Of a stretch of DNA of 64,000 nt, positions 1 to 64,000 are shown piece after piece (the stretch's first letter is position 1; each line of letters opens with the position of its first letter). Source of the stretch: an uncultured Ignavibacteria bacterium (lineage in GTDB: Bacteria; Zixibacteria; MSB-5A5; DSPP01); NCBI GenBank assembly GCA_964607165.1, contig CAZSIT010000003.1, positions 78,384-142,383 of the forward strand, given 5' to 3'. The translations under genes were made by a program, and so were the position numbers. The notes beneath the pieces are model-generated. The model searched no databases and had not been told where the DNA came from. It saw only the letters and a list, made by a program, of their open reading frames with translations.

Positions 1-295
1 AAAATCAGCGCTTTCGCTCAAAGCAAGTGAAGGAAAGTTGCATTTACTGGAGGATTTTGATTTGGAGGTGCCCAGGACCAAAACGATGATGGAGCTTTTC
101 GGCAAAATTGGAGTTGGCAATGATAAGATTCTTTTCCTCTGGGAAGGGAAAAATAATTTGGATAAGTCGAGCCGGAATTTGCGCAACGTGGTTTCGCGAC
201 GGGCGATTTTGGTCAATCCGTATGAACTTTTGTGGGCTGACTCCGTGGTTGTAACCCAATCCGGATACCAAGCGATTGCGGAGACCTTTGTATGA
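1..295 (+). CDS. rplD: 50S ribosomal protein L4 (uL4), C-terminal part; gene begins upstream of window
   Basis: Frame is open from the window edge to TGA 293-295 (..SLKASEGKLHLLEDFDLEVPRTKTMMELF..). ATGA overlap with the next gene. Canonical position before L23. Confidence 0.85.
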   Translation, partial: KSALSLKASEGKLHLLEDFDLEVPRTKTMMELFGKIGVGNDKILFLWEGKNNLDKSSRNLRNVVSRRAILVNPYELLWADSVVVTQSGYQAIAETFV

Positions 296-588
296 AAGAG
301 CCCAAGGAAGTAATCGTGACCCATCTCATCACGGAAAAAGGGGTTTTGCAGAAAGAGAAGGATAACAAGCATCTTTTTCACGTGGCGATGGATGCGAATA
401 AGTTTGATATTAAGCGGGCCGTTGAGCAGCTTTTTAAGGTCAACGTTACTATGGTTGCGACGATGGTGGTACGCGGCAAAACCAAACGGTTTGGTTTCCG
501 CCGCGAAGAAGGGAAGCGGCCGAATTGGAAAAAGGCGGTTGTGACCTTGAAAAAAGGGGAAAAAATAGAGGCCTTTGAGACGTTATAA
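292..588 (+). CDS. rplW: 50S ribosomal protein L23 (uL23)
   Basis: 98 aa, ..[24 protein letters not shown].. is typical of uL23. Order is L4-L23-L2. Confidence 0.95.
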
Positions 589-1412
589 TGGCGATTAAGA
601 GTTATAAACCGGTTACCCATACCCTGCGGTTCAGGACGACTTCGACCTTCGAGGAAATTACCAAAACCGTTCCAGAAAAGTCGCTTTTAGAACCTTTGCG
701 CAAAACCGGCGGGCGAACCAACAACGGGCGGATGACCTCGCGTTACATCGGCGGCGGGCACCGCCAGCGGTATCGGCTTATTGATTTCCGCCGCGATAAA
801 CGGGAGATACCGGCAAGGGTGGCGGCCATCGAGTATGATCCCAACCGGACCTGTCGAATCGCGCTTTTACACTATGCCGATGGGGAGAAGCGCTACATTT
901 TAGCCCCGGAAGGATTGGCAGTCGGGCAAACGGTTACGGCAGGGGAGAATGCCGAAATTGCAGTCGGAAACGCGGTGCCTTTGGCCAAACTGCCCTTGGG
1001 AACATTTGTTCACAATGTAGAGTTAAGGGCGGGACGAGGCGGACAGCTGGCGCGTGCGGCCGGGACAATGGTGCAGGTGATGGCCAGGGAAGGAGATTTT
1101 GCTCATCTGCGGCTGCCTTCGGGAGAAATCCGTTTAGTGCGTTCGGAAAACTATGCCACCATCGGCCAGCTCGGCAACATAGACCATGAGAACATTTCCA
1201 TTGGCAAAGCGGGAAGAACCCGCTGGCTGGGGCGGCGCCCCCGCGTTCGTGGCGTAGCGAAAAACCCGATCGACCATCCGATGGGCGGCGGCGAAGGGAA
1301 ATCCTCCGGCGGGCGGCACCCCTGCAGTCCGTGGGGACAGTTAGCCAAGGGGTTAAAGACGCGCAAGAAAAAGAAATTGTCCTCGAAATACATTTTGAGA
1401 AGGCGGAAGTAA
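588..1412 (+). CDS. rplB: 50S ribosomal protein L2 (uL2)
   Basis: 274 aa with [13 protein letters not shown] and [21 protein letters not shown] signatures. Confidence 0.98.
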
Positions 1413-1413
1413 G

Positions 1414-1776
1414 ATGACCCGTTCCCTTAAAAAAGGCCCTTCTATCGATGAGAAGCTTTTGGCAAAAGTTAAAAAATTGGTTGAGTCGAAGACCAAAACG
1501 GTTGTTAAAACTTGGTCGCGGCGTTCGACCATACCGCCCGAGTTTGTAGGACAAACTTTTGCCGTGCATAACGGCAACAAATTTATCCCGGTCTATGTGA
1601 CCGAAAATATGGTGGGCCACAAGTTGGGCGAGTTTGCGCCGACGCGCACTTTTCGTGGGCATTCGGGCAGGTTAGCTAAAGCAGCGGAGACGGCCGCCGT
1701 TCCGACCGGACCAAAAGGAGCACCGGGACAACCTACACCGGCGCCTTCCGGCGAGGCGAAGAAGGGTAAAGAGTAA
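1414..1776 (+). CDS. rpsS: 30S ribosomal protein S19 (uS19) with extended C-terminal tail
   Basis: SLKKGPSID.. and [16 protein letters not shown] signatures. About 30 extra Pro/Ala/Lys-rich residues at the C-terminus. Confidence 0.96.
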
Positions 1777-2234
1777 TGGAGGCGGTTGCACGCGCCCGGT
1801 TCGTTCGGATGTCGGCAAGCAAGGTTCGCCGCGTGGCGGAGTTGGTGCGCGGGAAGGTAGTTAACGAAGCGATTGAAATCTTGAATTTCGTCCCAAAAGC
1901 GGCGGCGCTGCCTTTGCAGAAATCTATTAAATCAGCGGCGTCGAACATCTTGGCAGAAGAAGGAACCACCAAGATTCATCCCGAAGATTTGAAGGTAAAA
2001 ACGTTGTTTATAGACGGCGGGCCGATTTGGAAACGCTTTCGGGCTGTGGGTATGGGCCGGGCGTATCGGATTAGAAAAAGGACCTGCCACATCACCGTTG
2101 TTGTCGAAGGGGAACCGCGAGCGGAAACGGCTAAGGTTGCATCATCGGCCAAGGCAAAAGTATCCAAAGCTGAACCGATAACGGACGAAATTCACAAGAA
2201 AGCGGTAAAGAAAGGTAAGAAAGCGGAAGGGTAA
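1776..2234 (+). CDS. rplV: 50S ribosomal protein L22 (uL22) with Lys/Ala-rich tail
   Basis: [21 protein letters not shown].. core. C-terminal ~40 aa are Lys/Ala-rich. Confidence 0.96.
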
Positions 2235-3049
2235 TGGGACAGAAGGTTCATCCAATCGGGTTGCGGCTGGGAATTATTCGTTCCTGGAGTTCAAAATGGT
2301 TTACCCAGCGGGGGTTTGCCGGTTTGTTGCAGGAAGACCATTTGATTCGGCGTTACACCCACCGCCGGCTGGAGAATGCCGGTATTGCCGAAGTCGAGAT
2401 TCTGCGCTATCCCAAAAAAGTTACCGTGAACATTCACACCTCGCGTCCGGGTATTGTCATCGGGCGCAAGGGGGTGGAGGTGGATAAGCTGAAAGAAGAG
2501 TTGGCGCTTTTGACCAAAAAAGATATCACCATCAACATTGTGGAAGTGAAGCGGCCGGAGCTTTCGGCGAAGTTGACTGCCGATTCGATTGCCCGCCAGC
2601 TGGAGGGGCGAGTTTCCTATCGGCGGGCGATGAAAAAAGCGATTCAGTCGGCAAGAAAGATGGGCGCCGAAGGAATCAAAATCATGTGCGGCGGACGTTT
2701 GGCCGGAGCCGAGATTGCCCGCAGCGAAAAATATATGGAGGGGCGGGTGCCTCTGCATACGCTGCGGGCGGACATCGATTTTGCAACTTCCACAGCCCAC
2801 ACCACCTATGGCACCATTGGAGTAAAGTGTTGGATTTGCCGCGGAGAAATTTTGGACTACGGAACGCGTGATGAGATTTACGCGGCACCCCGCTTCCAGG
2901 AAGAGCCGCGGCGACGCGGCGAACGGAGCGATGGCCGGGAACGGGGCGAACGCGGTTCACCCGGCCGTCCTCCCAGAAGAGGCCCGAGAAGAGAAGATCG
3001 AGTTGTTGAAAAACCAGTGGCAGCAGCCGAAAAGGAAACGAAAAGCTAA
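2234..3049 (+). CDS. rpsC: 30S ribosomal protein S3 (uS3) with Arg/Glu/Pro-rich tail
   Basis: [14 protein letters not shown].. KH-domain core. ~55-aa C-terminal tail ([33 protein letters not shown]..). Confidence 0.97.
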
Positions 3050-3468
3050 TGCTTTTGCCCAAACGCGTTAAATACCGCAAGCAACAACGCGGCCGTCGGC
3101 GCGGCAAGGCATACCGCGGTTCCACGGTCGCGTTCGGGGAATACGGCCTAAAAGCTTTGGAGGCGGCCTGGATAACCAATAAGCAGATTGAAGCGGCACG
3201 AGTAGCTTTGACCCGTTACATCAAGCGCGGCGGAAAGGTTTGGATTCGGATTTTCCCCGATAAGCCGGTCACCGTCAAGCCGGCGGAAACGCGAATGGGA
3301 AAAGGTAAGGGAAACCCGGAGTACTGGGTGGCGGTCGTCAAGCCGGGCCGGGTGCTTTTTGAATTAGAGGGGGTTTCGTTGGATTTGGCGAAGGAGGCTT
3401 TGGGTTTAGCGGGGCGCAAATTGCCGATTAGGTCGCGCTTTGTTTCGCGGGCGGACACGGGAGCGTAA
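3049..3468 (+). CDS. rplP: 50S ribosomal protein L16 (uL16)
   Basis: [19 protein letters not shown].. signature; 139 aa. Confidence 0.98.
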
Positions 3469-3728
3469 TGGAAAAGTTGGAACGGTTGCGGGAATTGACC
3501 CGCGAGGAATTGCTGCAGAAAATAACGGATTATAAGGACGAACTTTTTAATCTACGGCTCTCGCGCGCAACCAAAGATTTAGACAATCCGATACGGTTGC
3601 GAACGTTACACCGGGAGATTGCCAAAATAAAGACGGTTCTGCGCGAGGATGAATTGAAAATCCGTCAATTAGCCGAGGAGCGCTCGCCTGCTGGTGCCTC
3701 GCCGGCCGAAAAGGAAAAGAAAAGTTAG
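3468..3728 (+). CDS. rpmC: 50S ribosomal protein L29 (uL29)
   Basis: REELLQKITDYKDELFNLRL core plus ~20-aa tail. Canonical position. Confidence 0.93.
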   Translation: MEKLERLRELTREELLQKITDYKDELFNLRLSRATKDLDNPIRLRTLHREIAKIKTVLREDELKIRQLAEERSPAGASPAEKEKKS

Positions 3729-3731
3729 TGT

Positions 3732-3995
3732 ATGACAGAAAAAATTGAACGGAACGAAAGAAAAACCCGGGTGGGGACGGTGCTTTCCGCAAAAATGCTG
3801 AAAACCGTGGTGGTCGGCGTATCGCAAACTTTTCGCCATCCGGTATATGGAAAAGTAATTAAACGCACGGCCAAGATGTACGCCCATGATCTGCTCGGCG
3901 CCAAGGAAGGCGACCGTGTCTTAATCGTCGAGACGCGGCCCTTCTCCCGTTTAAAGCGCTGGCGGGTGGCGGAGGTTTTGGAGCGGGCGAAATGA
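3732..3995 (+). CDS. rpsQ: 30S ribosomal protein S17 (uS17)
   Basis: [25 protein letters not shown].. is typical of uS17. Confidence 0.95.
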
Positions 3996-4360
3996 TTCAG
4001 GAGTACACCCGTTTAACCGTGGCGGACAATTCGGGAGCGCGGATTTTGATGTGTTTTAGAATTTTGGGGCATTCCGGGCAGCGCTATGCCCGCATCGGCG
4101 ATATCATCGTGGGAACCGTCAAGGAAGCGATTGCCGGCGCTCCGGTGAAAAAAGCGGATATCGTCAAAGCGGTGGTGGTGCGCACGACGCGAGAGACCCG
4201 CCGCAAAGACGGTTCTTATATCCGTTTTGCAGACAATGCCGCAGTTCTAATCGATGAGCAGAAAGAGCCGCGCGGGACGCGCATTTTTGGACCGGTGGCG
4301 CGGGAGCTGCGCGATAAACAGTTTACCAAAATTATTTCGCTAGCGCCGGAAGTGTTGTAA
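3992..4360 (+). CDS. rplN: 50S ribosomal protein L14 (uL14)
   Basis: [17 protein letters not shown].. 122 aa. Confidence 0.98.
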
Positions 4361-4361
4361 A

Positions 4362-4685
4362 ATGCGAGTGAAAAAAGGAGACATCGTCAAGGTCCTGACC
4401 GGCGCAGACCGGGGCAAGACCGGAAAAATTTTGAAGGTTTTCCCGGAGAAGCTCCGGGTGGTGGTGGAGGGCACAACTTTAATCAAGCGCCACACCCGCC
4501 CGAGCCAGAGAAACCCGAAGGGCGGAATTGTGCAGCGGGAGCGCTCGATGGCGATTTCCAACGTGCGTTTGGTATGCCCCAAATGTTCCCAACCAACCCG
4601 CATCGGAACGCGGCGTTCGGAAAAGTCGGAAATCGGGCATTCCGACCGGGTAAGAATTTGTAAGAAATGTGGAGAGATGATTTAA
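4362..4685 (+). CDS. rplX: 50S ribosomal protein L24 (uL24), variant with CxxC..CxxC C-terminal segment
   Basis: KOW motif [24 protein letters not shown]-terminus has CPKC...CKKC. Confidence 0.95.
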
Positions 4686-4732
4686 TGATTCAATCGTCCG
4701 ATGCGACTTGCCTTAAACGGAGTTTAGCCTAA

Positions 4733-5410
4733 ATGGCGGAAGAAAAGAAAAAACAGCCGGCGCCGGCCAAGCCGCCTAAAAAAGAGCAGAGGATTCAGAA
4801 AGAAGCGAAAGCGGAAGGGCCCAAGGAGAAAGCCCCCCCCCGGCAACGCATAATTCCGCGTCTTTTGACCCAGTATCGCAGCCGGGTAGTTCCGGCCCTT
4901 TCTTCGCGTTTTGGCTATACTAACGCCTTAGAAGTTCCGCGGCTGATCAAGATAGTTTTGAACGTTGGTTTAGGCGAGGCCATCGCCAATGCCAAGGCTT
5001 TGGATACAGCCACGGCCGACCTTTCCGCCATTACCGGACGCAAACCAGCTGTCCGCCGCGCGAAGAAATCGATATCGAATTTCAAATTGAGAATGGGTGT
5101 CCCCATTGGTCTTATGGTGACGTTGCGGGGAGACACGATGTATGAGTTTTTTGACCGGCTGGTGAACGTGGCCGTGCCGCGCATTCGCGACTTTCGAGGT
5201 TTGCCGGCGGACGGGTTTGACGGGCGGGGAAACTACACGCTCGGTTTGAAAGAGCAGATAATTTTCCCGGAAATCGATTATGACAAGGTGGAGAAAATCA
5301 GGGGTATGAATGTTACTTTGGTTACTACCGCTTCCTCCGATGAGGAAGGTTTTGAGTTGTTGAAAGAGATGGGGATGCCATTTACATCCGCCGGCGGAGG
5401 AAGAAATTAG
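4733..5410 (+). CDS. rplE: 50S ribosomal protein L5 (uL5) with Lys/Pro-rich N-terminal extension
   Basis: Core from ..[21 protein letters not shown].. to ..[11 protein letters not shown]... About 45 extra N-terminal residues ([19 protein letters not shown]..). An internal start cannot be excluded. Confidence 0.93.
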
Positions 5411-5596
5411 ATGGCCCGTACCTGTATGATTGAAAAAAACAAGCGGACACCCAAGTTCAAAGTCCGCCAGCACAACCGCTGCTGGCGCTGCGGGCGGCCG
5501 CGGGCGTTTCTTCGCAAATTTGGCATCTGCCGCATCTGTTTTAGGCAGATGGCCTTGTCCGGGGAGATTCCGGGCGTGGTGAAAGCGAGTTGGTGA
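5411..5596 (+). CDS. rpsN: 30S ribosomal protein S14 type Z (zinc-binding form)
   Basis: 61 aa with CWRC..CRIC and the ending ..[11 protein letters not shown]. Confidence 0.96.
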
Positions 5597-5597
5597 A

Positions 5598-5990
5598 ATG
5601 CTGACCGACCCAATTGCCGATATGCTGGCGCGGGTGCGCAACGCCTCCAAGGCGCGCCATCCGCGGGTGGAGTTCCCATACTCTCGAGTGAAAGAAGATG
5701 TCTTAAAAGTTCTGTATGAACACCGCTTTATCCGCGGTTTCGCCCGCTTGGGGGATAAAAAGCCGGTGCTGCGGGTGGCCTTGCGCTATGGCCGGGATGA
5801 GATGCCGATGATTACCGGTCTTAGGCGGATTTCCACGCCCGGACGGCGCGTCTATGCCGACCGCGAGCGGTTGGTAAATTATGGACGGCGGTTGGGCATT
5901 ACCGTAGTTTCCACTTCTAAAGGAGTTTTGCCCCATACGGAAGCGTTAAAACAGGGTGTGGGGGGAGAGATTTTATTTCAGGTTTGGTGA
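5598..5990 (+). CDS. rpsH: 30S ribosomal protein S8 (uS8)
   Basis: [16 protein letters not shown].. 130 aa. Confidence 0.98.
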
Positions 5991-5991
5991 T

Positions 5992-6528
5992 ATGTCGCGA
6001 ATAGGAAAGTTGCCGGTTCAGATTCCACGGGGCGTTACCGTTACCCTGGCGGGAGGTGCCGTAACGGTAAAGGGGCCGAAAGGAACCTTAACCAGATCCA
6101 TTCGGCCGGAAGTAACTATCGATCAGGCGGAGGGGAGTTTAGCGGTCAAACGTAACGGCGAAAGCCGCTTTCATCGGAGTGTCCACGGTTTGACGCGCGC
6201 ACTTTTGGCCAATATGGTCACGGGTGTAACCAAAGAATTTGCCAAGGTTCTGATTATTATAGGTGTTGGATATCGCGCCGAGGCTGTCGGCAAACTGGTT
6301 AGTTTTGCTTTAGGGTATTCCCATCCAATCTTAATACGGCCGCCGGAGGGAGTGAAAATAACGGTGGAAAACCAGACCCGGGTTGTCGTTTCCGGGCCGG
6401 ATAAAGAATTGGTCGGAGAAACAGCGGCGAAAATTCGAGCGTTTCGCCCCCCGGAGCCGTACAAAGGCAAGGGTATTCAGTACGAAGGTGAAATAATTCG
6501 GAGAAAAGCTGGAAAGACGGCGGCGTAG
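5992..6528 (+). CDS. rplF: 50S ribosomal protein L6 (uL6)
   Basis: MSRIGKLPVQIPRGVTV... I chose ATG 5992 rather than the track start 5956, which would overlap rpsH by 35 nt. Confidence 0.96.
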   Translation: MSRIGKLPVQIPRGVTVTLAGGAVTVKGPKGTLTRSIRPEVTIDQAEGSLAVKRNGESRFHRSVHGLTRALLANMVTGVTKEFAKVLIIIGVGYRAEAVGKLVSFALGYSHPILIRPPEGVKITVENQTRVVVSGPDKELVGETAAKIRAFRPPEPYKGKGIQYEGEIIRRKAGKTAA

Positions 6529-6530
6529 CT

Positions 6531-6908
6531 ATGGCGGAAGGAAGCAAATTTTTACAACAGAAAGCGGAACGAAAGAAAAGCCGGGTGCGGGCCCGTATTG
6601 TCGGCACGCCGGAAAAACCGCGGCTTTCGGTCTTCCGCAGCCTGAAGGAACTCTACGTTCAATTAGTGGACGACTTGAGCGGTAAAACCATTACCGGGCT
6701 TTCGACTCTTTCGCCCGCCGTTAGGGAAAAATTGACAAGCTCCAAGCATACCAAAAGCGAGGAAGCTAAACTGTTGGGTAAGATTTTTGCCGAAGCCGCC
6801 AAAGCCAAAGGGATTGAAAAAGTTGTTTTTGACCGGAACCGCTATCTGTATCACGGCCGGGTGAAGTCATTGGCGGACGGAGCGCGGGAAGGAGGACTCA
6901 AGTTTTGA
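6531..6908 (+). CDS. rplR: 50S ribosomal protein L18 (uL18)
   Basis: ..[18 protein letters not shown].. and ..[26 protein letters not shown]. Confidence 0.96.
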
Positions 6909-7432
6909 AACCGAGAAGAGAGCGGGCAAGAGAGTCGGAGTTCGCTGGTGAAGGGCTCGATTTTGAAGAGCGCGTTATTCACATCAACCGTGTTGCGAAG
7001 GTGGTGAAGGGCGGAAGAAGGTTTTCTTTTACCGCGCTAGTTGCGGTTGGGGACAAAAAGGGACAGGTTGGCGTTGGTTTAGGCAAGGCCGGCGAGGTGG
7101 CGGATGCCATCCGAAAGGGACACGAGGCGGCGCGCAAGGGAATGTTGAAAGTTCCTTTGGCCGAAGGAACCCTGCCGCACGAGATCTTGGGAATATTCGG
7201 TTCGGCTAAGGTGCTTTTACGGCCGGCATCACCGGGAACCGGTGTGATTGCCGGCGGTCCGGTTCGGGCCGTGTTGGAAGTGGCCGGCGTGCAGGACATT
7301 TTGACCAAGTCGCTCGGTTCGGCCAATCCTCACAACGTGGTAAAAGCGACTTTACAAGGATTGAAAGATATGATTGCATTCGTTGAAAAATCAAAAATAA
7401 AAGATGTCGAGGAGGCAACCGATGGCCGGTAA
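6905..7432 (+). CDS. rpsE: 30S ribosomal protein S5 (uS5)
   Basis: ..[27 protein letters not shown]... TTG start overlaps the rplR stop. Confidence 0.95.
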
Positions 7433-7604
7433 GCTAAAAATTACCTTGAGGCGCAGCTTATCCGGCCAGATTGAACCGCACAGGCGGATAGTAAAGGCCT
7501 TAGGATTGCGCCGTATCCGGCATTCGGTAGTGCGCAGCGATTCCCCGCAAATTAGGGGAATGGTGGAGTCGATTCGCCACCTGGTGACGGTGGAGAAAGA
7601 GTAG
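7422..7604 (+). CDS. rpmD: 50S ribosomal protein L30 (uL30)
   Basis: [15 protein letters not shown]... ATG 7422 is preceded by GAGGAGG (7409-7415). The track start 7404 is less likely. Confidence 0.9.
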
Positions 7605-8051
7605 ATGAAACTTTCCGAATTACATCCGGCCAAAGGCTCCCTTAAAAACCGCAAGCGAGTCGGACGTGGGCCCGGCTCCGGCCAAGGGAAAACGTCCGGA
7701 CGCGGACACAAAGGACAGCTGGCGCGTTCGGGGGGGCATTCCAAGCCCTACAGCGAAGGCGGGCAGATGCCCCTGCAGCGGCGAGTGCCCAAGCGGGGTT
7801 TTAGAGCGTTTGACAAAAAAGTTTATCAGGTGGTAAATCTTTCCGACTTGGCGCGCTTGAAAAATCTGGAGTCGGTAAATCCGTTGGCCTTGCAAAACGC
7901 CGGCTTAATTCGGCGGGCTGATTTTCCGGTTAAAATTTTAGGGGACGGCGAAGCTTTAGCCAATCTCACCGTTCTGGCACATGCTTTTTCCCGTGCGGCC
8001 AAAGAAAAAATCGAGGCCAAAGGGGGAAAGGTAGTCGTTCTGAATGCTTAG
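7605..8051 (+). CDS. rplO: 50S ribosomal protein L15 (uL15)
   Basis: MKLSELHPAKGSLKNRKRVGRGPGSGQGKTSGRGHKGQ.. Confidence 0.97.
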   Translation: MKLSELHPAKGSLKNRKRVGRGPGSGQGKTSGRGHKGQLARSGGHSKPYSEGGQMPLQRRVPKRGFRAFDKKVYQVVNLSDLARLKNLESVNPLALQNAGLIRRADFPVKILGDGEALANLTVLAHAFSRAAKEKIEAKGGKVVVLNA

Positions 8052-9363
8052 CGCCGTAGGCTCGATTTTCAAAATTAAAGAGCTGCGCGACCGTTTGCTG
8101 TTCACGGTGGCCCTGTTAGTCGTTTACCGCATCGGCGGGCATATTCCGGCACCCGGCATCGATTCTACCGCGTTGAGCCAGTTTTTTGCATCCGGTGGGG
8201 GGGGCGGGCTTTTCGGCCTGTACGATCTTTTTGTTGGCGGTTCGTTCATCAAGATGTCGATTTTCGCTCTGGGAATTATGCCCTATATCTCTTCTTCCAT
8301 CATTATGCAGTTGATGACCGCAGTGGTTCCGTACTTCCAGCGCTTGCAAAAAGAGGGAGAAGAAGGGCGGAAGAAAATTGTCCAGTACAGCCGTTACGGC
8401 ACGGTGCTTTTGGGGGCGGCCCAATCGGCCGGAACAGCCCAGTGGCTGGCCGCACAGACGGCGGGGGGAATACCCATTGTTCCCTACCCCGGCCTGGGTT
8501 TTACCTTGGTAACCATGCTCACCTTTACAGCCGGCACGATTTTCATTATGTGGCTGGGGGAGCAGATTACGGACAAAGGTATCGGGAACGGAATTTCGCT
8601 AATCATTTTCATCGGCATCGTGGCACGCTTTTTCCCGGGCATTATTCAGGAAGTGGAAGAACTTTTTGCCGGGAGGCGGAATCTCTTTTCGGAACTGCTT
8701 TTGGTCTTGGTTATGGTGGCTATGGTGGCGGCGGTGGTGTTGGTAACGCGCGCCCAGCGCAGAATTCCGGTGCAGTACGCCAAGCGGGTGGTCGGGCGGA
8801 AAATCTATGGCGGGCAGTCCACCCATATTCCACTCTCCGTGAACACGGCCGGTATCATCCCGATTATTTTTGCCCAGTCGATTATGTTTGCGCCCTCCAC
8901 CTTGGCGTCTTTTATCCCGATCAGCGGACTGGTGGATGTAGTAAATGCCATTTTTGATCCGGGTGGGGTTTTGTATTCTATGATTTACGGGTTACTCATC
9001 GTCTTTTTCGCCTATTTCTATACGGCAATAGTTTTTAATCCCATCGATTTGGCGGACAATATGCGCAAAGGAGGCGGATTTATTCCCGGCATCCGCCCCG
9101 GAAAGAAGACTTCGGAGTATATTGACCGCGTTTTAACCCGGATAACACTGCCGGGAGCCATATTTTTTGCACTAATTGCCATCGTTCCTCAAATTCTCAT
9201 CCGTCAGTTTGGAATAACCTTTTATTTTGGTGGAACCTCCATCCTTATCGTGGTGGGCGTTGCTTTAGACACTTTGCAGCAGATTGAATCGCATCTTCTG
9301 ATGCGCCACTACGAAGGGTTTATGAAGAAGGGAAGAATCCGGGGACGGAGTTTGGTCGGTTAA
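8044..9363 (+). CDS. secY: Preprotein translocase subunit SecY
   Basis: 439 aa, multi-TM, ..LRDRLLFTVALLVVYRIGGHIPAPGID.. Canonical position after L15. Confidence 0.97.
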   Translation: MLSAVGSIFKIKELRDRLLFTVALLVVYRIGGHIPAPGIDSTALSQFFASGGGGGLFGLYDLFVGGSFIKMSIFALGIMPYISSSIIMQLMTAVVPYFQRLQKEGEEGRKKIVQYSRYGTVLLGAAQSAGTAQWLAAQTAGGIPIVPYPGLGFTLVTMLTFTAGTIFIMWLGEQITDKGIGNGISLIIFIGIVARFFPGIIQEVEELFAGRRNLFSELLLVLVMVAMVAAVVLVTRAQRRIPVQYAKRVVGRKIYGGQSTHIPLSVNTAGIIPIIFAQSIMFAPSTLASFIPISGLVDVVNAIFDPGGVLYSMIYGLLIVFFAYFYTAIVFNPIDLADNMRKGGGFIPGIRPGKKTSEYIDRVLTRITLPGAIFFALIAIVPQILIRQFGITFYFGGTSILIVVGVALDTLQQIESHLLMRHYEGFMKKGRIRGRSLVG

Positions 9364-10028
9364 TGCAGGCGGTGCTGTTGGGCCCGCCCGGAAGCGGTAA
9401 AGGGACGCAGGCGGTGGAACTTTCCTCCCGCTTGGTTTTTTTTCATTTGGCTACCGGCGACATTTTGCGCCAGGAAGTGAAAAACCAAACCTCTTTAGGC
9501 CAAGAAGCCAAAGCTTTTATGGAGAAAGGGGAGTTGGTCCCGGATAAATTAATTTTAGCGATGGTTTCTTCGCGGTTGGAGTCTGGCCGAGACTATCTGT
9601 GGGATGGTTTTCCGCGCACCGAAGAGCAGGCGGTAGGCCTGGATGCCCTTTTGGCGGTGCGCAGTTCGGTTGTTGATATCGCCGTATTATTGGAAGTTTC
9701 AGATGAAGTCATAGTGGAGCGAATCTCGGGCAGAATGTTTTGTCCTGGATGCGGGGCCAATTATCACCGCCAGTCCAAACCGCCCAAAAAAGCGGGAATC
9801 TGCGACCAATGCGCCAAAGGTCTACAGGTTCGGCCCGACGACCGGGCTGAAGTAGTGGAGAATCGGTTGCGCGTGTACCGGGAACGGACCGAGCCTTTGG
9901 TATTGTTTTATGAAAAAAAAGGGATTTTGGCTCGGGTGGATGGGAATCGGGATCCGCAGGCGGTCACGGCTGATTTGGCAACCCTCCTGGAGAAAGTTCG
10001 CCGGGGACAAAAAGCCTTGAATGGTTGA
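9363..10028 (+). CDS. adk: Adenylate kinase (Cys4 zinc-lid type)
   Basis: P-loop GPPGSGKGTQA. Lid has CPGC...CDQC. Confidence 0.96.
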   Translation: MQAVLLGPPGSGKGTQAVELSSRLVFFHLATGDILRQEVKNQTSLGQEAKAFMEKGELVPDKLILAMVSSRLESGRDYLWDGFPRTEEQAVGLDALLAVRSSVVDIAVLLEVSDEVIVERISGRMFCPGCGANYHRQSKPPKKAGICDQCAKGLQVRPDDRAEVVENRLRVYRERTEPLVLFYEKKGILARVDGNRDPQAVTADLATLLEKVRRGQKALNG

Positions 10029-10767
10029 ATTGAAATCGAAACGGGAAATAGAAATTATGCGGGAATCGGGACGAATCGTGGCGGAAACTTTGGAGACGCT
10101 CAAAGAGAAAGTGAAGCCCGGAATTAAAACCAAAGAACTCGACCGTTTGGCCGATGAGTTCATCCGCAAGCGGGGCGGAGTGCCGGCTTTCAAGGGCTAC
10201 AGAGGGTATCCGGCTTCCATATGCGTCTCGATTGACGAAGAGGTGGTGCACGGAATCCCGGGGGAACGTGAAATCCGGGAAGGTCAGATTGTTTCCCTTG
10301 ACGTAGGGGTTTTGAAAGACGGTTATTATGCGGACGGGGCAAGCTCCGTGGCGGTCGGCGAGGTGTCGGAAAACTTGTCAAAACTCTTGCGGGTAACGGA
10401 AGAAGCATTATATTTGGGGGTTGACTTTTTCCGGGTGGGAAACCGCCTGGGGGATGTATCCTCCGCCGTGGAGCATAAAGCGGAGGAAAATAGTTTTTCG
10501 GTGGTGCGCGAGTTGGTCGGCCACGGCATCGGCCGCCAAATGCACGAAGAACCGGCTGTTCCAAATTACGGAAATCCGAATTCCGGGATGGCGATTAAGC
10601 CCGGTCTGGTTATAGCGATTGAGCCTATGGTCAACGTGGGTGATTGGCCGGTGGAAATAAAATCGGACGGCTGGACCATGGTTACCAGGGATGGCTCGTT
10701 TTCGGCGCATTTTGAGCATACCGTTGCGGCAACCGAAGAAGGACCTTTGGTTTTAACCAAAGTATAG
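10021..10767 (+). CDS. map: Type I methionine aminopeptidase
   Basis: ..VHGIPG.., ..SLDVG.., ..[12 protein letters not shown].., ..IEPM.., ..FEHTV.. metal-ligand blocks. Confidence 0.96.
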
Positions 10768-10768
10768 G

Positions 10769-10987
10769 ATGGCAAAAGAGGATACCATACAGGTAGAAGG
10801 AAAGGTTTTGGAGCCTTTACCGAACGCAATGTTTAAAGTGGAACTGGACAACGGACATCAGGTTTTGGCCCATATTTCGGGCAAGATGCGGATGCATTTC
10901 ATCCGGATTCTGCCGGGAGATAAAGTTACCGTGGAGCTTTCGCCCTACGATTTGACCCGGGGGCGGATTGTGTATCGGTACAAGTGA
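10769..10987 (+). CDS. infA: Translation initiation factor IF-1
   Basis: 72 aa, [30 protein letters not shown].. Confidence 0.98.
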
Positions 10988-10994
10988 GAGAAAA

Positions 10995-11108
10995 ATGAAA
11001 ATACGTTCATCCATAAAAAAGCGCTGTGAAAACTGCAAAATCATCCGCCGCAAAGGGAATTTGGTGGTGATTTGCAAAAATCCGCGCCACAAACAGAGAC
11101 AGGGTTAA
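10995..11108 (+). CDS. rpmJ: 50S ribosomal protein L36 (bL36), zinc-ribbon form; absent from ORF track (<60 aa)
   Basis: Hand translation gives [37 protein letters not shown]. Canonical infA-rpmJ-rpsM position. Confidence 0.95.
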
Positions 11109-11111
11109 ACT

Positions 11112-11498
11112 ATGGCACGCATTGCAGGCGTGGATTTGCCGCGCGACAAACGGATAGAAATCGGATTGCGCTATCTTTTCGGCATCGGCCCGACTACGGC
11201 GCGAGAAATTTTGGGTAAAACGGGCGTCAATCCAAACACCCGCGTGCAGGCTTTGTCTGAAGAAGACGTGGCCAAGCTACGTTCGGTCATTGAGGCGGAA
11301 TACAAAGTCGAAGGGGCTCTGCGGGCGGAAATATCTCAAAACATCAAACGCCTGGTCGATATCGGCAGCTATCGCGGACTTAGGCATCGGCGCGGGCTTC
11401 CGGTTCGCGGACAGCGCACCAAAACCAATGCGCGCACCCGTAAAGGGCCGCGCAAGACCGTGGGCGGGATGAAAAAGCCGCCTCCGGGACCCACCTAA
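11112..11498 (+). CDS. rpsM: 30S ribosomal protein S13 (uS13)
   Basis: [26 protein letters not shown].. Confidence 0.98.
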
Positions 11499-11503
11499 AA
11501 CAG

Positions 11504-11531
11504 GGATTAGGGATTAGAGATTAGTGATTAA
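11504..11531. repeat. Four tandem heptamers GGATTAG/GGATTAG/AGATTAG/TGATTAA in the rpsM-rpsK spacer
   Basis: Read directly: cagGGATTAGGGATTAGAGATTAGTGATTAaaaaa. Confidence 0.7.
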
Positions 11532-11569
11532 AAAATCAAAAATGTTCTTATTCAATTAGCGGGAGAAAA

Positions 11570-11962
11570 ATGGCAGAAGAAGTTAAAAAGAAACCGAAAA
11601 AGAAACATCGCCGAATTGAGGGTCTTGGGGTGGTGCACATTAAGGCCACGTTCAACAACACCATTGTTACCATAACCGACTCGACCGGGGCGGTTTTGTC
11701 CTGGTCATCGGCGGGACGCAACGGGTTTAAAGGTTCTAAGAAAAGCACTCCTTTTGCCGCGCAGATAGCGGCGGAGGCCGCCGCAAAAGAAGCTTTGGAG
11801 GTGGGCCTAAAGAGAGTGGAGGTTTGGGTGAAAGGGCCGGGGGCAGGTCGGGAAGCCGCTATCCGCTCTTTGGCCGCGGCCGGTTTGGAAGTTACGGCGA
11901 TAAAAGACGTAACGCCTTTGCCGCATAACGGCTGCCGACCGCCGAAGCGTAGAAGGGTATAG
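11570..11962 (+). CDS. rpsK: 30S ribosomal protein S11 (uS11)
   Basis: ..[30 protein letters not shown].. Confidence 0.98.
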
Positions 11963-11972
11963 GGGAGAAAAA

Positions 11973-12611
11973 ATGGCACGTTATATTGGTCCTTCCTGCA
12001 AGCTTTGCCGCCGTGAAGGGGAAAAACTGTTTTTAAAGGGAAGTCGCTGCTATACAGAGAAATGTGCTTTCGAGCGGCGCGGCTATTCGCCGGGCGAGCA
12101 TGGTCAATCCAGAGGTGGGCGGCGCAGAGGTTCTTCGGAATATTCCCAGCAACTGCGTGAAAAGCAGAAGGTGCGCCGTTTGTACGGACTTTTGGAGACT
12201 CAGTTTGCCAATATTTTTTCAGAAGCAGATCGATTGAAAGGTATCACCGGTGAAAATCTTCTGGCGCTTTTGGAACGGCGATTGGACAACGTGGTGTACC
12301 GTTTGGGTTTTGCCCCTTCCCGAAAATCGGCTCGCCAATTGGTTCTTCATCGGCATTTCACCGTAGATGGACAGACGGTGAATATCCCCTCCTACCTGGT
12401 GCGTCCCGGTCAGGTAATAAAAGTTCGCGAAGGGAGCCGGAATCTAGATCTTATCCATCAGGCCTTAAAGGAGCAGGGCCGGGAGTTGGCGCTGCCGTAT
12501 CTTCGATTGGATAAAGCCCGGTTGGAAGGACAAATGTTGGAGATGCCCAAGAGGGCGGAAATTCCTACTCTCTGTTCGGAGCAGTTGATAGTTGAGCTGT
12601 ACTCTAAATAA
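11973..12611 (+). CDS. rpsD: 30S ribosomal protein S4 (uS4)
   Basis: MARYIGPSCKLCRREGEKLFLKGSRC.. with S4 domain ..RLDNVVYRLGFA.. Confidence 0.98.
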   Translation: MARYIGPSCKLCRREGEKLFLKGSRCYTEKCAFERRGYSPGEHGQSRGGRRRGSSEYSQQLREKQKVRRLYGLLETQFANIFSEADRLKGITGENLLALLERRLDNVVYRLGFAPSRKSARQLVLHRHFTVDGQTVNIPSYLVRPGQVIKVREGSRNLDLIHQALKEQGRELALPYLRLDKARLEGQMLEMPKRAEIPTLCSEQLIVELYSK

Positions 12612-12626
12612 AGCGAGGGAAAATAG

Positions 12627-13601
12627 ATGAAGTGGAAAAGTATTCAAATGCCCAAAGAAGTTGAAGCGGAGGAAGCTTCCCGAACCTACGGTCGTTTTGT
12701 TCTGGAACCTTTGGAGCGAGGGTTTGGTATTACGCTTGGAAACGCGCTGCGCCGGGCTTTGCTTTCCTCCATACAGGGGGCGGCGGTTACAGCGGTTCGA
12801 TTCGAAGGGGTTTTACATGAATTTTCGACCATTTCGGGTGTTTATCAAGACGTTACCGAAATTTGGCTGAACTTGAAAAAGCTTCGCCTGAAACTTTCGG
12901 GAGAGGCGCCTAAAACCGTTCACCTTAAGGCGACCCGCAAAGGAAAGCTTTTGGCCTCCCATATCGAAGCGGGGGGAGATATTGAGATCTTGAATCCGGA
13001 TTTGTTCATCTGCGAACTGACGGAAGAGACCAAGTTCTCGGCTGAAATCGAAGTCGGGTTTGGGCGTGGCTACGTTGCGGCCGAGCAAAACAAACGCCCA
13101 GGGGCACCGGTGGGAACCATCTTTTTGGATTCTCTTTTTTCACCCGTTTATAAGGTTAACTATCAGGTCGAAAACACTCGCCTTGGGCAGCGGGTGGATT
13201 ACGAGCGGCTGATTTTGGAAATTTGGACCGATGGGGGCGTGACCGCAGAGGAGGCACTAAGCTATGCCGGAAGAATTTTGGCCGAGCACTTGTCGATTTT
13301 GATTAAAACCGACGGCCCCATTCAGACCGACGAAGTGCAAAAAGTTGACGAAGAGTCCTCGCGGATGTTCAATCTTTTAAAAACTCGGGTGGATGAACTG
13401 GAGCTTTCCGTGCGATCGGCCAACTGCCTGCGTGCCGCCGGAATTAACACATTGGGTGATCTGGTGCGGAAATCCGAGGCGGAAATGCTGGAGTTTCGCA
13501 ATTTCGGGCGCAAGTCCTTAACCGAGCTGCATCAGGTTTTGGGCGATTTGGGCCTTTCTTTTGGCATGGATGTTTCCCGTTATTTGGCGGAGAGTAAATG
13601 A
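12627..13601 (+). CDS. rpoA: DNA-directed RNA polymerase subunit alpha
   Basis: ..FVLEPLERGFGITLGNALRRALLSS.. and C-terminal domain ..ELELSVRSANCLRAAGINTLGDLV.. Confidence 0.98.
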   Translation: MKWKSIQMPKEVEAEEASRTYGRFVLEPLERGFGITLGNALRRALLSSIQGAAVTAVRFEGVLHEFSTISGVYQDVTEIWLNLKKLRLKLSGEAPKTVHLKATRKGKLLASHIEAGGDIEILNPDLFICELTEETKFSAEIEVGFGRGYVAAEQNKRPGAPVGTIFLDSLFSPVYKVNYQVENTRLGQRVDYERLILEIWTDGGVTAEEALSYAGRILAEHLSILIKTDGPIQTDEVQKVDEESSRMFNLLKTRVDELELSVRSANCLRAAGINTLGDLVRKSEAEMLEFRNFGRKSLTELHQVLGDLGLSFGMDVSRYLAESK

Positions 13602-14104
13602 GGCACGGGCGAAGAGTTCCCAAATTAGGACGGACGGCTGCACATCGAAACGCCATGCTTTCTAACCTGGCGGCCAGCTTGATTATGCACCATCGGATTG
13701 TGACTACCCGTCAAAAGGCGCGCGCAGTGGCTCCTATTGTTGACCGATTAATCCAAACCGCAAAAAACGGTGACACCCTTTCGGCCCGGCGTTTGGTGGC
13801 CAGCCGGCTTTATTCTCCGGAAGCGGTCCAAAAACTTTTTGAAGAGACGGCCAAAAAACTTTCCGATCGGGAGGGTGGCTACACGCGCATTTATCATTTG
13901 GGCCGCCGGATGGGTGACGGCGCCGAGACGGCGGTAGTCAGCATAGGACTGGAACCGGTGCGGTTGGGGAAAAAAGAAAAAAAAGAAGAGAAGAAAAAGG
14001 GGGAACGGCCAGCCGGGTATGACCGGGTTGCCGACAAGGAAATTTTCAAAGAAAAGGCGGCCGCCAAAGAAAAACCGCAAGAGGCAGAAGCCTCGGCTCC
14101 TTAG
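13598..14104 (+). CDS. rplQ: 50S ribosomal protein L17 (bL17) with Lys/Glu-rich tail
   Basis: MRHGRRVPKLGRTAAHRNAML.. core plus ~50-aa KE-rich C-terminal extension. Confidence 0.96.
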   Translation: MRHGRRVPKLGRTAAHRNAMLSNLAASLIMHHRIVTTRQKARAVAPIVDRLIQTAKNGDTLSARRLVASRLYSPEAVQKLFEETAKKLSDREGGYTRIYHLGRRMGDGAETAVVSIGLEPVRLGKKEKKEEKKKGERPAGYDRVADKEIFKEKAAAKEKPQEAEASAP

Positions 14105-14122
14105 CAACTAACCTCTAAATAA

Positions 14123-14548
14123 ATGAATCAGCTTCTACCAAGTGAAGCGCCGCTCCCTAAGAAAGGACTAAAAAAGGGCTGCTTGGTGGCTTTGATTATT
14201 ACCGGGGCATTCCTTTTGTTGGCTGTTTTGCTTATGGTTCTCTGCTATACCAATCGAGAAAAATTAATGAACTGGGGGGTGGGGCAGGGAACAGCGCAAA
14301 TGGAGCGAATTTTGGCAAGGCGAGCCAGCCCGGGATACGATACCACCAGAATTCATTCTACTTTTGCCGAATATCGTCTGGCCACGCATGAAGGGCGGGT
14401 AAATTTAGACAGTCTCCGCAACATAGTTATTTATATGAAAATCATTGGGGATACCGTTCAACCGTTAGATACGTTTCAAATTAATCAAATACTCTCCAAC
14501 TTTAAAGGATCAATTCTTTCCGAACCGGACCCGCGCTGGAAAAAGTAA
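14123..14548 (+). CDS. Hypothetical single-pass membrane protein
   Basis: 141-aa ORF with one N-terminal hydrophobic helix (CLVALIITGAFLLLAVLLMVLC). Stop overlaps the deoB start. No recognisable family. Confidence 0.6.
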   Translation: MNQLLPSEAPLPKKGLKKGCLVALIITGAFLLLAVLLMVLCYTNREKLMNWGVGQGTAQMERILARRASPGYDTTRIHSTFAEYRLATHEGRVNLDSLRNIVIYMKIIGDTVQPLDTFQINQILSNFKGSILSEPDPRWKK

Positions 14549-15720
14549 TGCGGGTTATCGTCATAGTTTTAGACTCCTGCGGGGTTGGCGAGCTTCCCGA
14601 TGCCGGAGCTTACGGGGACAAAGGCTCCAACACGCTGGGAAATTTAGCTCAAGCAGTTGGCGGTTTTTCCGTTCCAAATTTAGAAAGACTGGGCATTGGG
14701 AAAATCATCCCGATTGCAGGGGTTCGCTCCAACGTCCCCGCCTTGGGAGCATACGGTAAAATGACCTGTTTTTCGGCTGGAAAGGATTCCACGAATGGGC
14801 ATTGGGAGTTGATGGGAGTGGCGGTTACCAAACCGCTTCCGCTTTTCGCAAAAGGTTTTCCATCAGAAGTTATGAAGGAATTTGAAAGAATTTCCGGGCG
14901 CGGTTATCTCGGCAATAAGCCCGCTTCCGGCACGGAAATCATTGTTGAATTGGGAGAAATGCACGTCGCCACCGGTAAGCCGATTGTGTACACCTCCGCC
15001 GATTCGGTTTTTCAGATTGCCGCTCACGAAGAGGTTATCCCGCTCAACGAACTATATCGTATTTGCTCTGAAATGCGCAAAGTTTTAGTTGGCGATTGGG
15101 GAGTGGGGCGGGTGATTGCCCGGCCGTTTGTGGGAACTTCGAGAGAAGATTTTAAGCGCACAACCAACCGCAAGGATTTTTCGCTGTCTTGCCCGGAAGA
15201 AAATGTTTTGGACCGATTGTATTCGATAGGAATACCGACCATCGGCATCGGCAAAATCGGAGATTTATTCGCCGAGCAGGGATTATCAAAGATTGTTCAC
15301 ACCAACAGCAACCGCGATGGGATGGAAAAGCTCTACGACGAATTAAGTTATACAAGAGAGGGTTTAATTTTCATAAATTTAGTTGATTTTGATATGCTGT
15401 GGGGGCATCGGAATGACTTGGAAGGGTTCGCCAAAGGAGTTGAAGAGTTCGATCGGCTGCTTTCCGGAATAGATCAGCGGTTTCGTAGAGAAGATGTCGT
15501 TTTCATAACCGCGGATCATGGTTGCGACCCGACCACTCCTTCCACCGACCATTCGCGGGAGTATGTTCCTATTTTAGTTTATGGCGCTCAAATCAAGTCA
15601 GATGTAAATTTAGGAACACGAAGAACGATGGCCGATTTGGGTGCAACCGTGGCGGAGTTATTGGGTATCGAATGGAAAGGAGCGAGTGAAAGCTTTGTCA
15701 AAGAAATCCTGGCCGATTAA
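14548..15720 (+). CDS. deoB: Phosphopentomutase
   Basis: MRVIVIVLDSCGVGELPDA..YGDKGSNTLGN.. and ..ITADHGCDPT.. metal-site blocks. Confidence 0.95.
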   Translation: MRVIVIVLDSCGVGELPDAGAYGDKGSNTLGNLAQAVGGFSVPNLERLGIGKIIPIAGVRSNVPALGAYGKMTCFSAGKDSTNGHWELMGVAVTKPLPLFAKGFPSEVMKEFERISGRGYLGNKPASGTEIIVELGEMHVATGKPIVYTSADSVFQIAAHEEVIPLNELYRICSEMRKVLVGDWGVGRVIARPFVGTSREDFKRTTNRKDFSLSCPEENVLDRLYSIGIPTIGIGKIGDLFAEQGLSKIVHTNSNRDGMEKLYDELSYTREGLIFINLVDFDMLWGHRNDLEGFAKGVEEFDRLLSGIDQRFRREDVVFITADHGCDPTTPSTDHSREYVPILVYGAQIKSDVNLGTRRTMADLGATVAELLGIEWKGASESFVKEILAD

Positions 15721-16096
15721 GAAACTGATTGCCGCCGCTCGGCGGGCACAGAAAAATTCTTATTCGCCCTATTCAAAATTTGCCGTTGGCGCTGCTTTCT
15801 TCGGGGAGGACGGCAAGATTTATTCCGGCACGAACGTTGAGAACGGGTCTTATGGCTTGACCATTTGCGCGGAGAGAACCGCGGTTTTCGCCGGAGTTTC
15901 GGCCGGATGCAGGAAATTTCAAGTAGGGGTTATCGTTTCAAATTCCGAGCGGTTTCCAACTCCTTGTGGGGCTTGTTTGCAGGTTTTGACCGAATTTTCT
16001 CCAAAGCTCCCTTTGATATTGGTGAATCGGGACGGAATCGCCAAAGAAACTTCGGTCGAAAAACTTTTGACAGCCCCTTTTCGGCGGGGGAGTTAA
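15686..16096 (+). CDS. cdd: Cytidine deaminase
   Basis: Zinc motifs CAERTAVF and PCGACLQVL. I chose GTG 15686, preceded by AAGGAG, over the track start 15641, which overlaps deoB by 80 nt. Confidence 0.9.
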   Translation: MKALSKKSWPIKKLIAAARRAQKNSYSPYSKFAVGAAFFGEDGKIYSGTNVENGSYGLTICAERTAVFAGVSAGCRKFQVGVIVSNSERFPTPCGACLQVLTEFSPKLPLILVNRDGIAKETSVEKLLTAPFRRGS

Positions 16097-16097
16097 T

Positions 16098-16922
16098 TTG
16101 GCCGACCTGGAGGTCCTGGAGCCGGGAAGGCTGGCCCGTTTGATGGAACAGGCGGATGAAACCTGGCTTTTAACTCTTCGGCAACTGGGCAGGGAGGAAA
16201 TCTGGGAAAAAAAGAGGAAGACACGGATGGAGTCAAAAAATACCGAAACATTCATCCGCAGCGTCTTGGAACTCAACCGCTCCTCGGTAGCCGCACGCCT
16301 CGAGTCCACCAATCTCGATTTTAAAGCAACTTCCAAGGAAGTTGAAAAACTTTGCGCCGATGCCCTGGAAAATAATATAGGAGCGGTTTGCGTTTCACCC
16401 TTCTGGACTTCCCTGACGGCTTTCTTGGTAGGCCGAAAACTTCGAGTTGTTTCAACCTTGGATTTTCCTTTAGGCCAGAACAAAACGGCGGTGAAAGTAA
16501 AACAGGCGTTGGAGGCCTGCCAGGATGGCGCCTCCGAATTGGATATGGTGGTAAATCATTCTTTTCTTGTCGAAAATAAACTGGCCGATTTTTTTAACGA
16601 TATTGCCGAGGTCAAAGCGGCATTGTGGGAAGGAGTGGGGTTGAAAGTCATTGTTGAATTTTCTTTGCTTGCTCCGGACCAAAAAGTTTTGGGTGCTCTG
16701 GGAGTTTTCTATGCCGGAGCCGATTTGATTAAGACCTCTACAGGTGTTTTGGGCAAAACCGCACGGGAAGATGTGGAGCTTTTGTTTCGAATCTTTGGCC
16801 CATCTTTCCCCATCAAAGCGGCCGGCGGCATTCGCACTCGCAAGGATGTGGAATCGCTTTACGAAGCCGGGGCCGAGCGATTGGGCACTTCCACGGCAGC
16901 TTCCTTGTTGAAAGAATTCTGA
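16098..16922 (+). CDS. deoC: Deoxyribose-phosphate aldolase (start uncertain: TTG 16098 or ATG 16227)
   Basis: Schiff-base lysine block ..ADLIKTSTGV.. and ..IKAAGGIRT... The N-terminal ~45 aa are atypical for DeoC. Confidence 0.88.
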   Translation: MADLEVLEPGRLARLMEQADETWLLTLRQLGREEIWEKKRKTRMESKNTETFIRSVLELNRSSVAARLESTNLDFKATSKEVEKLCADALENNIGAVCVSPFWTSLTAFLVGRKLRVVSTLDFPLGQNKTAVKVKQALEACQDGASELDMVVNHSFLVENKLADFFNDIAEVKAALWEGVGLKVIVEFSLLAPDQKVLGALGVFYAGADLIKTSTGVLGKTAREDVELLFRIFGPSFPIKAAGGIRTRKDVESLYEAGAERLGTSTAASLLKEF

Positions 16923-18217
16923 TGTTTCTAACCGCCGAACTGATTGCTAAAAAACGGGACGGCAAGAAACTGTCAGAAGAGGAAATTTCTTTTTTAGTCT
17001 CGGAGTTTACCTCTGCCGCTATACCCGATTATCAGATGGCCGCCTTTTTGATGGCCGCTTTTATTCAGGGTTTAGACCGCAGGGAAACTTACTATCTGAC
17101 CAAGGCGATGCTTGAGTCGGGCCGAAGTTTTGATTTGTCTTCGATAAAGTTGCCCAGAGTGGACAAACATTCCACCGGAGGGGTTGGCGATAAGGTTTCG
17201 CTGATTCTGGCTCCCTGGGTGGCGGCTTGCAACGTGGCGGTGCCTATGATTTCCGGGCGAGGGCTTGGCCATACCGGCGGCACGCTGGACAAACTTGCCT
17301 CCATTCCGGGTTTCCGCACCGATTACTCCATTGAAGAGTTCACCGAAATTCTACGGCGTAATAATTTCTTCATGGCTGGGCAGACGGTGGAGATTGCTCC
17401 GGCCGATAAAAAAATCTACGCTTTGCGGGACGTGACCGGCACAGTGCCTTGCATTCCCCTTATCACCGCTTCGATTTTGAGCAAAAAGTTAGCCGGTGGG
17501 GCGCAGGCGATTTTGTTTGACGTCAAAGTCGGCCGCGGCGCCTTTATGCGCACTACAAGAGAAGCCAGAGAGCTGGCACGCTGGCTCTCTTCGGTTTCCC
17601 GGCAGTTCGGCGTCAAAGCAGAAGCGGTTTTGACCCGAATGGATCAGCCCTTGGGCCGTTTCGTCGGCAATCTTTTGGAAGTGCGTGAGGCGCTCGATTT
17701 TCTTTCCAGTAAATTCGAGTCGGACTTGTATCAAGTTACCGAACATCTGGCGGTACGAATGCTTGCATTAGCGGGTATTGCGATAAAAGATGCGCGCAGG
17801 CTTTTATCTGCCCGCTTGGCAAATGGTTCAGCTCGGCAGCGTTTCCGGGAGTTGGTGCGGCAGCAAGGGGGATTTGTGGGAGCCATCGACAATCCCGATT
17901 TATTGCCAAAAGCGACCTATCAGATTCCCGTTCGCGCTCTTCGCAACGGCTGGGTTTGGTCGTTGGATGCCCGCGAAGTCGGCCTGCTCGCCATCCAGTT
18001 GGGCGCCGGTCGAAAAACCGTTCAGGATAGAATCGATTACACGGTCGGGTTTGAGTTTTTAAAGAAAATAGGTTCGAGAGTTGAGAAGGATGAAATTCTG
18101 GCCTACGTTTATTCCAACAGCAACTTGGTTGGAAAAGAAGTGGCTATGGAGTTGGAGCAACTGTATGAAATTAGAAAAGGAAAGAAAAAACTACTAAGCC
18201 TAATTTTAGGCAAATAA
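16922..18217 (+). CDS. pdp: Pyrimidine-nucleoside (thymidine) phosphorylase
   Basis: ..DKHSTGGVGDKVS.. and ..SGRGLGHTGGTLDKL.. signatures; 431 aa. Confidence 0.95.
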   Translation: MFLTAELIAKKRDGKKLSEEEISFLVSEFTSAAIPDYQMAAFLMAAFIQGLDRRETYYLTKAMLESGRSFDLSSIKLPRVDKHSTGGVGDKVSLILAPWVAACNVAVPMISGRGLGHTGGTLDKLASIPGFRTDYSIEEFTEILRRNNFFMAGQTVEIAPADKKIYALRDVTGTVPCIPLITASILSKKLAGGAQAILFDVKVGRGAFMRTTREARELARWLSSVSRQFGVKAEAVLTRMDQPLGRFVGNLLEVREALDFLSSKFESDLYQVTEHLAVRMLALAGIAIKDARRLLSARLANGSARQRFRELVRQQGGFVGAIDNPDLLPKATYQIPVRALRNGWVWSLDAREVGLLAIQLGAGRKTVQDRIDYTVGFEFLKKIGSRVEKDEILAYVYSNSNLVGKEVAMELEQLYEIRKGKKKLLSLILGK

Positions 18218-18267
18218 AGGCCGAACGGCCACCCAACCTTCGCTTTCGTGAGATTCGAAAAGCGGGG

Positions 18268-18294
18268 GCCCGGGAGACCCGGCTTTTCATTTTA
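18268..18294 (+). terminator. Possible intrinsic terminator after pdp
   Basis: Short GC stem CCGGG-aga-CCCGG followed by CTTTTCATTTT, between convergent genes. Confidence 0.4.
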
Positions 18295-18300
18295 CAAAAA

Positions 18301-19290
18301 TCACTTCAGCAAGTTTACGTTCGCCGACAGTCCAACCTGTAAATTCAACTTTGCCACTTGCTGAATCCCATTCACCTTCTGGTAAACCGGCAGCTGGGCG
18401 TAGCTATAAGCAGAAAAAGCTTCACCGAACTGGAAACTGGCGCCGGGGCTTAAGAAAATCCACGTTCCACCGGTGTTGGAGCGGAACTCGCCGGTCGTTC
18501 CCACATCGGCAAAGTCCTGCCAGCGGCCGTTGGCCTGAAACAAAAGCGAGAATTTGGGGAAAATCTGGTATTCCGTACCCAGGTGGGCCATTATCTGTTT
18601 TCCGAATCGGTAATCGTTTTTTCCTTTTCCATTGACCCGGTAATTCAAGCTGGCGTTTATCGGGAGAGTGCTGTAAAGCCCTCCAGCCAGCGTGCGCACA
18701 CTTGCAAGCGGCAGATGCAAGTTCATTCCAAAAAAGCCGTCCCACGAGCCAGTGCCCGGCTGGATGGTCACTTCTGCTTCTTCGGTCCCTTCGTCGTTTT
18801 TTACGTCGGTAACTCCCGTTGGGGTTTTAATTCCCGCCAATAGGCTCAACTCGCCGGTCGAATTGGCAGCGGAAAAGGCCATCGAATACTGACCGCTTAC
18901 CGTCACATCCCCCAGCCCATCGAAATGAAAGGTTTCCAGTGAGCTATCCTCAATGTGGCTGTGGTCGCGGATGATGAAAGGGACTTCCACGCTCACTCCC
19001 AACGAACGGGTAAGGCCGTATTGGGCCGCCAAAAGGGCGCGCTGGTTTTTGGTCTGCACCTCGTCGTGGGGATTTGGAAGCGCGCCGACAAACGATTTTT
19101 TGGAGCCGACGTTAATCTGGTTCTCGTTGATGTACTCGTGCGAAAGCTGGAGCTGCAACAGCCCCTTGCTGAAGCCGCGGTGGGTGTTCAAAGGACAAAC
19201 CGCCGCGCCGCAGCTGGCACCGGCGGTTTTGATTGAAACTCCGACGCAAAAAGTCAAAAACAATAATAAAAGAAAATTTTTTCTTTTCAT
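18301..19290 (-). CDS. Putative outer-membrane beta-barrel protein
   Basis: Signal peptide MKRKNFLLLLFLTFCVGVSIKTAGA, alternating beta-strand-like pattern, aromatic-rich strands. Family is uncertain; it resembles the transporter / MetA-pathway-like OM family only by general features. Confidence 0.7.
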   Translation of the reverse strand: MKRKNFLLLLFLTFCVGVSIKTAGASCGAAVCPLNTHRGFSKGLLQLQLSHEYINENQINVGSKKSFVGALPNPHDEVQTKNQRALLAAQYGLTRSLGVSVEVPFIIRDHSHIEDSSLETFHFDGLGDVTVSGQYSMAFSAANSTGELSLLAGIKTPTGVTDVKNDEGTEEAEVTIQPGTGSWDGFFGMNLHLPLASVRTLAGGLYSTLPINASLNYRVNGKGKNDYRFGKQIMAHLGTEYQIFPKFSLLFQANGRWQDFADVGTTGEFRSNTGGTWIFLSPGASFQFGEAFSAYSYAQLPVYQKVNGIQQVAKLNLQVGLSANVNLLK

Positions 19291-19369
19291 CTTCTCCTCG
19301 CTTTAGAGGTTAGAAAATCCAAAGCCGACAGCCGGTTTGACCGTCAACCGAAATAGTTGGAATTAAAAA

Positions 19370-19798
19370 TTAAGCGGGAGGAGGATGAAAGACGGGATTT
19401 TGGAAGTCCGTTTTTAAAGCCGCAGATTCAACCGGCTCGAAATAGGATGCTTGGACGAAACGGAGAATTTCGCTGTTTCCCGTTACATTACCAAAATTTT
19501 TATCAGCCGTTGGTACGGGAACACTTTTTGCCGGGTTGCAGTCAGCGGCATAAAGGCAACAGGTTTCATTGCTTGAAGAAGGCTGTGTTGGGCTATTTGA
19601 TGGCGAGTAACACATTTCACATTTGGCCTCTTGGCCGTCCGGGCCGCTGTGGTCGCAGCAGCATTTTTTGTTCTGGCAAACCCCGCCGTTTTTTTGGGTT
19701 TGTGACTTGACGCCGGCTACGACAAAAATTAGGTCGCACTGGCTAAAAATAAAACTGGCAAGCAACAGGGTTGGAACCATCTTAGCAAACGGCTTCAT
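19370..19798 (-). CDS. Hypothetical secreted Cys-rich protein
   Basis: N-terminal hydrophobic signal (MVPTLLLASFIFSQC). Cys cluster ..GGVCQNKKCCCDHSGPDGQEAKCEMC..ETCCLYAADC... Sits directly upstream of the OM barrel on the same strand. Confidence 0.55.
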   Translation of the reverse strand: MKPFAKMVPTLLLASFIFSQCDLIFVVAGVKSQTQKNGGVCQNKKCCCDHSGPDGQEAKCEMCYSPSNSPTQPSSSNETCCLYAADCNPAKSVPVPTADKNFGNVTGNSEILRFVQASYFEPVESAALKTDFQNPVFHPPPA

Positions 19799-19866
19799 AT
19801 ATTCCTTAGTATAAATATGCAGGTTTGTGGAAGATTGTCAAACTATTTTAGTTAAAAGTTGAGATG

Positions 19867-21306
19867 TTAACAGGGAAACGGATTGCCCAAAAAGACGGTG
19901 TTGAGCAGAATCACCGGGTCGGGAGGGTTGGGAGTGCCGGAGCAGTCGAAATCGCAGGCGGCTGTGCCGGCAGGGGGGGCGATTCCCAGAAAAACGCAAT
20001 TCAACAACAGCACCACGTCGGCGGAGGTTAAAACGCCATCGCCATTCAAATCTCCTCTCAAAAAAATTATCCGGCGCAATGAGCCTGTGTTGGGAGCAAA
20101 GTTGATAAACTGTTGGAGCCAATATAGTGCCCCGTCCGGGCCGACTTGAAAATCGCCGCCGGAAACCAGGCCGGCGGCCCAGGTGGTGTCATTGGGTTGT
20201 CCCGGCACGGGAGGGGCAAAATTCCAGACCGAGCCCGATTTTTTAATCCGGCGCATAAAACCCTGATAGTAGTCGATGTAAAAATAGTCGCTGTTGTATT
20301 CCGCCGGAAAGTTGTAAAAATTAGGCCCGTTTGTGGGGCGATATAAACCGGCGGAGATTATCGAGGCGGTGAATCCCGAGCGGTCGTAATAGATAATCGG
20401 CGCAATAAAGCTTCCGTTGCCTGAACCGCCCGGTTCGCTACATCCGCCGACCACACGCACCATAGGACCTTCCCTAAACGGCCAGCCAAAGTTTTCGCCG
20501 CCGGAACATTCGTCGGCTTCTTCATAGTTGTTCTGACCGACGTCAGCGATGTAAAGCTTACCGGTTTGGGGGTCAACGTTAAAACGGAACGGATTGCGCA
20601 GGCCGCAGCACCAGGCCAGCCGGGCGTTATCTGAACCGGGGAAAGGATTATCGGACGGAATCAACAATGATTTGAGGGCTGGACCGCTGCCGGGTTGGGG
20701 CAGGCTATCCACCGAAATACGCAGAATCACTCCTTTGAGTGAACTGGAATCCTGCGCTTTACAAAAATCGGCATCTTCTCCCAGCGAAGCGTAGAGCCGT
20801 CCATCCGTGCCAAAGCGCAAGGTCCCGCCGTTGTGATTGCTGGCGTTGTCGGGAATATCGGTGATGATGTTATAGCGGCTTCCCAGAGAAAGATTGTGAC
20901 TGTTCGGATTGGACAAATCCCCGGTAGCGGTGAACATCGCGATGTAAATCGTAGAGGTGCCGGTGTGGTCGAAATAGACGTAAACATACGGTCGGGACGG
21001 CCACTGGGGATCAATGGCAATGCCCAAAAGCCCTTGCTCGTTACCGATCGTATTCACGTCCGCAATCGTTGTAATCGGGTCGGTGGTGCTTATCGCTCCA
21101 TTAACCACCATCCGGATTTTTCTGGTTTTCTGCTCGGTGAAAAGTATCCGCCCATCCGGCAGAAAAGCGAAAGAGGATGGCTGGGATAAACCGGGTTCGA
21201 TTACCTGATCGTAAAAACCGGTAGGGACGGTGGCGGCGGTTAAAAAACTTTTAAGACAAAAGACGAGAATAACAGTTGTGCTGAAGATTCCAGTTGTCTT
21301 TTTCAT
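19867..21306 (-). CDS. PQQ-dependent (soluble glucose/sorbosone-type) sugar dehydrogenase with dockerin-like C-terminal module
   Basis: Signal peptide. Blocks ..[11 protein letters not shown].., ..[15 protein letters not shown].. and ..[29 protein letters not shown].. are typical of the SGDH beta-propeller. C-terminus is [46 protein letters not shown]. Confidence 0.88.
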
Positions 21307-21348
21307 AAAACTTTATACGGTGGAAAATTGGATTGGTTGAAAATTAAA

Positions 21349-22171
21349 TCAGCAGGGAAACGGTTGCCCAAAGAAGATTGCGAGCAATTCAAGAACCACG
21401 TCCGCCGGAGTGAACAGCCCATCACAATTCACGTCACACAATTCCGTGCCGCCTTCTGGGGGAATGCCCAGAAAAGTACAGTTCATAAGCAAAATTGCAT
21501 CTTCGGCAGTCAAAGCACCATCCATATTCAAGTCACCTTTGTTTACGACCGTAATAACGCCTTTGACGAAGTTGACGGGTACGTCGGTGCCTTGCGAATC
21601 GATGAAACGAATAATTCTGGTCGGTAAACCGACCACCGAATCCAATGTATTCCGAGGAATTGTCACAGAATCTAACTCAAATTGGCCTGGGAAGGATAGT
21701 ATTGTATCAAATTTGATGTCAACAAATGGCAGGCGGCTGGGGTTAGGGCCAATCGGAGGTGAATCAATCCCCGGCTCAGCTATGGTTGTGATACCAAAGC
21801 TGTCAGGACTATTGCTATGATAGTAGGAAAAATTGGGAATTCTGGTCGGAAAAGTCGGCTCACCAAAAGGCCCCGGCGGAATCAGAAAGTTAAAAACCCC
21901 TGAAAAAAATCTTGTGTCGCTGCAATTAACAATGCGGGAGAGAGTAGCATAGGCCCCGGCGGAAATCGACTTTGTTACTATGAGGTAGAATAATCATGCT
22001 CACACTATCTTTGTTTGTAATCCAGACCCGCACTTTCAGCACTGCCGATTGGCACGGCCCGGCCTCGGGGAAAACAGTTTTGGATTCGATGATGATGGAA
22101 TCGCGGGGGTCGGGGGTGGCGGAGGCAATAGTTGCCCCCAAGAGAATTAAACCGGCGAGGAGGGTTTTCAT
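21349..22171 (-). pseudogene. Frameshifted paralog of the 22305-23093 gene (cohesin-like + dockerin-like protein)
   Basis: The N-terminal ORF 21926-22171 matches the neighbour in its first 34 aa. The homologous reading frame continues in another frame (..AYATLSRIVNCSDTRFF...NFVKGVITVVNKGDLNMDG...FGQPFPC). A one-nt indel near 21970 is inferred by hand alignment. Confidence 0.7.
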
Positions 22172-22191
22172 CTTCGGCTTTTCCTTTCCGA

Positions 22192-22223
22192 CTAAAGGTA
22201 AGCGTGAACAGGAGTTTAGTCAA
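22192..22223 (-). promoter_or_regulatory. Candidate promoter of the frameshifted copy (TTGACT-17 nt-TACCTTTAG)
   Basis: On the minus strand: TTGACT, 17-nt spacer, then TAccTTTag, which resembles the TAnnTTTG -7 box. About 20 nt upstream of ATG 22171. Confidence 0.35.
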
Positions 22224-22255
22224 GGAATTTCGGAAACTTTTTGGTGTGTGGTAGT

Positions 22256-22271
22256 CGAGGCTTTAGCCTCG
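22256..22271. repeat. GC hairpin CGAGGC-ttta-GCCTCG in duplicated spacer
   Basis: Perfect 6-bp stem with 4-nt loop. T-run follows on the plus strand, A-run precedes on the minus strand. Confidence 0.6.
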
Positions 22272-22304
22272 GATTTTTCTAAGAAAGGGGGAGGGGTTGG
22301 AAAA

Positions 22305-23093
22305 TCAGCAGGGAAACGGTTGCCCAAAGAAGATTGCGAGCAATTCAAGAACCACGTCCGCCGGAGTGGATAGCCCATCGCAGTTCACGTCGCATAGTTC
22401 AACCCCGCCGTCCGGCGGGATGCCTAGAAAGGTGCAATTCAAAAGCAACACTCCATCTTCTGCAGTCAAAGTGCCATCCATATTCAAGTCACCTCTGTTA
22501 ACAACAGTGATTGTGCCTTTGACGAAGTTGACATTGACTGTTTTGCCCTGAAGGGTAATGAACTCAATCGTTCTATTGGGTGGAATGGTTACTGAATCCA
22601 ATTCAAATTGGCCGGGGAATGAAAAAACAGTGTCGAATTTGATATTCAACAGAGGAGTACGGGTAAGAGTGGGTGGTAATTCACTGCACTCAATCGGGTC
22701 ATAAGTTCCCGTGAACATGAACGAGTCGGGCGGGTTGCTATGGTAACGTGAAAAATCGGGGACACGGTTTCCCAACGGCGGACAGTCACTGGCGTCGGGC
22801 GGGTACAGGAATTCAAAGACGGTTGAGCTGACCCTCGTTGCGCTACAATTGGCTGGGCGAGAAATTGTGGCGTAGGCATTGCCGGTTAAGGTTTTTGACT
22901 CGAAAGGAAGAGTGACATTGCCTAAGGTATCCTTGTTGGTAATCCAAACGCGCACTTTCAACACGGCCGATTGACACGGCCCGGCTTTGGAAAAAACAGT
23001 TTTGGATTCGATGATAATAGAGTCGCGGGGGTCGGGGGTGGCGGAGGCAATAGTTGCCCCCAAGAGAATTAAACCGGCGAGGAGGGTTTTCAT
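22305..23093 (-). CDS. Secreted protein: cohesin-like N-terminal beta-sandwich (inferred) + dockerin-like C-terminal module
   Basis: Signal peptide MKTLLAGLILLGATIASA. ..IIIESKTVFSKAGPCQSAVLKVRVWITNKD..VTLPFE.. and ..LLNIKFDTVFSFPGQFELDSVTIP..VNVNFVKGTITV resemble the first and last strands of cohesins. C-terminus is GDLNMDGTLTAEDGVLLLNCTFLG..CDVNCDGLSTPADVVLELLAIFFGQPFPC. Confidence 0.8.
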   Translation of the reverse strand: MKTLLAGLILLGATIASATPDPRDSIIIESKTVFSKAGPCQSAVLKVRVWITNKDTLGNVTLPFESKTLTGNAYATISRPANCSATRVSSTVFEFLYPPDASDCPPLGNRVPDFSRYHSNPPDSFMFTGTYDPIECSELPPTLTRTPLLNIKFDTVFSFPGQFELDSVTIPPNRTIEFITLQGKTVNVNFVKGTITVVNRGDLNMDGTLTAEDGVLLLNCTFLGIPPDGGVELCDVNCDGLSTPADVVLELLAIFFGQPFPC

Positions 23094-23113
23094 CTTCGGC
23101 TTTTCCTTTCCGA

Positions 23114-23145
23114 CTAAAGGTAAGCGTGAACAGGAGTTTAGTCAA
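23114..23145 (-). promoter_or_regulatory. Candidate promoter of 22305-23093 gene (TTGACT-17 nt-TACCTTTAG)
   Basis: Identical to the element at 22192-22223. Confidence 0.35.
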
Positions 23146-23176
23146 GGAATTTCGGAAACTTTTTGGTGTGTGGTAG

Positions 23177-23194
23177 CCGAGGCTTTAGCCTCGG
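23177..23194. repeat. GC hairpin CCGAGGC-ttta-GCCTCGG in duplicated spacer
   Basis: 7-bp stem. Copy of the 22256-22271 hairpin with one substitution that lengthens the stem. Confidence 0.6.
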
Positions 23195-23226
23195 GTTTTT
23201 CTAGGAAAGGGGGAGGGGTTGGAAAA

Positions 23227-24843
23227 TCAGCAGGGAAAAAGCGTTCCCAGGAAAATGACGTTTAGCATAACCACAATATCGGATGAGGTGGCAAGGCCAT
23301 CGCAGTTGACGTCGCAAAAAGCAAAGCCCGACTGCGGCTCGATTCCCAAAAAGATGCAGTTTAAGGCCAGCACTACGTCAACGGGACTTAAGGCGCCATC
23401 GCCGTTCAAATCGCCTTTGATACCATTAAAATTGAGATAACAACGGGAAGTGGCCCCGCAAAGGTCGGTGATTTGGACGCAGGCAGAGAAAATCCCGGTT
23501 TGAAAAGAAGTCGGCGTCCACTGCACCAAACCGGAAGGAGAAACGGTCAAGCCGTTTGGGCCGGAAAGGAGCGTGAAAGTTAGATTCCCGGCGTCGGCAG
23601 GGTCGGGGTCGCTTCCATTGAGCTGTAGTGAGAGAGGAACGTTGGGCGGAGCAGAGATAGCACTACTTGGGCAGTTGGATACGGTTGGGGCGGCATTGGT
23701 CACCACCAATTGAAATTCGCAGGTGTCGGCAGCCGGGCCGGGATTGCAGCTTCCAAAGCGGTCAAAAACTTTTACTCTAACGGTTTGGGGCGAAGCGGTA
23801 ATATCGGTGCAGGAAGTTTGGTAAGACCAGTTGCCGGAAGAATTAGTCGTCCCCGGGCCGTTTAATTGGACAGTGGTAAGCACATCGCTGGCGTCCGGGT
23901 CGGAAAGCACAAGCTGGTTGGTTGCCAAAGCGCCGTGAGAAAAAGTTATCGTTGCCGGGGTAGAGCACACGGGAGGGTTGTCTATCACGTTTAAACTAAA
24001 AGAACATTCTGCGGCGATGCTGGAAGGATTGCAGCCTCCGCAGTCGCCGATGGCGCGCACGGTAATCGGAATGCGGCCAAGAGGACACTGGCCGGAGAAA
24101 CCGTAAAGACCGCTCGATAGATTAATCGTTCCCGGTCCGGAAACGACCGACCAAGTGACCGGGCTGCAGGGAGTGTCGAAGTCATAACTGAAAGTCCGCC
24201 CGTAAAGGAGATTGGAAGAGGCGGGACAATTTGGTGGAACATAGGGTGAAGCAGGGTTGCAAACGTTTATGAAACCTTTGACAAAGCTAACTTCGATTTT
24301 GTTGCCGTTCCGGTCAACAAATTGGATAGTGGAGGCGGGAGCAATTAAGGAGGAATCCAATTGCACCTGTCCCAGGCCGGAGGCGCCGACCGAATCAAAT
24401 TTGATATCCAGGAGCGGAACTCTGGTTGCGTTTTGTGGAACCTTAGAAGCGGCGTCAGTAGGGTCGTGGGTGCCGGCCCAGAGAAAAGTATCGGGGGAGT
24501 TGCTGTGGTAGTTGTTAAAATTTCCAATTCGAGTGGGAAGCTGCCCGGCCGGGAGCAAAATGTCAAATACCGCCGCCGCGGTGCGTGCGCCGCAGCCAGC
24601 TGGCCGAGAAAGCGTTGCATAGCCCGCCCCGGCGGTGATTTTCGATTCAAGTGGCAGAGTAATATTTGCCAACGAATCTTTGTTGGTGATATAGACTCTG
24701 ATTTTCAGTCCGGCCGAAGCGCAAGCGCCGCTTATCGGCTGCACGGTTTTGGATTCGATGATGACCGAATCGCGGAAGTCGGGATAAGATTTTGCAATGG
24801 TTGTTAAAGCAAGCAGGAAAAGCACCGTCAGCCCGATTTTCAT
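23227..24843 (-). CDS. Secreted protein: cohesin-like N-domain + Cys-rich Ig-like (He_PIG/cadherin-like) repeats + dockerin-like C-terminal module
   Basis: The N-terminal 190 aa are paralogous to 22305-23093 (..FRDSVIIESKTVQPISGACASAGLKIRVYITNKDSLANITLPLESK.., ..LLDIKFDSV..IEVSFVKGFINV). Middle repeats carry ..LLSGPNGLTVSPSGLVQWTP... C-terminus is GDLNGDGALSPVDVVLALNCIFLG..CDVNCDGLATSSDIVVMLNVIFLGTLFPC. Confidence 0.85.
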   Translation of the reverse strand: MKIGLTVLFLLALTTIAKSYPDFRDSVIIESKTVQPISGACASAGLKIRVYITNKDSLANITLPLESKITAGAGYATLSRPAGCGARTAAAVFDILLPAGQLPTRIGNFNNYHSNSPDTFLWAGTHDPTDAASKVPQNATRVPLLDIKFDSVGASGLGQVQLDSSLIAPASTIQFVDRNGNKIEVSFVKGFINVCNPASPYVPPNCPASSNLLYGRTFSYDFDTPCSPVTWSVVSGPGTINLSSGLYGFSGQCPLGRIPITVRAIGDCGGCNPSSIAAECSFSLNVIDNPPVCSTPATITFSHGALATNQLVLSDPDASDVLTTVQLNGPGTTNSSGNWSYQTSCTDITASPQTVRVKVFDRFGSCNPGPAADTCEFQLVVTNAAPTVSNCPSSAISAPPNVPLSLQLNGSDPDPADAGNLTFTLLSGPNGLTVSPSGLVQWTPTSFQTGIFSACVQITDLCGATSRCYLNFNGIKGDLNGDGALSPVDVVLALNCIFLGIEPQSGFAFCDVNCDGLATSSDIVVMLNVIFLGTLFPC

Positions 24844-24937
24844 AGCAGTTTTTTCTCCAGAGCCAAACTACGCTGGCGGGGAATTAAAGTCAAGCTTTAA
24901 TGAGAAATGTAAACGTTGTGGTTTGACCCCCTCTTAG

Positions 24938-24962
24938 TCTCCCCCTTAAATACAGGGGGAGA
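24938..24962. repeat. REP-like perfect hairpin TCTCCCCCT-taaatac-AGGGGGAGA
   Basis: 9-bp perfect stem read directly, in an ORF-poor spacer. Confidence 0.55.
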
Positions 24963-25259
24963 GAATGAGTTTGTCTGGGACTAAAGCCTCGACTCACAAT
25001 AGGAGTTTAATAAGTAGGTGAAAAAAAGAGGCCTTGGCAGCGCCCCCCGCACCTTTCTTAGCTTTGGGTTTTCCTTGTGTCATCCCTAATCTGAATCCCC
25101 CGGCCCAAAGCATCCCCCGTGGTGCACAAGCCGCCAAGGCCTGTATTTTTTGTATCGGCAGGATTGAGAAATGGTTAACTCTGGAGCGATGTGCGGGTTA
25201 CAAAAACCCCTGGCCGGGCAGGCAACCTGCACTACGAAACTCCACGTTGTGGTGAGGAA

Positions 25260-25281
25260 GGGCAACCACAGGGGGTTGCCC
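25260..25281. repeat. REP-like hairpin GGGCAACC-acaggg-GGTTGCCC
   Basis: 8-bp perfect stem followed by ctacggaTTTGTTTTT. Confidence 0.55.
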
Positions 25282-25303
25282 CTACGGATTTGTTTTTGGG
25301 TAG

Positions 25304-25323
25304 GGGCGGTTCGCGAACCGCCC
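25304..25323. repeat. REP-like 20-nt perfect palindrome GGGCGGTTCG/CGAACCGCCC
   Basis: Read directly. GC-rich palindrome with no loop. Confidence 0.55.
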
Positions 25324-25354
25324 TTGTGGCGTGCACCTACAAAAAGACGGGGTG

Positions 25355-25382
25355 AGGAGAAATGCGGCATTGAAAATGCCGC
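25355..25382 (-). terminator. Probable intrinsic terminator of the 25418-26392 gene
   Basis: On the minus strand: GCGGCATT-ttc-AATGCCGC followed by ATTTCTCCTC, about 35 nt after the stop codon. Confidence 0.5.
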
Positions 25383-25417
25383 CTGCTAATAGAAAGAATT
25401 TTCGGAAACGATTTACG

Positions 25418-26392
25418 TTACAGGCTGGCGGAGGAATTCAGGGGGCAGCCGTCGCCGTCCACCTTGGTTCCGCGCGGAGTATCAGGACACAAATCCAACC
25501 GGTCGAGAATGCCGTCGGCATCCTGATCAATTGAGCAGCCGTCGGCATCCACCACTTCGCCGGGTCGCGTGTTGTTGTTCAAATCACGTTTGTCGGGGAC
25601 TCCGTCACCGTCCGAGTCGGCATCCTTGCCAAAGTAAAAGTTCAAACGGGTGTGGAAATTGGTGACGGCGTTGAAGAGCCCGTAGCCGTTTTTGCTTTTG
25701 ATGTTTTGGTCGCCTTGGAATTTTGAGAGGATTTTGGTGTTGTAATATAAATCCCCGCCAAAATCGAGGGCGACAAATTTGTTCAGGAAAATTTCCCCGC
25801 CGGCGCCGAAGGATAAAATTATGCGTTGGTCCTTTGCGGTGAAGATCTGGCCGTTCAAATCTTCCAGCATTTTCAGCTGTCCGGAAGCGTCGGTCATTTT
25901 CCAGCTGTTGTAGCCCAGCCCGAAACTTATATAATTATCAAATTTCCAGAACGAGCGGGAGGGGCGTTGGAGGGATAAAACGTAGAAGTTGTTGACCAGC
26001 CGTTCGGAGCTGTCGGTGGTGGCAAAGGTGAAACCGGCGGTTTGATTGGGGCCGATGCTTGCCCGGCGGGATTGAGCCTGGAAGTAATGGAAGGCAAGAG
26101 CCTGGTCGTTTAACTCCCGTTTGAGAATAAACCCTTTGGGAAAAGCGACCGTCCAGGCATCGGCGTTTTCGGTCAAAACCGGCTTGGAGAGGCCCGATTC
26201 CAGCGACAGAGCTGAATGGCCCAATAAAGTCGAATGCCAGGAGATAGCATTGGCAGATGAATTGGGCAAAAACAAGCCCAAAGCTGCCAGTATGGCCTGA
26301 AAAGCGTATCTGTTTATGCGTTTCTTCAGCACTCTATTAGCATTATCGGCCTTTTGGGGGTAAATTTTCACCCCTTTAGTTTCCGATACCAT
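25418..26392 (-). CDS. Outer-membrane protein with C-terminal thrombospondin type-3 (Ca-binding) repeats, lacking an OmpA_C domain
   Basis: Hydrophobic signal region (..AFQAILAALGLFLPNSSANA) and a beta-rich body. C-terminus is DADSDGDGVPDKRD..VVDADGCSIDQDADGILDRLDLCPDTPRGTKVDGDGCP. The true start may be internal (GTG 26332). Confidence 0.75.
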   Translation of the reverse strand: MVSETKGVKIYPQKADNANRVLKKRINRYAFQAILAALGLFLPNSSANAISWHSTLLGHSALSLESGLSKPVLTENADAWTVAFPKGFILKRELNDQALAFHYFQAQSRRASIGPNQTAGFTFATTDSSERLVNNFYVLSLQRPSRSFWKFDNYISFGLGYNSWKMTDASGQLKMLEDLNGQIFTAKDQRIILSFGAGGEIFLNKFVALDFGGDLYYNTKILSKFQGDQNIKSKNGYGLFNAVTNFHTRLNFYFGKDADSDGDGVPDKRDLNNNTRPGEVVDADGCSIDQDADGILDRLDLCPDTPRGTKVDGDGCPLNSSASL

Positions 26393-26566
26393 TAATAAAG
26401 GGCTTCGGTGGAGCCCCGGAAGGAGGGTGAGGTCGATTTTTTTACTTGCAACCAGCTTTTAACTTCGTATTATTGTGGGTGGGAGTGGTTGGAATTTTAC
26501 AGCAAGTGGTTGTCACCAACGAGTGTGATAGTTGATAATATCAGGGGTTATAGGTTTGGAGGATTG

Positions 26567-29467
26567 GTGAAAAAGCGCCTTTTTTGGTTTACAGTTTTAC
26601 TTCTCGGAATTTTTTCTTCTGCTTTTGCGGTCGCGCCGCATCCCGATTTGGTCAAAAAATTAAAAGAAACCGGAGAGTGGGACGAGTTTTTGGCGCATTA
26701 TAAAAGCTTGGGGGACTTTGACCAGCCAACTTCCCATCGGTATCGTTTTACCCTTTCCCTAAGAACGACCGCTGGCGCGGTTCCGCCCGATACCTTGAAG
26801 GCGGTGGTGATTTATGCCTATCCGTCCGACCGCCCGCCTTCCGCGGACGGGATAAACGTCAGTCGGGCGAAATTGGACTCGATTCTGTTTATCTCCAACC
26901 CGACTGGCACGGTGACCGATTATTATAAAGAAATTTCTTATGGTCAGACGGTAGTGGTTGGAACCGTTTTCGGACCTTATCAGCTTCCGGGGACGAATGC
27001 CGCTTACACATTTGGTGCTTATGGTATTCCCGCTACTAATTTTACCACGGATGCCATTCGGGCGGCGGATTCCGCGGGGGTTGATTTTTCACAGTTTGAC
27101 GCCGACGGGGATGGGGTTGTGGATGCGCTCTTTATCGTTCATAGCGGCCCAGGAGCGGAGGAAACCGGGCGGCTTACAGATATCTGGTCGCACGCTTCGA
27201 GCATCGCGCCACAGAAGAGAGATGGAAAGTGGCTAAGCGATTATTCCATCGAACCGGAGCAGCAGTCCGGGCCGATACCGATACAGATTGGTGTCTTTTG
27301 CCACGAAGCCGGCCACGCTCTTTTTGGCCTGCCCGATTTGTATGACACTGATGGCACTTCGCAAGGAGCGGGGGCGTGGTGTTTGATGAGCTCGGGCAAC
27401 TACAACAACAGCAGCAAAACCCCCACGCATATGTCGGCATGGTGCAAAAAACAGGTGGGGTGGCTGACTCCCATCAGTTTATCTGCTAATCAAAACAACG
27501 TTTCTCTTCCCGCCGTGGAGTTTACTCCGACCATTTATCGGCTTTGGACCAACGGCACAGGCGGATCCGAATATTTTCTTTTGGAAAACCGCTATCGACG
27601 CGGTTTTGACGCTTACAATCCCGGGGGCGGGCTTTTAATCTGGCACATCGACGAAGCAGCCGGGAGCAACAACAACGAAAACCGGTATATGGTCGGTTTG
27701 ATGCAAGCAGATGGTCTGCGGAATCTGAATTTAAATGCAAATCGGGGAGATGCGGGGGACCCATTTCCGGGCAACACTAATAATCGAAATTTTGATGAAT
27801 TTTCCAATCCAAACAGTAAGAAGAATGTTCCCGTTCAGGCCGCGCAGGTGGCGGTATTTAACATTTCCAACGCCGATTCGGTGATGACCGCCGATATGGA
27901 GGTTACGTATGGAAGGCCAAGGGTGACTTCTTTCAGCCCCACGCTGAACGAGATTTCAGGAAACGGGAACGGTGTCCCCGATCCGGGAGAAACTATTACT
28001 TACTATTTTTCCTTTATAAATGCCTGGCTTGCCACGCCTAACTGGAACGTTTTAGTTCGATGCAACGATACAGCCATTCATTTTGCCGACAGCACGGCTT
28101 TGATAAGTTCTTTGGTTGGGTTGGGGGCCTCCACTTCCACATCGCCTGACCCGGTTACTTTTACTGTTTCTTCCGGCATCGATCGCTCTAAGCTGGACAG
28201 CTTTTTCGTTTATGCCTGGAACTTTGACAGCTCCTACACCTATCAAACCGCCTACGTCCAGCAAATCGGGCCGACGCAGATTCTGATTGTGGATGACGAC
28301 CACGGGCGGGCGCTGGAGAATTACTACAAGCTATCATTCGACACAGTTTTGGTGCCGACCCGCATCTGGAGCGTGACAGTGCGGGGCGTTCCGCCGGCGG
28401 AAAGCCTTTCGCTCTACCGCTACGTGGTTTGGTACACGGGCAACGATTCGACTTCACTTTTGAATAGCTCGCGTATTGCCTCCTTGTCCGGCTATATGAA
28501 CAGTGGAGGGCGTCTATTTTTGACCGGCCAGGGAATGGCTCAATCGCTTTGGAGCACGGCGGATTCCGTATTCCTGCGGAACTATTTTCACTGCCGGTTC
28601 ACCAACGCCCAGCCCGTATCCGTCTATGCCGAAGGGGTGAGCAGCGAGCCGATTTCCGATAGTGTCCGAATGGTCTTGTTGGCCGGTGACGGGGCCGGCA
28701 ACCAAACTCAAGTGGATCGTCTTACTTTTGTCGATGGCCGGGCGGACAAGCTTTTTACTTATACCAGCACCAAGGGAGATACGACCGGGCCGGTAGGGGG
28801 GGTGGCCTATGCCGACTCAATTTATCGAGCGGTTTTTCTGGGATTTGGTTTTGAGGCAGTTAATTCATCCGCGCCTTCTGTTCATAGCGCAAAGACGCGC
28901 TCTTTTGTTTTGCGCCGGATATTGGACTGGTTTGACAGCGCCAGCCCGACTGGACTGGCGGTTCCCTTTATCTCCTCTCTGCCGCAAACGTTTTCCTTTT
29001 CAGCCATCAGTGGCGGAGCTTTGCCTCCGGCGCAGAATTTAAACATTGAAAACACCGGCGGAGGCACACTGGTCTGGACGGCGGCGGAAAATCCGGCGGT
29101 CGGCTGGCTTTCGATAACTCCGAGCAGCGGCACTGCCGCGCCCGTTTCCAATGTCTCTATTTCGATAGATTCGACCAATTTGGTTCCGGGAACGTATATC
29201 GATACGATTGTCATCAGCTCTCCGGGAGCTTTTAATAACCCGCACAAGACCGTGGTCACCTTTACGGTGAACGCCGGGCGGGGCGATATGGACCAGGATG
29301 GGGTTTTAGAATTGGCGGATGTGGTGTTGCTGTTGGACTGTACTTTTCTGGGCGTAGGCACCTGTCCGCTTTCCATTGCCGACATCAACTGCGATGGAAT
29401 TTTAACCTCTGCCGATGTTGTGTTGCTTCTTATCGAATTGTATTACATTACGCCTCCGCCTTGTTAA
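26567..29467 (+). CDS. M6 (immune inhibitor A-like) secreted metalloprotease with Ig/BACON-like domain and dockerin-like C-terminal module
   Basis: GTG 26567 is preceded by GGAGG and gives signal peptide VKKRLFWFTVLLLGIFSSAFA. Zinc site is ..FCHEAGHALFGLPDLYDTDG.., with ..GGGLLIWHIDE... C-terminus is [53 protein letters not shown]. The track start 26408 was rejected because it would leave only 15 nt to the divergent gene. Confidence 0.88.
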   Translation: MKKRLFWFTVLLLGIFSSAFAVAPHPDLVKKLKETGEWDEFLAHYKSLGDFDQPTSHRYRFTLSLRTTAGAVPPDTLKAVVIYAYPSDRPPSADGINVSRAKLDSILFISNPTGTVTDYYKEISYGQTVVVGTVFGPYQLPGTNAAYTFGAYGIPATNFTTDAIRAADSAGVDFSQFDADGDGVVDALFIVHSGPGAEETGRLTDIWSHASSIAPQKRDGKWLSDYSIEPEQQSGPIPIQIGVFCHEAGHALFGLPDLYDTDGTSQGAGAWCLMSSGNYNNSSKTPTHMSAWCKKQVGWLTPISLSANQNNVSLPAVEFTPTIYRLWTNGTGGSEYFLLENRYRRGFDAYNPGGGLLIWHIDEAAGSNNNENRYMVGLMQADGLRNLNLNANRGDAGDPFPGNTNNRNFDEFSNPNSKKNVPVQAAQVAVFNISNADSVMTADMEVTYGRPRVTSFSPTLNEISGNGNGVPDPGETITYYFSFINAWLATPNWNVLVRCNDTAIHFADSTALISSLVGLGASTSTSPDPVTFTVSSGIDRSKLDSFFVYAWNFDSSYTYQTAYVQQIGPTQILIVDDDHGRALENYYKLSFDTVLVPTRIWSVTVRGVPPAESLSLYRYVVWYTGNDSTSLLNSSRIASLSGYMNSGGRLFLTGQGMAQSLWSTADSVFLRNYFHCRFTNAQPVSVYAEGVSSEPISDSVRMVLLAGDGAGNQTQVDRLTFVDGRADKLFTYTSTKGDTTGPVGGVAYADSIYRAVFLGFGFEAVNSSAPSVHSAKTRSFVLRRILDWFDSASPTGLAVPFISSLPQTFSFSAISGGALPPAQNLNIENTGGGTLVWTAAENPAVGWLSITPSSGTAAPVSNVSISIDSTNLVPGTYIDTIVISSPGAFNNPHKTVVTFTVNAGRGDMDQDGVLELADVVLLLDCTFLGVGTCPLSIADINCDGILTSADVVLLLIELYYITPPPC

Positions 29468-29521
29468 AAACTTAGTTGCGGGTGCCTTATTAGATGTCAG
29501 CGAGGGCTTTTTGTTTCAAGC

Positions 29522-29875
29522 TTACTTTTTTTCTGCTGCTTTGGGCTTGGGATTTCCCCCGTGGCAATAAACGCAGCTTACTTTGGGAGCGTCTTTGTAA
29601 TTAAAATACTTCTCATTGATTTCATTTACCATTGTCTGCATTACCCGCGCTTTTTTGAACTCCTCTTTCGATTCGTCGGCATAATCTTTGGTGTGGCAGT
29701 GCTCGCACTTCACCCCCAGCTCTTTGTTGTAGGCAGCCATTATCCGCATCATCTCCGCCTTGTTGGCCGGTTTTAGCACCTTCAGGTTTTTGAAGCCTCC
29801 ATCCTGCGGGATGACTTGAGAAGCGAAGAAGACGGCTGCGCAGAGCATCAAGAAAAAAGGGGTAATTTTTTTCAT
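29522..29875 (-). CDS. Small secreted c-type cytochrome, two CxxCH sites
   Basis: Signal peptide. CEHCH and CVYCH. ..FKNLKVLK..M..IM..LGVKCEHCH.. resembles reaction-centre-cytochrome-type small cytochromes. Confidence 0.8.
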   Translation of the reverse strand: MKKITPFFLMLCAAVFFASQVIPQDGGFKNLKVLKPANKAEMMRIMAAYNKELGVKCEHCHTKDYADESKEEFKKARVMQTMVNEINEKYFNYKDAPKVSCVYCHGGNPKPKAAEKK

Positions 29876-29885
29876 TTTAACTCCC

Positions 29886-30974
29886 TTAGATGGTCAGGGT
29901 TGGTTTTAAAAAGCTTTTGGGTAAATGGTTTAGCGGGTAGTTAGCGGCCAACTGTCCGCAGGCGGCTTCCACCTCGCCTCCTTTGCTAAAGCGCACGGTC
30001 ACCGCCGGAGTTCGAGGATACAGAACTTCGCGAAAGCGATTAATGCGTTCCAAGGAAGGGCGTTTATAGGGAGCAAAGGGCGTCGGATTGTACGGAATCA
30101 AGTTAATTTTGCAAGGAATCGAGGCTACTTTTTTGGCCAAAAGCCTTGCGTCCTCCGGCGTATCGTTTACATCCTGAATCAAAATATATTCAAATGTGAC
30201 GCGCCGATGCCTCCTTCTGGCGAACGCTTCAGCCGCAGGCAGAAGTTGTTCAAGCGGATACTTTTTGTTCAACGGCACCAACAAATCTCTTTTTTCATTG
30301 GTGGCGGCGTGCAAGCTTATCGCCAGTTTCAGCTTTATATTCTCATCTGCCAGTTCATAAATTTTTGGCACAATACCGGCTGTTGAGAGGGTAATTCTTC
30401 GGGCGGCCAGACCTGGACCCAACTCGGAGGTGACGATACGCATCGCTTTCAAGGTGTTGTCATAATTCAACAGCGGCTCGCCCATTCCCATCAAAACGAT
30501 GTTGCGCACGGTTTCACCGGCTTCGAGATGTTTTTGTGCCAGAAGGAATTGGGCGACAATTTCTCCGGCTGTCAGATGCCGCTTGAAGCCCATCGCCCCG
30601 GTCATACAGAACGTGCAGCCGAGCGGGCAGCCCACTTGGGTAGAAAGACAATAGGTAATTTTGCCTCTGTCCCGAATAATCACGGTTTCAGCTTCCTGAT
30701 TGTCCGAATATTTCAAAAGTAACTTGGCAGTGCCATCTCCCGCCGCCGTGACCGTCCGTACCACCTTGGGAATTCCAACTTGAATCTCCTTTTCAAAAGT
30801 TTTTCTTAACGTTTTCGACAAATCAGTCATTTGCTCAAAATTAAAGACTCCCCGCTGGTTCACCCATCGAAAAATTTGTTGACCGTGAAACGATTTGCCG
30901 CCCAAATTTTTTGCCAACTGGGCCAATTCGCTTGGGGTTAGGCCTAAAATGTCCAATCGACCATTGGATTCCAT
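29886..30974 (-). CDS. rlmN: 23S rRNA/tRNA (adenine-C2)-methyltransferase RlmN (radical SAM)
   Basis: CPLGCTFC radical-SAM cluster and ..IVLMGMGEPLLNYDN.. typical of RlmN/Cfr; 362 aa. Confidence 0.92.
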   Translation of the reverse strand: MESNGRLDILGLTPSELAQLAKNLGGKSFHGQQIFRWVNQRGVFNFEQMTDLSKTLRKTFEKEIQVGIPKVVRTVTAAGDGTAKLLLKYSDNQEAETVIIRDRGKITYCLSTQVGCPLGCTFCMTGAMGFKRHLTAGEIVAQFLLAQKHLEAGETVRNIVLMGMGEPLLNYDNTLKAMRIVTSELGPGLAARRITLSTAGIVPKIYELADENIKLKLAISLHAATNEKRDLLVPLNKKYPLEQLLPAAEAFARRRHRRVTFEYILIQDVNDTPEDARLLAKKVASIPCKINLIPYNPTPFAPYKRPSLERINRFREVLYPRTPAVTVRFSKGGEVEAACGQLAANYPLNHLPKSFLKPTLTI

Positions 30975-31078
30975 ACCCTAATTATACGCAACCTGGTCGG
31001 AAAAGGGAATCTGTGAAATAAGGTTAAAGATTCGTTTCAGTAAGCCGAAATAAAATAAGGGGGGAGCTTATATAGAAG

Positions 31079-31486
31079 ATGACGACTGCAAAAATAAAGA
31101 TTAAAACCGGCAAGGTTCTGGTCATCGACGATGAGCCGGAAATCACCGAAATCATCCAGACCTTTCTAGAAAACTCCGGCTATTCCGTTGTGGCGGAAAA
31201 CTCGGCGATGATGGGGGTGGAGCGTGCCAAAACTTTTGGGCCGGATTTAATTTTGCTCGACATTACGATGCCCTTTATGGACGGTTACGATGTTTGCACG
31301 GAATTGAAAAAGGGTATCAGCACCGCTAGTATCCCGGTGGTTTTTCTTTCTGGCAAGGATTCCAAAGAGGACTCCGGCCGCAGTTTTCGAGTCGGCGGTG
31401 ATATGTTCATCAAAAAGCCGTTTTCCTGCGAACGGCTTTTGGACATCGTCAAAATCGTTTTAGCTTCCAGCGCGAGCAACCGGTAG
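31079..31486 (+). CDS. Stand-alone response regulator receiver protein (CheY-like)
   Basis: ..VLVIDDEPEI.., ..DLILLDITMPFMDGYDV.., ..PVVFLSGKD.., ..KKPF... No output domain. Confidence 0.9.
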   Translation: MTTAKIKIKTGKVLVIDDEPEITEIIQTFLENSGYSVVAENSAMMGVERAKTFGPDLILLDITMPFMDGYDVCTELKKGISTASIPVVFLSGKDSKEDSGRSFRVGGDMFIKKPFSCERLLDIVKIVLASSASNR

Positions 31487-31512
31487 CTGCTTTTAAAATT
31501 TAACGTATATTT

Positions 31513-31544
31513 CCCGCGTGAGAGTTCGCGCGGGTTTTTTATTT
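31513..31544 (+). terminator. Terminator-like hairpin + T-run after the response regulator, overlapping the next GTG start
   Basis: CCCGCG-(10 nt)-CGCGGG followed by TTTTTTATTT. The T-run also encodes the Phe/Leu-rich signal peptide of the TPM protein, so it may be coincidental. Confidence 0.3.
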
Positions 31545-32282
31545 CTGTTTTTAGTTTTTCTTTTTTGGGCAGCGAGCCAGGCTCAAAAATATCCCACTCC
31601 GCTTGGGGCGGCCAATGACTTTGCGGGACTTTTAAGCTCTTCTCAACGGAACCAGCTCGAGACCGAATTGCGCGGTTTCTTTGATCGCACCGGTGCCGCC
31701 GTCGTGGTTGCTACAGTTGAATCGCTGGACGGTGTTCCCATCGAAGATTTTGCCGTCGGGCTTTTTGAAAAGTGGAAAATCGGCCAAAAAGGTTTAGATA
31801 ACGGGCTTTTGATTGTAATCGCCAAATCAGAGCGGAAAATCCGCTTTGAAGTCGGCTACGGGCTCGAAGCGGTGCTGCCCGATGGCCGCTGCGGCGAAAT
31901 CATCCGCACTAAAATGACACCGCGCTTCAAAGAAGGTGACTATGCTGCCGGCATCTTTGCCGCGATGGCTGAAGTGGAACAAATTCTGGAGAAATATTTC
32001 GCCACCGGTGAGATTCCAAAACAAAAAACGGGAGCGCAAGATTGGCTGCCAGTGCTTCCCCTTTTTTTAGTTGGTGGAATTATCATGCTTTTTGTCCTGA
32101 ATGCCGTTAGAAAGGCAGCCCGCTATCCGGGATATTACGGGAGGCGCTCCGGCAGAGGTGGATTTTGGATGGGGGGCGGTTTGGGTGGGTGGTCGAGTGG
32201 TGGTGGAGGTGGCTTCAGCGGCGGCTTTGGCGGGTTTGGTGGCGGTTCCTCCGGAGGGGGAGGGGCGACGGGAGGCTGGTAA
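31518..32282 (+). CDS. TPM-domain protein (YgcG-like) with TM helix and Gly-rich tail
   Basis: ..VVVATVESLDGVPIEDFAVGLFEKWKIGQKGLDNGLLIVIAKSERKIRFEVGYGLE.. is typical of the TPM domain. C-terminal poly-Gly/Ser. Confidence 0.88.
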   Translation: MRVRAGFLFLFLVFLFWAASQAQKYPTPLGAANDFAGLLSSSQRNQLETELRGFFDRTGAAVVVATVESLDGVPIEDFAVGLFEKWKIGQKGLDNGLLIVIAKSERKIRFEVGYGLEAVLPDGRCGEIIRTKMTPRFKEGDYAAGIFAAMAEVEQILEKYFATGEIPKQKTGAQDWLPVLPLFLVGGIIMLFVLNAVRKAARYPGYYGRRSGRGGFWMGGGLGGWSSGGGGGFSGGFGGFGGGSSGGGGATGGW

Positions 32283-32415
32283 CTATCGGCCAGCTTCACA
32301 TCTATTTTTCCTTTAGCGTAAATCGGCCGTTCAGAACTGAAAATTAAGAACCGAACTTCTTGACCTCTGTAGAAAATTTGGATACTTTTCACAGAACGGT
32401 GAAGGTTAAACGAGC

Positions 32416-33117
32416 GTGAGTTTGGCAGTTTTCGATGGGGGATGGATTGGCTCCCAATTTGAAATTTTATGGAAAATCCTGGCCTATCTTTTGCCGGTCG
32501 TTCCAGTTACTATTGAGCTGACGCTTTTATCCTTTGGTTTGGCGATAATAATGGGTCTTTTTGTCGGCATCGCCCGGATTTCGCACAACCCTTTCATTGA
32601 GAAAAGTTCAAAGGCTTACGTTGATATCCTGCGCGGGGTGCCGCTTTTGGTGCAGATTTTTTTTATTTACTTCGGGCTGGGAAAAATTTTAAATCTTTCC
32701 AGTTTTTTGGCGGGGGTTTTGGCGATTGGCATCGGGTATTCGGCCTACCTGGCGGAGACGATTAGAGCGGGAATTCAATCGATTCACAAGGGACAATACG
32801 AGGCGGCGCTTTCACTTGGGATGACGCGCGGACAGATGATGCGTTATGTGATTCTGCCGCAATCTATGCGGGTGGTGGTGCCGCCGATGGCCAACGATTT
32901 TATCGCCTGTTTGAAAGACACGTCCTTAGTTTCAGTCATCGGCCTGCGGGAATTAACCCGGGCCGGCAGGGAGTTTTACTCACAATTTTTTGTTGATTTC
33001 CAAACCTGGCTGGTGGTGGGGATTTTGTATTTAATAATGACCTTGGGGCTTTCACGACTGGTAGCATGGCTGGAACGAAAATTCAAAGTGCACGGATATG
33101 GAGAGCGGCCGGCGTGA
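32416..33117 (+). CDS. Polar amino-acid ABC transporter permease
   Basis: His/Glu/Gln/Arg-type permease blocks ..[28 protein letters not shown].. and ..[10 protein letters not shown].. (EAA loop). Confidence 0.92.
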
Positions 33118-33839
33118 TAATTCAAATTGGCAATTTGGTCAAGCGGTTTGGAAAACATACGGTTCTTGATGGCGTTTCGCTTTTGGTTGAAGTGGGCGAG
33201 GTTCTGGTCATTTTTGGCCCTTCCGGTTCGGGGAAATCGACCTTGTTGCGTTGTATCAATGGTCTCGAAAGGGCCGACAGCGGTCACATCGTCGTTGATG
33301 GAATTGAATTAGACCATAACAAAGAGCACATTCGTCAAGTCCGCGCCGAATGCGGGATAGTCTTTCAGCAGTTTAATCTTTTTCCGCATCTTTCGGCAAT
33401 GGAGAATCTTTGTCTGCCGCAGCGCATCGTGCGGGGGCGCGCACCCGAAGAGGCGGAAGCAATCGGGAAAAAACTATTGGAGCGGGTCGGTTTGCTGGAT
33501 AAAAAGGATGCCTTTCCGGCGCAGCTTTCGGGTGGACAGCAGCAGCGGGTGGCGATTGCTCGTGCGCTTGCAATGAACCCAAAGATTATGCTTTTTGACG
33601 AGCCGACTTCGGCTTTGGACCCGGAGATGATAGGGGAAGTCCTGGACGTAATGAAAACTCTGGCCAAAGAGGGGATGACGATGCTGGTGGTGACGCACGA
33701 AATTGGGTTTGCGCGGGAAGTGGCTCATCGGCTTATATTCATTGATGAGGGGAAAATAGTGGAAGAAGGCCGGCCGGAAGAGATTTTAAACCGGCCGAAA
33801 AACAAGCGAACGGCGGAGTTTTTGGGGAAGGTTTTATGA
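33114..33839 (+). CDS. Polar amino-acid ABC transporter ATP-binding protein
   Basis: Walker [10 protein letters not shown], signature [15 protein letters not shown], Walker [15 protein letters not shown] 33114 overlaps the permease stop (GTGA). Confidence 0.93.
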
Positions 33840-33854
33840 GACTAATGCTCTTTG

Positions 33855-33879
33855 TCATGCTGAGCGAAGCGAAGCATCT
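33855..33879. repeat. REP-like element gtcATGCTgagcgaagcgaAGCATc
   Basis: Short imperfect hairpin in the spacer after the ABC ATPase. Same general kind of GC-rich extragenic hairpin as at 24.9-25.3 kb. Confidence 0.35.
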
Positions 33880-33959
33880 GGGTGGGGGAGTGAGCATTTT
33901 CCGGGTCGCGACGGGAGCTACTTCTGACAAAACAACGATGGATTTTTAAGAAAGGTGCT

Positions 33960-36900
33960 ATGAAAAAAATTGTTTTGAGTTCATTGATGTTAGTGACGGT
34001 TGTATCGGCTCAAGCCGAGTGGAAAGCCAACCGCTGGCAGCAATGGGTGGACTACACTGTTGAGGTTACTATAGACGCCAAGAATAAAATTTTGACTGGC
34101 ACAGAAAAATTGGTTTATACCAATAACTCTCCGGACACGCTTCGCACAGTTTATTTCCACTTGTATCTCAACGCCTTTCAGCCGGGAAGTTACACCGATC
34201 TGCGCCTGCGGCAGTTTGGGTTTTTTGACACCAAGGATTTGCCGCTCAAAGAACAGGGAGCCGAGTCGCTTTCTTACTTTGCCGTCTCCGGCGTGGAAAC
34301 GCCCTTTACTATGGACAACACCATTATGAAAGCGGATTTGCCCCAGCCGCTTTTGCCGGGGAAATCGGTCACTTTTGACATTAGATTCAAAGATAAAATT
34401 CCGCCCGATGGAGATAGAATGGGCTTTCGAGGAAAGCATATCGATATGGGCCAGTGGTATCCACGTATGGCGGTTTATGACCATAAAGGCTGGCACGCCG
34501 ACCAGCATATGGGACACGAGTTTTATGCCGATTACGGGCGGTTTAACGTGAGCGTTACCCTGCCCAAAGAATACATTCTGGGGCACACGGGGAAATTGAT
34601 GAACGAGGAGGAGCTTTTTCCGGGCGGCTTGCCGGTGCCCGGGGGGGATACGGTTCTGGTAGATATTCTCAAAATCTACAAGGAGCGGCAAAAAAAAGAA
34701 AAAGCAGATACTTTGGCCGGTGATTCCACGGCGCAAGGGACAGAGTCGCTGAAGAAAATGGCGGGGGGACGCCCGAACCGAAAGCAAAACGATGAGGATG
34801 GGAACTCCCTTAGCCGTCGGGAAATGCGCCGGGGCGGGTCGGGGGGCGATAATCGGAGGAGCAGAGAAAGGGGCGAAGCGCGCGATTCATCCAGTGGGAA
34901 AGACAGTGTGGAAGTGCGAACCTGGAAAATGTTCGCCGATACGGTTTTTGATTTCGCCTTTGCCGCCGACCCCGGCTACCTCTGGGACCGGGCGCAATGG
35001 AACGGAATTATCATCAATTCGCTCTATACCCCCGACCGGAAACGTTTCTGGGCCGATTCGGGAGCGGTATATACCCGCTTCATTATCAAATTCTACTCGG
35101 AAACTTTTGGAATGTGGCCCTACCCACAGTTCACTTCCTGTGTGGGCGACGTGGGGGGTGGGATTGAATATCCCCAGATGACCATTATAACGCGCCGCTC
35201 AGGGCGGGATTTCTCCCACGGCCTTTTCTCCATCCTGGCGCACGAAATCGGGCACAACTGGTTTTACGGACTTATCGGCAACAACGAAACGTATGAGGCG
35301 TTTTTGGATGAGGGATTCACCTCCTTTGCCACCTGTTTGGTGATGGAGGACCGCTATGGACGGTATGAAAATGCCAATGCCTGGGGAAAGTGGTATCAGA
35401 AAAAGTTTTTTTACAATGATGATGAGCGGCAGGGGGAACAGCGAAGCTACATCCGCTTTTCCAAAACGGGCGCGGAAGAGCCGATAGATACCCATTCCGA
35501 CCAGTTCTTGGGAGGCGGAGCTTATAACATTGCCGTTTATCAAAAAACCGCTTCGATGCTGTTTATGCTGCAATACACGCTGGGAGACTCGGTTTTTGAC
35601 CGGGCGATGAAGGAGTATTACCGGCAATGGCATTTCCATCACCCGTATCGCGACGATTTTGTGTCCTCGATGGAGAAATCGTCCGGCCGGCATTTGGAAT
35701 GGTTTTTCCGGCAGTGGCTGGATAGAACTTTCACGGTAGACTACGCTCTGGACAAAGTTAAATCAAAGAAAAACGGCAAGAGTTATACGGCAGAAGTGAA
35801 AGTTAAACGCAAGGGACGAGCGATAATGCCTTTGGATTTGGATTTGCGGCTGGAAAACGGGCAGGTGGTTAACCAAAAGATTCCGGTCGATTTTTGGCAG
35901 AATAGCGAAGCAGAGCGAACCTTCAGCTACGAAGTCCTGGCCAAGGTTCGTTCGGCGGAACTGAATCCGGATTCGCGGATTGCCGACGTTAATCGGCTGA
36001 ATAACACCTATCCGGTGCCGCGGGTGCGCACCAATTTTGACCCGCCGCGAATGTTTTTTCCATCCACACCAACGCGCAATCCGATTGACGCCTATCAAAT
36101 CGTCTGGCGGCCGAATATCTGGTATAACCGCGTCGATTTCTTGAAATTGGGTCTTAATTTTTCCGGCAGTTACATCGGAGTTGACCATAATACTAACTTT
36201 GAGCTCTGGGGGGGAACTAAGAGCGGAAATTTTGACTTCGATTTAAGATATAATTCCCGGCTGTATGCCTTTGGGCCGCGCTGGAACTGGAATTTTTCGG
36301 CCTACAACGTGGAAGGGAGGCAGGGAGGAAACGTCGGCTTAACGAAACAGCTGGGACAAACCCGCTTTTTCGGGGGAGGGGCGCCCAAACAGGTTTCGGC
36401 GGGGTTCAGCTTTTCTCGTCTCTCCAAAGGCGAGTACTTGCCGGCTTTCTCGCAGTACGGTTTGGGGCGGGTAGCGAATCTGTATTTCAACTTAAGCACC
36501 AGTTGGACGAAAGGAAAAATTTCTTCCCAATTTGACGGCGGTCTGACCACCAGTTTGCCCCGCTCCCGTTTCGCGTACAGCAAACTCTGGCTGGAGTTGA
36601 ACAATACGCTGGATTTAATAAAAAAATTCCCGACCTCGTTTAGGATTTTTGCCGGAACTTCCGATGGTCTTGTGCCTTTGCAAAATCGGTATTATCTGGC
36701 AACCGCGTCACCCTCGGAAATTTTCGCTTCCCGCTGGTATCGTTCCAAGGAAACGTTGCCGGAAGAATGGAAAAACTCCGGGCATCTGTATCCACCCGGC
36801 GGCGGTGATTTGCACGGTTATCTTTTCGCCAATCGGGATGCCCGCCACATAGCTGCCTTGAACGCGCGGGTTGGTTTTGACAACCCATTAACCTGGTCGT

Positions 36901-37193
36901 TGGATAAATTGAAAATCGGATTGGGCGAAGTTAGCAAAAATTTGAATGCGATTACCACCGAAGCATTTTTGGATTTCGGACAGGGGTGGAACTCCACCAA
37001 AACCCCGCCGTCGGCCGATTTTCTGGCCGATTTCGGGCTGGCCGCCAGCTACCGCATTCCTTACCAATGGCTGCGAAACGGTCTGGGAAACGAGTCGATT
37101 CGCTTTTACGTCCCACTCTATCTTTCCGACCCCCCCTCTGGTGAAAGGCCTTGGAAATTTCGCTGGCTTTTTGCCTATTCGGTGAAATTCTAA
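33960..37193 (+). CDS. M1-family zinc metallopeptidase fused to a C-terminal Omp85-like beta-barrel
   Basis: Signal peptide. ..GGGIEYPQMTII.. (GxMEN-equivalent), HEIGHNWFYG and ..AFLDEGFTSF.. (HEXXH-18-E). C-terminal ~390 aa are beta-rich with ..GGGDLHGYLF.. and end ..FAYSVKF. Confidence 0.85.
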   Translation: MKKIVLSSLMLVTVVSAQAEWKANRWQQWVDYTVEVTIDAKNKILTGTEKLVYTNNSPDTLRTVYFHLYLNAFQPGSYTDLRLRQFGFFDTKDLPLKEQGAESLSYFAVSGVETPFTMDNTIMKADLPQPLLPGKSVTFDIRFKDKIPPDGDRMGFRGKHIDMGQWYPRMAVYDHKGWHADQHMGHEFYADYGRFNVSVTLPKEYILGHTGKLMNEEELFPGGLPVPGGDTVLVDILKIYKERQKKEKADTLAGDSTAQGTESLKKMAGGRPNRKQNDEDGNSLSRREMRRGGSGGDNRRSRERGEARDSSSGKDSVEVRTWKMFADTVFDFAFAADPGYLWDRAQWNGIIINSLYTPDRKRFWADSGAVYTRFIIKFYSETFGMWPYPQFTSCVGDVGGGIEYPQMTIITRRSGRDFSHGLFSILAHEIGHNWFYGLIGNNETYEAFLDEGFTSFATCLVMEDRYGRYENANAWGKWYQKKFFYNDDERQGEQRSYIRFSKTGAEEPIDTHSDQFLGGGAYNIAVYQKTASMLFMLQYTLGDSVFDRAMKEYYRQWHFHHPYRDDFVSSMEKSSGRHLEWFFRQWLDRTFTVDYALDKVKSKKNGKSYTAEVKVKRKGRAIMPLDLDLRLENGQVVNQKIPVDFWQNSEAERTFSYEVLAKVRSAELNPDSRIADVNRLNNTYPVPRVRTNFDPPRMFFPSTPTRNPIDAYQIVWRPNIWYNRVDFLKLGLNFSGSYIGVDHNTNFELWGGTKSGNFDFDLRYNSRLYAFGPRWNWNFSAYNVEGRQGGNVGLTKQLGQTRFFGGGAPKQVSAGFSFSRLSKGEYLPAFSQYGLGRVANLYFNLSTSWTKGKISSQFDGGLTTSLPRSRFAYSKLWLELNNTLDLIKKFPTSFRIFAGTSDGLVPLQNRYYLATASPSEIFASRWYRSKETLPEEWKNSGHLYPPGGGDLHGYLFANRDARHIAALNARVGFDNPLTWSLDKLKIGLGEVSKNLNAITTEAFLDFGQGWNSTKTPPSADFLADFGLAASYRIPYQWLRNGLGNESIRFYVPLYLSDPPSGERPWKFRWLFAYSVKF

Positions 37194-37204
37194 GAGTACA
37201 AGTG

Positions 37205-38947
37205 ATGAAAACCCTCTTTTTATTTCTTGTCGGGACTCTATTATCCATGCCTGTTTCAGCCGAAGTGAAAATCGCTTTTGGCGTGGAAGAAAGGCTGGCC
37301 AGGCAGGACTCCGTGAAAGTGTGGGTATTTTTTAAAGATAAAGGGGTTGAATTCCAGGATAACGTTCTTTTGCGAAAGGCGGCGGAAGCGACTGTAAGCA
37401 ATGAAAGCCTGCGGCGGAGGGTTAACCGCTTGGGAAACAGGCCGCTTTTTGATTATTCGGATTTGCCTTTGAATCGAGTGTATCTGGAGCAGATTTTGAA
37501 CGCCGGCTGTCTAATCGACAACGTTTCGCGCTGGCTGAATGCCGCTTCGGTTTGGATGGATAAAACAGCCTTGGACAAAGTGAAACAATTATTCATCGTT
37601 GATTCGGTGAAATTGGTGCTTTCGGCAAAGAGATTGGAACCGAAGCCAACCGGAGAGCCCTTATTCCGTCCGGTTCAGCCAGACAGTTTCGTTTTGAATT
37701 ATGGGCCATCGCTGGACCAGCTGCAACAGATAAACGTGCCAATTTTGCATCGGTTGGGTTATTCGGGGAAGGGGGTAAGAGTGGCTATGTTTGACACCGG
37801 TTTTTTGTTATCCCATATAGCGTTTGATTCCTTGCGGCTGACCGGGAGAATTTTGGCCACGCGGGATTTTATTCACGACGATACGGACGTGGTAGATTTA
37901 AACGATGCTGACGGGGCTGCACAGCGGTTTCACGGAACTTTGACCTTTTCTGCAATGGCTGGATTTACCGAGGGTTCGCTTGTTGGGCCGGCATTTGGGG
38001 CATCTTTCCTTCTGGCAAAAACCGAAGTTGTGGCGACCGAGACGCTCTTGGTAGAGGAAGACAATTGGGTGGCAGCTTTGGAATGGGCGGACAGTATGGG
38101 GGCGGAAGTCGTTTCCTCCTCGGTGGGTTATTTCATCGGGGATGACGGAATCGGCTATACTCAAAGTCAGATGGATGGGAACACGGCGGTCACGACAGTG
38201 GCGGCGGATATGGCAATGGCTAAAGGGATTTTGGTGGTAAATGCAGCTGGAAACGAGCGAGGCAACTCCTGGGGCACGCTTATCGCTTCGGCTGATGGCG
38301 ATTCGGTTTTGGCGGTAGGCGCGGTCAACAACCTGGGACAGATTGCCAGCTTCAGTTCGCCCGGGCCCTCGGCGGATGGTCGGATTAAACCGGATGTCTG
38401 CGCGCGTGGGGTTGCCACGGTTTGCGCCTCCTCTTTTTCCAATACAAGCTTTGGATTTGCATCGGGAACTTCCCTTTCAACCCCACTGGTAGCGGGGGCG
38501 GCGGCTTTGCTTTTTGAAATCGATACGACTTTGTCGCCGTTTGCGGCCTACACCCGTTTACGTCAAACGGCAAGTCAGGCCTCGAGTCCGGATAATGATT
38601 TGGGGTATGGGATTATCAATGCGCTTTCGGCTTCAGGGTTGGCCTCGCAGATAGTGAACGGTGGGAGAGAGCCGATTGAAATTAAGGTTTTTCCGAACCC
38701 CTCTTTTGGACGGATGATACTGCGGATTAGCACGCAGAACAGACGGAACGTGAAAGTGGCGATTTTTTCGACAGCCGGGGAAGTGGTCAGGCAATTGCAG
38801 GTCGAGACTTTCGGCAGTATGGTGCCCTCGGATTTGGTTTGGAATGGGGAGAATCAGAAAGGGGAACCAGTCTCCGCAGGGATTTATTTTGGAGTGGTAA
38901 AAGCGGGTGAAACCGAGGAAAGTTTTAAATTGGCGGTGGTGCATTAA
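37205..38947 (+). CDS. S8 subtilisin-like serine protease with T9SS-type C-terminal sorting domain
   Basis: ATG 37205 gives signal MKTLFLFLVGTLLSMPVSA. Triad blocks VAMFDTGF, HGTLTFS and SGTSLSTPLVAGAAALL. CTD is ..IKVFPNPSFGRMILRI..VAIFSTAGEVV..SAGIYFGVVKAG..KLAVVH. Confidence 0.9.
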   Translation: MKTLFLFLVGTLLSMPVSAEVKIAFGVEERLARQDSVKVWVFFKDKGVEFQDNVLLRKAAEATVSNESLRRRVNRLGNRPLFDYSDLPLNRVYLEQILNAGCLIDNVSRWLNAASVWMDKTALDKVKQLFIVDSVKLVLSAKRLEPKPTGEPLFRPVQPDSFVLNYGPSLDQLQQINVPILHRLGYSGKGVRVAMFDTGFLLSHIAFDSLRLTGRILATRDFIHDDTDVVDLNDADGAAQRFHGTLTFSAMAGFTEGSLVGPAFGASFLLAKTEVVATETLLVEEDNWVAALEWADSMGAEVVSSSVGYFIGDDGIGYTQSQMDGNTAVTTVAADMAMAKGILVVNAAGNERGNSWGTLIASADGDSVLAVGAVNNLGQIASFSSPGPSADGRIKPDVCARGVATVCASSFSNTSFGFASGTSLSTPLVAGAAALLFEIDTTLSPFAAYTRLRQTASQASSPDNDLGYGIINALSASGLASQIVNGGREPIEIKVFPNPSFGRMILRISTQNRRNVKVAIFSTAGEVVRQLQVETFGSMVPSDLVWNGENQKGEPVSAGIYFGVVKAGETEESFKLAVVH

Positions 38948-38965
38948 AACATTTGCTGTTTTTCT

Positions 38966-38996
38966 TTGACAGTTTAGCATAAAAAAGCTAATTTTG
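38966..38996 (+). promoter_or_regulatory. Candidate promoter TTGACA-17 nt-TAATTTTG upstream of the aminotransferase operon
   Basis: Consensus -35, 17-nt spacer, then TAATTT / TAnnTTTG-type box, about 150 nt before ATG 39148. Confidence 0.4.
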
Positions 38997-39083
38997 TGGT
39001 TATGCAGGTAGTTATGCGTAAGATTCTGTTGTGCATCTGGCTGAAATGCCAGACCTAAACTTTCCTCCTCACCCGACGTTTTA

Positions 39084-39112
39084 GTTGTGTCAGGAGTAAC
39101 TCCCGACACAAC
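39084..39112 (+). other. Long leader hairpin GTTGTGTCaGGAG-taa-CTCCcGACACAAC
   Basis: 12 paired positions read directly, lying between the candidate promoter and the SD (AAGGAGG) of the aminotransferase gene. Confidence 0.45.
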
Positions 39113-39147
39113 AGAAAAAAACTGCAAACCGATTTTAAGGAGGAAAA

Positions 39148-40488
39148 ATGTTTGTAAATCCATTACTTAAGACCCGCTTACCTGGGCCGAAGTCCAAGAA
39201 AATTATCAAACAGGATGAAAAATTCGTCTCGCCGTCCTATACGCGCACCCATCCGGTGGTGATTGAAAAGGGAGCAGGGGCGCTTCTCTGGGATGTGGAT
39301 GGAAACCGGTTTTTGGATTTTCATTCCGGCATCGGCGTGACTTCCACCGGCAGCGTGCATCCGCGCGTGGTCAATGCCGCCGTGCGGCAGATGAAGAAAG
39401 CGATGCACATCGCCACGGCCGATTTTTATCATCAACCGGTAGCGGAATTAGCGAAGAAGATTACTTCCATTACGCCGGGGAGATTCCCCAAGCGCGTTTT
39501 TTTCACCAATTCCGGCACGGAGGCGGTGGAAGCGGCCTTCAAGCTGGCACGCTACAACCGGCGCCGGCCAAGAACGATTGCTTTCATAAACTCTTTTCAC
39601 GGCCGCACGATGGGAGCGCTTTCGCTTACCTGCAGCCGCTTGCGCCAGCGTGAGCGGTTTGCGCCGCTCGTGCCGGAGGTTACCCACGTTCCGTATGCTT
39701 ACTGCTACCGCTGCCCGTATAACTTAAAATTCCCTTCCTGCAACTTCCACTGTGTACAGGTTATCGAAGACGTTTATCTCAATAAAGTTGCTCCCGCTGA
39801 TGAGGTGGCTGCTATGTTTGTCGAACCGATTCAGGGAGAGGGAGGGTACGTGGTTCCTCCTCCGGGGTATCATCAACGGCTGAAAAAGATGTGTGAAAAA
39901 TATGGGATCCTATTTGTCGCCGATGAAGTGCAATCGGGAATGGGAAAGACGGGAAAAATGTTTGCCATCGAGCATTGGGATGTCGTGCCGGATATTATTG
40001 CCACCGCGAAGGCCTTGGGCTCTGGTTTGCCGATTGGGGCCGCCATTGCTTCCGCCAAGTTGATGAGCTGGGAGCCGGGTGCGCATTCCACCACCTTTGG
40101 CGGGAACCCGGTCGCCTGTGCCGCGGCTTTGGAGACCATCAAACTGCTCGAGAATGGATTGATGAAAAACGCCGAGCGGGTGGGAAAATTGATGATGACC
40201 GAGCTCGACCGGATGATGGAGCGGCACGAGATTATCGGCGACGTGCGCGGCAAGGGGTTGATGATTGGAATTGAAATCGTCAAGGACAGGAAATCCAAAA
40301 AGCCGATGCCGGAATGGGCAGAGGGAATTATGATGGAGGCCTTCCGGCGAGGGCTTATGATGCTGACCTGCGGGCCCAACAGCTTGCGCATCGTGCCGCC
40401 CTTGGTCATCACGGTCGAGCAGGCAATGGCGGGTCTGGGCATTTTGGAAAAGAGCATTATGGCGTTTGAATCGAAAAAGAAAAAGTAA
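39148..40488 (+). CDS. Class-III PLP-dependent aminotransferase (4-aminobutyrate/acetylornithine aminotransferase-like)
   Basis: ..FTNSGTEAVEAAFKLAR.., ..ADEVQSGMGKTGKMFA.., ..IATAKALGSGLP.. (PLP lysine block). Confidence 0.9.
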   Translation: MFVNPLLKTRLPGPKSKKIIKQDEKFVSPSYTRTHPVVIEKGAGALLWDVDGNRFLDFHSGIGVTSTGSVHPRVVNAAVRQMKKAMHIATADFYHQPVAELAKKITSITPGRFPKRVFFTNSGTEAVEAAFKLARYNRRRPRTIAFINSFHGRTMGALSLTCSRLRQRERFAPLVPEVTHVPYAYCYRCPYNLKFPSCNFHCVQVIEDVYLNKVAPADEVAAMFVEPIQGEGGYVVPPPGYHQRLKKMCEKYGILFVADEVQSGMGKTGKMFAIEHWDVVPDIIATAKALGSGLPIGAAIASAKLMSWEPGAHSTTFGGNPVACAAALETIKLLENGLMKNAERVGKLMMTELDRMMERHEIIGDVRGKGLMIGIEIVKDRKSKKPMPEWAEGIMMEAFRRGLMMLTCGPNSLRIVPPLVITVEQAMAGLGILEKSIMAFESKKKK

Positions 40489-41518
40489 CGGGTCGAAGGT
40501 GCATGACGCCCGCTCCGCGGTACTGGCGCAGGTTTTCAGAGGAGGCGTGGTCGAGTCGGTTCATTACGGCTCGGTGGCGGTTGTCGATTCGAACGGCAAG
40601 CTGCTTTATTATTCTGGCAATCCGGAATTCGTTACCTTTTTTCGCTCCGCTTCCAAGCCGTTTCAGGTTTTGCCGTTGATTGAAGAAGGCGGGGTCGAAA
40701 AATATGGTTTCGCTTCTGAAGAGATTGCAATAATGGCCGGGTCGCATTCGGGTCAGCCGGAACACATTGCCGTTATTGATCGAATCCTGCAAAAAGTCGG
40801 AATTTCAGAGAGCGATTTGCAGTGTGGGACACATATTCCGCATTTCTACACGGTCCATAACAAGGCTTCCGAGCCGAATCGGAAATTTGATCAGCGCTAT
40901 CATAACTGTTCGGGAAAACATTCTGGAATGATTGCCTTGAGTTTGATGATGGGAGAAGATAAAGCGGATTATTTAAACCCAAAAAGCAAGACGCAGAAAC
41001 GGATTTTGAAAAGCGTCGCGGAGGCGTGCCGGATTTCGGTCACCAAAATCGGGATGAGTACAGATGGCTGTTCGGCCCCCAATTTTGCCGTGCCATTGAA
41101 AAATATGGCGTGGGGGTTTGCTCAATTGGTAATTGCTCAAAAGCTTAAGGGAAAATTTGGGAATGCAATGCATACGGTCTTGTCCGCGATGGTTAAACAC
41201 CCGCTTATGGTTTCGGGAGAAAAGCGGCTGGACTTTATTTTGGCCCAAAATTTTGGCGGCAAAGTCGTCGCCAAAGCAGGGGCAGAAGCAGTAGAGTGCT
41301 TTGGGCTGACGGATAATGGATGGGGTGTGGCCGTAAAGATTGCGGACGGTTCTTCCAGAGGAATGGCGCCGATAGTTTTTTCGGTTCTACGACAATTGGG
41401 ATACAAGTATGATCCGGAAAACTTGAGGGATTACGTTTGTGTGCCGGTTAAGAATTACCGACAAACGGTTGTCGGGAAAATCGAAGCGGCGATTAGATTG
41501 GAGAAAGTAGGGGTTTGA
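40466..41518 (+). CDS. Asparaginase II family protein (start uncertain; GTG 40499 possible)
   Basis: ..ESVHYGSVAVVDSNGKLLYYSGNPEFVTFFRSASKPFQ.., ..GSHSGQPEH.., ..NCSGKHSGM.. are typical of the Rhizobium-type asparaginase II family. Confidence 0.82.
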   Translation: MNRKRKSNGSKVHDARSAVLAQVFRGGVVESVHYGSVAVVDSNGKLLYYSGNPEFVTFFRSASKPFQVLPLIEEGGVEKYGFASEEIAIMAGSHSGQPEHIAVIDRILQKVGISESDLQCGTHIPHFYTVHNKASEPNRKFDQRYHNCSGKHSGMIALSLMMGEDKADYLNPKSKTQKRILKSVAEACRISVTKIGMSTDGCSAPNFAVPLKNMAWGFAQLVIAQKLKGKFGNAMHTVLSAMVKHPLMVSGEKRLDFILAQNFGGKVVAKAGAEAVECFGLTDNGWGVAVKIADGSSRGMAPIVFSVLRQLGYKYDPENLRDYVCVPVKNYRQTVVGKIEAAIRLEKVGV

Positions 41519-41534
41519 TTAATCAAACCCCTAC
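41507..41534. repeat. 28-nt perfect palindrome GTAGGGGTTTGATT/AATCAAACCCCTAC spanning the asparaginase stop codon
   Basis: Read directly. No mismatch and no loop. Lies 10 nt before the next ATG. Confidence 0.8.
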
Positions 41535-41544
41535 GAATAAATAG

Positions 41545-42228
41545 ATGAAGGGAACTATAGTAAACACGGCTACAGTTTTGATTGGAGCGTCTATTGGATA
41601 TTTCGCGGGAGCGCGGCTGCCGGAACGAATCCGAACCATAGTCATGCAAGCGTTGGGTTTGGTGACTTTGCTTATAGGTGTGCGGATGATTTTGGCGGCA
41701 CAGGGTTCGGATGCGGTTCTGAAGGTGGCCGGTGCTTTGCTGTTGGGGGGAATTGCCGGAGAGCTTTTGAGAATTGAGCAGGGGTTGGAACGAACAGGAG
41801 AATATCTTAAAGTAAAAATGCAATCGAGTTCCTCCACCTTCGTTTTGGGGTTCGTTTCCGCTTCGCTTCTGTTTTGCGTGGGGCCGATGACCATTGTCGG
41901 TTCGATTGAAGACGGCGTGCGCGGAAATGCAACTATACTTTACACCAAATCGATTATGGATGGGGTGGCGGCGATTGCTTTGACTTCGAGTTTGGGTGTA
42001 GGAGTTTTCTTTTCGGCAATTACCGTTTTGGTCATCCAGGGCGGCCTGACGCTTTTGGGGGCTCATATTGGAGTTTTGTCCCAACCTGCAGTTATTGACA
42101 ATCTGACCTCCACCGGCGGAGCGATGATTCTGGGGATTTCCTTTAAGCTTTTGAATATCGCCGCCATCCGGGTGGCCAATTTCCTACCCGCCCTGGTGTT
42201 TGTGATTTTCTTTTCGCTCTGGTTGTAG
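41545..42228 (+). CDS. DUF554-family (YqgA/YdfK-like) membrane protein
   Basis: MKGTIVNTATVLIGASIGYFAGARLPERIRTIVMQALGLVTLLIG.. is typical of the DUF554 N-terminus. Polytopic. Confidence 0.85.
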   Translation: MKGTIVNTATVLIGASIGYFAGARLPERIRTIVMQALGLVTLLIGVRMILAAQGSDAVLKVAGALLLGGIAGELLRIEQGLERTGEYLKVKMQSSSSTFVLGFVSASLLFCVGPMTIVGSIEDGVRGNATILYTKSIMDGVAAIALTSSLGVGVFFSAITVLVIQGGLTLLGAHIGVLSQPAVIDNLTSTGGAMILGISFKLLNIAAIRVANFLPALVFVIFFSLWL

Positions 42229-42242
42229 TCTATGGTGAGATT

Positions 42243-42273
42243 AAAAAAGCCCCGCCTTCCGGCGGGGCTTTTT
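42243..42273. terminator. Bidirectional intrinsic terminator
   Basis: AAAAAAGCCCCGCC-ttcc-GGCGGGGCTTTTT: 9-bp GC stem flanked by A-run and T-run, between convergent units. Confidence 0.85.
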
Positions 42274-42298
42274 CCGAATGAGCCTTTTTGCGCCCTGC

Positions 42299-42370
42299 TC
42301 AGGGCTCGGTAGTGCTGCCGCAGGAACAGTTACAGACAGGCCGCAGCATATACCGTCTGGTCCAGTTCAT
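42299..42370 (-). CDS. Unannotated micro-ORF, 23 aa, MNWTRRYMLRPVCNCSCGSTTEP
   Basis: Hand translation. ATG is preceded by AAGGAGGTGAgttt. Last ORF before the terminator. Not in the ORF track (<60 aa). Confidence 0.5.
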   Translation of the reverse strand: MNWTRRYMLRPVCNCSCGSTTEP

Positions 42371-42420
42371 AAACTCACCTCCTTAATGCAAAGCAGGTTG
42401 GATATTCAACCGCGTCAAGT

Positions 42421-42516
42421 TCAGCCGCACTTGCAAGAGCAGCAGTTACATTTCGATTCAGCTCCGGGCTTGGAAGCAGCCTCGTCGCAGGTGCAGCAAC
42501 AGCAGGATTGTGACAT
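42421..42516 (-). CDS. Unannotated Cys-rich micro-ORF, 31 aa, MSQSCCCCTCDEAASKPGAESKCNCCSCKCG (metallothionein-like composition)
   Basis: Hand translation. 10 of 31 residues are Cys. ATG is preceded by AAGGAGGTGAaaacg. Lies 72 nt downstream of the ArsR/SmtB regulator on the same strand. Confidence 0.6.
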   Translation of the reverse strand: MSQSCCCCTCDEAASKPGAESKCNCCSCKCG

Positions 42517-42588
42517 CGTTTTCACCTCCTTTCCAAATACCGTCATATTGATATATTCGTATTTATGTATAAGTCATACTAAAAAAAT

Positions 42589-42948
42589 TCAGCCGTTTTT
42601 GTATTTGGTTGAAAAGTTTAAAAGCACCGGCTGGCAGCAGGCGAAGCTGGAAAAAAAGCCGATGCAGCAGGCTTTAATTTTAACCTCGGCGACGTCGTAA
42701 TAGACATTCTGGCCTTTCCGCTCGGCGGTCACCAGCCCGGCATTTTTCAAAACCGATAAATGACGGGAGATGGTGGGCTGGGAGAGGTTGAAAAAGTTCA
42801 CGATTTCATTCACCGCGCGCTTCTTCCCCTCCAGCATCAAAAGGATTTTCTGGCGGGTGGGGTCGGCCAAGGCCTTGAAAATGGGGGCGAATTGCCGGGC
42901 AGTTTCTTCGGTTTTGGTTTTCATATTCTCTAATAGCAATATACGCAT
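42589..42948 (-). CDS. ArsR/SmtB-family metalloregulator
   Basis: Winged-helix block ..FKALADPTRQKILLMLEGKKRAVNEIVNFFNLSQPTISRHLSVLKNAGLV... No ELCVCDL-type site. C-terminal CC..CC (..KACCIGFFSSFACCQP..). Confidence 0.9.
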   Translation of the reverse strand: MRILLLENMKTKTEETARQFAPIFKALADPTRQKILLMLEGKKRAVNEIVNFFNLSQPTISRHLSVLKNAGLVTAERKGQNVYYDVAEVKIKACCIGFFSSFACCQPVLLNFSTKYKNG

Positions 42949-43161
42949 AAATCAATGAAAAGTTTAGGATTTTTTAAAAACCTGATAGGACCGTTATCCA
43001 AAGAAAAATGAGGAACTCGGCAAAAAGTTTCACGATAAAGGGCGGAAAATGTTAGAGGGTGGATTTTACATAAAGATAAGTCATTGAAAATGAATCGGAT
43101 TTGCAGATTGCAAGGATTGGCAGGCAGGTTGCTTCAAATGCACTTTTTTGGGGGTAGGGGC

Positions 43162-43189
43162 TTGACATTTCATTTTGGTGTAGTATCTT
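43162..43189 (+). promoter_or_regulatory. Candidate promoter TTGACA-16 nt-TATCTT upstream of the porU-like operon
   Basis: Consensus -35 at 43162-43167 and -10-like TATCTT at 43184-43189. Confidence 0.4.
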
Positions 43190-43279
43190 AGCTACTGTAG
43201 AAAGGAGATTTGCCGAGAAGGTTTAGTTAAAGGTTTGTCGGCCAACAACGGAAGGCCGTAGAAAATATTGGAATTAAAG

Positions 43280-43313
43280 CCGAAAGGGCGACAACCCCCT
43301 TTTCGGTTTTTTT
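43280..43313 (+). terminator. Terminator/attenuator-like hairpin + T8 immediately upstream of the porU-like ATG
   Basis: CCGAAAGGG-(8 nt)-CCCTTTTCGG (9 bp, one bulge) followed by TTTTTTTT, 7 nt before ATG 43321. Confidence 0.45.
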
Positions 43314-43320
43314 TATCGGA

Positions 43321-46300
43321 ATGAGGACGATTGTAACGATAGTAACCCTTCTTTTGGCTCCAGGGGCTTGGGCCGGGGAATATGATGATGTTGAGATTGT
43401 ACGGATGGATGATAGAGGAATAGTATTTGAGTATCGGCCGGTTGATGTTCGATTGGAATTATCGGGAGCAGCGCGTGCAAGCGATGGAGGCAGCGCCCGG
43501 CACGGCAATCTTAAATGTTTGTTTATCGACAATTGTGCCCGCACGGCGGGAGAAGGAAATTTTGATTTGCCGGTGAGAGTTGTGCTATTGGGAATTCCAG
43601 CAGATGCAAAGCCGGAAGTGAATGCTTGGGTCGATGGAGAAACTATAGTTTCAGGAGGGAGTGCCGCTGTTATTGAACAAAGTCTTCCAGGGCTTGGACA
43701 ATCGGCGTCGGAGTTTGCTTTAAAAGAAAAATCCGAGGTTGAGAAACGTGTAGCCATTGAAAATCCTTTTTGGATTGGAAACCAGCGGGTTTTAAGGATA
43801 AAGGTTTTTCCGGCGAATTATGATATTTCGACAAAGCAGTACCGTGTGGCTGGGAAATTACAGGTAGAGGTTAGATTCAACTCGTCGGGTCACCTGGCTT
43901 CAAGTTTGACGGCCAATGCTTGGGACAAAGTTTTGAAAAAGGGGTTGTTGAATTATGAGCAAGCAAAAGAATTCCGCACCGAACCGCAGGAAAGTGGGAA
44001 GCTGGCAAAAGCTATAGCGTTTTCCTCTCCTTTTGATAGTTCAACTAACTGGGTGAAGCTAACTTTTCAGGAGAACGGTATTTACAAAATTGACCGTGCG
44101 ATGCTTTCGGCTGCCGGCGTTCCAGTTTCAACCATTGGCCCACAAACATTTCGAATCTTTTCTATGGGCGGGAGAGCATTACCGGCTTTCAACAATGTAC
44201 CGAGACCGGCTTGGCAGGAGCATTCTATTGAGGTTACGGGGGAACAGGATGGAATTTTTGATACGGGAGATGAAATCCATTTCTATGGTTGGGCGGTAGT
44301 GGGGTGGGATTACGATACTCTTTCCGCAACTTTCAAGTTTGTCAAAAACAATTACACTACGAGTCAAGTGTTCTGGTTAACCTGGGGAGGGAGTTTTGGC
44401 AATGCTCCTTTAAGAATAGCCAGATCTTTCGTTGTGGGGAGTGGATCTCCGGTTACTTCTTTCCCCGCCCATTATAGGTTTGAACAGGACCGATTTTTGG
44501 CAGTAGATAGATTTTCTGAAATCAACGATTATTACACCTGGTACGGCGGGAAAGGAAATTCGCAAACTTATTTTTTTAATTTGCCTGGTTTGGTATCAAA
44601 TCCTGATACAATAATAGTTGGGCATCTCTCCGGCGGGGTTTCTTTGTTGGTTAATAATTCATTTGCGACTACCAATAATCCGATTTTGCAGCCGGCAGCA
44701 TTCATTACATCTGCTTTAAAAGCAGGTTTGAATAGAGTTGATTTGGGAGTCACGACCAATGGCAGCGGGTTAAATCATTTTGATTATCTGGAGATTTTTT
44801 ACAATCGGCTGCCGGTCTATACCCCTCCGTTTATGGAGTTCGAGACGCCGAATATCTCGGGGCTGGTTGAATTTCAGATTAGCAGCACTCCCGTAAATTT
44901 TGTGTGCTGGGGTATAAGTAATCGCTTTAGGCCGGGAGTTGTGCAAGCGACACGAAATTCTTCGGGTGTTTTGTCGTTGGTCGATGATGCTTCCATTAAA
45001 CGATCCTACATACTTACTTCTATAGCTGACTTTAAGCGGCCCACCCTTTCCCGGGAAAGCCCGGTTGACTTGATGACCGGGCCGAATCAAGGGGAGTTTG
45101 TCCTTATCGCTCCTACCTTGTTTCAGCCAGCGCTTTCGATTTATGCAGCCCATCGGGCAGACTCTAGCGGGGTAACAGTTAAGCAAGTTGACGTGGAGCA
45201 GATTTACAACAACTTTTCGGGCGGGCTGCCGGACCCGGTAGCCATTCGAGATTTCTTGAAATTTGCACGGGAGAATTGGGGAAATCCCAAACCGCGCTAC
45301 GTGCTTTTGGCTGGAGACGGGACCTACGATTTCCGAAATATAGAAGGGACGGGAGCGGTCAACTACGTGCCACCGTTTATCGTGGATCAGGCGTTTGATG
45401 CTTCCAGTAATTCGGATGAAGGGTATCTATATTTTGGCAACCCCGGCTTTCTGGATTCGGCCGACCAAACTTTGGATATGACGGTTGCCCGCTGGCCGGT
45501 GAAAAACGTTTCCGAATTGCAGGTGGTGGCCGATAAAATTATGCGCTATGAAAGTTCGCCCGAATATGGGGTATGGAGGAATCGCGTCACGCTGGTGGCT
45601 GATGATGAATTTGGAACGTTTGACAACGAAGGGTTTCATACCGCCAGCAGTGAGCAATTGGCCTCTCGGTACACTCCCAGGCGGTTCGATCAGAAAAAAA
45701 TCTATCTGTTCGATTATCCTTTTAACGGCCTTAGAGAAAAACCGGAAGCGGAACAAGCGATTTTGCGGGCTTGGAACGAAGGTCAATTGCTTATCAATTA
45801 CGTAGGTCACGGCAGCCCGAATCTTTGGGCACATGAGCATGTTTTAAAGCGGGAAGAAGATGTGCCGCAGATGGTCAATAGCAACCGGTTGCCATTAGTT
45901 TATGCTGCGTCCTGCAATATCAATTCGTTCGTTGAGCCTCTGTCGGAGGGGATGGGAGAGGATTTATTAAAAAGCCCGGCTGGCGGGGCGGTGGCTGTCA
46001 TTGCCGCCGTGCGGGTTGTTTTTGCCGGTCCGAATAACGATCTAAACGATAGTACTTTTAATTTGCTGTTAGGTTCTGACTCTCTTTCTATCGGCGAAGC
46101 CTTTTATTTGGCTAAACTGCTGCGGCAGCCGAACGGTAACGATCGCCGCTTTCTGTTGTTTGGCGACCCGGCCATGCATTTGGCCAGACCGACCTACAAC
46201 ATCTGCCTGACCGCTCCGGATACGCTTTCGGCTTTGACCGTCGCTACCGTATCGGGCGAAGTAACCGCCGGCAAAGTAACCGATACCGCTTGTACCGCCG

Positions 46301-47247
46301 GTGTTCCCTTGAGCAGCTTTAATGGAACAGTCAAGCTCTCGGTTTTTGACGGCCTGCGCTCCAAGTCCCATCCGTTAGTCCCCACGCCGCTGTCGTATTC
46401 CCTGCCGGGGAATATGATTTATCGAGGAGATGCTCAGGCAACGAATGGCCGGTTCAGCTTTTCGTTTATAGTTCCCAAAGATATAAGTTACGGTTCAAAA
46501 ACTGGGAAGATTTCGGTGTATGCCTTTGACGCAACCGGTGATGCGGTTGGATTCAAAGATTCAATGGCTTTGGGCGGCTCGGTGGCCGTTACCACCGATA
46601 CCGTTGGGCCAAAGATTTCTGTGACCGTCGTAGGCGGCGGGTCGGTGGGCGCCGGAGACGTCATTTCGGTTGGAGTCAATCTGTCGGTGAAATTGGAAGA
46701 TTCCTCCGGCATCAACATTACCGGCGAGCCGGCACATTCAATAACGGCGGAGTTTGATTTTCCATCCGGGCTAACGCTGGACATAACAAGCAGTTTTCGC
46801 TATGAGCAACGGTCGTTTTCAAGCGGGGAGGCCTTTTTCACCGTGCCGGCGGTTTCTACGGGAAGACATGCGTTGAGGATAAAAGCCTGGGATTCGGCTA
46901 ATAATTCCTCGGTTTTGGAGTTTCCGATTGAAGTAGCCGCCTCCGGAAAACTTTTGCTTTCGAATGTCTTGAACTATCCCAACCCGATGAAGGATAAAAC
47001 GAATTTTTGCTATACCCTTTCGGCGCCGGCGGATGAGGTGATGATTGAAATCTTTTCGGAAGCGGGAAGGTCAATAAAGACCATCCGTTCCGCTTCGGTG
47101 AAAGCCGGATACAATTTTCAGACCGAATGGAACGGCCGAGATAACGACGGAGACGTTGTGGCATCCGGGATTTACCTTTACAAAGTTTGGGCCAGACAGG
47201 CTTCGAAAGAAGCGGAAGAGTTTGGCAAAATCGTGGTAATGAGATGA
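43321..47247 (+). CDS. porU: C25 (gingipain-family) cysteine peptidase with T9SS-type CTD; candidate T9SS sortase PorU
   Basis: Signal peptide. ..RYVLLAGDGTYDFRN.., ..LINYVGHGSPNLWAHE.. (His) and ..LVYAASCNINSF.. (Cys). CTD is ..LNYPNPMKDKTNFCYTL..SGIYLYKVWAR..KIVVMR. About 1300 aa and directly upstream of a PorV-like gene, as porU-porV are in Porphyromonas. Confidence 0.6.
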   Translation: MRTIVTIVTLLLAPGAWAGEYDDVEIVRMDDRGIVFEYRPVDVRLELSGAARASDGGSARHGNLKCLFIDNCARTAGEGNFDLPVRVVLLGIPADAKPEVNAWVDGETIVSGGSAAVIEQSLPGLGQSASEFALKEKSEVEKRVAIENPFWIGNQRVLRIKVFPANYDISTKQYRVAGKLQVEVRFNSSGHLASSLTANAWDKVLKKGLLNYEQAKEFRTEPQESGKLAKAIAFSSPFDSSTNWVKLTFQENGIYKIDRAMLSAAGVPVSTIGPQTFRIFSMGGRALPAFNNVPRPAWQEHSIEVTGEQDGIFDTGDEIHFYGWAVVGWDYDTLSATFKFVKNNYTTSQVFWLTWGGSFGNAPLRIARSFVVGSGSPVTSFPAHYRFEQDRFLAVDRFSEINDYYTWYGGKGNSQTYFFNLPGLVSNPDTIIVGHLSGGVSLLVNNSFATTNNPILQPAAFITSALKAGLNRVDLGVTTNGSGLNHFDYLEIFYNRLPVYTPPFMEFETPNISGLVEFQISSTPVNFVCWGISNRFRPGVVQATRNSSGVLSLVDDASIKRSYILTSIADFKRPTLSRESPVDLMTGPNQGEFVLIAPTLFQPALSIYAAHRADSSGVTVKQVDVEQIYNNFSGGLPDPVAIRDFLKFARENWGNPKPRYVLLAGDGTYDFRNIEGTGAVNYVPPFIVDQAFDASSNSDEGYLYFGNPGFLDSADQTLDMTVARWPVKNVSELQVVADKIMRYESSPEYGVWRNRVTLVADDEFGTFDNEGFHTASSEQLASRYTPRRFDQKKIYLFDYPFNGLREKPEAEQAILRAWNEGQLLINYVGHGSPNLWAHEHVLKREEDVPQMVNSNRLPLVYAASCNINSFVEPLSEGMGEDLLKSPAGGAVAVIAAVRVVFAGPNNDLNDSTFNLLLGSDSLSIGEAFYLAKLLRQPNGNDRRFLLFGDPAMHLARPTYNICLTAPDTLSALTVATVSGEVTAGKVTDTACTAGVPLSSFNGTVKLSVFDGLRSKSHPLVPTPLSYSLPGNMIYRGDAQATNGRFSFSFIVPKDISYGSKTGKISVYAFDATGDAVGFKDSMALGGSVAVTTDTVGPKISVTVVGGGSVGAGDVISVGVNLSVKLEDSSGINITGEPAHSITAEFDFPSGLTLDITSSFRYEQRSFSSGEAFFTVPAVSTGRHALRIKAWDSANNSSVLEFPIEVAASGKLLLSNVLNYPNPMKDKTNFCYTLSAPADEVMIEIFSEAGRSIKTIRSASVKAGYNFQTEWNGRDNDGDVVASGIYLYKVWARQASKEAEEFGKIVVMR

Positions 47248-47281
47248 AGAAAATACAACTAACCATAATAGGGAGGTTTTA

Positions 47282-49867
47282 ATGAAAAGGGTGCTTTTCG
47301 TAGGGGCCGCTTTGGCCATTTTGTTTGCAGCCGTCCAGCCGGTTTCGGCTTCGTTGCGGCAGGCGGGAGCTCTGTCTTTGCGCATTTCCACCGGAACGCG
47401 GCCGGCTGGAATGGGTGATGCTTTTGTCGGTTTGGCGGATGATTACACGGCCACGCATTTTAATCCCGCCGGATTGGGACGGTATCCGATGAGTCCGGAC
47501 TGGATTACCCATTCGCTTCCGCCCGGGAAGGGGCCGATTCGCCAGATTGCCCTTTTGCGCAACAACGTGCCGGAACAAAATTACAAGCGCTACGACATCT
47601 GGGTTTTGGCTGGTAACGAGCTTTTGCACTGGAACGGCGTTGAGTGGGTGAGCGGGACCTATCACCAGGTGGAAGGCAGCGAGACTTTGGAGGGAATTGT
47701 TTCGCGCTGGATGAAAAATGTTTCCGACGAAAGGCTGCGAGCAGTCACCCGCCAGGTGGCGGAGGCCAACAGTCGGATTACCTATGCCGAGCTGGCCGGC
47801 CTTAAGGACAAAGTGCTGACCGCTTTGCCTCCGGATTTTGTTGATTCGGAAAAAGAGAAGTTAGCAGTTGCCTTTGATAATCTTTTGGAGCGGTTTGACA
47901 AAGGATTGGGTGTGCCGGCCGGGTTGATTTCATTGAAAACAATTGCCGTACGAGCGCTGGAAGATGAAAGAATTTCGGTGCAGGAAGCCTCTAATATCTT
48001 ATCTGTTTTAGGAAAAGCTTCTGGTAATCTCTTGCCGGATAAGGTCTTTTTGTGGTACGGTTTGGCGTTTTCCGATATGATTGAATCAATTGCTTCGGAT
48101 GAACGGGCCTTGTGGGTGGCTACGCAAACCGGCGTTGCGCGCTATGACGGCGAAAGCTGGAACAGTTTCGGCTCGGAGGAGGGGTTGCCGGAAGGGCCTT
48201 TTAGATACATGGCTGTGAGCCCGGCAAAAACCGCCTGGCTGGCGAATCAAAAAGGACTTTTCTCTTTTACCGGCGGACACTGGACGCTATCCGAAATGGC
48301 TCCCGGGGTCTCGTTCCCAGAAGGTGGTCCAAAACGGATGGTTTTTTCGGGAGAGCGGGCTGGCTGGGCAATTTGTGACAACGACCTTTTCTTTTATGAC
48401 GGAAAAAAGTGGGACAATCGTTTTGAGGTGAGCGCGGGTGTTGCGCCGGAGCTGGAAAAGCTGGTTAACCGCTTTGCGCCGGGTGTGGATTCGGCTCGAA
48501 TGGCTGACGCCATTTCAGAGATTAGAACTATCAACAACTTCGGTGATTCGGCTATTGCGCCGGGGAAGAAAATATTGGTGCCCTTTAAGCTCGCATTCCG
48601 TGGAAGGCTGACCTCTGTTGCTGTTGACCCGTTGGAAGCGGTTTGGATTGGAACGGAGACCGGGCTTTTGCGCTTTGCCGAAGGGGAGTTCAACGTATTC
48701 GGATACGCCCCCTTTACAGTTACAAAAGAAAAGACACTTTTGGAGGTAGCCAAGCGCTATACCGGCGATTCCAATCCACAACGGTTGACGCGCTGGATAG
48801 AGCGGGTGAGAAATTACAATCGGTTAACTTCCGACGAAGTGGCGCCTGGCCAGAAGATCTGGTTATACCGGGGGCCAGCGGGGAGTAAAATCAGCTCAAT
48901 TTATGCCAATACCGAAGTTGTGTGGGTTGGCTCGGAGTTCGGAATTCTGAAATTTAACAAAATAGAATTTGAACGGTACGAACCGGCGGGGTTGGCGCGA
49001 ACTCCTACGGTGGACGTGCAGTTTAAAGGAGCAGATGGCTTTTTCGCCACCGCTAATCAGGTAACCGTTTATGCCCGGCCGTGGAGGCAATTTGGTTTAA
49101 TGCATTCCAACTGGCTGCCGGATCTGGCGGAAGATTTGTTCTTTGATTCACCGGCTTACGTGCAGCATTTTTCCGGCATCGGCACCTTCGGACTGCATAT
49201 GACCTTTCTCTCTTTGGGTCGCAACACCAGAATTAGCGAAACCGGGGATACCCTCGGTTTTTTCGACAGCTTTGAGGGTTCAATTGGCCTTTCTTATGGG
49301 ACGCGTTTGTCCAATTCACTGGCGGGAGGGTTGACCGGTAAATTTATTTTGAGCAAGCTGGCCACGGTCGGCACGGCGCGGGAACTTGGAAAAGGGCAGG
49401 GAACCTCATTTGCCGTGGATTTTGGATTGCTATACCAGACTCCCATTAAAAGGCTGACATTGGGTTCGGCTTTGACCAATATCGGGCCGAGGCTCCAGTT
49501 TATTGACGCTGATCAGGCCGACCCTCTGCCGCGAAATTTGGCCGTTGGATTCTCCTACAAAATCTTGGAATCGGCTTATAACAAGCTGACCTTGTTAACG
49601 GATTTCAACCGGGATCTGGTCAGTCTGAAAACAGACCGGGGATTTTTCAAAACCTCAATCGAAAATTTTGGGATTGAGTACTGGTACGGTTCGTATTTTG
49701 CCGGCCGCGCCGGTTACGTGTATGACCCGGACGGTCAATTGAAGTATTTGACTTTGGGCACCAGCTTACAATATCGGAATTTCCGGTTTGACCTCGCCTA
49801 CATTCCTTCTTCCAAAAATTTAGCGCTGGCCAATACCTTGCGTTTAGCTTTAATTGGCAAGTTTTAA
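47282..49867 (+). CDS. porV: PorV/PorQ-family outer-membrane barrel carrying a ~550-aa insertion (propeller-like and LysM-like segments)
   Basis: N-terminus is ..ALSLRISTGTRPAGMGDAFVGLADDYTATHFNPAGLG... The C-terminal ~240 aa form a barrel ending ..RLALIGKF. The middle has repeated [FY]xGxxW segments (RYDGESWNSF, FTGGHWT, FYDGKKWDN) and ..APGQKIWLY.. / ..APGKKILVP.. LysM-like ends. Confidence 0.6.
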   Translation: MKRVLFVGAALAILFAAVQPVSASLRQAGALSLRISTGTRPAGMGDAFVGLADDYTATHFNPAGLGRYPMSPDWITHSLPPGKGPIRQIALLRNNVPEQNYKRYDIWVLAGNELLHWNGVEWVSGTYHQVEGSETLEGIVSRWMKNVSDERLRAVTRQVAEANSRITYAELAGLKDKVLTALPPDFVDSEKEKLAVAFDNLLERFDKGLGVPAGLISLKTIAVRALEDERISVQEASNILSVLGKASGNLLPDKVFLWYGLAFSDMIESIASDERALWVATQTGVARYDGESWNSFGSEEGLPEGPFRYMAVSPAKTAWLANQKGLFSFTGGHWTLSEMAPGVSFPEGGPKRMVFSGERAGWAICDNDLFFYDGKKWDNRFEVSAGVAPELEKLVNRFAPGVDSARMADAISEIRTINNFGDSAIAPGKKILVPFKLAFRGRLTSVAVDPLEAVWIGTETGLLRFAEGEFNVFGYAPFTVTKEKTLLEVAKRYTGDSNPQRLTRWIERVRNYNRLTSDEVAPGQKIWLYRGPAGSKISSIYANTEVVWVGSEFGILKFNKIEFERYEPAGLARTPTVDVQFKGADGFFATANQVTVYARPWRQFGLMHSNWLPDLAEDLFFDSPAYVQHFSGIGTFGLHMTFLSLGRNTRISETGDTLGFFDSFEGSIGLSYGTRLSNSLAGGLTGKFILSKLATVGTARELGKGQGTSFAVDFGLLYQTPIKRLTLGSALTNIGPRLQFIDADQADPLPRNLAVGFSYKILESAYNKLTLLTDFNRDLVSLKTDRGFFKTSIENFGIEYWYGSYFAGRAGYVYDPDGQLKYLTLGTSLQYRNFRFDLAYIPSSKNLALANTLRLALIGKF

Positions 49868-49874
49868 GAGGAGG

Positions 49875-52800
49875 ATGTTGATACTTACGCAAAAAGCCGG
49901 CCGATTCATTTTGAGTATCGGCTGGCTTTTGCTTCTTGTGGTGAGCGGAGTCGAACTATTTTTTTCGGCAGCCTGGGGCGCCGACTGGCCGTTAAAAAAA
50001 GTTAAGCTTGAAAAGCCGGAAGCCCCTCCTGCTGTGGGATTTCATAGTTCGGTTTCGAAGAAAAATCTTTTGAAATTGACGCGGCTGTCTCCATCTGGAT
50101 TGCCTTTCGCCCGGCTTTCGACAGCTGCGCCAGTGGAGACCTTAAAGGTTTTGGCTCTTCGGGTGGAGTTTCAGAAAGAAGTGCCGGATGACCCAAGCAC
50201 CACCGGCCTCGGGGTCTTTGACCGACGCACCAAGCAGCAGTTTTTGGCCGCCGAGGGGCATCTGGTTGACCCGGCACCGCATAATAAAAAGTATTTTGAG
50301 AGCCATCTGGAAGCCTTGGACCGGTTCTATCAAGCCGTTTCCAACGGGAGAGTGAAGGTAATCGGAGATGTCTGGCCGCCCGTGGACTCGGAGGTCTATC
50401 AGCTCCCATATCCTTTGGCCTACTATGATTTGGCAGGCTGTAACTCTAATAGTTGTGTCGTTGGGCAAATTTCCCGTTTTTTTGTGGATGCTGTGCGGCT
50501 TGCCGACATGCTCTCGCCCCAGATTGATTTTTCAAACTATCAATCGCTGGTGATCTTCCATGCCGGGAGTAGCCGGCAGGATGACATTTTCGACAACACC
50601 CGCAATGATTTTTTTACCGGATTTCTGCGGCTGGGATTTGACAGTTTGCTTGTCGACAGCAGCCGTGATACCATCACCGAAGGGTTAATTCTCCCCGAAT
50701 CTCCTTCGCAGGACAATCGAATTGTAGCGTTGAATGCGACGTTCGCGCACGAATTTGGGCATCAGCTCGGTTTGGTTGACATCTACAATACCAGAACGAA
50801 TGTGACCCAGGTCGGAGATTTCTCTTTGATGGATAATAACGGCGCCGATATTGCAGCTGAATTGGATTTCACCAGTTTGGGTGGCCGTATTGTTTTGGCC
50901 TCCCAGCTTTTGCCGGTCTATCCGGATGCCTGGTCGCGCGCTTTTTTGGGTTTTTTGGACACGCTGGTTGTCACGCGAGGCCCGGATAGTTTGTCGCTTC
51001 TGGCAGCCGAACTTCAGCACACAGGTATCGAAGCAGTAAAAATCCCGATATCCGAGCAGGAATATTTCTTAATCGAAAACCGCTCGGTCGATTTTGATTC
51101 CTTTCCCGGTTCAGCTTTGAAAGTTGATGATTCCACCAACGTGGTCTTGGGCCCGGCGCGGCCGCAGGGTGGCAGTTCGGTTTTTACGGATGAATATGAT
51201 GCACTGTTGCCCGGCTCCGGCATACTCATCTGGCACGTGGATGAAGGTGTGGCATTTCTGGATGACGACGGAGATGGTTTCAACAATTTTGAAAGCAATA
51301 CGGTTAATACAAATCCGCAGCGAAGGTTTTTAGAACTTAAGGAAGCGGACGGTTTGGTCGATTTCGGGGGGAATTACTTCACCGGCTTCGGCCTTTCCGA
51401 GGATATGTACCGGGCGGGGAACAACTCCCGTTTTACGCCGACTTCCAATCCCTCCTCGCGCAATTCTTTCGGCGGGCAGACCGGTGTCTCGGTAACTGGT
51501 ATTACCCCTGCCGACACGGTGATGAATTTTGACGTCAATTCCGGCTATTTGCTTTCCGGCTGGCCGCAGTTTACCGGGCGGTTTTCGGTCGACCGCCCCC
51601 CCGTGTTGGGGGATTTAGATGGGGATGGTAAGGAAGAGGTTTTGGCTTTCTCCGGGCCCTTTATTCTAGCCTGGAGGCAGAACGGCACGGCTTTCATTCC
51701 GAACAATTTTACAGACACTAGCAGCGCTCTAAACGGCGATAGTCTGGAGTTTCCCATCGCTATTTTCAGCTTTGACCCAACCGACACCGCCCGGGATTCA
51801 GGGTTTACTTCCGGGCCGGTGGGAGCGGACCTTCTGGGAGATTCCCTAAAAGAGGTTTTTGCCGGTTCCCGCGACGGTTTGATTTGGGGGTTTGCTGCGG
51901 AGGATTTGAACGGCGACAGCTTAGCCGATTTTCTCCCCAGTTTCCCCGTTGACTTGAACAACGGAGCGGTTACCGTCATTTTAGTTGGAAAAATTAATCC
52001 TTTCAATTCTTTGGCCATCTTTGCCGGAACGGCTGCCGGAAAGGGATTTTTGATTTCGCCGGCTGGGACGGTTCTGGATTCCAATCTTTTCCGAGGGAGA
52101 ATTGTTGGGACGGCAGTGGATACCACCGGCAATCTTTTTGTGACTTCAGCAAAAAAAGATTCTGTCTTCGTTTATCGGGGCTTTCATCCAATTTGGGCGG
52201 ATACAATTCTGGATAGTCTGATTTCCGAGCCGGTGGTAGCTGAAAGCGACAGCGCGCTTCTGCTTGCCTTTGCCACCAGTGGAGGGAAACTATATCTGTA
52301 CGACCGGAATGACAACCTGGCGCCCCGATTTCCAGTTGATTTGGGGACCGGCGCAGCGCCTCAACCGGTTTGGGTGGTCAATCCGACCGGCGGGGAGCCG
52401 ATAATTTTGCTGGCCTTTGATAATAAAATCGTGGCTTATCAAACAAACGGTATTCTTGTGGAAGATTTTCCGAAATCTATCGACAGGCAGAGGCCTGCTA
52501 ACGGTTCGCAGTTGCCGTTGGCCGGTTTAGATAGGGCAGCCTTAAGTAGGCTTTCAAGGTATGTCCCTCGCAGTTCCGTTGAAGCCAGGTCTATTCCACC
52601 ACAGGGCCCTGAAATCGTTTTGGCGGTTGGGTCGGATAACGGCAATATTTATTTTCCTCAAGCAAGTGAGAGAGAAGCCTCTTTCGCTCTTGGAACGGGA
52701 GCGGAAATTTTGGCACCGCTGGCCGCCACAACCGTAGATAGTTTGTCATCAACCATTCGGGGCGCAAAAGTTTTTGCCCGCAGCACGGATGGTTTTATGT

Positions 52801-53210
52801 ATGGTTATCAGATTGACTATTTGGAGTTTGCTTCGAGAGCGAGTTGGACCCAGGTGCGGCACGATTTTGCCGGCTCCAACTTTTTGCCAAAAGTGAAGGT
52901 CCAAGGGATTGGCGGGGGAGAGTTAATTGCCGAAAAATCGTTTTACAACTATCCTAATCCGGCAACCGGAGGGAAAACTTACCTGCGTTATCGATTGACT
53001 GCGCAGTCAAAAGCTACCTTGACGGTTTATGATATGGCTGGCAATCAGATACAGAAGCCCAGAGATGATGTCCCCACGCGGATCGGTGATGACAACCAAG
53101 TGGAAATTGATTGCAGCGATTGGGCGGCGGGCGTGTATCTTTGCCGTCTGGAAGTGAATGGCGCAGGCAAAAAAGAGGTTGTATTTTGTAAGATGGCGGT
53201 TGTAAAATAG
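49875..53210 (+). CDS. M6-like metalloprotease with FG-GAP/VCBS-like repeats and T9SS-type CTD
   Basis: ATG 49875 is preceded by GAGGAGG. Signal/TM region present. ..AHEFGHQLGLVDIYN.., ..GSGILIWHVDE.., ..GDLDGDGKEEVL... CTD is ..FYNYPNPATGGKTYLRYRL..TVYDMAGNQI..AGVYLCRLEV..KMAVVK. Confidence 0.85.
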   Translation: MLILTQKAGRFILSIGWLLLLVVSGVELFFSAAWGADWPLKKVKLEKPEAPPAVGFHSSVSKKNLLKLTRLSPSGLPFARLSTAAPVETLKVLALRVEFQKEVPDDPSTTGLGVFDRRTKQQFLAAEGHLVDPAPHNKKYFESHLEALDRFYQAVSNGRVKVIGDVWPPVDSEVYQLPYPLAYYDLAGCNSNSCVVGQISRFFVDAVRLADMLSPQIDFSNYQSLVIFHAGSSRQDDIFDNTRNDFFTGFLRLGFDSLLVDSSRDTITEGLILPESPSQDNRIVALNATFAHEFGHQLGLVDIYNTRTNVTQVGDFSLMDNNGADIAAELDFTSLGGRIVLASQLLPVYPDAWSRAFLGFLDTLVVTRGPDSLSLLAAELQHTGIEAVKIPISEQEYFLIENRSVDFDSFPGSALKVDDSTNVVLGPARPQGGSSVFTDEYDALLPGSGILIWHVDEGVAFLDDDGDGFNNFESNTVNTNPQRRFLELKEADGLVDFGGNYFTGFGLSEDMYRAGNNSRFTPTSNPSSRNSFGGQTGVSVTGITPADTVMNFDVNSGYLLSGWPQFTGRFSVDRPPVLGDLDGDGKEEVLAFSGPFILAWRQNGTAFIPNNFTDTSSALNGDSLEFPIAIFSFDPTDTARDSGFTSGPVGADLLGDSLKEVFAGSRDGLIWGFAAEDLNGDSLADFLPSFPVDLNNGAVTVILVGKINPFNSLAIFAGTAAGKGFLISPAGTVLDSNLFRGRIVGTAVDTTGNLFVTSAKKDSVFVYRGFHPIWADTILDSLISEPVVAESDSALLLAFATSGGKLYLYDRNDNLAPRFPVDLGTGAAPQPVWVVNPTGGEPIILLAFDNKIVAYQTNGILVEDFPKSIDRQRPANGSQLPLAGLDRAALSRLSRYVPRSSVEARSIPPQGPEIVLAVGSDNGNIYFPQASEREASFALGTGAEILAPLAATTVDSLSSTIRGAKVFARSTDGFMYGYQIDYLEFASRASWTQVRHDFAGSNFLPKVKVQGIGGGELIAEKSFYNYPNPATGGKTYLRYRLTAQSKATLTVYDMAGNQIQKPRDDVPTRIGDDNQVEIDCSDWAAGVYLCRLEVNGAGKKEVVFCKMAVVK

Positions 53211-53227
53211 ACGGAAAGGTTTAATAG

Positions 53228-54151
53228 ATGATTGCGAAGATTACAGAGATTGCGAAAATTGGAAAAGTTTTATTGCTGGTCATAGCCGTTTTGCCGGGAG
53301 TTTTTGGGTCGGCGGTAGCAGAGAGTTCACCAATATCGATTGAACAGCTTTATCGACACCAAACAATGTATTCAGATGGTAAGCTCCTCCAGTTTACTCA
53401 AAACGACAGACAGGAAATCGCTCCAGCCATTACTGAAAAAGGTCAAAAACAAAAATCGGTGGCGATGGCGGCGGGGCTTTCGCTTTTGGTTCCCGGAGCG
53501 GGGCAATTTTACGTCGGCGAGAAAGTACGTGCCGCCCCCTTTTTCCTGGCTGACATAGGCGGTTGGGTTACCTACTTTGGTTTCCGAAGCCAGGGTAAGA
53601 GGCGGGAACGGGATTACCAGGCTTTTGCTGATATGCATTGGGACACCAGCCGGTATTTTGCTTTTCTGGATACAGCCCTCGGGATTTCTTCCCGTTCGGA
53701 CTTTGACCCGGTTACCCGAAATTACGACAGCCACGATTACTTTCCAGATTCAGTTGCCAACTTGGTGATAGATACAATTAAAAACCCTAATTTTGTTTTC
53801 GCTCATCATATTCCGGCTAAAGAGGGCGGTCGGTTGGAAAAAAATTTCGAGTATTATGAAAACTTTGGAAAATACGACCAGTTTTTTGCCGGGTGGGACG
53901 ATTACAGTACCGGTGTCAACAGAAGCACCTATAGAAGGATGCGCGCGAAGGCCAACGATTCATTTTCCAAATCCAAGATAGGCATTATTGTTTCTATGGC
54001 CGACCGGCTGGTGGCGGCCTTTGACGCCGCTCTGGCGGCCAAGCGATTTAACAAAAAAATAAACAAGACCAACGAAATCGAGATTGGTTTTCGAATGACT
54101 CGTTACAACGGCGCGCGGATGCCGAAACTTTTGGCCACTTATAAGTTTTAA
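53228..54151 (+). CDS. Hypothetical membrane protein, paralog A (LLVPGAGQFYVG motif)
   Basis: Signal/TM region. ..AAGLSLLVPGAGQFYVGEKVRAAPFFLADIGGWVTYFGF.. and C-terminal ..RLVAAFDAALAAKRFNKK... Resembles DUF5683/TM2-like small-helix proteins. Confidence 0.7.
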   Translation: MIAKITEIAKIGKVLLLVIAVLPGVFGSAVAESSPISIEQLYRHQTMYSDGKLLQFTQNDRQEIAPAITEKGQKQKSVAMAAGLSLLVPGAGQFYVGEKVRAAPFFLADIGGWVTYFGFRSQGKRRERDYQAFADMHWDTSRYFAFLDTALGISSRSDFDPVTRNYDSHDYFPDSVANLVIDTIKNPNFVFAHHIPAKEGGRLEKNFEYYENFGKYDQFFAGWDDYSTGVNRSTYRRMRAKANDSFSKSKIGIIVSMADRLVAAFDAALAAKRFNKKINKTNEIEIGFRMTRYNGARMPKLLATYKF

Positions 54152-54152
54152 A

Positions 54153-54902
54153 ATGAGAAGGCTGGCATTGTTTTTTCTTGTTTTTTTGATTTCCCCGGGT
54201 GCTTTTTCATTGGCGGCGGGGTCGGATAAGTCTTTGATTTTTCAAAATGCTTATCCTATTCAAGCCGAGCTTGCTTCTTTTAAGCTGGACACGCTTTCGG
54301 AAAAGGAGCCCACAAATTTATCCAAGGAAAAGGGTGCTATTTCGACCTGGAAGGCGGTTGGCCTCTCGGTGTTGTTACCGGGAAGCGGGCACTGGTATTT
54401 GGGAAACCGAAATCGGGCAAAAGTTTTCTTTGGCATCGAGGCGGCAGGATGGGGAAGTTTTGCCGGGTTTTTGTGGTTTTCGAATCAGCGGGAAAAAGAT
54501 TATCAAAATTATGCCGTAGCGCGCGCGGGTGTTTATGCGCTTGGCAAGGATGAACAGTTTTGGCGGAGTCTGACTTTTTACGAAAACCGGGACGAGTATA
54601 ACAAGCTTGGGCCGATTACCAGCGCAAACAACCCCTTTTACCCCGAAGACGCCTCGTACAACTGGCAGTGGGATTCTCCCGCCTCCCAGGCGCAATACCG
54701 GCTTTTGCGGAATTCGAGCAAAACGGCTCATCGGCGGGCTATTTTTACTTTGGCTTTGCTGGGGGTTGAGCGATTAGTCGCCGCTGCAGATGCCTATCGA
54801 ATTGCTAAAAAGATTAACTCCAAGAATAAAGCCGATAACTTGGAAGTCTATTTTGAGCCGGAGCCAACCGGAGGACGGTTGGTTCTTATACGCAGTTTTT
54901 GA
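54153..54902 (+). CDS. Hypothetical membrane protein, paralog B (LLPGSGHWYLG motif)
   Basis: ..AVGLSVLLPGSGHWYLGNRNRAKVFFGIEAAGWGSFAGF.. and ..RLVAAADAYRIAKKINSK.. parallel the preceding gene. 1-nt gap to it. Confidence 0.7.
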   Translation: MRRLALFFLVFLISPGAFSLAAGSDKSLIFQNAYPIQAELASFKLDTLSEKEPTNLSKEKGAISTWKAVGLSVLLPGSGHWYLGNRNRAKVFFGIEAAGWGSFAGFLWFSNQREKDYQNYAVARAGVYALGKDEQFWRSLTFYENRDEYNKLGPITSANNPFYPEDASYNWQWDSPASQAQYRLLRNSSKTAHRRAIFTLALLGVERLVAAADAYRIAKKINSKNKADNLEVYFEPEPTGGRLVLIRSF

Positions 54903-54904
54903 GA

Positions 54905-55837
54905 ATGAAAAACCTCTCTTCGATCGCAAAAAGAAGAGGGGCAATGCTGTTGCTGCTCATTTTTCACTTTTCTTCCGTTTTATCTCAACCAAATGGCTCA
55001 AAACCCAATTTCCAGATTCGGAAAGTTGCGACCATTCAGCTTGATTTTGGAAAGGAAAAAGTATCCGGGCCGACCGATTTTAGAGTCGACCTAAACGGCA
55101 ATATTTATTTGCTGAACTACTCTTCAGGGAAGCTTTTCAGGATGGATTCAACCGGCAAATTTTTGCGCAGCGTGGCAGTTGCCAGTACTTTTTACCCAAC
55201 CGAGGTTGGCTTTACAATAAGCCGGGAGGGGGACCTTTTCATTGCCGATTCAAAGGAAAAGTTTATCTATCGTTATGATGCCGGGTTGGACTTAATTGGC
55301 AAACTACGATTGGTCGGCTCCGACCAATTTGAAAACATCTATGATTTTTTAGCCGTTTCCTGGGGAGATTTGCTTTTGAGTTGCGGGAAAAAGCCGGAGT
55401 TGTGGCGGCTGGAACCTGCCGGTAAAAGCTTCACTTTTGAAGAGGTCGGCAGTCACGAGCCGCAGTTTTACTTTTCTCTTTCAGAAATCCCAGGAAAAAA
55501 ATTGGTCGCTTATGACAATTTTAACAAGGCTCTGGTGTTTCTGGATCGGTTTGGGAATCGGGTGAAAGAAGTTCCGTCCCGACCGCTTATGAAACTGGGG
55601 GGCACGGACCTCGGCTTAATTTGCACCTCCTGGTCAGATGACAGCCTTACCATTATGGATTCCAGCGGTTATGCCGCCGTTAGCTTCACGCCGCGGCAAC
55701 TGGCTTTGGGATTTGAAAAGGTTAAAAACTTTGTGACCGTAGGAAAAAGAGTATATCTGTTGGGGGATTCGCTTAAAATTGAGGTTTTAGAGCTCTTAGA
55801 AGCCAAACCTGAAGATTCAATCCCTGGAAAAAAATGA
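54905..55837 (+). CDS. Hypothetical secreted protein, NHL/beta-propeller-like
   Basis: Signal peptide ..GAMLLLLIFHFSSVLSQP. Repeated ..G.I(Y/F)..D.. strands (NGNIYLLN, EGDLFIADS). ATG 54905 lies just after the preceding stop. Confidence 0.65.
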   Translation: MKNLSSIAKRRGAMLLLLIFHFSSVLSQPNGSKPNFQIRKVATIQLDFGKEKVSGPTDFRVDLNGNIYLLNYSSGKLFRMDSTGKFLRSVAVASTFYPTEVGFTISREGDLFIADSKEKFIYRYDAGLDLIGKLRLVGSDQFENIYDFLAVSWGDLLLSCGKKPELWRLEPAGKSFTFEEVGSHEPQFYFSLSEIPGKKLVAYDNFNKALVFLDRFGNRVKEVPSRPLMKLGGTDLGLICTSWSDDSLTIMDSSGYAAVSFTPRQLALGFEKVKNFVTVGKRVYLLGDSLKIEVLELLEAKPEDSIPGKK

Positions 55838-56373
55838 TTGAATTAGAGCCGCTGAAACGGAGCGACCTGCCGCTTTTGGCCAGCTGGGGCGGGCAGTCAG
55901 AGTTTTTGATTCAATGGGCGGGGCCGATTTTTGACCATCCTTTGGATGAAAAACAACTTGAAAAATATTTCGACGCCATGGAGGCAAGTCCAGACGCGAG
56001 AAAAATGTACAAAGCGGTCCGGGTTGGTTCGGAAGAAATGGTCGGTCACATAGAACTGGATAGAATCAATCCCAAGACCGGTTCGGCCATCGTGGAGCAC
56101 GTTATCGTAGGCGATCCGGCTATGCGGGGGAAAGGGGTTGGCGGGTTGATGATGAAAAAGATTTTGGAAGTTGGATTTGGGCAGTTGGGGCTGCACCGGA
56201 TTTCCCTTAATGTTTACGATTTCAACCATTCCGCTATCGCCTGCTATGAAAAAGCCGGTTTCATCAAAGAAGGGCTTTTGCGCGAAGCGGTTCGGGTGGG
56301 AAATCAATACTGGAGCGTTTTCTTGATGAGCGTTTTGGAGACGGAGTGGAGGAGCTTACAGGCGGCAGGGTGA
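55834..56373 (+). CDS. GNAT-family N-acetyltransferase (RimJ/RimL-like)
   Basis: ..GHIELDRINPKTGSAIVEHVIVGDPAMRGKGVGGLMMKKILEVGF..LHRISLNVYDFNHSAIACYEKAGF... ATGA overlap upstream. Confidence 0.88.
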   Translation: MIELEPLKRSDLPLLASWGGQSEFLIQWAGPIFDHPLDEKQLEKYFDAMEASPDARKMYKAVRVGSEEMVGHIELDRINPKTGSAIVEHVIVGDPAMRGKGVGGLMMKKILEVGFGQLGLHRISLNVYDFNHSAIACYEKAGFIKEGLLREAVRVGNQYWSVFLMSVLETEWRSLQAAG

Positions 56374-59300
56374 TGCTGGCAGAAGTAAAAATTCGCGGTT
56401 TTGCGATTCTTCTGGTGGTTGCGCTCTCCTGTTTTGCTTTAGTTCACTCACCGGAAGCTAAACCAGCTTTCTTTTTCGAATCGGATTTGAATATTGAAAA
56501 TTATCAAGATGCAGTAGGATTTTTTTCAGTTGCCCAAAAAACTACCGATTATCAAATCGATTACGAGTCGGGCTTTATCTCTGGGGGGGCCACAAATCTT
56601 TTGGGGGGAGGTTCGGGTAGAACTCCAATTCTTTCGCTTAACCTGTTGCCCCGCTATCAATTGCGGAGCCTTCCCGTGTCGGGAAATGAAAATCAAGTTT
56701 CAACCCTTACAACATCGCCAACTCTGCCGAAAATTCGACAACCGACGGTTAGCAAAGAAGAGTTGTTCATCTCCGGTCGGAAATCTTTTGGATTTTCCTA
56801 TTCCCCATCCGGCGAGGCTGGTTTTCAACAAAGCCTGGCGTTGGCCTTAAAGGGTAAGCTTTCCGAAAAGGTCGGTTTTGCGGCCAACTTATCCGACCGG
56901 AACCTACCTTCCGGCTCAGGCAGTTTTTCCAAACGAATAGACCAATTCGACCAGCTTGGGTTAGCATTTGACTTTCCGCAAGGGAGCTTGAGTCTTGGAG
57001 ACGTTTTCTTTAAAAGCAATTCAGGCAATTTATTGAATTTTGAGCGAAAAATTTCGGGGCTTGGTTTCGCTTTTAACGATTCCAGGGAAAGCTTGGGTGT
57101 AGCTTTTGGCTCCGGGCCGGGGGAATTTCGAACAGTCGAACTGTCCGGTCAGGAAGGAAAACAGGGGCCGTATAGTATTGCATCGAGCCGGATATTTATA
57201 ATTCCTGGAAGCGAGAAGGTTTATTTGGATGGAGAACTTTTGACATCCGGGCGGGAAGCGGATTATGAGATGGATTCCGAGCGCGGCGCCCTGACTTTTT
57301 CGCCTCGGCATCCCATAAGTAATTTCTCGCGCATACGCTTGGAGTACGAATTTCAAAGCGGGCCGTATGCCAAAAATATCTCGGCCGCGCGTTCAGCAAC
57401 CGGTTTGTTCAATAACAAGTTCAAGTTTCGCGCAGGATATCTTGGCAGCAAGGACAAGCTGGATTCTCCTCTGATGAAAAGTTTAAGCTCCGAGGAAAGG
57501 GAGCGGCTGGCAAGCACCGGGGCGGATTCATCGGAAGCGGTTAGAGATGGGGCAGTATTCGTTGGAGCCGGCAAGGGAGATTACTCGGCCTTTTTAGATT
57601 CAACGGGCAATCGGCAATACCGGTACGTCGGAAGCAGTAAAGGAGATTACAGCGTCAGTTTTTCCTTAGCTCGGGGGGGGCCGGGAGATTATCGGTATTT
57701 GGGCGGAGGGATTTACGAGTTTGTGGGCACAGGCAGAGGTTCTTACCTCCCGATTCTGTATTTACCGGTTCCTACTTCACAAACTGGGGCTAACCTAGGA
57801 ATCGAGTTTGCTCCTACCAACCTCGCTACTTTTTTAGAATTGTCTCTCGGAGAAACAAATCGAAATCTATTTTCCAGCCAAGGGGGGGTCAAGTCAAGCG
57901 GCACAGCCTTTTTGGGAGGGATTAGCTGGCAGAATTCCGATGAGCAAAGTCTGAAAGTTGAGGCAAAATTCAGAGGGCGGGAAGCGGATTATCAATTCCT
58001 CGGTAATAAAGATGAAAGCGATTTCGCCTACCGCTGGAATCTTTCTCTCTCGGAGGAGCGATTAGGTCAAACCCAAGGGGTAGTTTCGATGACGTCCAAA
58101 TGGAGTTGGGGCCAAAGCTGGTTGAATTTGGGGGGGCTTTCACTTTCGAATCAAAAGCAGAGAGGATTGGGAGAATCGGAATTCTTGTTATCTCCTTTGA
58201 CCTGGCTTGCGTTCAAAACCGAAACGCAAGTTGGAGGTTCAGGTTCCCGGTCCGGTTTTTATCGAACAAAGAATTCGGTAACCCTCCGTTGGGGAAACCT
58301 TGCCTTATCATCGGCCATCGAGCGCGAGCGGGCCTATCCTTATCTTGGGAGCAACTTTGAAATTAGACAGAGCCTAGGCCAGCGGTTGGAATATAAAACC
58401 TATTTTTTGGAAGCTTCACTTGGAAACAGGGATGGATATGGGAATTCAATCAATTCCGCTGGAACGAGTAGTCGAAACTGGGGACGATTATCCCGTTTTA
58501 ACGCAATTCGTTTGGGGAGCAAGCCGGTCAGTTGGAAAGGCAAATTTACCAGCGAAGGGAATTTGGGTTGGAGGCAAACCACTTTGGAGAGCAAAAAAAT
58601 TAATCGACTCTATCTTTTTTTAAAGCAAAGCTATCAAGAAGGAGGGTGGAGAGTAAACTATTCACAAGAACTGATGCCAATTCAGTCCCCAAATGAAATT
58701 TATTCTTACCTGGATGTCGGTCGTGGCAACGGCAACTATCGATATGAAAATGGCGGATACGTTTCCGACCCATACGGCAATTTTACTTTAGTTTCGGAGG
58801 CGGCGGGTGAGACTTTGGCCGTTTCGCGAACGAGGCAGAATTGGGAGGTAGTCTGGGAACCGTATCGTAATTTTGCTTCTACTCCTACTTTCTGGTCGCA
58901 GGTTTCGTACAGGGCATTATTTAGCTTTGATGGAAACTTCAGTAAGACTATGGGAGCTGTTAATATCTTTCCAGTCTTTGGTATTAAAAATAGCCGCCGG
59001 CACGAATTAGAATTTCGCCAAACCGCAAGTTATTTGCCGATATCGCGCAAGCTTAGAATCGATTTTTCTTGGACTGAAAAAAGCAGCAAGCGGAGCTATT
59101 CGGCTTTTAGTGCCAGTTTGCCTTTATCTTCTACCGGCACCCTTAGAAGCGAACGCAGGGTCGAATTGAATAGCTCGCTATATGGGCAGAAAATTACGCA
59201 AAATTACAGCCTTGGTTATCTGAAAAAAAATTCCGGTTCAGATTTTTGGTTGCCTTACCAAATACAAGGGGGAGATATTAAATGCGAATGGTTGTATTCC

Positions 59301-59645
59301 TTCAACCGCACCGTTACCACTTCTTGCGGGGGCCGATTTTATCAGGATAAAGAGCGAATTAGTGGAAAACAAGCCCGTTTGGTTTCCGCTTCTCCCAAGC
59401 TAATTATCTCACTTCCCGAAAAAGGGAGGGCGGAAGCTGGAATTTCTGTCGCCTCTGTTTCCGGCAATCCTGTTTCCTTTGAACAGGCGGAAGGAAATTT
59501 GAAGGGATTGAATTGGGACTATAACTTGACTTTTGATTACCGTTTGGGGTCAAAAGTTTCGGCTTCCTTATCGTATGTTGCCAGCCAGAGGCCGGTTTTG
59601 GGTAAAAGCCAGCGAGCCAACACCCATTTGAGCTATCTTTTCTAA
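56373..59645 (+). CDS. Large (~1090 aa) hypothetical outer-membrane protein
   Basis: ATG 56373 gives signal MLAEVKIRGFAILLVVALSCFALVHS. Beta-rich and Gly/Ser/Tyr-rich throughout. C-terminus ..NTHLSYLF has the OMP-type terminal Phe. TGATG and TAATG overlaps with the neighbours. Confidence 0.7.
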   Translation: MLAEVKIRGFAILLVVALSCFALVHSPEAKPAFFFESDLNIENYQDAVGFFSVAQKTTDYQIDYESGFISGGATNLLGGGSGRTPILSLNLLPRYQLRSLPVSGNENQVSTLTTSPTLPKIRQPTVSKEELFISGRKSFGFSYSPSGEAGFQQSLALALKGKLSEKVGFAANLSDRNLPSGSGSFSKRIDQFDQLGLAFDFPQGSLSLGDVFFKSNSGNLLNFERKISGLGFAFNDSRESLGVAFGSGPGEFRTVELSGQEGKQGPYSIASSRIFIIPGSEKVYLDGELLTSGREADYEMDSERGALTFSPRHPISNFSRIRLEYEFQSGPYAKNISAARSATGLFNNKFKFRAGYLGSKDKLDSPLMKSLSSEERERLASTGADSSEAVRDGAVFVGAGKGDYSAFLDSTGNRQYRYVGSSKGDYSVSFSLARGGPGDYRYLGGGIYEFVGTGRGSYLPILYLPVPTSQTGANLGIEFAPTNLATFLELSLGETNRNLFSSQGGVKSSGTAFLGGISWQNSDEQSLKVEAKFRGREADYQFLGNKDESDFAYRWNLSLSEERLGQTQGVVSMTSKWSWGQSWLNLGGLSLSNQKQRGLGESEFLLSPLTWLAFKTETQVGGSGSRSGFYRTKNSVTLRWGNLALSSAIERERAYPYLGSNFEIRQSLGQRLEYKTYFLEASLGNRDGYGNSINSAGTSSRNWGRLSRFNAIRLGSKPVSWKGKFTSEGNLGWRQTTLESKKINRLYLFLKQSYQEGGWRVNYSQELMPIQSPNEIYSYLDVGRGNGNYRYENGGYVSDPYGNFTLVSEAAGETLAVSRTRQNWEVVWEPYRNFASTPTFWSQVSYRALFSFDGNFSKTMGAVNIFPVFGIKNSRRHELEFRQTASYLPISRKLRIDFSWTEKSSKRSYSAFSASLPLSSTGTLRSERRVELNSSLYGQKITQNYSLGYLKKNSGSDFWLPYQIQGGDIKCEWLYSFNRTVTTSCGGRFYQDKERISGKQARLVSASPKLIISLPEKGRAEAGISVASVSGNPVSFEQAEGNLKGLNWDYNLTFDYRLGSKVSASLSYVASQRPVLGKSQRANTHLSYLF

Positions 59646-61144
59646 TGATTAAAAAAGTGTTTATACCTGGTTCTTTTATTTTTGGAATTTGCTTGCACGT
59701 TGTCTCCGGGAGCGAAATGTCCATCGGGTCACCCGATTCCTCACTGATTCTCAAGGAAGTAGGTTCAGTTCAAAGCGATTCCACTTTTGAGCATTGGAAA
59801 AGAAACTCACTTGAGCAATGGGCTGGAAAGCCGGCAACCAGGGAAAATGTAGAGACTCTTATTGATGAGCTATTGCATTTTTATTCCCAGAGAGGTTTTC
59901 CATTTGCCGAAGTTACTCCTTCGGTCACAAAGAGCGGTGACAACTGGGCTGAACTGCGGCTTTCAATAATTACCGGGCCGGAAGTTTATATCTCCCAGCT
60001 TGGTTTTGCCGGTTTCTCTTCAGGGGAGCAAAAACAGTTGTCACGGATGCTGGATTTTTATCCCGGTGTTTTTGATGAGCGGGAAATTGATGATTGGAAA
60101 AGACAGCTCGAACGCTATCCCCAATTTGCCTGGAAAGGAGAAACCAAAATCGTTCCCGTTCCGGATTTTTCTTCAAGCCGGCTGGAAGCGCCCGTGGTGC
60201 GGAAGGAAAAGAACAAAGTAGAAGGAGGATTGGGTTATTTGCCATCCAATTCCGAAAAAGGCCCATTCGGAGACCTTTCCATCCGGCTGGTCACCCTGGG
60301 GAAAATCGGGCGGGAGGTTAGTTTTGATTGGCGAAAACCGAATTCCGGCTCGCGGCTCTTGTCGGTCGGGTACCAGGATTTCTTCCTGTCTCCATCTCCA
60401 TTTTATGTTTTGGCGAATATTGGAGAAGAAGAGAAGGAAAATCGATATTTTAAATTTTCTGCCGGCGGCGAAATTTCAGCGGTTTTGACGAGCCGATGGA
60501 AGTGGGGCTTGGGTTTCAGCTACGAAAAAATCACCCCCCGGTTTGAAAGCGGCATACAAGACTCGAGTTATCCAGCGCGTCAGTATTCTTTCGCAGGGAA
60601 ATTGGAGTTAGGGAAAAGTTCTTTAGCTTCCGAAGGGCTATTTTTGAGCGCTGGCGGCCGGATTGCTCAAAAAAAGGTTTTTTCTCCTATCGGACCAAAA
60701 AGCGGGATGCCCGCAAGGTTGGAATTGCAAGCGGCCGGGGCCGTGAAGCTTTCGGGAAGTTGGAGGCTGTATCTGGAGGGAAAAGGAAAGGCGCTTTTTA
60801 TTCCTTCTTTTCTTTTTACCCCTTCAGATTTGTTCTATTTGGGAGGGTTTGGCACCTTGCGCGGCTATCCCGATGAAAGCTTGGTGGCCACTCGTTACTT
60901 GCTTGGACGGGCAGAGCCCCGGTTTTATTTTGGTACCGACAATTTTTTGTTCGGATTTTTTGACTATGGGTACTTGTCGGTTGCCAAAAACTTACCCGGA
61001 GTTTTAGCTTCCAATAGATTTAAACTGTCCAGAGGCCTGGGGATTTCGGCCGGTAGCGGTCGTTTGATTCTCGCTTTTGGATGGAGTGAAAAGGCGAAAT
61101 TGAAGGATGGAATGGTCTACGTTCGTTTGTCGGGTGAACTGTAG
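59645..61144 (+). CDS. Omp85/BamA-family protein (POTRA + surface-antigen barrel)
   Basis: POTRA-like ..ENVETLIDELLHFYSQRGFPFAEVTP... Barrel motif ..DLFYLGGFGTLRGYPDESL... Confidence 0.85.
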   Translation: MIKKVFIPGSFIFGICLHVVSGSEMSIGSPDSSLILKEVGSVQSDSTFEHWKRNSLEQWAGKPATRENVETLIDELLHFYSQRGFPFAEVTPSVTKSGDNWAELRLSIITGPEVYISQLGFAGFSSGEQKQLSRMLDFYPGVFDEREIDDWKRQLERYPQFAWKGETKIVPVPDFSSSRLEAPVVRKEKNKVEGGLGYLPSNSEKGPFGDLSIRLVTLGKIGREVSFDWRKPNSGSRLLSVGYQDFFLSPSPFYVLANIGEEEKENRYFKFSAGGEISAVLTSRWKWGLGFSYEKITPRFESGIQDSSYPARQYSFAGKLELGKSSLASEGLFLSAGGRIAQKKVFSPIGPKSGMPARLELQAAGAVKLSGSWRLYLEGKGKALFIPSFLFTPSDLFYLGGFGTLRGYPDESLVATRYLLGRAEPRFYFGTDNFLFGFFDYGYLSVAKNLPGVLASNRFKLSRGLGISAGSGRLILAFGWSEKAKLKDGMVYVRLSGEL

Positions 61145-61531
61145 TTATTGTTTCTCGGTGACGGAATAGGTGGGAATGGAAGCTTTTTCCAAAAGCTGCT
61201 GACAGGTGGCCTGGTGACGGCGGCAGATTTCGAACGGGCGCTCTCCAAACTTTAGTTTTCCTTCCAGAGTTTCGCGAACCTTAAAAAGATTCTCCAGGGT
61301 TGGCATATGGTAGTCGGCGCCGATTTCGCGGAAGGTGGCCTTTACCAGAGCCGCGGTCATACGGTCCAGCTCGCATACTTTGGAGTCGTGTCTTACAACC
61401 GCCTTGCCATTCTCCATTATGGTGCGATTGGTCAAACAGAAACTTTCCAAAAGCCCGTCGCGCGCTTCCAGAATGGAAAGGTTGTTTTTCTGCAACCGGG
61501 CGTTCAGGTTTTTCTGCGTCAAATCTTCCAT
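61145..61531 (-). CDS. Hypothetical protein (128 aa)
   Basis: Intact ORF with no recognisable motif. Its stop abuts the stop of the convergent Omp85 gene with zero spacing. Confidence 0.5.
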   Translation of the reverse strand: MEDLTQKNLNARLQKNNLSILEARDGLLESFCLTNRTIMENGKAVVRHDSKVCELDRMTAALVKATFREIGADYHMPTLENLFKVRETLEGKLKFGERPFEICRRHQATCQQLLEKASIPTYSVTEKQ

Positions 61532-61664
61532 CTCTATTTATTTTTCGTCTATTTGCTTGGTTTTCTTTAGCTTGGAACAACAAAAATTTGAGGAGGTAGG
61601 AAGTTCTTCTGCCGACAGCTTGCAAAATTTCAAACTTTAGGTTAAATTGTGCGTAAGAGTGAGT

Positions 61665-61949
61665 ATGGAGAAGCGATTGCAAGGTAAAGCGCGCTGGGTT
61701 CTGGCTGGCTGGATTTTATTTTTGGCGCTGGTCTTTCTGCACCCCTTATTTTTGGAAACCTTTGGCAAAGAGCACCCGCCCGATTGCCCGCTTTGCGTTC
61801 ATTATACTTCAGCTTCCGCCATTATCCTATCCATCTTTGTTCTTCCGTTTTTTGTCTTCCTCGCCTATTTTCTGTTTTCGGTTTTTCGGCCGTTAACTTC
61901 GGTTGTCTTTGTAGTTTCTCCTGGCCGGGCTCCGCCGACACTTCTCTAA
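61665..61949 (+). CDS. Hypothetical small membrane protein with CPLC motif
   Basis: Two hydrophobic helices flank ..HPPDCPLCVHY... Start ATG 61665 (MEKRLQGK..). Upstream of the OM protein and metal-binding protein. Confidence 0.5.
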   Translation: MEKRLQGKARWVLAGWILFLALVFLHPLFLETFGKEHPPDCPLCVHYTSASAIILSIFVLPFFVFLAYFLFSVFRPLTSVVFVVSPGRAPPTLL

Positions 61950-62067
61950 ATTTTCAGTAAGCAGTTTCTGCTTTCATAGTTTTAGCAACAACCCTGCATA
62001 GCTCTTGGTTTGTGGCGTTTGTTGCTTGTGAAAATCCGAGTCGTTGGAATTTGGAAAGGAGGAGAAT

Positions 62068-63129
62068 ATGTTTAAAAAGATTTTGTTTTTTGCAATACTA
62101 TTTTTTGGGCTGCTTGAGTTGGCTCCGGCGCAGCAGGCCCAGCCCGGCGCAAGCAAGGCGTTAAACCCAGATATTTCCGTTATCAGCAACTTTCTGGGCG
62201 GCTACAATTTCGACGCCGAGCAAAAGGGACGCTTCGACCTGGACGAAGTGGAAGCGAGCTTTCAGTCCAACGTTGACCCGTATTCGCGGGCAGATGTCTT
62301 TCTTTCAATCACGCCAGAAGCGGTAGAAATTGAGGAGGGGTATTTGACCCTGTTGAAGCTCCCCGGTCGGTTTGGTGCCAAAATCGGCAAAATGAGGGCA
62401 AATTTCGGAAAGGTTAACACTCAGCATACACACCTTGTTCCGTATACCGACCGGCCTTTGCCGGTTGTCCAATATTTCGGCCCGGAAGGTTTAGTGGAGG
62501 TGGGGATGTCTGTTTCGCGGACTTTACCGGTTCCCTTTTTCTTGGAGGCGACCGCCGAGGCCTTCTCTGGGGATAACGAGACGGCCTTCGGCTCCGGCGC
62601 TTTTAAAAAGCCGCTTTTTGTTGGCCATCTGAAAGGGTTCTGGGATTTGGGAGAGGCCTCCAACCTGGAAATCGGCGCTTCGGCAGCCCACGGCTACGGT
62701 GCGGAGCCGGATTTTACCCGGAATCTAATCGCAGGAGCCGACCTGACCTTCCGTCACAAACCTCTGATTCAGGGGCTTTACCATTCTCTTCTCTGGCGGA
62801 ACGAATTTTTCTATCGGCGCCCTTTCAACCAGGGGCCAAACCTGATTGCCCGGGGGTTTTATTCCTTTCTGCAGTACCAGACCGGGCGGCGATGGTATTG
62901 GGGAGCCCGCCTTGATTTTGCCCAGGAGCCGGAAAACAACGCTTTGGCGCCCGGAAAAATCTATCACCAACTTGCCTATTCCGGAATGGTTACCTTTACG
63001 CCCAGCGAGTTTTCCCGGTTTCGCTTGCAATACCGCCGGACGGACGACAACGCGGGGGCAGCCGGCGTAAACGAAATTCTGCTCCAGGCCAACTTTTCCA
63101 TCGGCGCCCACGGCGCCCACGTCTTTTAG
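62068..63129 (+). CDS. Hypothetical outer-membrane beta-barrel protein
   Basis: GGAGGAG SD then ATG 62068. Signal MFKKILFFAILFFGLLELAPAQQ. Beta-strand periodicity. C-terminus ..SIGAHGAHVF. Confidence 0.72.
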   Translation: MFKKILFFAILFFGLLELAPAQQAQPGASKALNPDISVISNFLGGYNFDAEQKGRFDLDEVEASFQSNVDPYSRADVFLSITPEAVEIEEGYLTLLKLPGRFGAKIGKMRANFGKVNTQHTHLVPYTDRPLPVVQYFGPEGLVEVGMSVSRTLPVPFFLEATAEAFSGDNETAFGSGAFKKPLFVGHLKGFWDLGEASNLEIGASAAHGYGAEPDFTRNLIAGADLTFRHKPLIQGLYHSLLWRNEFFYRRPFNQGPNLIARGFYSFLQYQTGRRWYWGARLDFAQEPENNALAPGKIYHQLAYSGMVTFTPSEFSRFRLQYRRTDDNAGAAGVNEILLQANFSIGAHGAHVF

Positions 63130-63138
63130 GAGGACAAA

Positions 63139-64000
63139 ATGAAAAAGATAATTTTCAATTTGATTCTTTCGCTAACCTTGGCCTCGGTTGCTTGGGCGAA
63201 GGTGAAAGTAGTTACCACCCTGCCGGATTTGGCCGCTTTGGTTTCGGCCGTCGGCGGCGACCGGGTTGAAGTTACCTCCATCGGCAAAGGGTATCAGGAC
63301 CCGCACTTCGTGGACCCCAGGCCCTCCTTTATTTTAAAAATCCAGTCGGCCGATTTGCTGTTCAAAATGGGTTTGGGTCTGGAACTCTGGCTGGACCCTT
63401 TGGTAATCGGGGCGCGCAATTCCAAGTTAAAGGTCGTGGACTGCTCGCGGGGCGTGCCGCTTTTGGAAATTCCGACCAGCGTGGACCGTTCGATGGGGGA
63501 CATTCATCCCTTTGGCAATCCGCACATCTGGCTCGACCCGGCCAACGGCAAAATCATCCTCGATTCGGTGGCCGCTGCTCTGGCACGCACCGACCCGCCT
63601 AACGCTTCTTTTTACGAGGCCAACCGAGCGGCTTACGGGAAAAAACTGGACTCCGCTTTGACAATATGGGAGGCAAAGTTGAAGCCGTACGCCGGCACGA
63701 AAGTGATTACCTATCACAACAGCTGGCCTTACTTTACCGAACGCTTCGGTCTGGTGCGGGCTGGATATTTGGAGCCCAAGCCGGGGATTCCTCCATCTCC
63801 GTCCCATCTGAACGAACTAATTGAACAGATGAAGCGTGAAAAAATTAAGTTTATTCTGATGGAGCCGTATTTTTCGGACAAAGACCCCAACCTGGTGGCC
63901 CGGCAAACCGGTGCCAAGGTTTTGGCTTTGGCTTCTTCGGTGGGGGCATTCAAAGGAACGGATGACTACATTGCGATGTTTGATTACGACGTAAACCTTC
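63139..64000 (+). CDS. ZnuA/TroA-family metal ABC transporter substrate-binding protein (3' end beyond window; not in ORF track)
   Basis: Hand translation gives MKKIIFNLILSLTLASVAWAKVKVVTTLPDLAALVSAVGGDRVEVTSIGKGYQDPHF...HPFGNPHIWLDP...ITYHNSWPYF...EPKPGIPPSPSHL... The frame is open to the window edge. Confidence 0.88.
   Translation, partial: MKKIIFNLILSLTLASVAWAKVKVVTTLPDLAALVSAVGGDRVEVTSIGKGYQDPHFVDPRPSFILKIQSADLLFKMGLGLELWLDPLVIGARNSKLKVVDCSRGVPLLEIPTSVDRSMGDIHPFGNPHIWLDPANGKIILDSVAAALARTDPPNASFYEANRAAYGKKLDSALTIWEAKLKPYAGTKVITYHNSWPYFTERFGLVRAGYLEPKPGIPPSPSHLNELIEQMKREKIKFILMEPYFSDKDPNLVARQTGAKVLALASSVGAFKGTDDYIAMFDYDVNL

Follow-up and report, generated by a model that had tools for sequence, protein, structure and literature searches.

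Within the 64-kb stretch of DNA analysed here (the window), nine ORFs, all on the + strand, occupy positions 43321-61144. An earlier note had described nine co-directional genes with five short gaps followed by three start/stop overlaps, and every coordinate and junction proved to be exactly as it said. The features are as follows.

43162..43189, + strand: candidate sigma-70-like promoter, TTGACA-16-TATCTT, the best match (10 of 12 consensus positions)
43321..47247, + strand: g1, predicted PorU, C25-type sortase of 1308 aa with a signal peptide and a C-terminal Ig-like CTD
47282..49867, + strand: g2, PorV-family 14-strand-type barrel, 861 aa
49875..53210, + strand: g3, M6-like zinc metalloprotease with a T9SS type A CTD, 1111 aa
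53228..54151, + strand: g4, DUF5683-like protein of 307 aa with a signal peptide
54153..54902, + strand: g5, paralogue of g4, 249 aa
54905..55837, + strand: g6, secreted NHL-repeat β-propeller, 310 aa
55834..56373, + strand: g7, GNAT N-acetyltransferase of 179 aa, no signal peptide
56373..59645, + strand: g8, large outer-membrane protein, predicted giant β-barrel, 1090 aa with a signal peptide
59645..61144, + strand: g9, Omp85-superfamily protein with POTRA, 499 aa

The g1 stop (47247) lies 34 nt from the g2 ATG (47282), the g2 stop (49867) 7 nt from the g3 ATG (49875), which is preceded by GAGGAGG, and the g3 stop (53210) 17 nt from the g4 ATG (53228); g4 and g5 are 1 nt apart, and g5 is followed after 2 nt by the g6 ATG (54905). 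The overlaps are ATGA at 55834-55837 between g6 and g7, TGATG between g7 and g8 (ATG at 56373), and TAATG between g8 and g9 (ATG at 59645). The promoter-like match lies within the 372 nt of intergenic DNA that precede g1, where sigma-70-like sites are no more numerous than in shuffled sequence, and it stands as a candidate only. Because the + strand carries most genes of the window, co-directionality by itself is weak evidence for a functional link. No further T9SS core genes were seen in the scanned parts of the window.

The NCBIfam T9SS sortase model NF033707 matched residues 240-1306 of g1 over profile positions 3-1094 of 1095 with 680.9 bits, above the PorU equivalog cut-off of 420, and Pfam matches to Peptidase_C25 (E = 1.7e-84) and FlgD_ig (42 bits) were also found. 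Upon inspection, VGHGS and ASCN motifs were taken as the His/Cys dyad, the catalytic residues being assigned by eye. Judged by its sequence, g1 is a genuine PorU, a sortase for which transpeptidation and CTD cleavage are predicted, in agreement with the earlier description of a PorU-like C25 peptidase with a CTD. Since g1 exceeds the equivalog cut-off, the porUV locus of the window probably serves the organism as its main source of PorU and PorV, in place of the "alternative" attachment module that had been suggested.

The PorV-like barrel proposed for g2 was likewise recovered, with 199.5 bits against the PorV/PorQ subfamily model NF033709 (cut-off 90) and 48.4 bits against Pfam PorV (cut-off 27). 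Its score against the PorV equivalog NF033710 was 151 bits, under the cut-off of 250, a shortfall probably caused by an insertion of about 535 aa (aa 66-601, window about 47477-49084) that splits the match and also accounts for the length of 861 aa. The remainder is a normal PorV barrel: in two comparison loci, L085 and L035, the PorV-bearing ORFs of 373-392 aa match residues 1-65 of g2 with their N-terminal part and residues 602-861 with their C-terminal part. A weak LysM/YneA-like stretch covers aa 475-528.

For g3, described earlier as an M6/FG-GAP protease with a CTD and likely cargo, the CTD was confirmed at residues 1033-1104, where TIGR04183 (32.2, cut-off 23) and Por_Secre_tail PF18962 (33.5, cut-off 27) both scored above threshold. 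An HExxH zinc site (HEFGH, aa 292) is present, but all three family models stayed under their cut-offs: Peptidase_M6 PF05547 (21.5 against 22), TIGR03296 (71.8 against 110.8) and NF052323 M6i (267 bits over the N-terminal half, against 600). We therefore call g3 M6-like from these features and not a certified member of the M6 family. The FG-GAP part of the description did not hold for the window, where g3 matched none, although FG-GAP matches occur in its orthologues of loci L001 and L094. With its HExxH intact the enzyme is probably active, and because 24 of the 28 orthologous ORFs spanning the region retain this motif, g3 counts as a functional member of the cluster and not incidental cargo; "likely cargo" thus stands as regards the CTD but understates the conservation of the gene and its zinc site.

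Proteins resembling PorU and PorV are also found together with an M6-like CTD protein in PorU2 (NF052324), PorV2 (NF052325) and the inactivated M6i (NF052323), apparently one cassette to judge from the consecutive accessions and the names. The window differs from it at all three positions: g1 is a canonical PorU (681 bits, against 132 bits to the PorU2 model with its cut-off of 450), g2 matches the PorV2 model only marginally, and g3 lies under the M6i cut-off with its HExxH intact.

The next two genes, reported earlier as paralogous, match each other by BLASTP with E = 9e-18. Pfam DUF5683 (PF18935) scored 17 bits against g4, under its cut-off of 26.7, and did not match g5, while precomputed PF18935 matches exist in six homologues; on sequence both may be called DUF5683-like. 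Within g4 we noted a helical hairpin, which bears an S...PG.G..Y motif together with an acidic residue, and at the C-terminus a β-hairpin whose last residue is Phe. Genes like g4 also adjoin PorV and CTD-cargo genes in the unrelated contigs L005 and L007.

The propeller-like secreted protein (g6) and the Omp85 protein (g9) held up as described, the latter in outline. In phmmer searches of the PDB, g6 matched the NHL domains of TRIM3 and TRIM2 over two stretches (E = 4.7e-9 for TRIM3, 7qrw); Pfam SGL gave E = 0.008, and its positional orthologues carry NHL PF01436 matches. For g9, Pfam POTRA PF07244 scored 25.5 (cut-off 21.3) and Omp85 PF01103 17.1 (cut-off 24), and the BamA model matched over profile positions 273-632 (E = 3.6e-9) with a score far under its cut-off; the orthologues in L001 and L094 match PF01103 confidently, the L094 protein also ShlB. 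TamA and TpsB (FhaC/ShlB) are likewise Omp85 proteins with POTRA, g9-type proteins have 500-590 aa, and, similarly to those systems, the g9 gene directly follows and overlaps that of a large outer-membrane protein. That partner, however, is a predicted barrel and not a TamB-like periplasmic β-taco or a TpsA β-helix, and neither a TPS nor a DUF490 domain was detected.

The ~1090-aa outer-membrane protein of the earlier note (g8) has exactly 1090 aa and matched no Pfam or NCBIfam family. Its family, which comprises 5,611 representative clusters at 50% identity and is so far uncharacterised, has no Pfam model. The AF2 model (pLDDT 76, pTM 0.65) has about 40 long β-strands, which make up nearly everything from aa 131 to aa 1089, together with two small inserted domains and a C-terminal Phe, and from this model we predict a giant outer-membrane β-barrel. 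Structure prediction and Foldseek had been recommended for the proteins of this group without known relatives, with divided results: for g4 (pLDDT 73) no structural analogue was found in the PDB, while the top query-normalised TM-score for g8 was to SprA (0.33-0.35), against 0.12-0.23 for 22-26-strand barrels. TM-scores of 0.33-0.35 are under the level usually taken as the same fold.

SprA/Sov is itself a very large single-chain outer-membrane barrel, and the two families share one domain of about 70-100 aa. In 20 of 35 g8-family members this domain matches the Sov/SprA model TIGR04189 at profile positions 588-691 of 2319 (best E = 5.4e-9; best score 33.8 bits, cut-off 200). It also matches a phage distal-tail family, and its profile did not retrieve the SprA chains in the PDB. 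Assignment of g8 itself to SprA/Sov was rejected: TIGR04189 does not match it, nor does Pfam SprA_N even at E up to 10. The g8 protein is also only half as long as SprA (about 2300-2500 aa). The SprA barrel has 36 strands and a PorV-binding lateral opening; the g8 model has about 40 long strands. Moreover, the g8 family is present in cultured Flavihumibacter (Bacteroidota), which presumably has a canonical SprA; because it occurs in a phylum where canonical SprA is expected, the family is at most a distant paralogue. PorV is a known partner of SprA (PMC10994853, PMC10202324). Within the SprA/Sov system with PorV, Plug and PPI, the resemblance would extend to the genetic linkage of g8 with PorV and to the conserved soluble g6, which could be plug-like.

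Turning to other genomes, we found the order g1-g2-g3-g4-g5-g6-g8-g9, with its tight junctions, in approximately 30 loci at protein identities of 22-35%. Among them are at least 12 from Zixibacteria and 5 from Eisenbacteria, together with Gemmatimonadales (L085), TA06 (L087) and MAGs or metagenome contigs L001, L035, L075, L094 and L095. The earlier note held that an order breaking down outside this one assembly would point to fortuitous adjacency; it is instead kept across phyla. Its expectation of a host outside Bacteroidota was also correct, the closest species representative being a Zixibacteria MAG (60% identity for g8). Conservation of all nine genes, by contrast, was found only in part, for the GNAT is missing. 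Pfam Acetyltransf_3 (56.5, cut-off 25.4) and Acetyltransf_1 (55.5, cut-off 20.7) support the GNAT call for g7 at the level of domains; no NCBIfam equivalog cut-off was reached, and the match to a PseH-like model was weak (60.6 bits, cut-off 93). Among the loci compared, g7 occurs only in the window and in its closest relative, L089, and not in L009, L090 or any other locus examined. By this distribution g7 is a recent lineage-specific insertion or passenger outside the conserved module, of which it had been counted a part.

Because their order is kept across several uncultured phyla, the remaining eight genes very likely work together. That they form one machine we infer and do not observe, since the combination g6-g8-g9 exists elsewhere without porUV: no PorU or PorV lies within about 9 kb in KSB1 (L043, L048), in a Zixibacteria MAG (L020) or in L023-L025, L039, L059 and L064. 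The g6-g8 sub-cluster also recurs independently, and solitary g8 genes are found in Ignavibacteria, Bacteroidota and marine contigs, where their neighbours encode ribosomal proteins, DsbD, ExbBD or YkuD. The cluster thus joins two separable modules: PorU (g1) and PorV (g2) with three conserved companions, the CTD-bearing protease g3 and the DUF5683-like membrane proteins g4 and g5, and an older triad of the g6 propeller, the g8 barrel and the Omp85/POTRA protein g9. The recurrence of g6-g8-g9 and g6-g8 by themselves argues that these three work together, and because g8 is found without porUV beside housekeeping genes, the ancestral role of its family need not be T9SS transport.

The first module resembles the PorU-PorV(-PorQ-PorZ) part of the T9SS of P. 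gingivalis and F. johnsoniae, in which a C25-type sortase also adjoins a PorV-family barrel, cargo also carries a type A CTD, and PorU has an Ig-like CTD at its own end. Unlike those systems, the window has a Zixibacteria-like host, a PorV with the 535-aa insertion and a cluster that lacks PorQ and PorZ, and its porUV is joined in one operon by six additional conserved genes, all missing from reviews of T9SS components; Omp85, BamA, NHL and propeller find no mention in the review PMC10202324.

Taken together, these comparisons reveal a selectively maintained envelope operon that joins two outer-membrane modules, and to the following mechanism for it we give a probability of about one half. As is established for the T9SS of Bacteroidota, Sec-exported CTD proteins would traverse the outer membrane, or dock there, via a PorV-associated channel, PorV would hold them by the CTD, and PorU would cleave and attach them. 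The g8 protein would be the PorV-partnered outer-membrane conduit or platform, with a SprA-like role in these phyla, g9 a dedicated Omp85 insertase or partner for g8, and the periplasmic propeller g6 its plug or gate-keeper, while g4 and g5 would serve the conserved cargo g3 as membrane adaptors. The gene identities, the conserved order with its two modules and the prediction of a giant barrel for g8 come directly from the analysis; the roles of g4, g5, g6, g8 and g9 we infer, and likewise physical contact between the modules.

The strongest competitor, which we consider somewhat unlikely, is that two independent envelope modules are merely co-transcribed, with g6-g8-g9 having no part in type IX secretion and acting as a general outer-membrane module of the FCB group, for example a large channel for solutes or polymers that has an Omp85 assembly factor of its own. 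The loci without PorU/PorV in KSB1, the Zixibacteria MAG and elsewhere fit such independence, as do the solitary g8 genes and the position of g8 outside SprA by every sequence criterion. Yet the joined order persists in at least four named lineages of phylum rank, where identities are 22-35% and the g5-g6-g8 junctions are short or overlapping, and the order of functionally unrelated genes seldom outlives such divergence. In this analysis the g8 family turned up, moreover, only in phyla labelled as FCB group, apart from a few oddly labelled MAGs, and the T9SS also belongs to that group.

A bolder view, which we regard as doubtful, is that the g8 family represents a second class of T9SS-type outer-membrane translocon, of half the usual length, or an ancestral SprA, and that the eight genes are a largely self-contained machine. 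Its four parts would be the g8 channel with plug g6 and insertase g9, the PorV shuttle, PorU, and g4/g5, in which a conserved, buried acidic residue would hint at coupling to ions; if this were true, the operon would be a secretion-and-attachment machine in Zixibacteria, Eisenbacteria, Gemmatimonadales and TA06.

It is more improbable still that g8-g6-g9 exports a glycolipid (anchor), with the propeller as an LptD/LptE-style plug, and supplies the anionic LPS or anchor for PorU in the delivery role of PorZ/PorQ in Porphyromonas. PorU needs an acceptor (PMC10202324, PMC12365241) and the cluster has no PorZ/PorQ homologue; a barrel with a conserved soluble partner would, by analogy, resemble LptD-LptE, and a sugar-type GNAT with a weak PseH-like match is inserted exactly here in the closest lineage. 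However, neither g8 nor 35 members of its family carry OstA/LptD or another lipid-transport domain, the predicted strand count of g8 is far above the 26 of LptD, and the GNAT is missing from all other clusters. Finally, chance adjacency of porU/porV to unrelated genes, or an assembly artefact, is refuted by the synteny even though most window genes lie on the + strand anyway, as about 30 assemblies, made independently in different studies and spanning different phyla, show the same order of eight genes, a number that also makes chimeric syntenic loci very unlikely.

The T9SS has, to our knowledge, been studied almost entirely in Bacteroidota. One recent review confines CTD proteins to that phylum (PMC10202324), whereas the window encodes a predicted canonical PorU, a PorV-family barrel and CTD cargo in a Zixibacteria-like genome. 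SprA, with 36 strands, has been called the largest known single-chain outer-membrane barrel (PMC9127263), and the approximately 40 strands of g8 would equal or exceed it if the model is right. The cluster thus offers testable candidates for how cargo crosses and is anchored at the outer membrane outside Bacteroidota, for the assembly of a giant barrel, a dedicated Omp85 being encoded alongside, and for the role of DUF5683-type proteins.

Nine plus-strand genes span 43321 to 61144 of the window by ORF listing and direct junction reading, in the order PorU (g1), PorV (g2), M6-like protease (g3), g4, g5, NHL propeller (g6), GNAT (g7), g8 and Omp85 (g9). The tight packing described in an earlier note, with gaps of 34, 7, 17, 1 and 2 nt followed by ATGA, TGATG and TAATG overlaps, was reproduced exactly. 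Since a divergent regulator and a 372-nt intergenic region lie 5′ of g1 and a convergent 128-aa ORF (61145-61531) abuts the g9 stop codon downstream, the nine-gene unit has clear boundaries.

Features of the operon and its upstream region (window coordinates or protein residues)
42589-42948, minus strand: ArsR-type regulator, upstream of g1 and divergent to porU
43162-43189: best promoter-like site of the intergenic region upstream of g1
43282-43312: terminator-like hairpin GAAAGGG...CCCCTTTT plus T-run, downstream of the candidate promoter and before the porU ATG
47477-49084, plus strand: PorV insertion of ~535 aa (g2 residues 66-601), just after the N-terminal segment
g8 residues ~260-330 and ~370-465: two small domains inserted in the g8 model

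The hairpin could serve as a leader element or attenuator, or could terminate a small transcript that lacks annotation; neither the window nor the porU leader matched any Rfam family, and no tRNAs were found in the window. Because it is divergent to porU, the ArsR-family regulator could control the operon. A 140-aa plus-strand ORF (42278-42700) without a family match overlaps the 3′ part of the regulator gene, and of these two the regulator alone is probably real. The ribosomal-protein/SecY/RpoA cluster at the start of the window identifies the window as chromosomal. Likely surface or secreted hydrolases abound around the operon, and nearby secreted proteins comprise an S8 subtilase with a weak C-terminal sorting domain (CTD) of type IX secretion system (T9SS) cargo (37151-38947), a second M6 protease with an HEAGH motif and a BACON domain (26408-29467), and a Big_9/dockerin protein (23227-24843, minus strand).

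Among the proteins themselves, g1 is PorU, with 681 bits against a cut-off of 420 for the NCBIfam T9SS_sortase model and a Pfam C25 match at E = 1.7e-84, and g2 is a PorV-family barrel (199.5 against 90 for the subfamily model; 48 against 27 for Pfam PorV). Residues 1-65 and 602-861 of g2 align to both ends of 373-392-aa PorV-bearing ORFs from other phyla, indicating that about 535 aa have been inserted. The insertion occurs in loci labelled Zixibacteria, relatives labelled Ignavibacteria and related metagenome contigs, where PorV is 857-981 aa long, and is absent from Eisenbacteria, Gemmatimonadales and TA06, whose PorV ORFs measure 324-391 aa. Within it lies a weak LysM/YneA-like stretch (aa 475-528); the insertion yielded nothing usable against PDB sequences and might tether PorV to peptidoglycan. 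The third protein, g3, is an M6-like protease with an HEFGH motif and a type A CTD above cut-off. As the sequence AHEFGHQLGL.DLYNT is kept in 24 of the 28 orthologous ORFs spanning that region, g3 is a functional, conserved cluster member and not random cargo; it is absent from a few loci (L035, L040). A reading of g3 as PorZ was set aside, the PorZ model matching the CTD of g1 only, although g3 could still have a PorZ-like function.

For conservation beyond the single assembly, we scanned 185,579 species genomes with a 13-sequence g8 alignment. At least 556 relatives emerged, and the 80 best loci went forward together with others from contig look-ups; these were searched with the nine window proteins by tblastn, iterated profile searches and ORF listing. 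The order PorU, PorV, M6/FG-GAP-CTD, g4, g5, ~320-aa propeller, g8, Omp85 recurs in approximately 30 loci from several phyla: at least 12 Zixibacteria, several MAGs labelled Ignavibacteria, five Eisenbacteria (L028, L040, L046, L069, L083), a Gemmatimonadales (L085), TA06 (L087), the MAGs L035 and L075, and the metagenome contigs L001, L094 and L095. Most identities to the window proteins fall within 22-35%, with junctions that are still short or overlapping. That order and tight junctions persist at such divergence argues that the adjacency of porU/porV to the other cluster genes is meaningful and cannot be fortuitous. At species level the nearest genome is a Zixibacteria MAG (L009), whose g8 is 60% identical and whose other proteins are 51-80% identical. 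Several MAGs with g8 or the full Zixibacteria-type cluster (L012, L021, L027, L031, L045, L064) bear the labels Ignavibacteria, Ectothiorhodospiraceae, Syntrophomonadaceae or even 'archaeon'. Loose classification or contaminated bins are the probable cause, and label-based taxon counts need caution.

The GNAT gene g7 (55834-56373) overlaps both neighbour genes, and it is shared only with the nearest relative (L089, g8 80% identical) and absent from L009, L090 (g8 58-60% identical) and all other loci. This distribution marks a recent insertion that placed a cytoplasmic-type enzyme inside an envelope operon; among equivalog models the enzyme comes closest to PseH, though weakly, at 60.6 bits where the cut-off is 93. 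The proposal that the run may form an expanded or alternative T9SS-like attachment or outer-membrane assembly module is partly supported: PorU/PorV, the CTD protease and the conserved order favour it, and the GNAT lies outside the conserved set.

The remaining eight genes fall into two modules. KSB1, one Zixibacteria MAG and several further MAGs have the g6-g8-g9 triad with neither PorU nor PorV within ~9 kb, an NHL-g8 pair lies amid housekeeping genes in locus L093, and g8 is solitary in Ignavibacteria, Cloacimonadota and Bacteroidota, while g4-like genes adjoin PorV or CTD-cargo genes in the unrelated contigs L005 and L007. Because the triad occurs without PorU/PorV and g4-like genes adjoin PorV or CTD cargo elsewhere, the window operon is a fusion, itself conserved, in which a T9SS attachment module has joined an older outer-membrane triad. 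The main rival explanation, for which these separate occurrences have to be weighed against the order conserved across phyla, holds that the modules act independently and share only their transcription. In L007, a JGI marine metagenome contig, a different cluster with a similar theme (1833-11865) has the order PorV (636 aa), CTD protein (960 aa), a 1089-aa protein with faint Peptidase_MA_2/PD40 matches, g4-like protein (361 aa) and BamD/YfiO.

Within the putative attachment module, g4 and g5 are paralogues (E = 9e-18) that are distantly DUF5683-like. The AlphaFold2 model of g4 is helical with a β-hairpin at its end (pLDDT 73), and Foldseek found no PDB match for it with E < 1. Of the 60 g4/g5 family members in the loci, 56 have S...PG.G..Y followed by an acidic residue in the second hydrophobic helix ([DE]xx.W), and in 47 the C-terminal β-hairpin ends in Phe. 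By analogy, the acidic residue could recall the membrane-embedded carboxylate of ion-coupled stator proteins and the terminal Phe could recall an outer-membrane β-signal, features that would point to different membranes. In the triad, g6 is an NHL β-propeller (TRIM3 NHL match, E = 4.7e-9), and g9 combines a POTRA domain with a weak Omp85/BamA match and has orthologues that match PF01103 confidently. Besides Omp85, the orthologue at L094 13405-15072 confidently matches ShlB, of the two-partner-secretion transporter family, which suggests that g9 is possibly nearer to TpsB-type transporters than to BamA or TamA; searching PDB sequences with g9 brought no usable match. In nine Zixibacteria-type loci (L001, L010, L018, L021, L027, L041, L051, L074, L084) the Omp85 gene is immediately followed by a same-strand gene of 277-284 aa, which in L001 is UbiA-family (Pfam); the window, L089 and L090 lack it and have the convergent 128-aa ORF instead.

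The 1090-aa g8 matched neither Pfam nor NCBIfam. An exhaustive profile search placed 5,611 representative clusters in its family at E up to 1e-3 and 2,859 at E up to 1e-30. Among the best 150 listed, almost every match is full-length, at ~1,080-1,270 aa, and no Pfam model covers the family. In its AlphaFold2 model, built on a 35-sequence alignment (pLDDT 76, pTM 0.65), nearly the whole chain from residue 131 to the C-terminal Phe is made up of about 38-41 long β-strands; for SprA, the T9SS outer-membrane translocon, the count is 36, and it has been called the largest single-chain barrel known from outer membranes (PMC9127263). Foldseek of the model against PDB returned barrels only, with top query-normalised TM-scores of 0.33-0.35 for SprA and 0.12-0.23 for TonB-dependent receptors, ushers and other barrels. 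TamA/TamB-like and LptD readings were ruled out, the former because the model is all barrel and a DUF490 domain is lacking, the latter because there is no OstA/LptD domain and too many strands are predicted.

The likeness to SprA comprises a common insert domain, a very large barrel (predicted for g8) and a genetic link to PorV. The Sov/SprA model TIGR04189 is matched by 20 of 35 g8-family members (best E = 5.4e-9), only at profile positions 588-691, the insert domain 'GxEGxQGPY...VYLDGELL.RG..DY.IDY..G.ITF', which also resembles a phage distal-tail family; the window g8 itself has no such match. Searched against PDB, the insert-domain profile found no SprA or Sov chain and the g8-family profile found weak OmpG-like barrel matches only, not SprA, while a protein search with the insert-domain profile gave 100-200-aa same-family fragments and no full-length SprA. 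None of the g8-family members searched matched Pfam SprA_N at E up to 10, including one whose UniRef label, 'Cell surface protein SprA', is thus an unsupported lead. No SprA-like gene, sought as a second domain copy or an ORF >1800 aa, was present in 91 sequences (loci plus window, 1.5 Mb), and the scanned parts of the 64-kb window held none of SprA, GldKLMN, PorQ, PorZ or other core genes. We conclude that g8 is not a SprA-family member.

In Bacteroidota, CTD cargo passes through SprA to PorV, after which PorU, in the attachment complex, processes it (PMC10994853, PMC10202324). Taking the gene identities and the conservation of the cluster as established, we infer roles and contacts for its proteins: in the best-supported reading, PorU and PorV of the operon would be the main such pair of the organism, encoded together with a conserved CTD protease and functionally coupled to the giant barrel g8 as an outer-membrane conduit or platform; g8 would have g9 as its dedicated Omp85 partner and g6 as its periplasmic partner or plug. 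In a second rival explanation, g8 would export a glycolipid anchor and not protein cargo. We found nothing in the searchable literature on T9SS in Zixibacteria or on this cluster, nor any description of the cluster in work on PorU2/PorV2, DUF5683 or T9SS with Omp85. Overall, the cluster is a variant of the T9SS attachment system whose most novel element is the uncharacterised g8 family, and these predicted giant barrels merit structural and genetic attention.

What the first reader, a model, noticed from the sequence alone, without database searches (positions are those of the whole stretch)
47282..49867. PorV-like barrel interrupted by a ~550-aa insertion with propeller-like and LysM-like segments
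The first ~70 aa (..TGTRPAGMGDAFVGLADDYTATHFNPAGLG..) and the last ~240 aa (..GTSFAVDFGLLYQ...YLTLGTSLQYRNFRFDLAYIP...RLALIGKF) look like the N- and C-terminal parts of a PorV/PorQ-type barrel, which is normally ~400 aa in total. Between them lie about 550 aa. This stretch has repeated [FY]xGxxW strands (LLHWNGVEW, ARYDGESWNSF, FTGGHWT, FYDGKKWDN, LRFAEGEF, LKFNKIEF) reminiscent of two-component-regulator propeller repeats. It also has two segments ending ..APGKKILVP.. and ..APGQKIWLY.. that resemble LysM termini. A shuttle protein with a built-in ligand- or peptidoglycan-binding domain would be unusual.
Basis: partly seen in the sequence, partly recalled or inferred. Interest (0 to 1): 0.65.

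Follow-up and report, generated by a model that had tools for sequence, protein, structure and literature searches.

The report
PorV barrel with periplasmic propeller–LysM insert
This gene encodes the outer-membrane PorV partner of the type IX secretion sortase in Zixibacteria, but with a 530-residue propeller-plus-LysM module spliced in on the periplasmic side, which suggests that PorV here is tied to the cell wall or to periplasmic machinery instead of moving freely as a shuttle.

Summary
ORF 47282..49867 (+, 861 aa) is a PorV/PorQ-family protein (NF033709, 199.5 bits against a cut-off of 90). It lies directly after the PorU sortase gene. A family profile matches solved Flavobacterium PorV in two pieces: residues 1-65 to PorV 1-64, and 593-861 to PorV 67-395. 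About 530 residues are therefore inserted at one point.

AlphaFold (pLDDT 81; insert alone 89) corrects one detail. All 14 barrel strands lie in 603-860, so the barrel is not split. The N-terminal piece is the FadL-type tail with its NPA motif. The insert sits between tail and strand 1, which is the periplasmic side.

The insert is a Reg_prop-type beta-propeller. It is closest to the Bacteroides hybrid two-component sensors, and PorZ also matches. Nested in it are a helical bundle and two LysM-like units; family profiles hit LysM structures at E 3.5e-12 and 8.6e-8.

All 80 best-matching species genomes carry the architecture, nearly all Zixibacteria. PorU is always upstream and an M6-like T9SS cargo gene downstream where the flank allows.

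Most likely function (inferred): a peptidoglycan tether or docking platform for PorV-PorU. It is a new variant of a known kind, and I found no description of it in the literature.

The parts
43321..47247 (+). porU: type IX secretion sortase (C25 peptidase with a C-terminal T9SS sorting domain), immediately upstream in the same operon
   Evidence: NCBIfam T9SS_sortase NF033707 scores 680.9 bits against a cut-off of 420. Pfam Peptidase_C25 gives E 1.7e-84. A PorU homologue lies directly upstream of the PorV homologue in all 82 related loci examined.
47270..47276 (+). Shine-Dalgarno-like AGGGAGG, 5 nt before the ATG
   Evidence: Read directly from the sequence.
47282..49867 (+). Gene for the 861-aa PorV-family protein with the inserted module
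   Evidence: ORF listing. PorV_fam NF033709 scores 199.5 bits against a cut-off of 90. Foldseek top hits are F. johnsoniae PorV chains 8gl6_F and 6h3i_F at E 1e-14 and 1.3e-12, TM 0.60 normalised to the target.
47282..47350 (+). Signal peptide, aa 1-23 (MKRVLFVGAALAILFAAVQPVSA | SLRQ); no lipobox cysteine
   Evidence: Inferred from the sequence: basic N-terminus, hydrophobic core, VSA cleavage-type site. All 81 family members begin the same way. No signal-peptide predictor was available.
47351..47485 (+). FadL/PorV-type N-terminal tail with the GxRxxGMG...DD...NPAGL motif, aa 24-68
   Evidence: Aligns to F. johnsoniae PorV residues 1-64. It is the most conserved region of the family, with mean top-residue frequency 0.86 and an invariant length of 44-45 aa. 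Invariant residues are L33, G38, R40, M44, G45, D54, N61, P62, G64 and L65. AlphaFold placed it with low confidence, pLDDT below 55.
47486..49087 (+). Inserted periplasmic module, aa 69-602: a Reg_prop-type beta-propeller of about 7-8 blades carrying three nested sub-insertions
   Evidence: AlphaFold gives pLDDT about 90 in the full model, and 89.4 with pTM 0.86 when the insert is folded alone. Foldseek top hits are the periplasmic sensors BT4663, BT3049 and BT4673 at E about 1e-9, with PorZ (5m11) at E 1.8e-7. The family profile against BT4663 gives E 6.4e-24. Pfam Reg_prop is found in 11 of 19 relatives.
47687..48031 (+). Six-helix sub-insertion, aa 136-250, nested in an early blade; function unknown and the most variable part
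   Evidence: DSSP of the model shows helices 136-245. Length across the family runs from 4 to 145 aa, and conservation is 0.36. It is absent in P0016 and duplicated in P0002. No Pfam hit.
48416..48589 (+). LysM-like unit 1, aa 379-436, with beta-alpha-alpha-beta topology
   Evidence: The family profile A3 hits LytE LysM repeats at E 3.5e-12, the 4uz2 LysM at 4.7e-7 and Ecp6 at 7.9e-4. DSSP shows E380-384, H390-398, H404-418, E430-434. In the window copy the GDxL signature is degenerate (AGVAPEL).
48704..48874 (+). LysM-like unit 2, aa 475-531, with beta-alpha-alpha-beta topology
   Evidence: The family profile A4 hits the 4uz2 LysM at E 8.6e-8, LytE at 1.5e-7 and the AtlA LysM (2mkx) at 6.7e-4. 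Pfam LysM scores 17.7 bits at 506-528, below its cut-off, and NCBIfam YneA gives E 2e-8 at 475-526. DSSP shows E475-479, H486-494, H499-513, E525-529. In the 78-sequence sub-alignment A4 of this unit, the LysM Asn (N513) is invariant and the Gly of the GQ motif (G523) is conserved in at least 90%.
49088..49864 (+). Complete 14-stranded PorV/FadL-type outer-membrane barrel, aa 603-861, ending in the aromatic residue F
   Evidence: The model has 14 strands between 603 and 860. Connections alternate 8,3,5,4,13,5,17,3,14,3,6,2,12 residues, which fits long outer loops and short periplasmic turns if strand 1 starts in the periplasm. The region aligns to PorV 67-395. Pfam PorV covers 603-781.
49854..53210 (+). 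Downstream M6-like metalloprotease with an FG-GAP-like region and a T9SS type A sorting domain. The real start is probably the ATG at 49874, after a GAGGAGG site. It is a conserved operon partner and likely cargo.
   Evidence: Por_Secre_tail scores 33.5 bits; M6dom TIGR03296 gives E 8.5e-20; T9SSA_dep_M6i scores 267 bits, below its 600 cut-off. It is present downstream in every locus with enough flank. The HEFGH motif is conserved in all 69 orthologues compared.

Best explanation
This is the PorV orthologue of Zixibacteria. [quoted passage not shown]

Shown:
- The protein is a PorV-family member encoded in a porU - porV - M6-like-cargo operon.
- About 530 residues are inserted at one point, between the conserved N-terminal tail (NPA motif) and barrel strand 1.
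- The insert is a Reg_prop-type beta-propeller with a helical bundle and two LysM-like units nested in its blades.
- The architecture is the phylum-wide norm.

Inferred from topology: strand 1 of an even-stranded barrel with a periplasmic C-terminus must begin in the periplasm, and the linkers at both ends of the insert are no more than about 5 residues. The propeller-LysM module therefore hangs directly under the periplasmic mouth of the barrel. The tail, as in the FadL family, would thread up into the barrel lumen.

Inferred function: the LysM units bind peptidoglycan, and the propeller offers a docking surface for periplasmic T9SS parts or glycan. PorV, and with it PorU, would then be held at a fixed envelope position and would not diffuse as a free shuttle. 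That would build into one polypeptide the job done in Porphyromonas by separate proteins: PorE bridging peptidoglycan to the PorP barrel, and PorK/N contacts under the attachment complex.
For: Identity:
- PorV_fam scores 199.5 bits.
- The family profile against solved PorV 6h3i_F gives E 1.6e-36 in two stretches flanking the insert.
- Foldseek's best hits are PorV chains.
- PorU is upstream in 82 of 82 loci.
- A short canonical PorV (P0110, 321 aa) occupies the same position after PorU in another lineage.

Barrel and topology:
- 14 strands all lie in 603-860, with alternating long and short connections.
- The FadL family is characterised by an N-terminal tail that threads the barrel pore (PMC12611786).
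- PorV is a FadL-family 14-stranded barrel (PMC9143113).

Insert:
- pLDDT 89.4 and pTM 0.86 when folded alone.
- Periplasmic HTCS sensor propellers are the top structural hits.
- Profile hit to BT4663 at E 6.4e-24.
- LysM profile hits at E 3.5e-12 and 8.6e-8.

Selection: region lengths are uniform across 81 sequences at 28-73% identity.

Precedents:
- A LysM domain between the signal peptide and an outer-membrane barrel binds peptidoglycan in the inverse autotransporters YeeJ and intimin (PMC5595812).
- PorE links peptidoglycan to the PorP FadL-type barrel (PMC9143113).
- Attachment complexes sit on the periplasmic PorKN ring (PMC12365241).
Against: - Peptidoglycan binding is untested.
- The LysM signatures are partly degenerate. 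The window copy of unit 1 lacks GDxL, and Pfam LysM is below its cut-off in the window protein.
- I could not read model coordinates. The periplasmic position rests on strand counting and family topology, not on a membrane-oriented model.
- AlphaFold did not place the N-terminal tail confidently (pLDDT below 55), so the threading of the tail through the barrel is by homology only.
- The PorV equivalog model is not passed (151 bits against 250).
- I did not establish whether Zixibacteria also encode a short PorV paralogue or PorE, PorQ, PorZ or PorK/N homologues.
Confidence: 0.6

Rival explanations
1. The periplasmic module is mainly a protein-protein docking platform or 'handle'. It would bind the periplasmic ring or motor-driven parts of the T9SS (GldK/N-like, PorW/SprE-like, PorM tip). 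The LysM-like units would be structural relics that no longer bind peptidoglycan.
For: - Propellers commonly act as scaffolds; PorE's propeller is proposed to bind PorP (PMC9143113).
- Attachment complexes contact PorKN, and energy is thought to be needed to free PorV-cargo from the translocon (PMC12365241).
- The LysM signature is degenerate in the window copy.
- Edwardsbacteria-type relatives keep an insert at the same site without detectable LysM or Reg_prop.
Against: Two LysM-like units of constant length are kept across nearly all of the 81 family sequences compared. In unit 2 the LysM Asn (N513) is conserved in at least 90% of those sequences and is invariant in the unit-2 sub-alignment A4, and G523 is conserved in at least 90% of the sequences in both alignments. 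No partner was identified here.
Confidence: 0.25
2. The module is a periplasmic sensor that gates the barrel. Binding of a glycan or muropeptide to the propeller or LysM units would move the directly attached N-terminal tail (the plug), switching PorV between closed and cargo-competent states.
For: - The closest structures are ligand-sensing periplasmic propellers of hybrid two-component systems, which bind saccharides on the propeller face (PMC5121618).
- The tail is joined to the propeller by only about 3-5 residues and is the most conserved part of the protein.
Against: No ligand site could be examined. No evidence shows that the PorV tail acts as a regulated plug. The idea is purely an inference from the architecture.
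Confidence: 0.1
3. The insert is displayed on the cell surface and works like PorZ. PorZ is a Reg_prop-type propeller that presents anionic LPS to PorU, so this protein would be a PorQ-PorZ-like fusion.
For: PorZ (5m11) is among the structural matches at E 1.8e-7. There is a weak NCBIfam PorZ hit at aa 442-467. PorZ propellers resemble BT4663 (PMC5121618).
Against: - The insert precedes strand 1 of a complete 14-stranded barrel whose C-terminus must be periplasmic, so both ends of the insert are on the periplasmic side.
- The PorQ model scores far below PorV (57.9 against 151 bits).
- The HTCS sensors match better than PorZ does.
Confidence: 0.03
4. The long ORF is an assembly or gene-calling artefact that fuses two genes.
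For: None beyond the unusual length.
Against: The same uninterrupted ORF occurs in 80 species-level genomes. These include a closed chromosome (CP070839) and multi-hundred-kb contigs. Region lengths and neighbours are conserved throughout.
Confidence: 0.01

Closest known systems
PorV (LptO) of Bacteroidota, e.g. Flavobacterium johnsoniae PorV in PDB 6H3I / 8GL6
   Same: FadL-type 14-stranded barrel, conserved N-terminal tail with the NPA motif, and a gene directly after porU. It is the best structural and profile match.
   Different: Canonical PorV is about 320-400 aa, with the tail running straight into strand 1. Here about 530 aa of propeller, helical bundle and two LysM units are inserted at that junction. 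The NCBIfam PorV equivalog cut-off is not reached (151 against 250 bits). A peptidoglycan-tethered PorV could not act as the freely moving shuttle proposed for P. gingivalis (PMC5562754, title and abstract).
Periplasmic sensor propellers of Bacteroides hybrid two-component systems (BT4663, BT3049, BT4673; Pfam Reg_prop PF07494)
   Same: Same repeat family and fold as the insert, and the same periplasmic location.
   Different: Those proteins have two tandem seven-bladed propellers plus a Y_Y_Y domain on an inner-membrane kinase. Here a single propeller is embedded in an outer-membrane barrel protein and carries nested LysM and helical insertions.
PorE-PorP of the Porphyromonas gingivalis T9SS
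   Same: A periplasmic beta-propeller plus a peptidoglycan-binding domain attached to a FadL-type 14-stranded T9SS barrel (PMC9143113).
   Different: PorE is a separate lipoprotein with TPR, WD40 and OmpA_C-like domains that binds PorP non-covalently. Here the propeller is of Reg_prop type, the wall-binding candidate is LysM, and everything is one polypeptide with a PorV-type barrel. No homology to PorE was tested.
Inverse autotransporters (intimin, YeeJ) with a periplasmic LysM before the barrel
   Same: A LysM domain lies between the signal peptide and an outer-membrane beta-barrel and binds peptidoglycan (PMC5595812).
   Different: An unrelated 12-stranded barrel with a single LysM, no propeller and no plug segment preceding the LysM.
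PorZ (PDB 5M11)
   Same: A Reg_prop-like propeller in the T9SS attachment complex; structural match at E 1.8e-7.
   Different: PorZ is a secreted surface protein with two propellers and a CTD, held by PorQ. The insert here is periplasmic, has a single propeller and is covalently part of the barrel protein.

Membership tests
PorV/PorQ family (NCBIfam NF033709; Pfam PF19572) | Score above the curated family cut-off | tested here: met
   NF033709 scores 199.5 bits against 90. PF19572 scores 48.4 bits against 27.
PorV/PorQ family (NCBIfam NF033709; Pfam PF19572) | 14-stranded FadL-type barrel resembling solved PorV | tested here: met
   The model has 14 strands in 603-860. Foldseek gives 8gl6_F at E 1e-14 with TM 0.60 normalised to the target, and FadL, TodX and TbuX at E about 1e-6.
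PorV/PorQ family (NCBIfam NF033709; Pfam PF19572) | Conserved N-terminal tail (GxRxxGxG...DD...NPA) contiguous with strand 1 | tested here: inconclusive
   The motif is present and aligns to PorV 1-64. It is separated from strand 1 by about 530 aa, and its position in the barrel was not modelled confidently.
PorV proper (NCBIfam equivalog NF033710, T9SS_OM_PorV) | Score above the equivalog cut-off | tested here: not met
   151 bits against a cut-off of 250. PorQ NF033711 scores 57.9 against 220, and PorV2 NF052325 scores 19 against 325.
PorV proper (functional orthologue) | Gene adjacent to porU in a T9SS context with type A CTD cargo | tested here: met
   PorU (NF033707, 681 bits) is upstream. 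An M6-like protein with Por_Secre_tail is downstream. The arrangement is conserved in 82 loci.
PorV proper (functional orthologue) | Binds cargo CTDs, binds PorU, and associates with the SprA/Sov translocon | not testable with these tools
   Needs biochemistry or co-structure prediction with coordinates.
Reg_prop beta-propeller (Pfam PF07494) | Pfam repeat hits above the cut-off | tested here: inconclusive
   No Reg_prop hit in the window protein, even at E up to 1. Eleven of 19 relatives hit, with a best E of 8.5e-13. The family profile against BT4663 gives E 6.4e-24.
Reg_prop beta-propeller (Pfam PF07494) | Propeller fold resembling the HTCS periplasmic sensors | tested here: met
   The insert model has pLDDT 89.4. 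The top 15 Foldseek hits are all BT4663, BT3049 or BT4673 at E 1e-9 to 5e-8. TM-scores are low (0.2-0.34) because of the nested insertions and the two-propeller targets.
LysM domain (Pfam PF01476) | Pfam score above the gathering cut-off | tested here: not met
   In the window protein the score is 17.7 bits against 20.9, for unit 2 only. Eleven of 19 relatives pass E 0.01, with a best E of 3.9e-11.
LysM domain (Pfam PF01476) | Homology of each unit to solved LysM domains, and beta-alpha-alpha-beta topology | tested here: met
   Unit 1 profile hits LytE at 3.5e-12 and 4uz2 at 4.7e-7. Unit 2 profile hits 4uz2 at 8.6e-8 and LytE at 1.5e-7. Both units show beta-alpha-alpha-beta in DSSP. Each has an extra ~9 residues between the helices.
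LysM domain (Pfam PF01476) | Binds GlcNAc-containing glycan (peptidoglycan) | not testable with these tools
   Needs a pull-down or binding assay.

The most novel reading that the evidence does not exclude
In Zixibacteria and neighbouring candidate phyla, PorV is not a diffusing shuttle. It is a stationary, mechanically coupled station. Its plug-like N-terminal tail and its barrel are both wired to a periplasmic propeller-LysM module. That module grips the cell wall or the motor-driven periplasmic ring, so that forces or ligand binding in the periplasm directly open, move or release PorV with its cargo. This would show that the shuttle model drawn from Porphyromonas is not universal. It would also provide a natural single-chain version of the barrel-to-periplasm coupling that Bacteroidota build from separate proteins.
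Probability: 0.25. Interest if true: 0.75.

Novelty: new variant of a known kind. Interest (0 to 1): 0.55.

Why it matters
PorV is central to current models of type IX secretion. In those models it collects cargo at the translocon and carries it to the PorU sortase. All mechanistic work comes from Bacteroidota, where PorV is a bare barrel.

Here a whole phylum encodes PorV with a large periplasmic propeller and two LysM units, spliced between the plug-like tail and the barrel. A related lineage carries a different insert at the same site.

This is a natural experiment on how the outer-membrane part of the system connects to the cell wall and to periplasmic machinery. It could help to test whether PorV must move. 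The tail-module-barrel order is also unusual for FadL-family proteins. Public annotation calls these proteins only "PorV/PorQ family protein" or "hypothetical", so the feature is not visible in the databases.

Tried and rejected
- Single-sequence phmmer against PDB found only chance hits to fatty-acid-binding proteins at E above 0.3. The family profile was needed.
- Pfam on the window protein alone misses Reg_prop and gives only a sub-threshold LysM hit.
I used sub-alignments of the two LysM units against PDB instead.
- The model coordinates are not exposed. I could not orient the model in a membrane or see where the N-tail was placed, so topology was argued from strand count and connection lengths.
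- Literature searches found nothing on this architecture: PorV with Zixibacteria, type IX secretion with Zixibacteria, T9SS with Zixi, PorV with LysM, and T9SS in FCB phyla.
- The PorQ-PorZ fusion idea (a surface-displayed propeller) was considered and rejected on topology and on the low PorQ score.
- Misassembly was rejected by conservation in 80 genomes.
- The conserved downstream 1099-aa outer-membrane-like protein had no Pfam, NCBIfam or PDB match. Its role stays open.
Full report
**1. What is in the sequence**

An AGGGAGG site lies 5 nt before the ATG. All quoted motifs are present at the stated relative positions.

The gene is the middle of a tight operon:
- A 1308-aa protein ends 34 nt upstream. 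It is the type IX secretion sortase PorU (NF033707, 680.9 bits against a cut-off of 420; Peptidase_C25 E 1.7e-84).
- A roughly 1110-aa M6-like metalloprotease with a T9SS type A sorting domain starts a few bases after the stop.

**2. Is it PorV-like, and is there an insertion?**

Yes on both counts.
- NCBIfam PorV_fam scores 199.5 bits (cut-off 90) in two stretches. Pfam PorV covers 603-781.
- A profile built from the protein and 18 relatives (A1) matches solved F. johnsoniae PorV (6h3i_F) at E 1.6e-36. The match is in two pieces: query 1-65 to PorV 1-64, and query 593-861 to PorV 67-395.
- So about 530 residues are inserted at one point of an otherwise collinear PorV.
- The same profile hits the periplasmic Reg_prop sensor BT4663 at E 6.4e-24, over residues 260-473.

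**3. Structure**

AlphaFold2 on A1 gave mean pLDDT 81.1 and pTM 0.77.

The barrel:
- It has 14 strands, and all of them lie in 603-860.
- The connections between strands are 8,3,5,4,13,5,17,3,14,3,6,2,12 residues. This is the usual pattern of long outer loops and short periplasmic turns, provided strand 1 starts in the periplasm.
- The chain ends in F, as outer-membrane barrels usually do.
- So the barrel is not interrupted.

The N-terminal piece:
- It is a signal peptide plus the N-terminal tail that defines the FadL family.
- PorV is a FadL-family 14-stranded barrel (PMC9143113).
- The insert lies between this tail and strand 1, with linkers of only a few residues at each end. It must therefore hang at the periplasmic mouth of the barrel.
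- AlphaFold placed the tail with low confidence (pLDDT below 55), so its threading here is inferred by homology.

Structural matches:
- Foldseek on the full model gives F. johnsoniae PorV chains first (8gl6_F at E 1e-14, 6h3i_F at 1.3e-12, TM 0.60 normalised to the target). The Bacteroides hybrid two-component sensor propellers follow, with FadL, TodX and TbuX lower down.
- Folding the insert alone (aa 69-602, alignment A5) gave pLDDT 89.4 and pTM 0.86.
- Its top 15 Foldseek hits are all BT4663, BT3049 or BT4673, at E 1e-9 to 5e-8. PorZ (5m11) is at E 1.8e-7.
- TM-scores are low (0.2-0.34). About 230 of the 534 residues are nested insertions, and the targets have two propellers.

Layout of the insert:
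- The propeller has about 7-8 blades.
- Nested in it are a six-helix bundle (136-250) and two beta-alpha-alpha-beta units (379-436 and 475-531).

**4. Are the LysM-like units real?**

- In the window protein alone the evidence is weak. Pfam LysM scores 17.7 bits against a 20.9 cut-off. NCBIfam YneA, a LysM protein, gives E 2e-8.
- At family level the evidence is clear. The unit 1 profile (A3, 49 sequences) hits the LysM repeats of LytE at E 3.5e-12 and 4uz2 at 4.7e-7. The unit 2 profile (A4, 78 sequences) hits 4uz2 at 8.6e-8, LytE at 1.5e-7 and the AtlA LysM at 6.7e-4.
- Both units carry about 9 extra residues between the helices.
- The signatures are partly degenerate. Unit 1 keeps GDxL in most relatives but not in the window copy. 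Unit 2 keeps the characteristic Asn and the Gly of the GQ motif (N513, G523).
- Homology to LysM is therefore shown. Peptidoglycan binding is inferred.

**5. Distribution**

- A search of 5.8 billion proteins found 23 relatives that carry the insert, the named ones from Zixibacteria. It also found one protein (P0024) and nine two-component-type proteins (P0025-P0033) that share only Reg_prop repeats with the query.
- A scan of one genome per species kept the best 80 loci. All match across residues 1-861 at 28-72% identity. Nearly all are Zixibacteria MAGs, including RBG-1 and a closed chromosome. Some records are labelled "uncultured Ignavibacteria", which looks like a record-label problem.
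- In all 82 loci PorU lies immediately upstream. The M6-like gene lies immediately downstream wherever the flank allows.
- In an 81-sequence alignment the sub-regions have nearly constant median lengths. Conservation is highest in the tail (0.86), then the barrel (0.64). It is lowest in the insert (0.36-0.47).
- An exhaustive HMM search of 1.84 billion cluster representatives showed three things. There are dozens of full-length clusters. There are short canonical PorVs of 321-382 aa that score highly on tail plus barrel. There are other long forms.
- One short form (P0110) sits directly after PorU in another lineage, followed by a second PorV-family paralogue.
- Long forms from Candidatus Edwardsbacteria (P0090, 824 aa) and the similar P0023 (L002) carry an insert at the same site without detectable Reg_prop or LysM. 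P0023 lies in the same PorU - PorV - M6 cluster.
- The tail/strand-1 junction is therefore a recurrent insertion site outside Bacteroidota.

**6. How it most likely works**

Shown: this is a PorV-family barrel, genetically coupled to PorU and to CTD cargo, with a periplasmic Reg_prop propeller and two LysM-like units.

Inferred: the module ties PorV-PorU to peptidoglycan, to periplasmic T9SS parts, or to both.

Precedents:
- A LysM placed between the signal peptide and an outer-membrane barrel binds peptidoglycan in YeeJ and intimin (PMC5595812).
- In Porphyromonas the lipoprotein PorE has a propeller and a peptidoglycan-binding domain, and bridges the wall to the FadL-type barrel PorP (PMC9143113).
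- The PorU/V/Q/Z attachment complex sits on the periplasmic PorKN ring (PMC12365241).

A wall-tethered PorV could not act as the mobile shuttle proposed for P. gingivalis (PMC5562754). In this phylum PorV may therefore be a fixed station.

Rivals:
- The module is chiefly a docking handle for periplasmic machinery.
- It is a ligand sensor that moves the attached tail.
- It is a surface PorZ-like device. This is excluded by topology unless the barrel model is wrong.
- It is an assembly artefact. This is excluded by conservation.

**7. Comparison with the known, and novelty**

- The protein passes the PorV/PorQ family model but not the PorV equivalog cut-off (151 against 250 bits). I file it as a PorV-family member and the probable functional orthologue, on synteny.
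- Public records call these proteins "PorV/PorQ family protein", [quoted passage not shown] or "hypothetical".
- Five literature searches found no description of a PorV with such an insert, or of type IX secretion in Zixibacteria.
- It is a new variant of a known kind. It is moderately interesting to secretion-system specialists and testable.

**8. Limits**

- Model coordinates could not be inspected.
- Peptidoglycan binding, partner binding and tail position are untested.
- The T9SS gene complement of Zixibacteria was not surveyed.

Noticed in passing
window 49854-61144; L001-L082: The conserved cluster extends well beyond the PorU-PorV-M6 trio. It continues with two paralogous small secreted proteins (53228..54151 and 54153..54902, found in 53 and 52 of 82 loci). 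Next comes a 312-aa protein (54899..55837). Then comes a 1099-aa protein with an outer-membrane-barrel-like C-terminus ...HLSYLF (56346..59645, found in 41 loci, no Pfam, NCBIfam or PDB match). Last is a 499-aa POTRA/Omp85-like protein (59645..61144). These could be further, undescribed components of the same envelope system.
   Followed up: partly
window 49854-53210 (aa 299-303 of the product): The downstream M6-like protein best matches the NCBIfam model named 'T9SS-dependent M6-like inactivated metalloprotease' (267 bits, below the 600 cut-off). However, its HExxH motif (AHEFGHQLGLxDL) is intact in all 69 orthologues compared, so it is probably an active protease.
   Followed up: yes
window 55834-56373: A GNAT acetyltransferase gene sits inside the conserved cluster in this window. 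No locus gave a phmmer hit to it, and it is not among the genes called in L001 or L002. It is probably a local insertion.
   Followed up: partly
window 23227-24843 (-), 26408-29467, 33960-37193, 37151-38947: The neighbourhood is rich in likely secreted hydrolases. These are a second M6 peptidase with a BACON-like domain, an M1-type peptidase, an S8 subtilase with a weak T9SS sorting tail, and a Big_9/dockerin protein. This fits a T9SS-dependent degradative lifestyle.
   Followed up: partly
A1/A2 alignments; L023, L025-L027, L029, L030, L034, L038, L042, L051, L069; P0002, P0012, P0016, P0019, P0020: The insert is modular within the family. The helical bundle is missing in some members (729-772 aa forms and P0016) and duplicated in P0002. 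A further ~190-aa domain sits in the first blade region of the 1046-1056 aa forms. LysM unit 1 is expanded to up to 141 aa in some lineages.
   Followed up: partly
P0090, P0104, P0114, P0142; L002 10022-12466: PorV-family proteins of Candidatus Edwardsbacteria and unnamed lineages carry a ~400-500 aa insert at the same tail/strand-1 junction, without detectable Reg_prop or LysM. P0023 (L002) lies in the same PorU-PorV-M6 cluster. The fold of that insert is unknown.
   Followed up: partly
L083 8001-10136: In another, unnamed lineage PorU is followed by a short canonical PorV (321 aa) and then a second PorV-family paralogue (323 aa). The second copy is possibly a PorQ-like partner.
   Followed up: no
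window aa 741-752 of the PorV product (nt about 49502-49537): The outer loop IDAxQADPLPRN is almost invariant across 81 sequences, yet it is the least confidently modelled part of the barrel (pLDDT below 50 at 739-746). It is a good candidate for the contact with a cargo CTD, PorU or the translocon.
   Followed up: no
L005, L007, L008, L011, L020-L023 and others (record titles): Many MAGs titled 'uncultured Ignavibacteria/Ignavibacteriales', one titled 'Acidobacteriota' and one titled 'GN15' carry the Zixibacteria-type gene cluster. The record labels probably do not reflect the true phylum.
   Followed up: no
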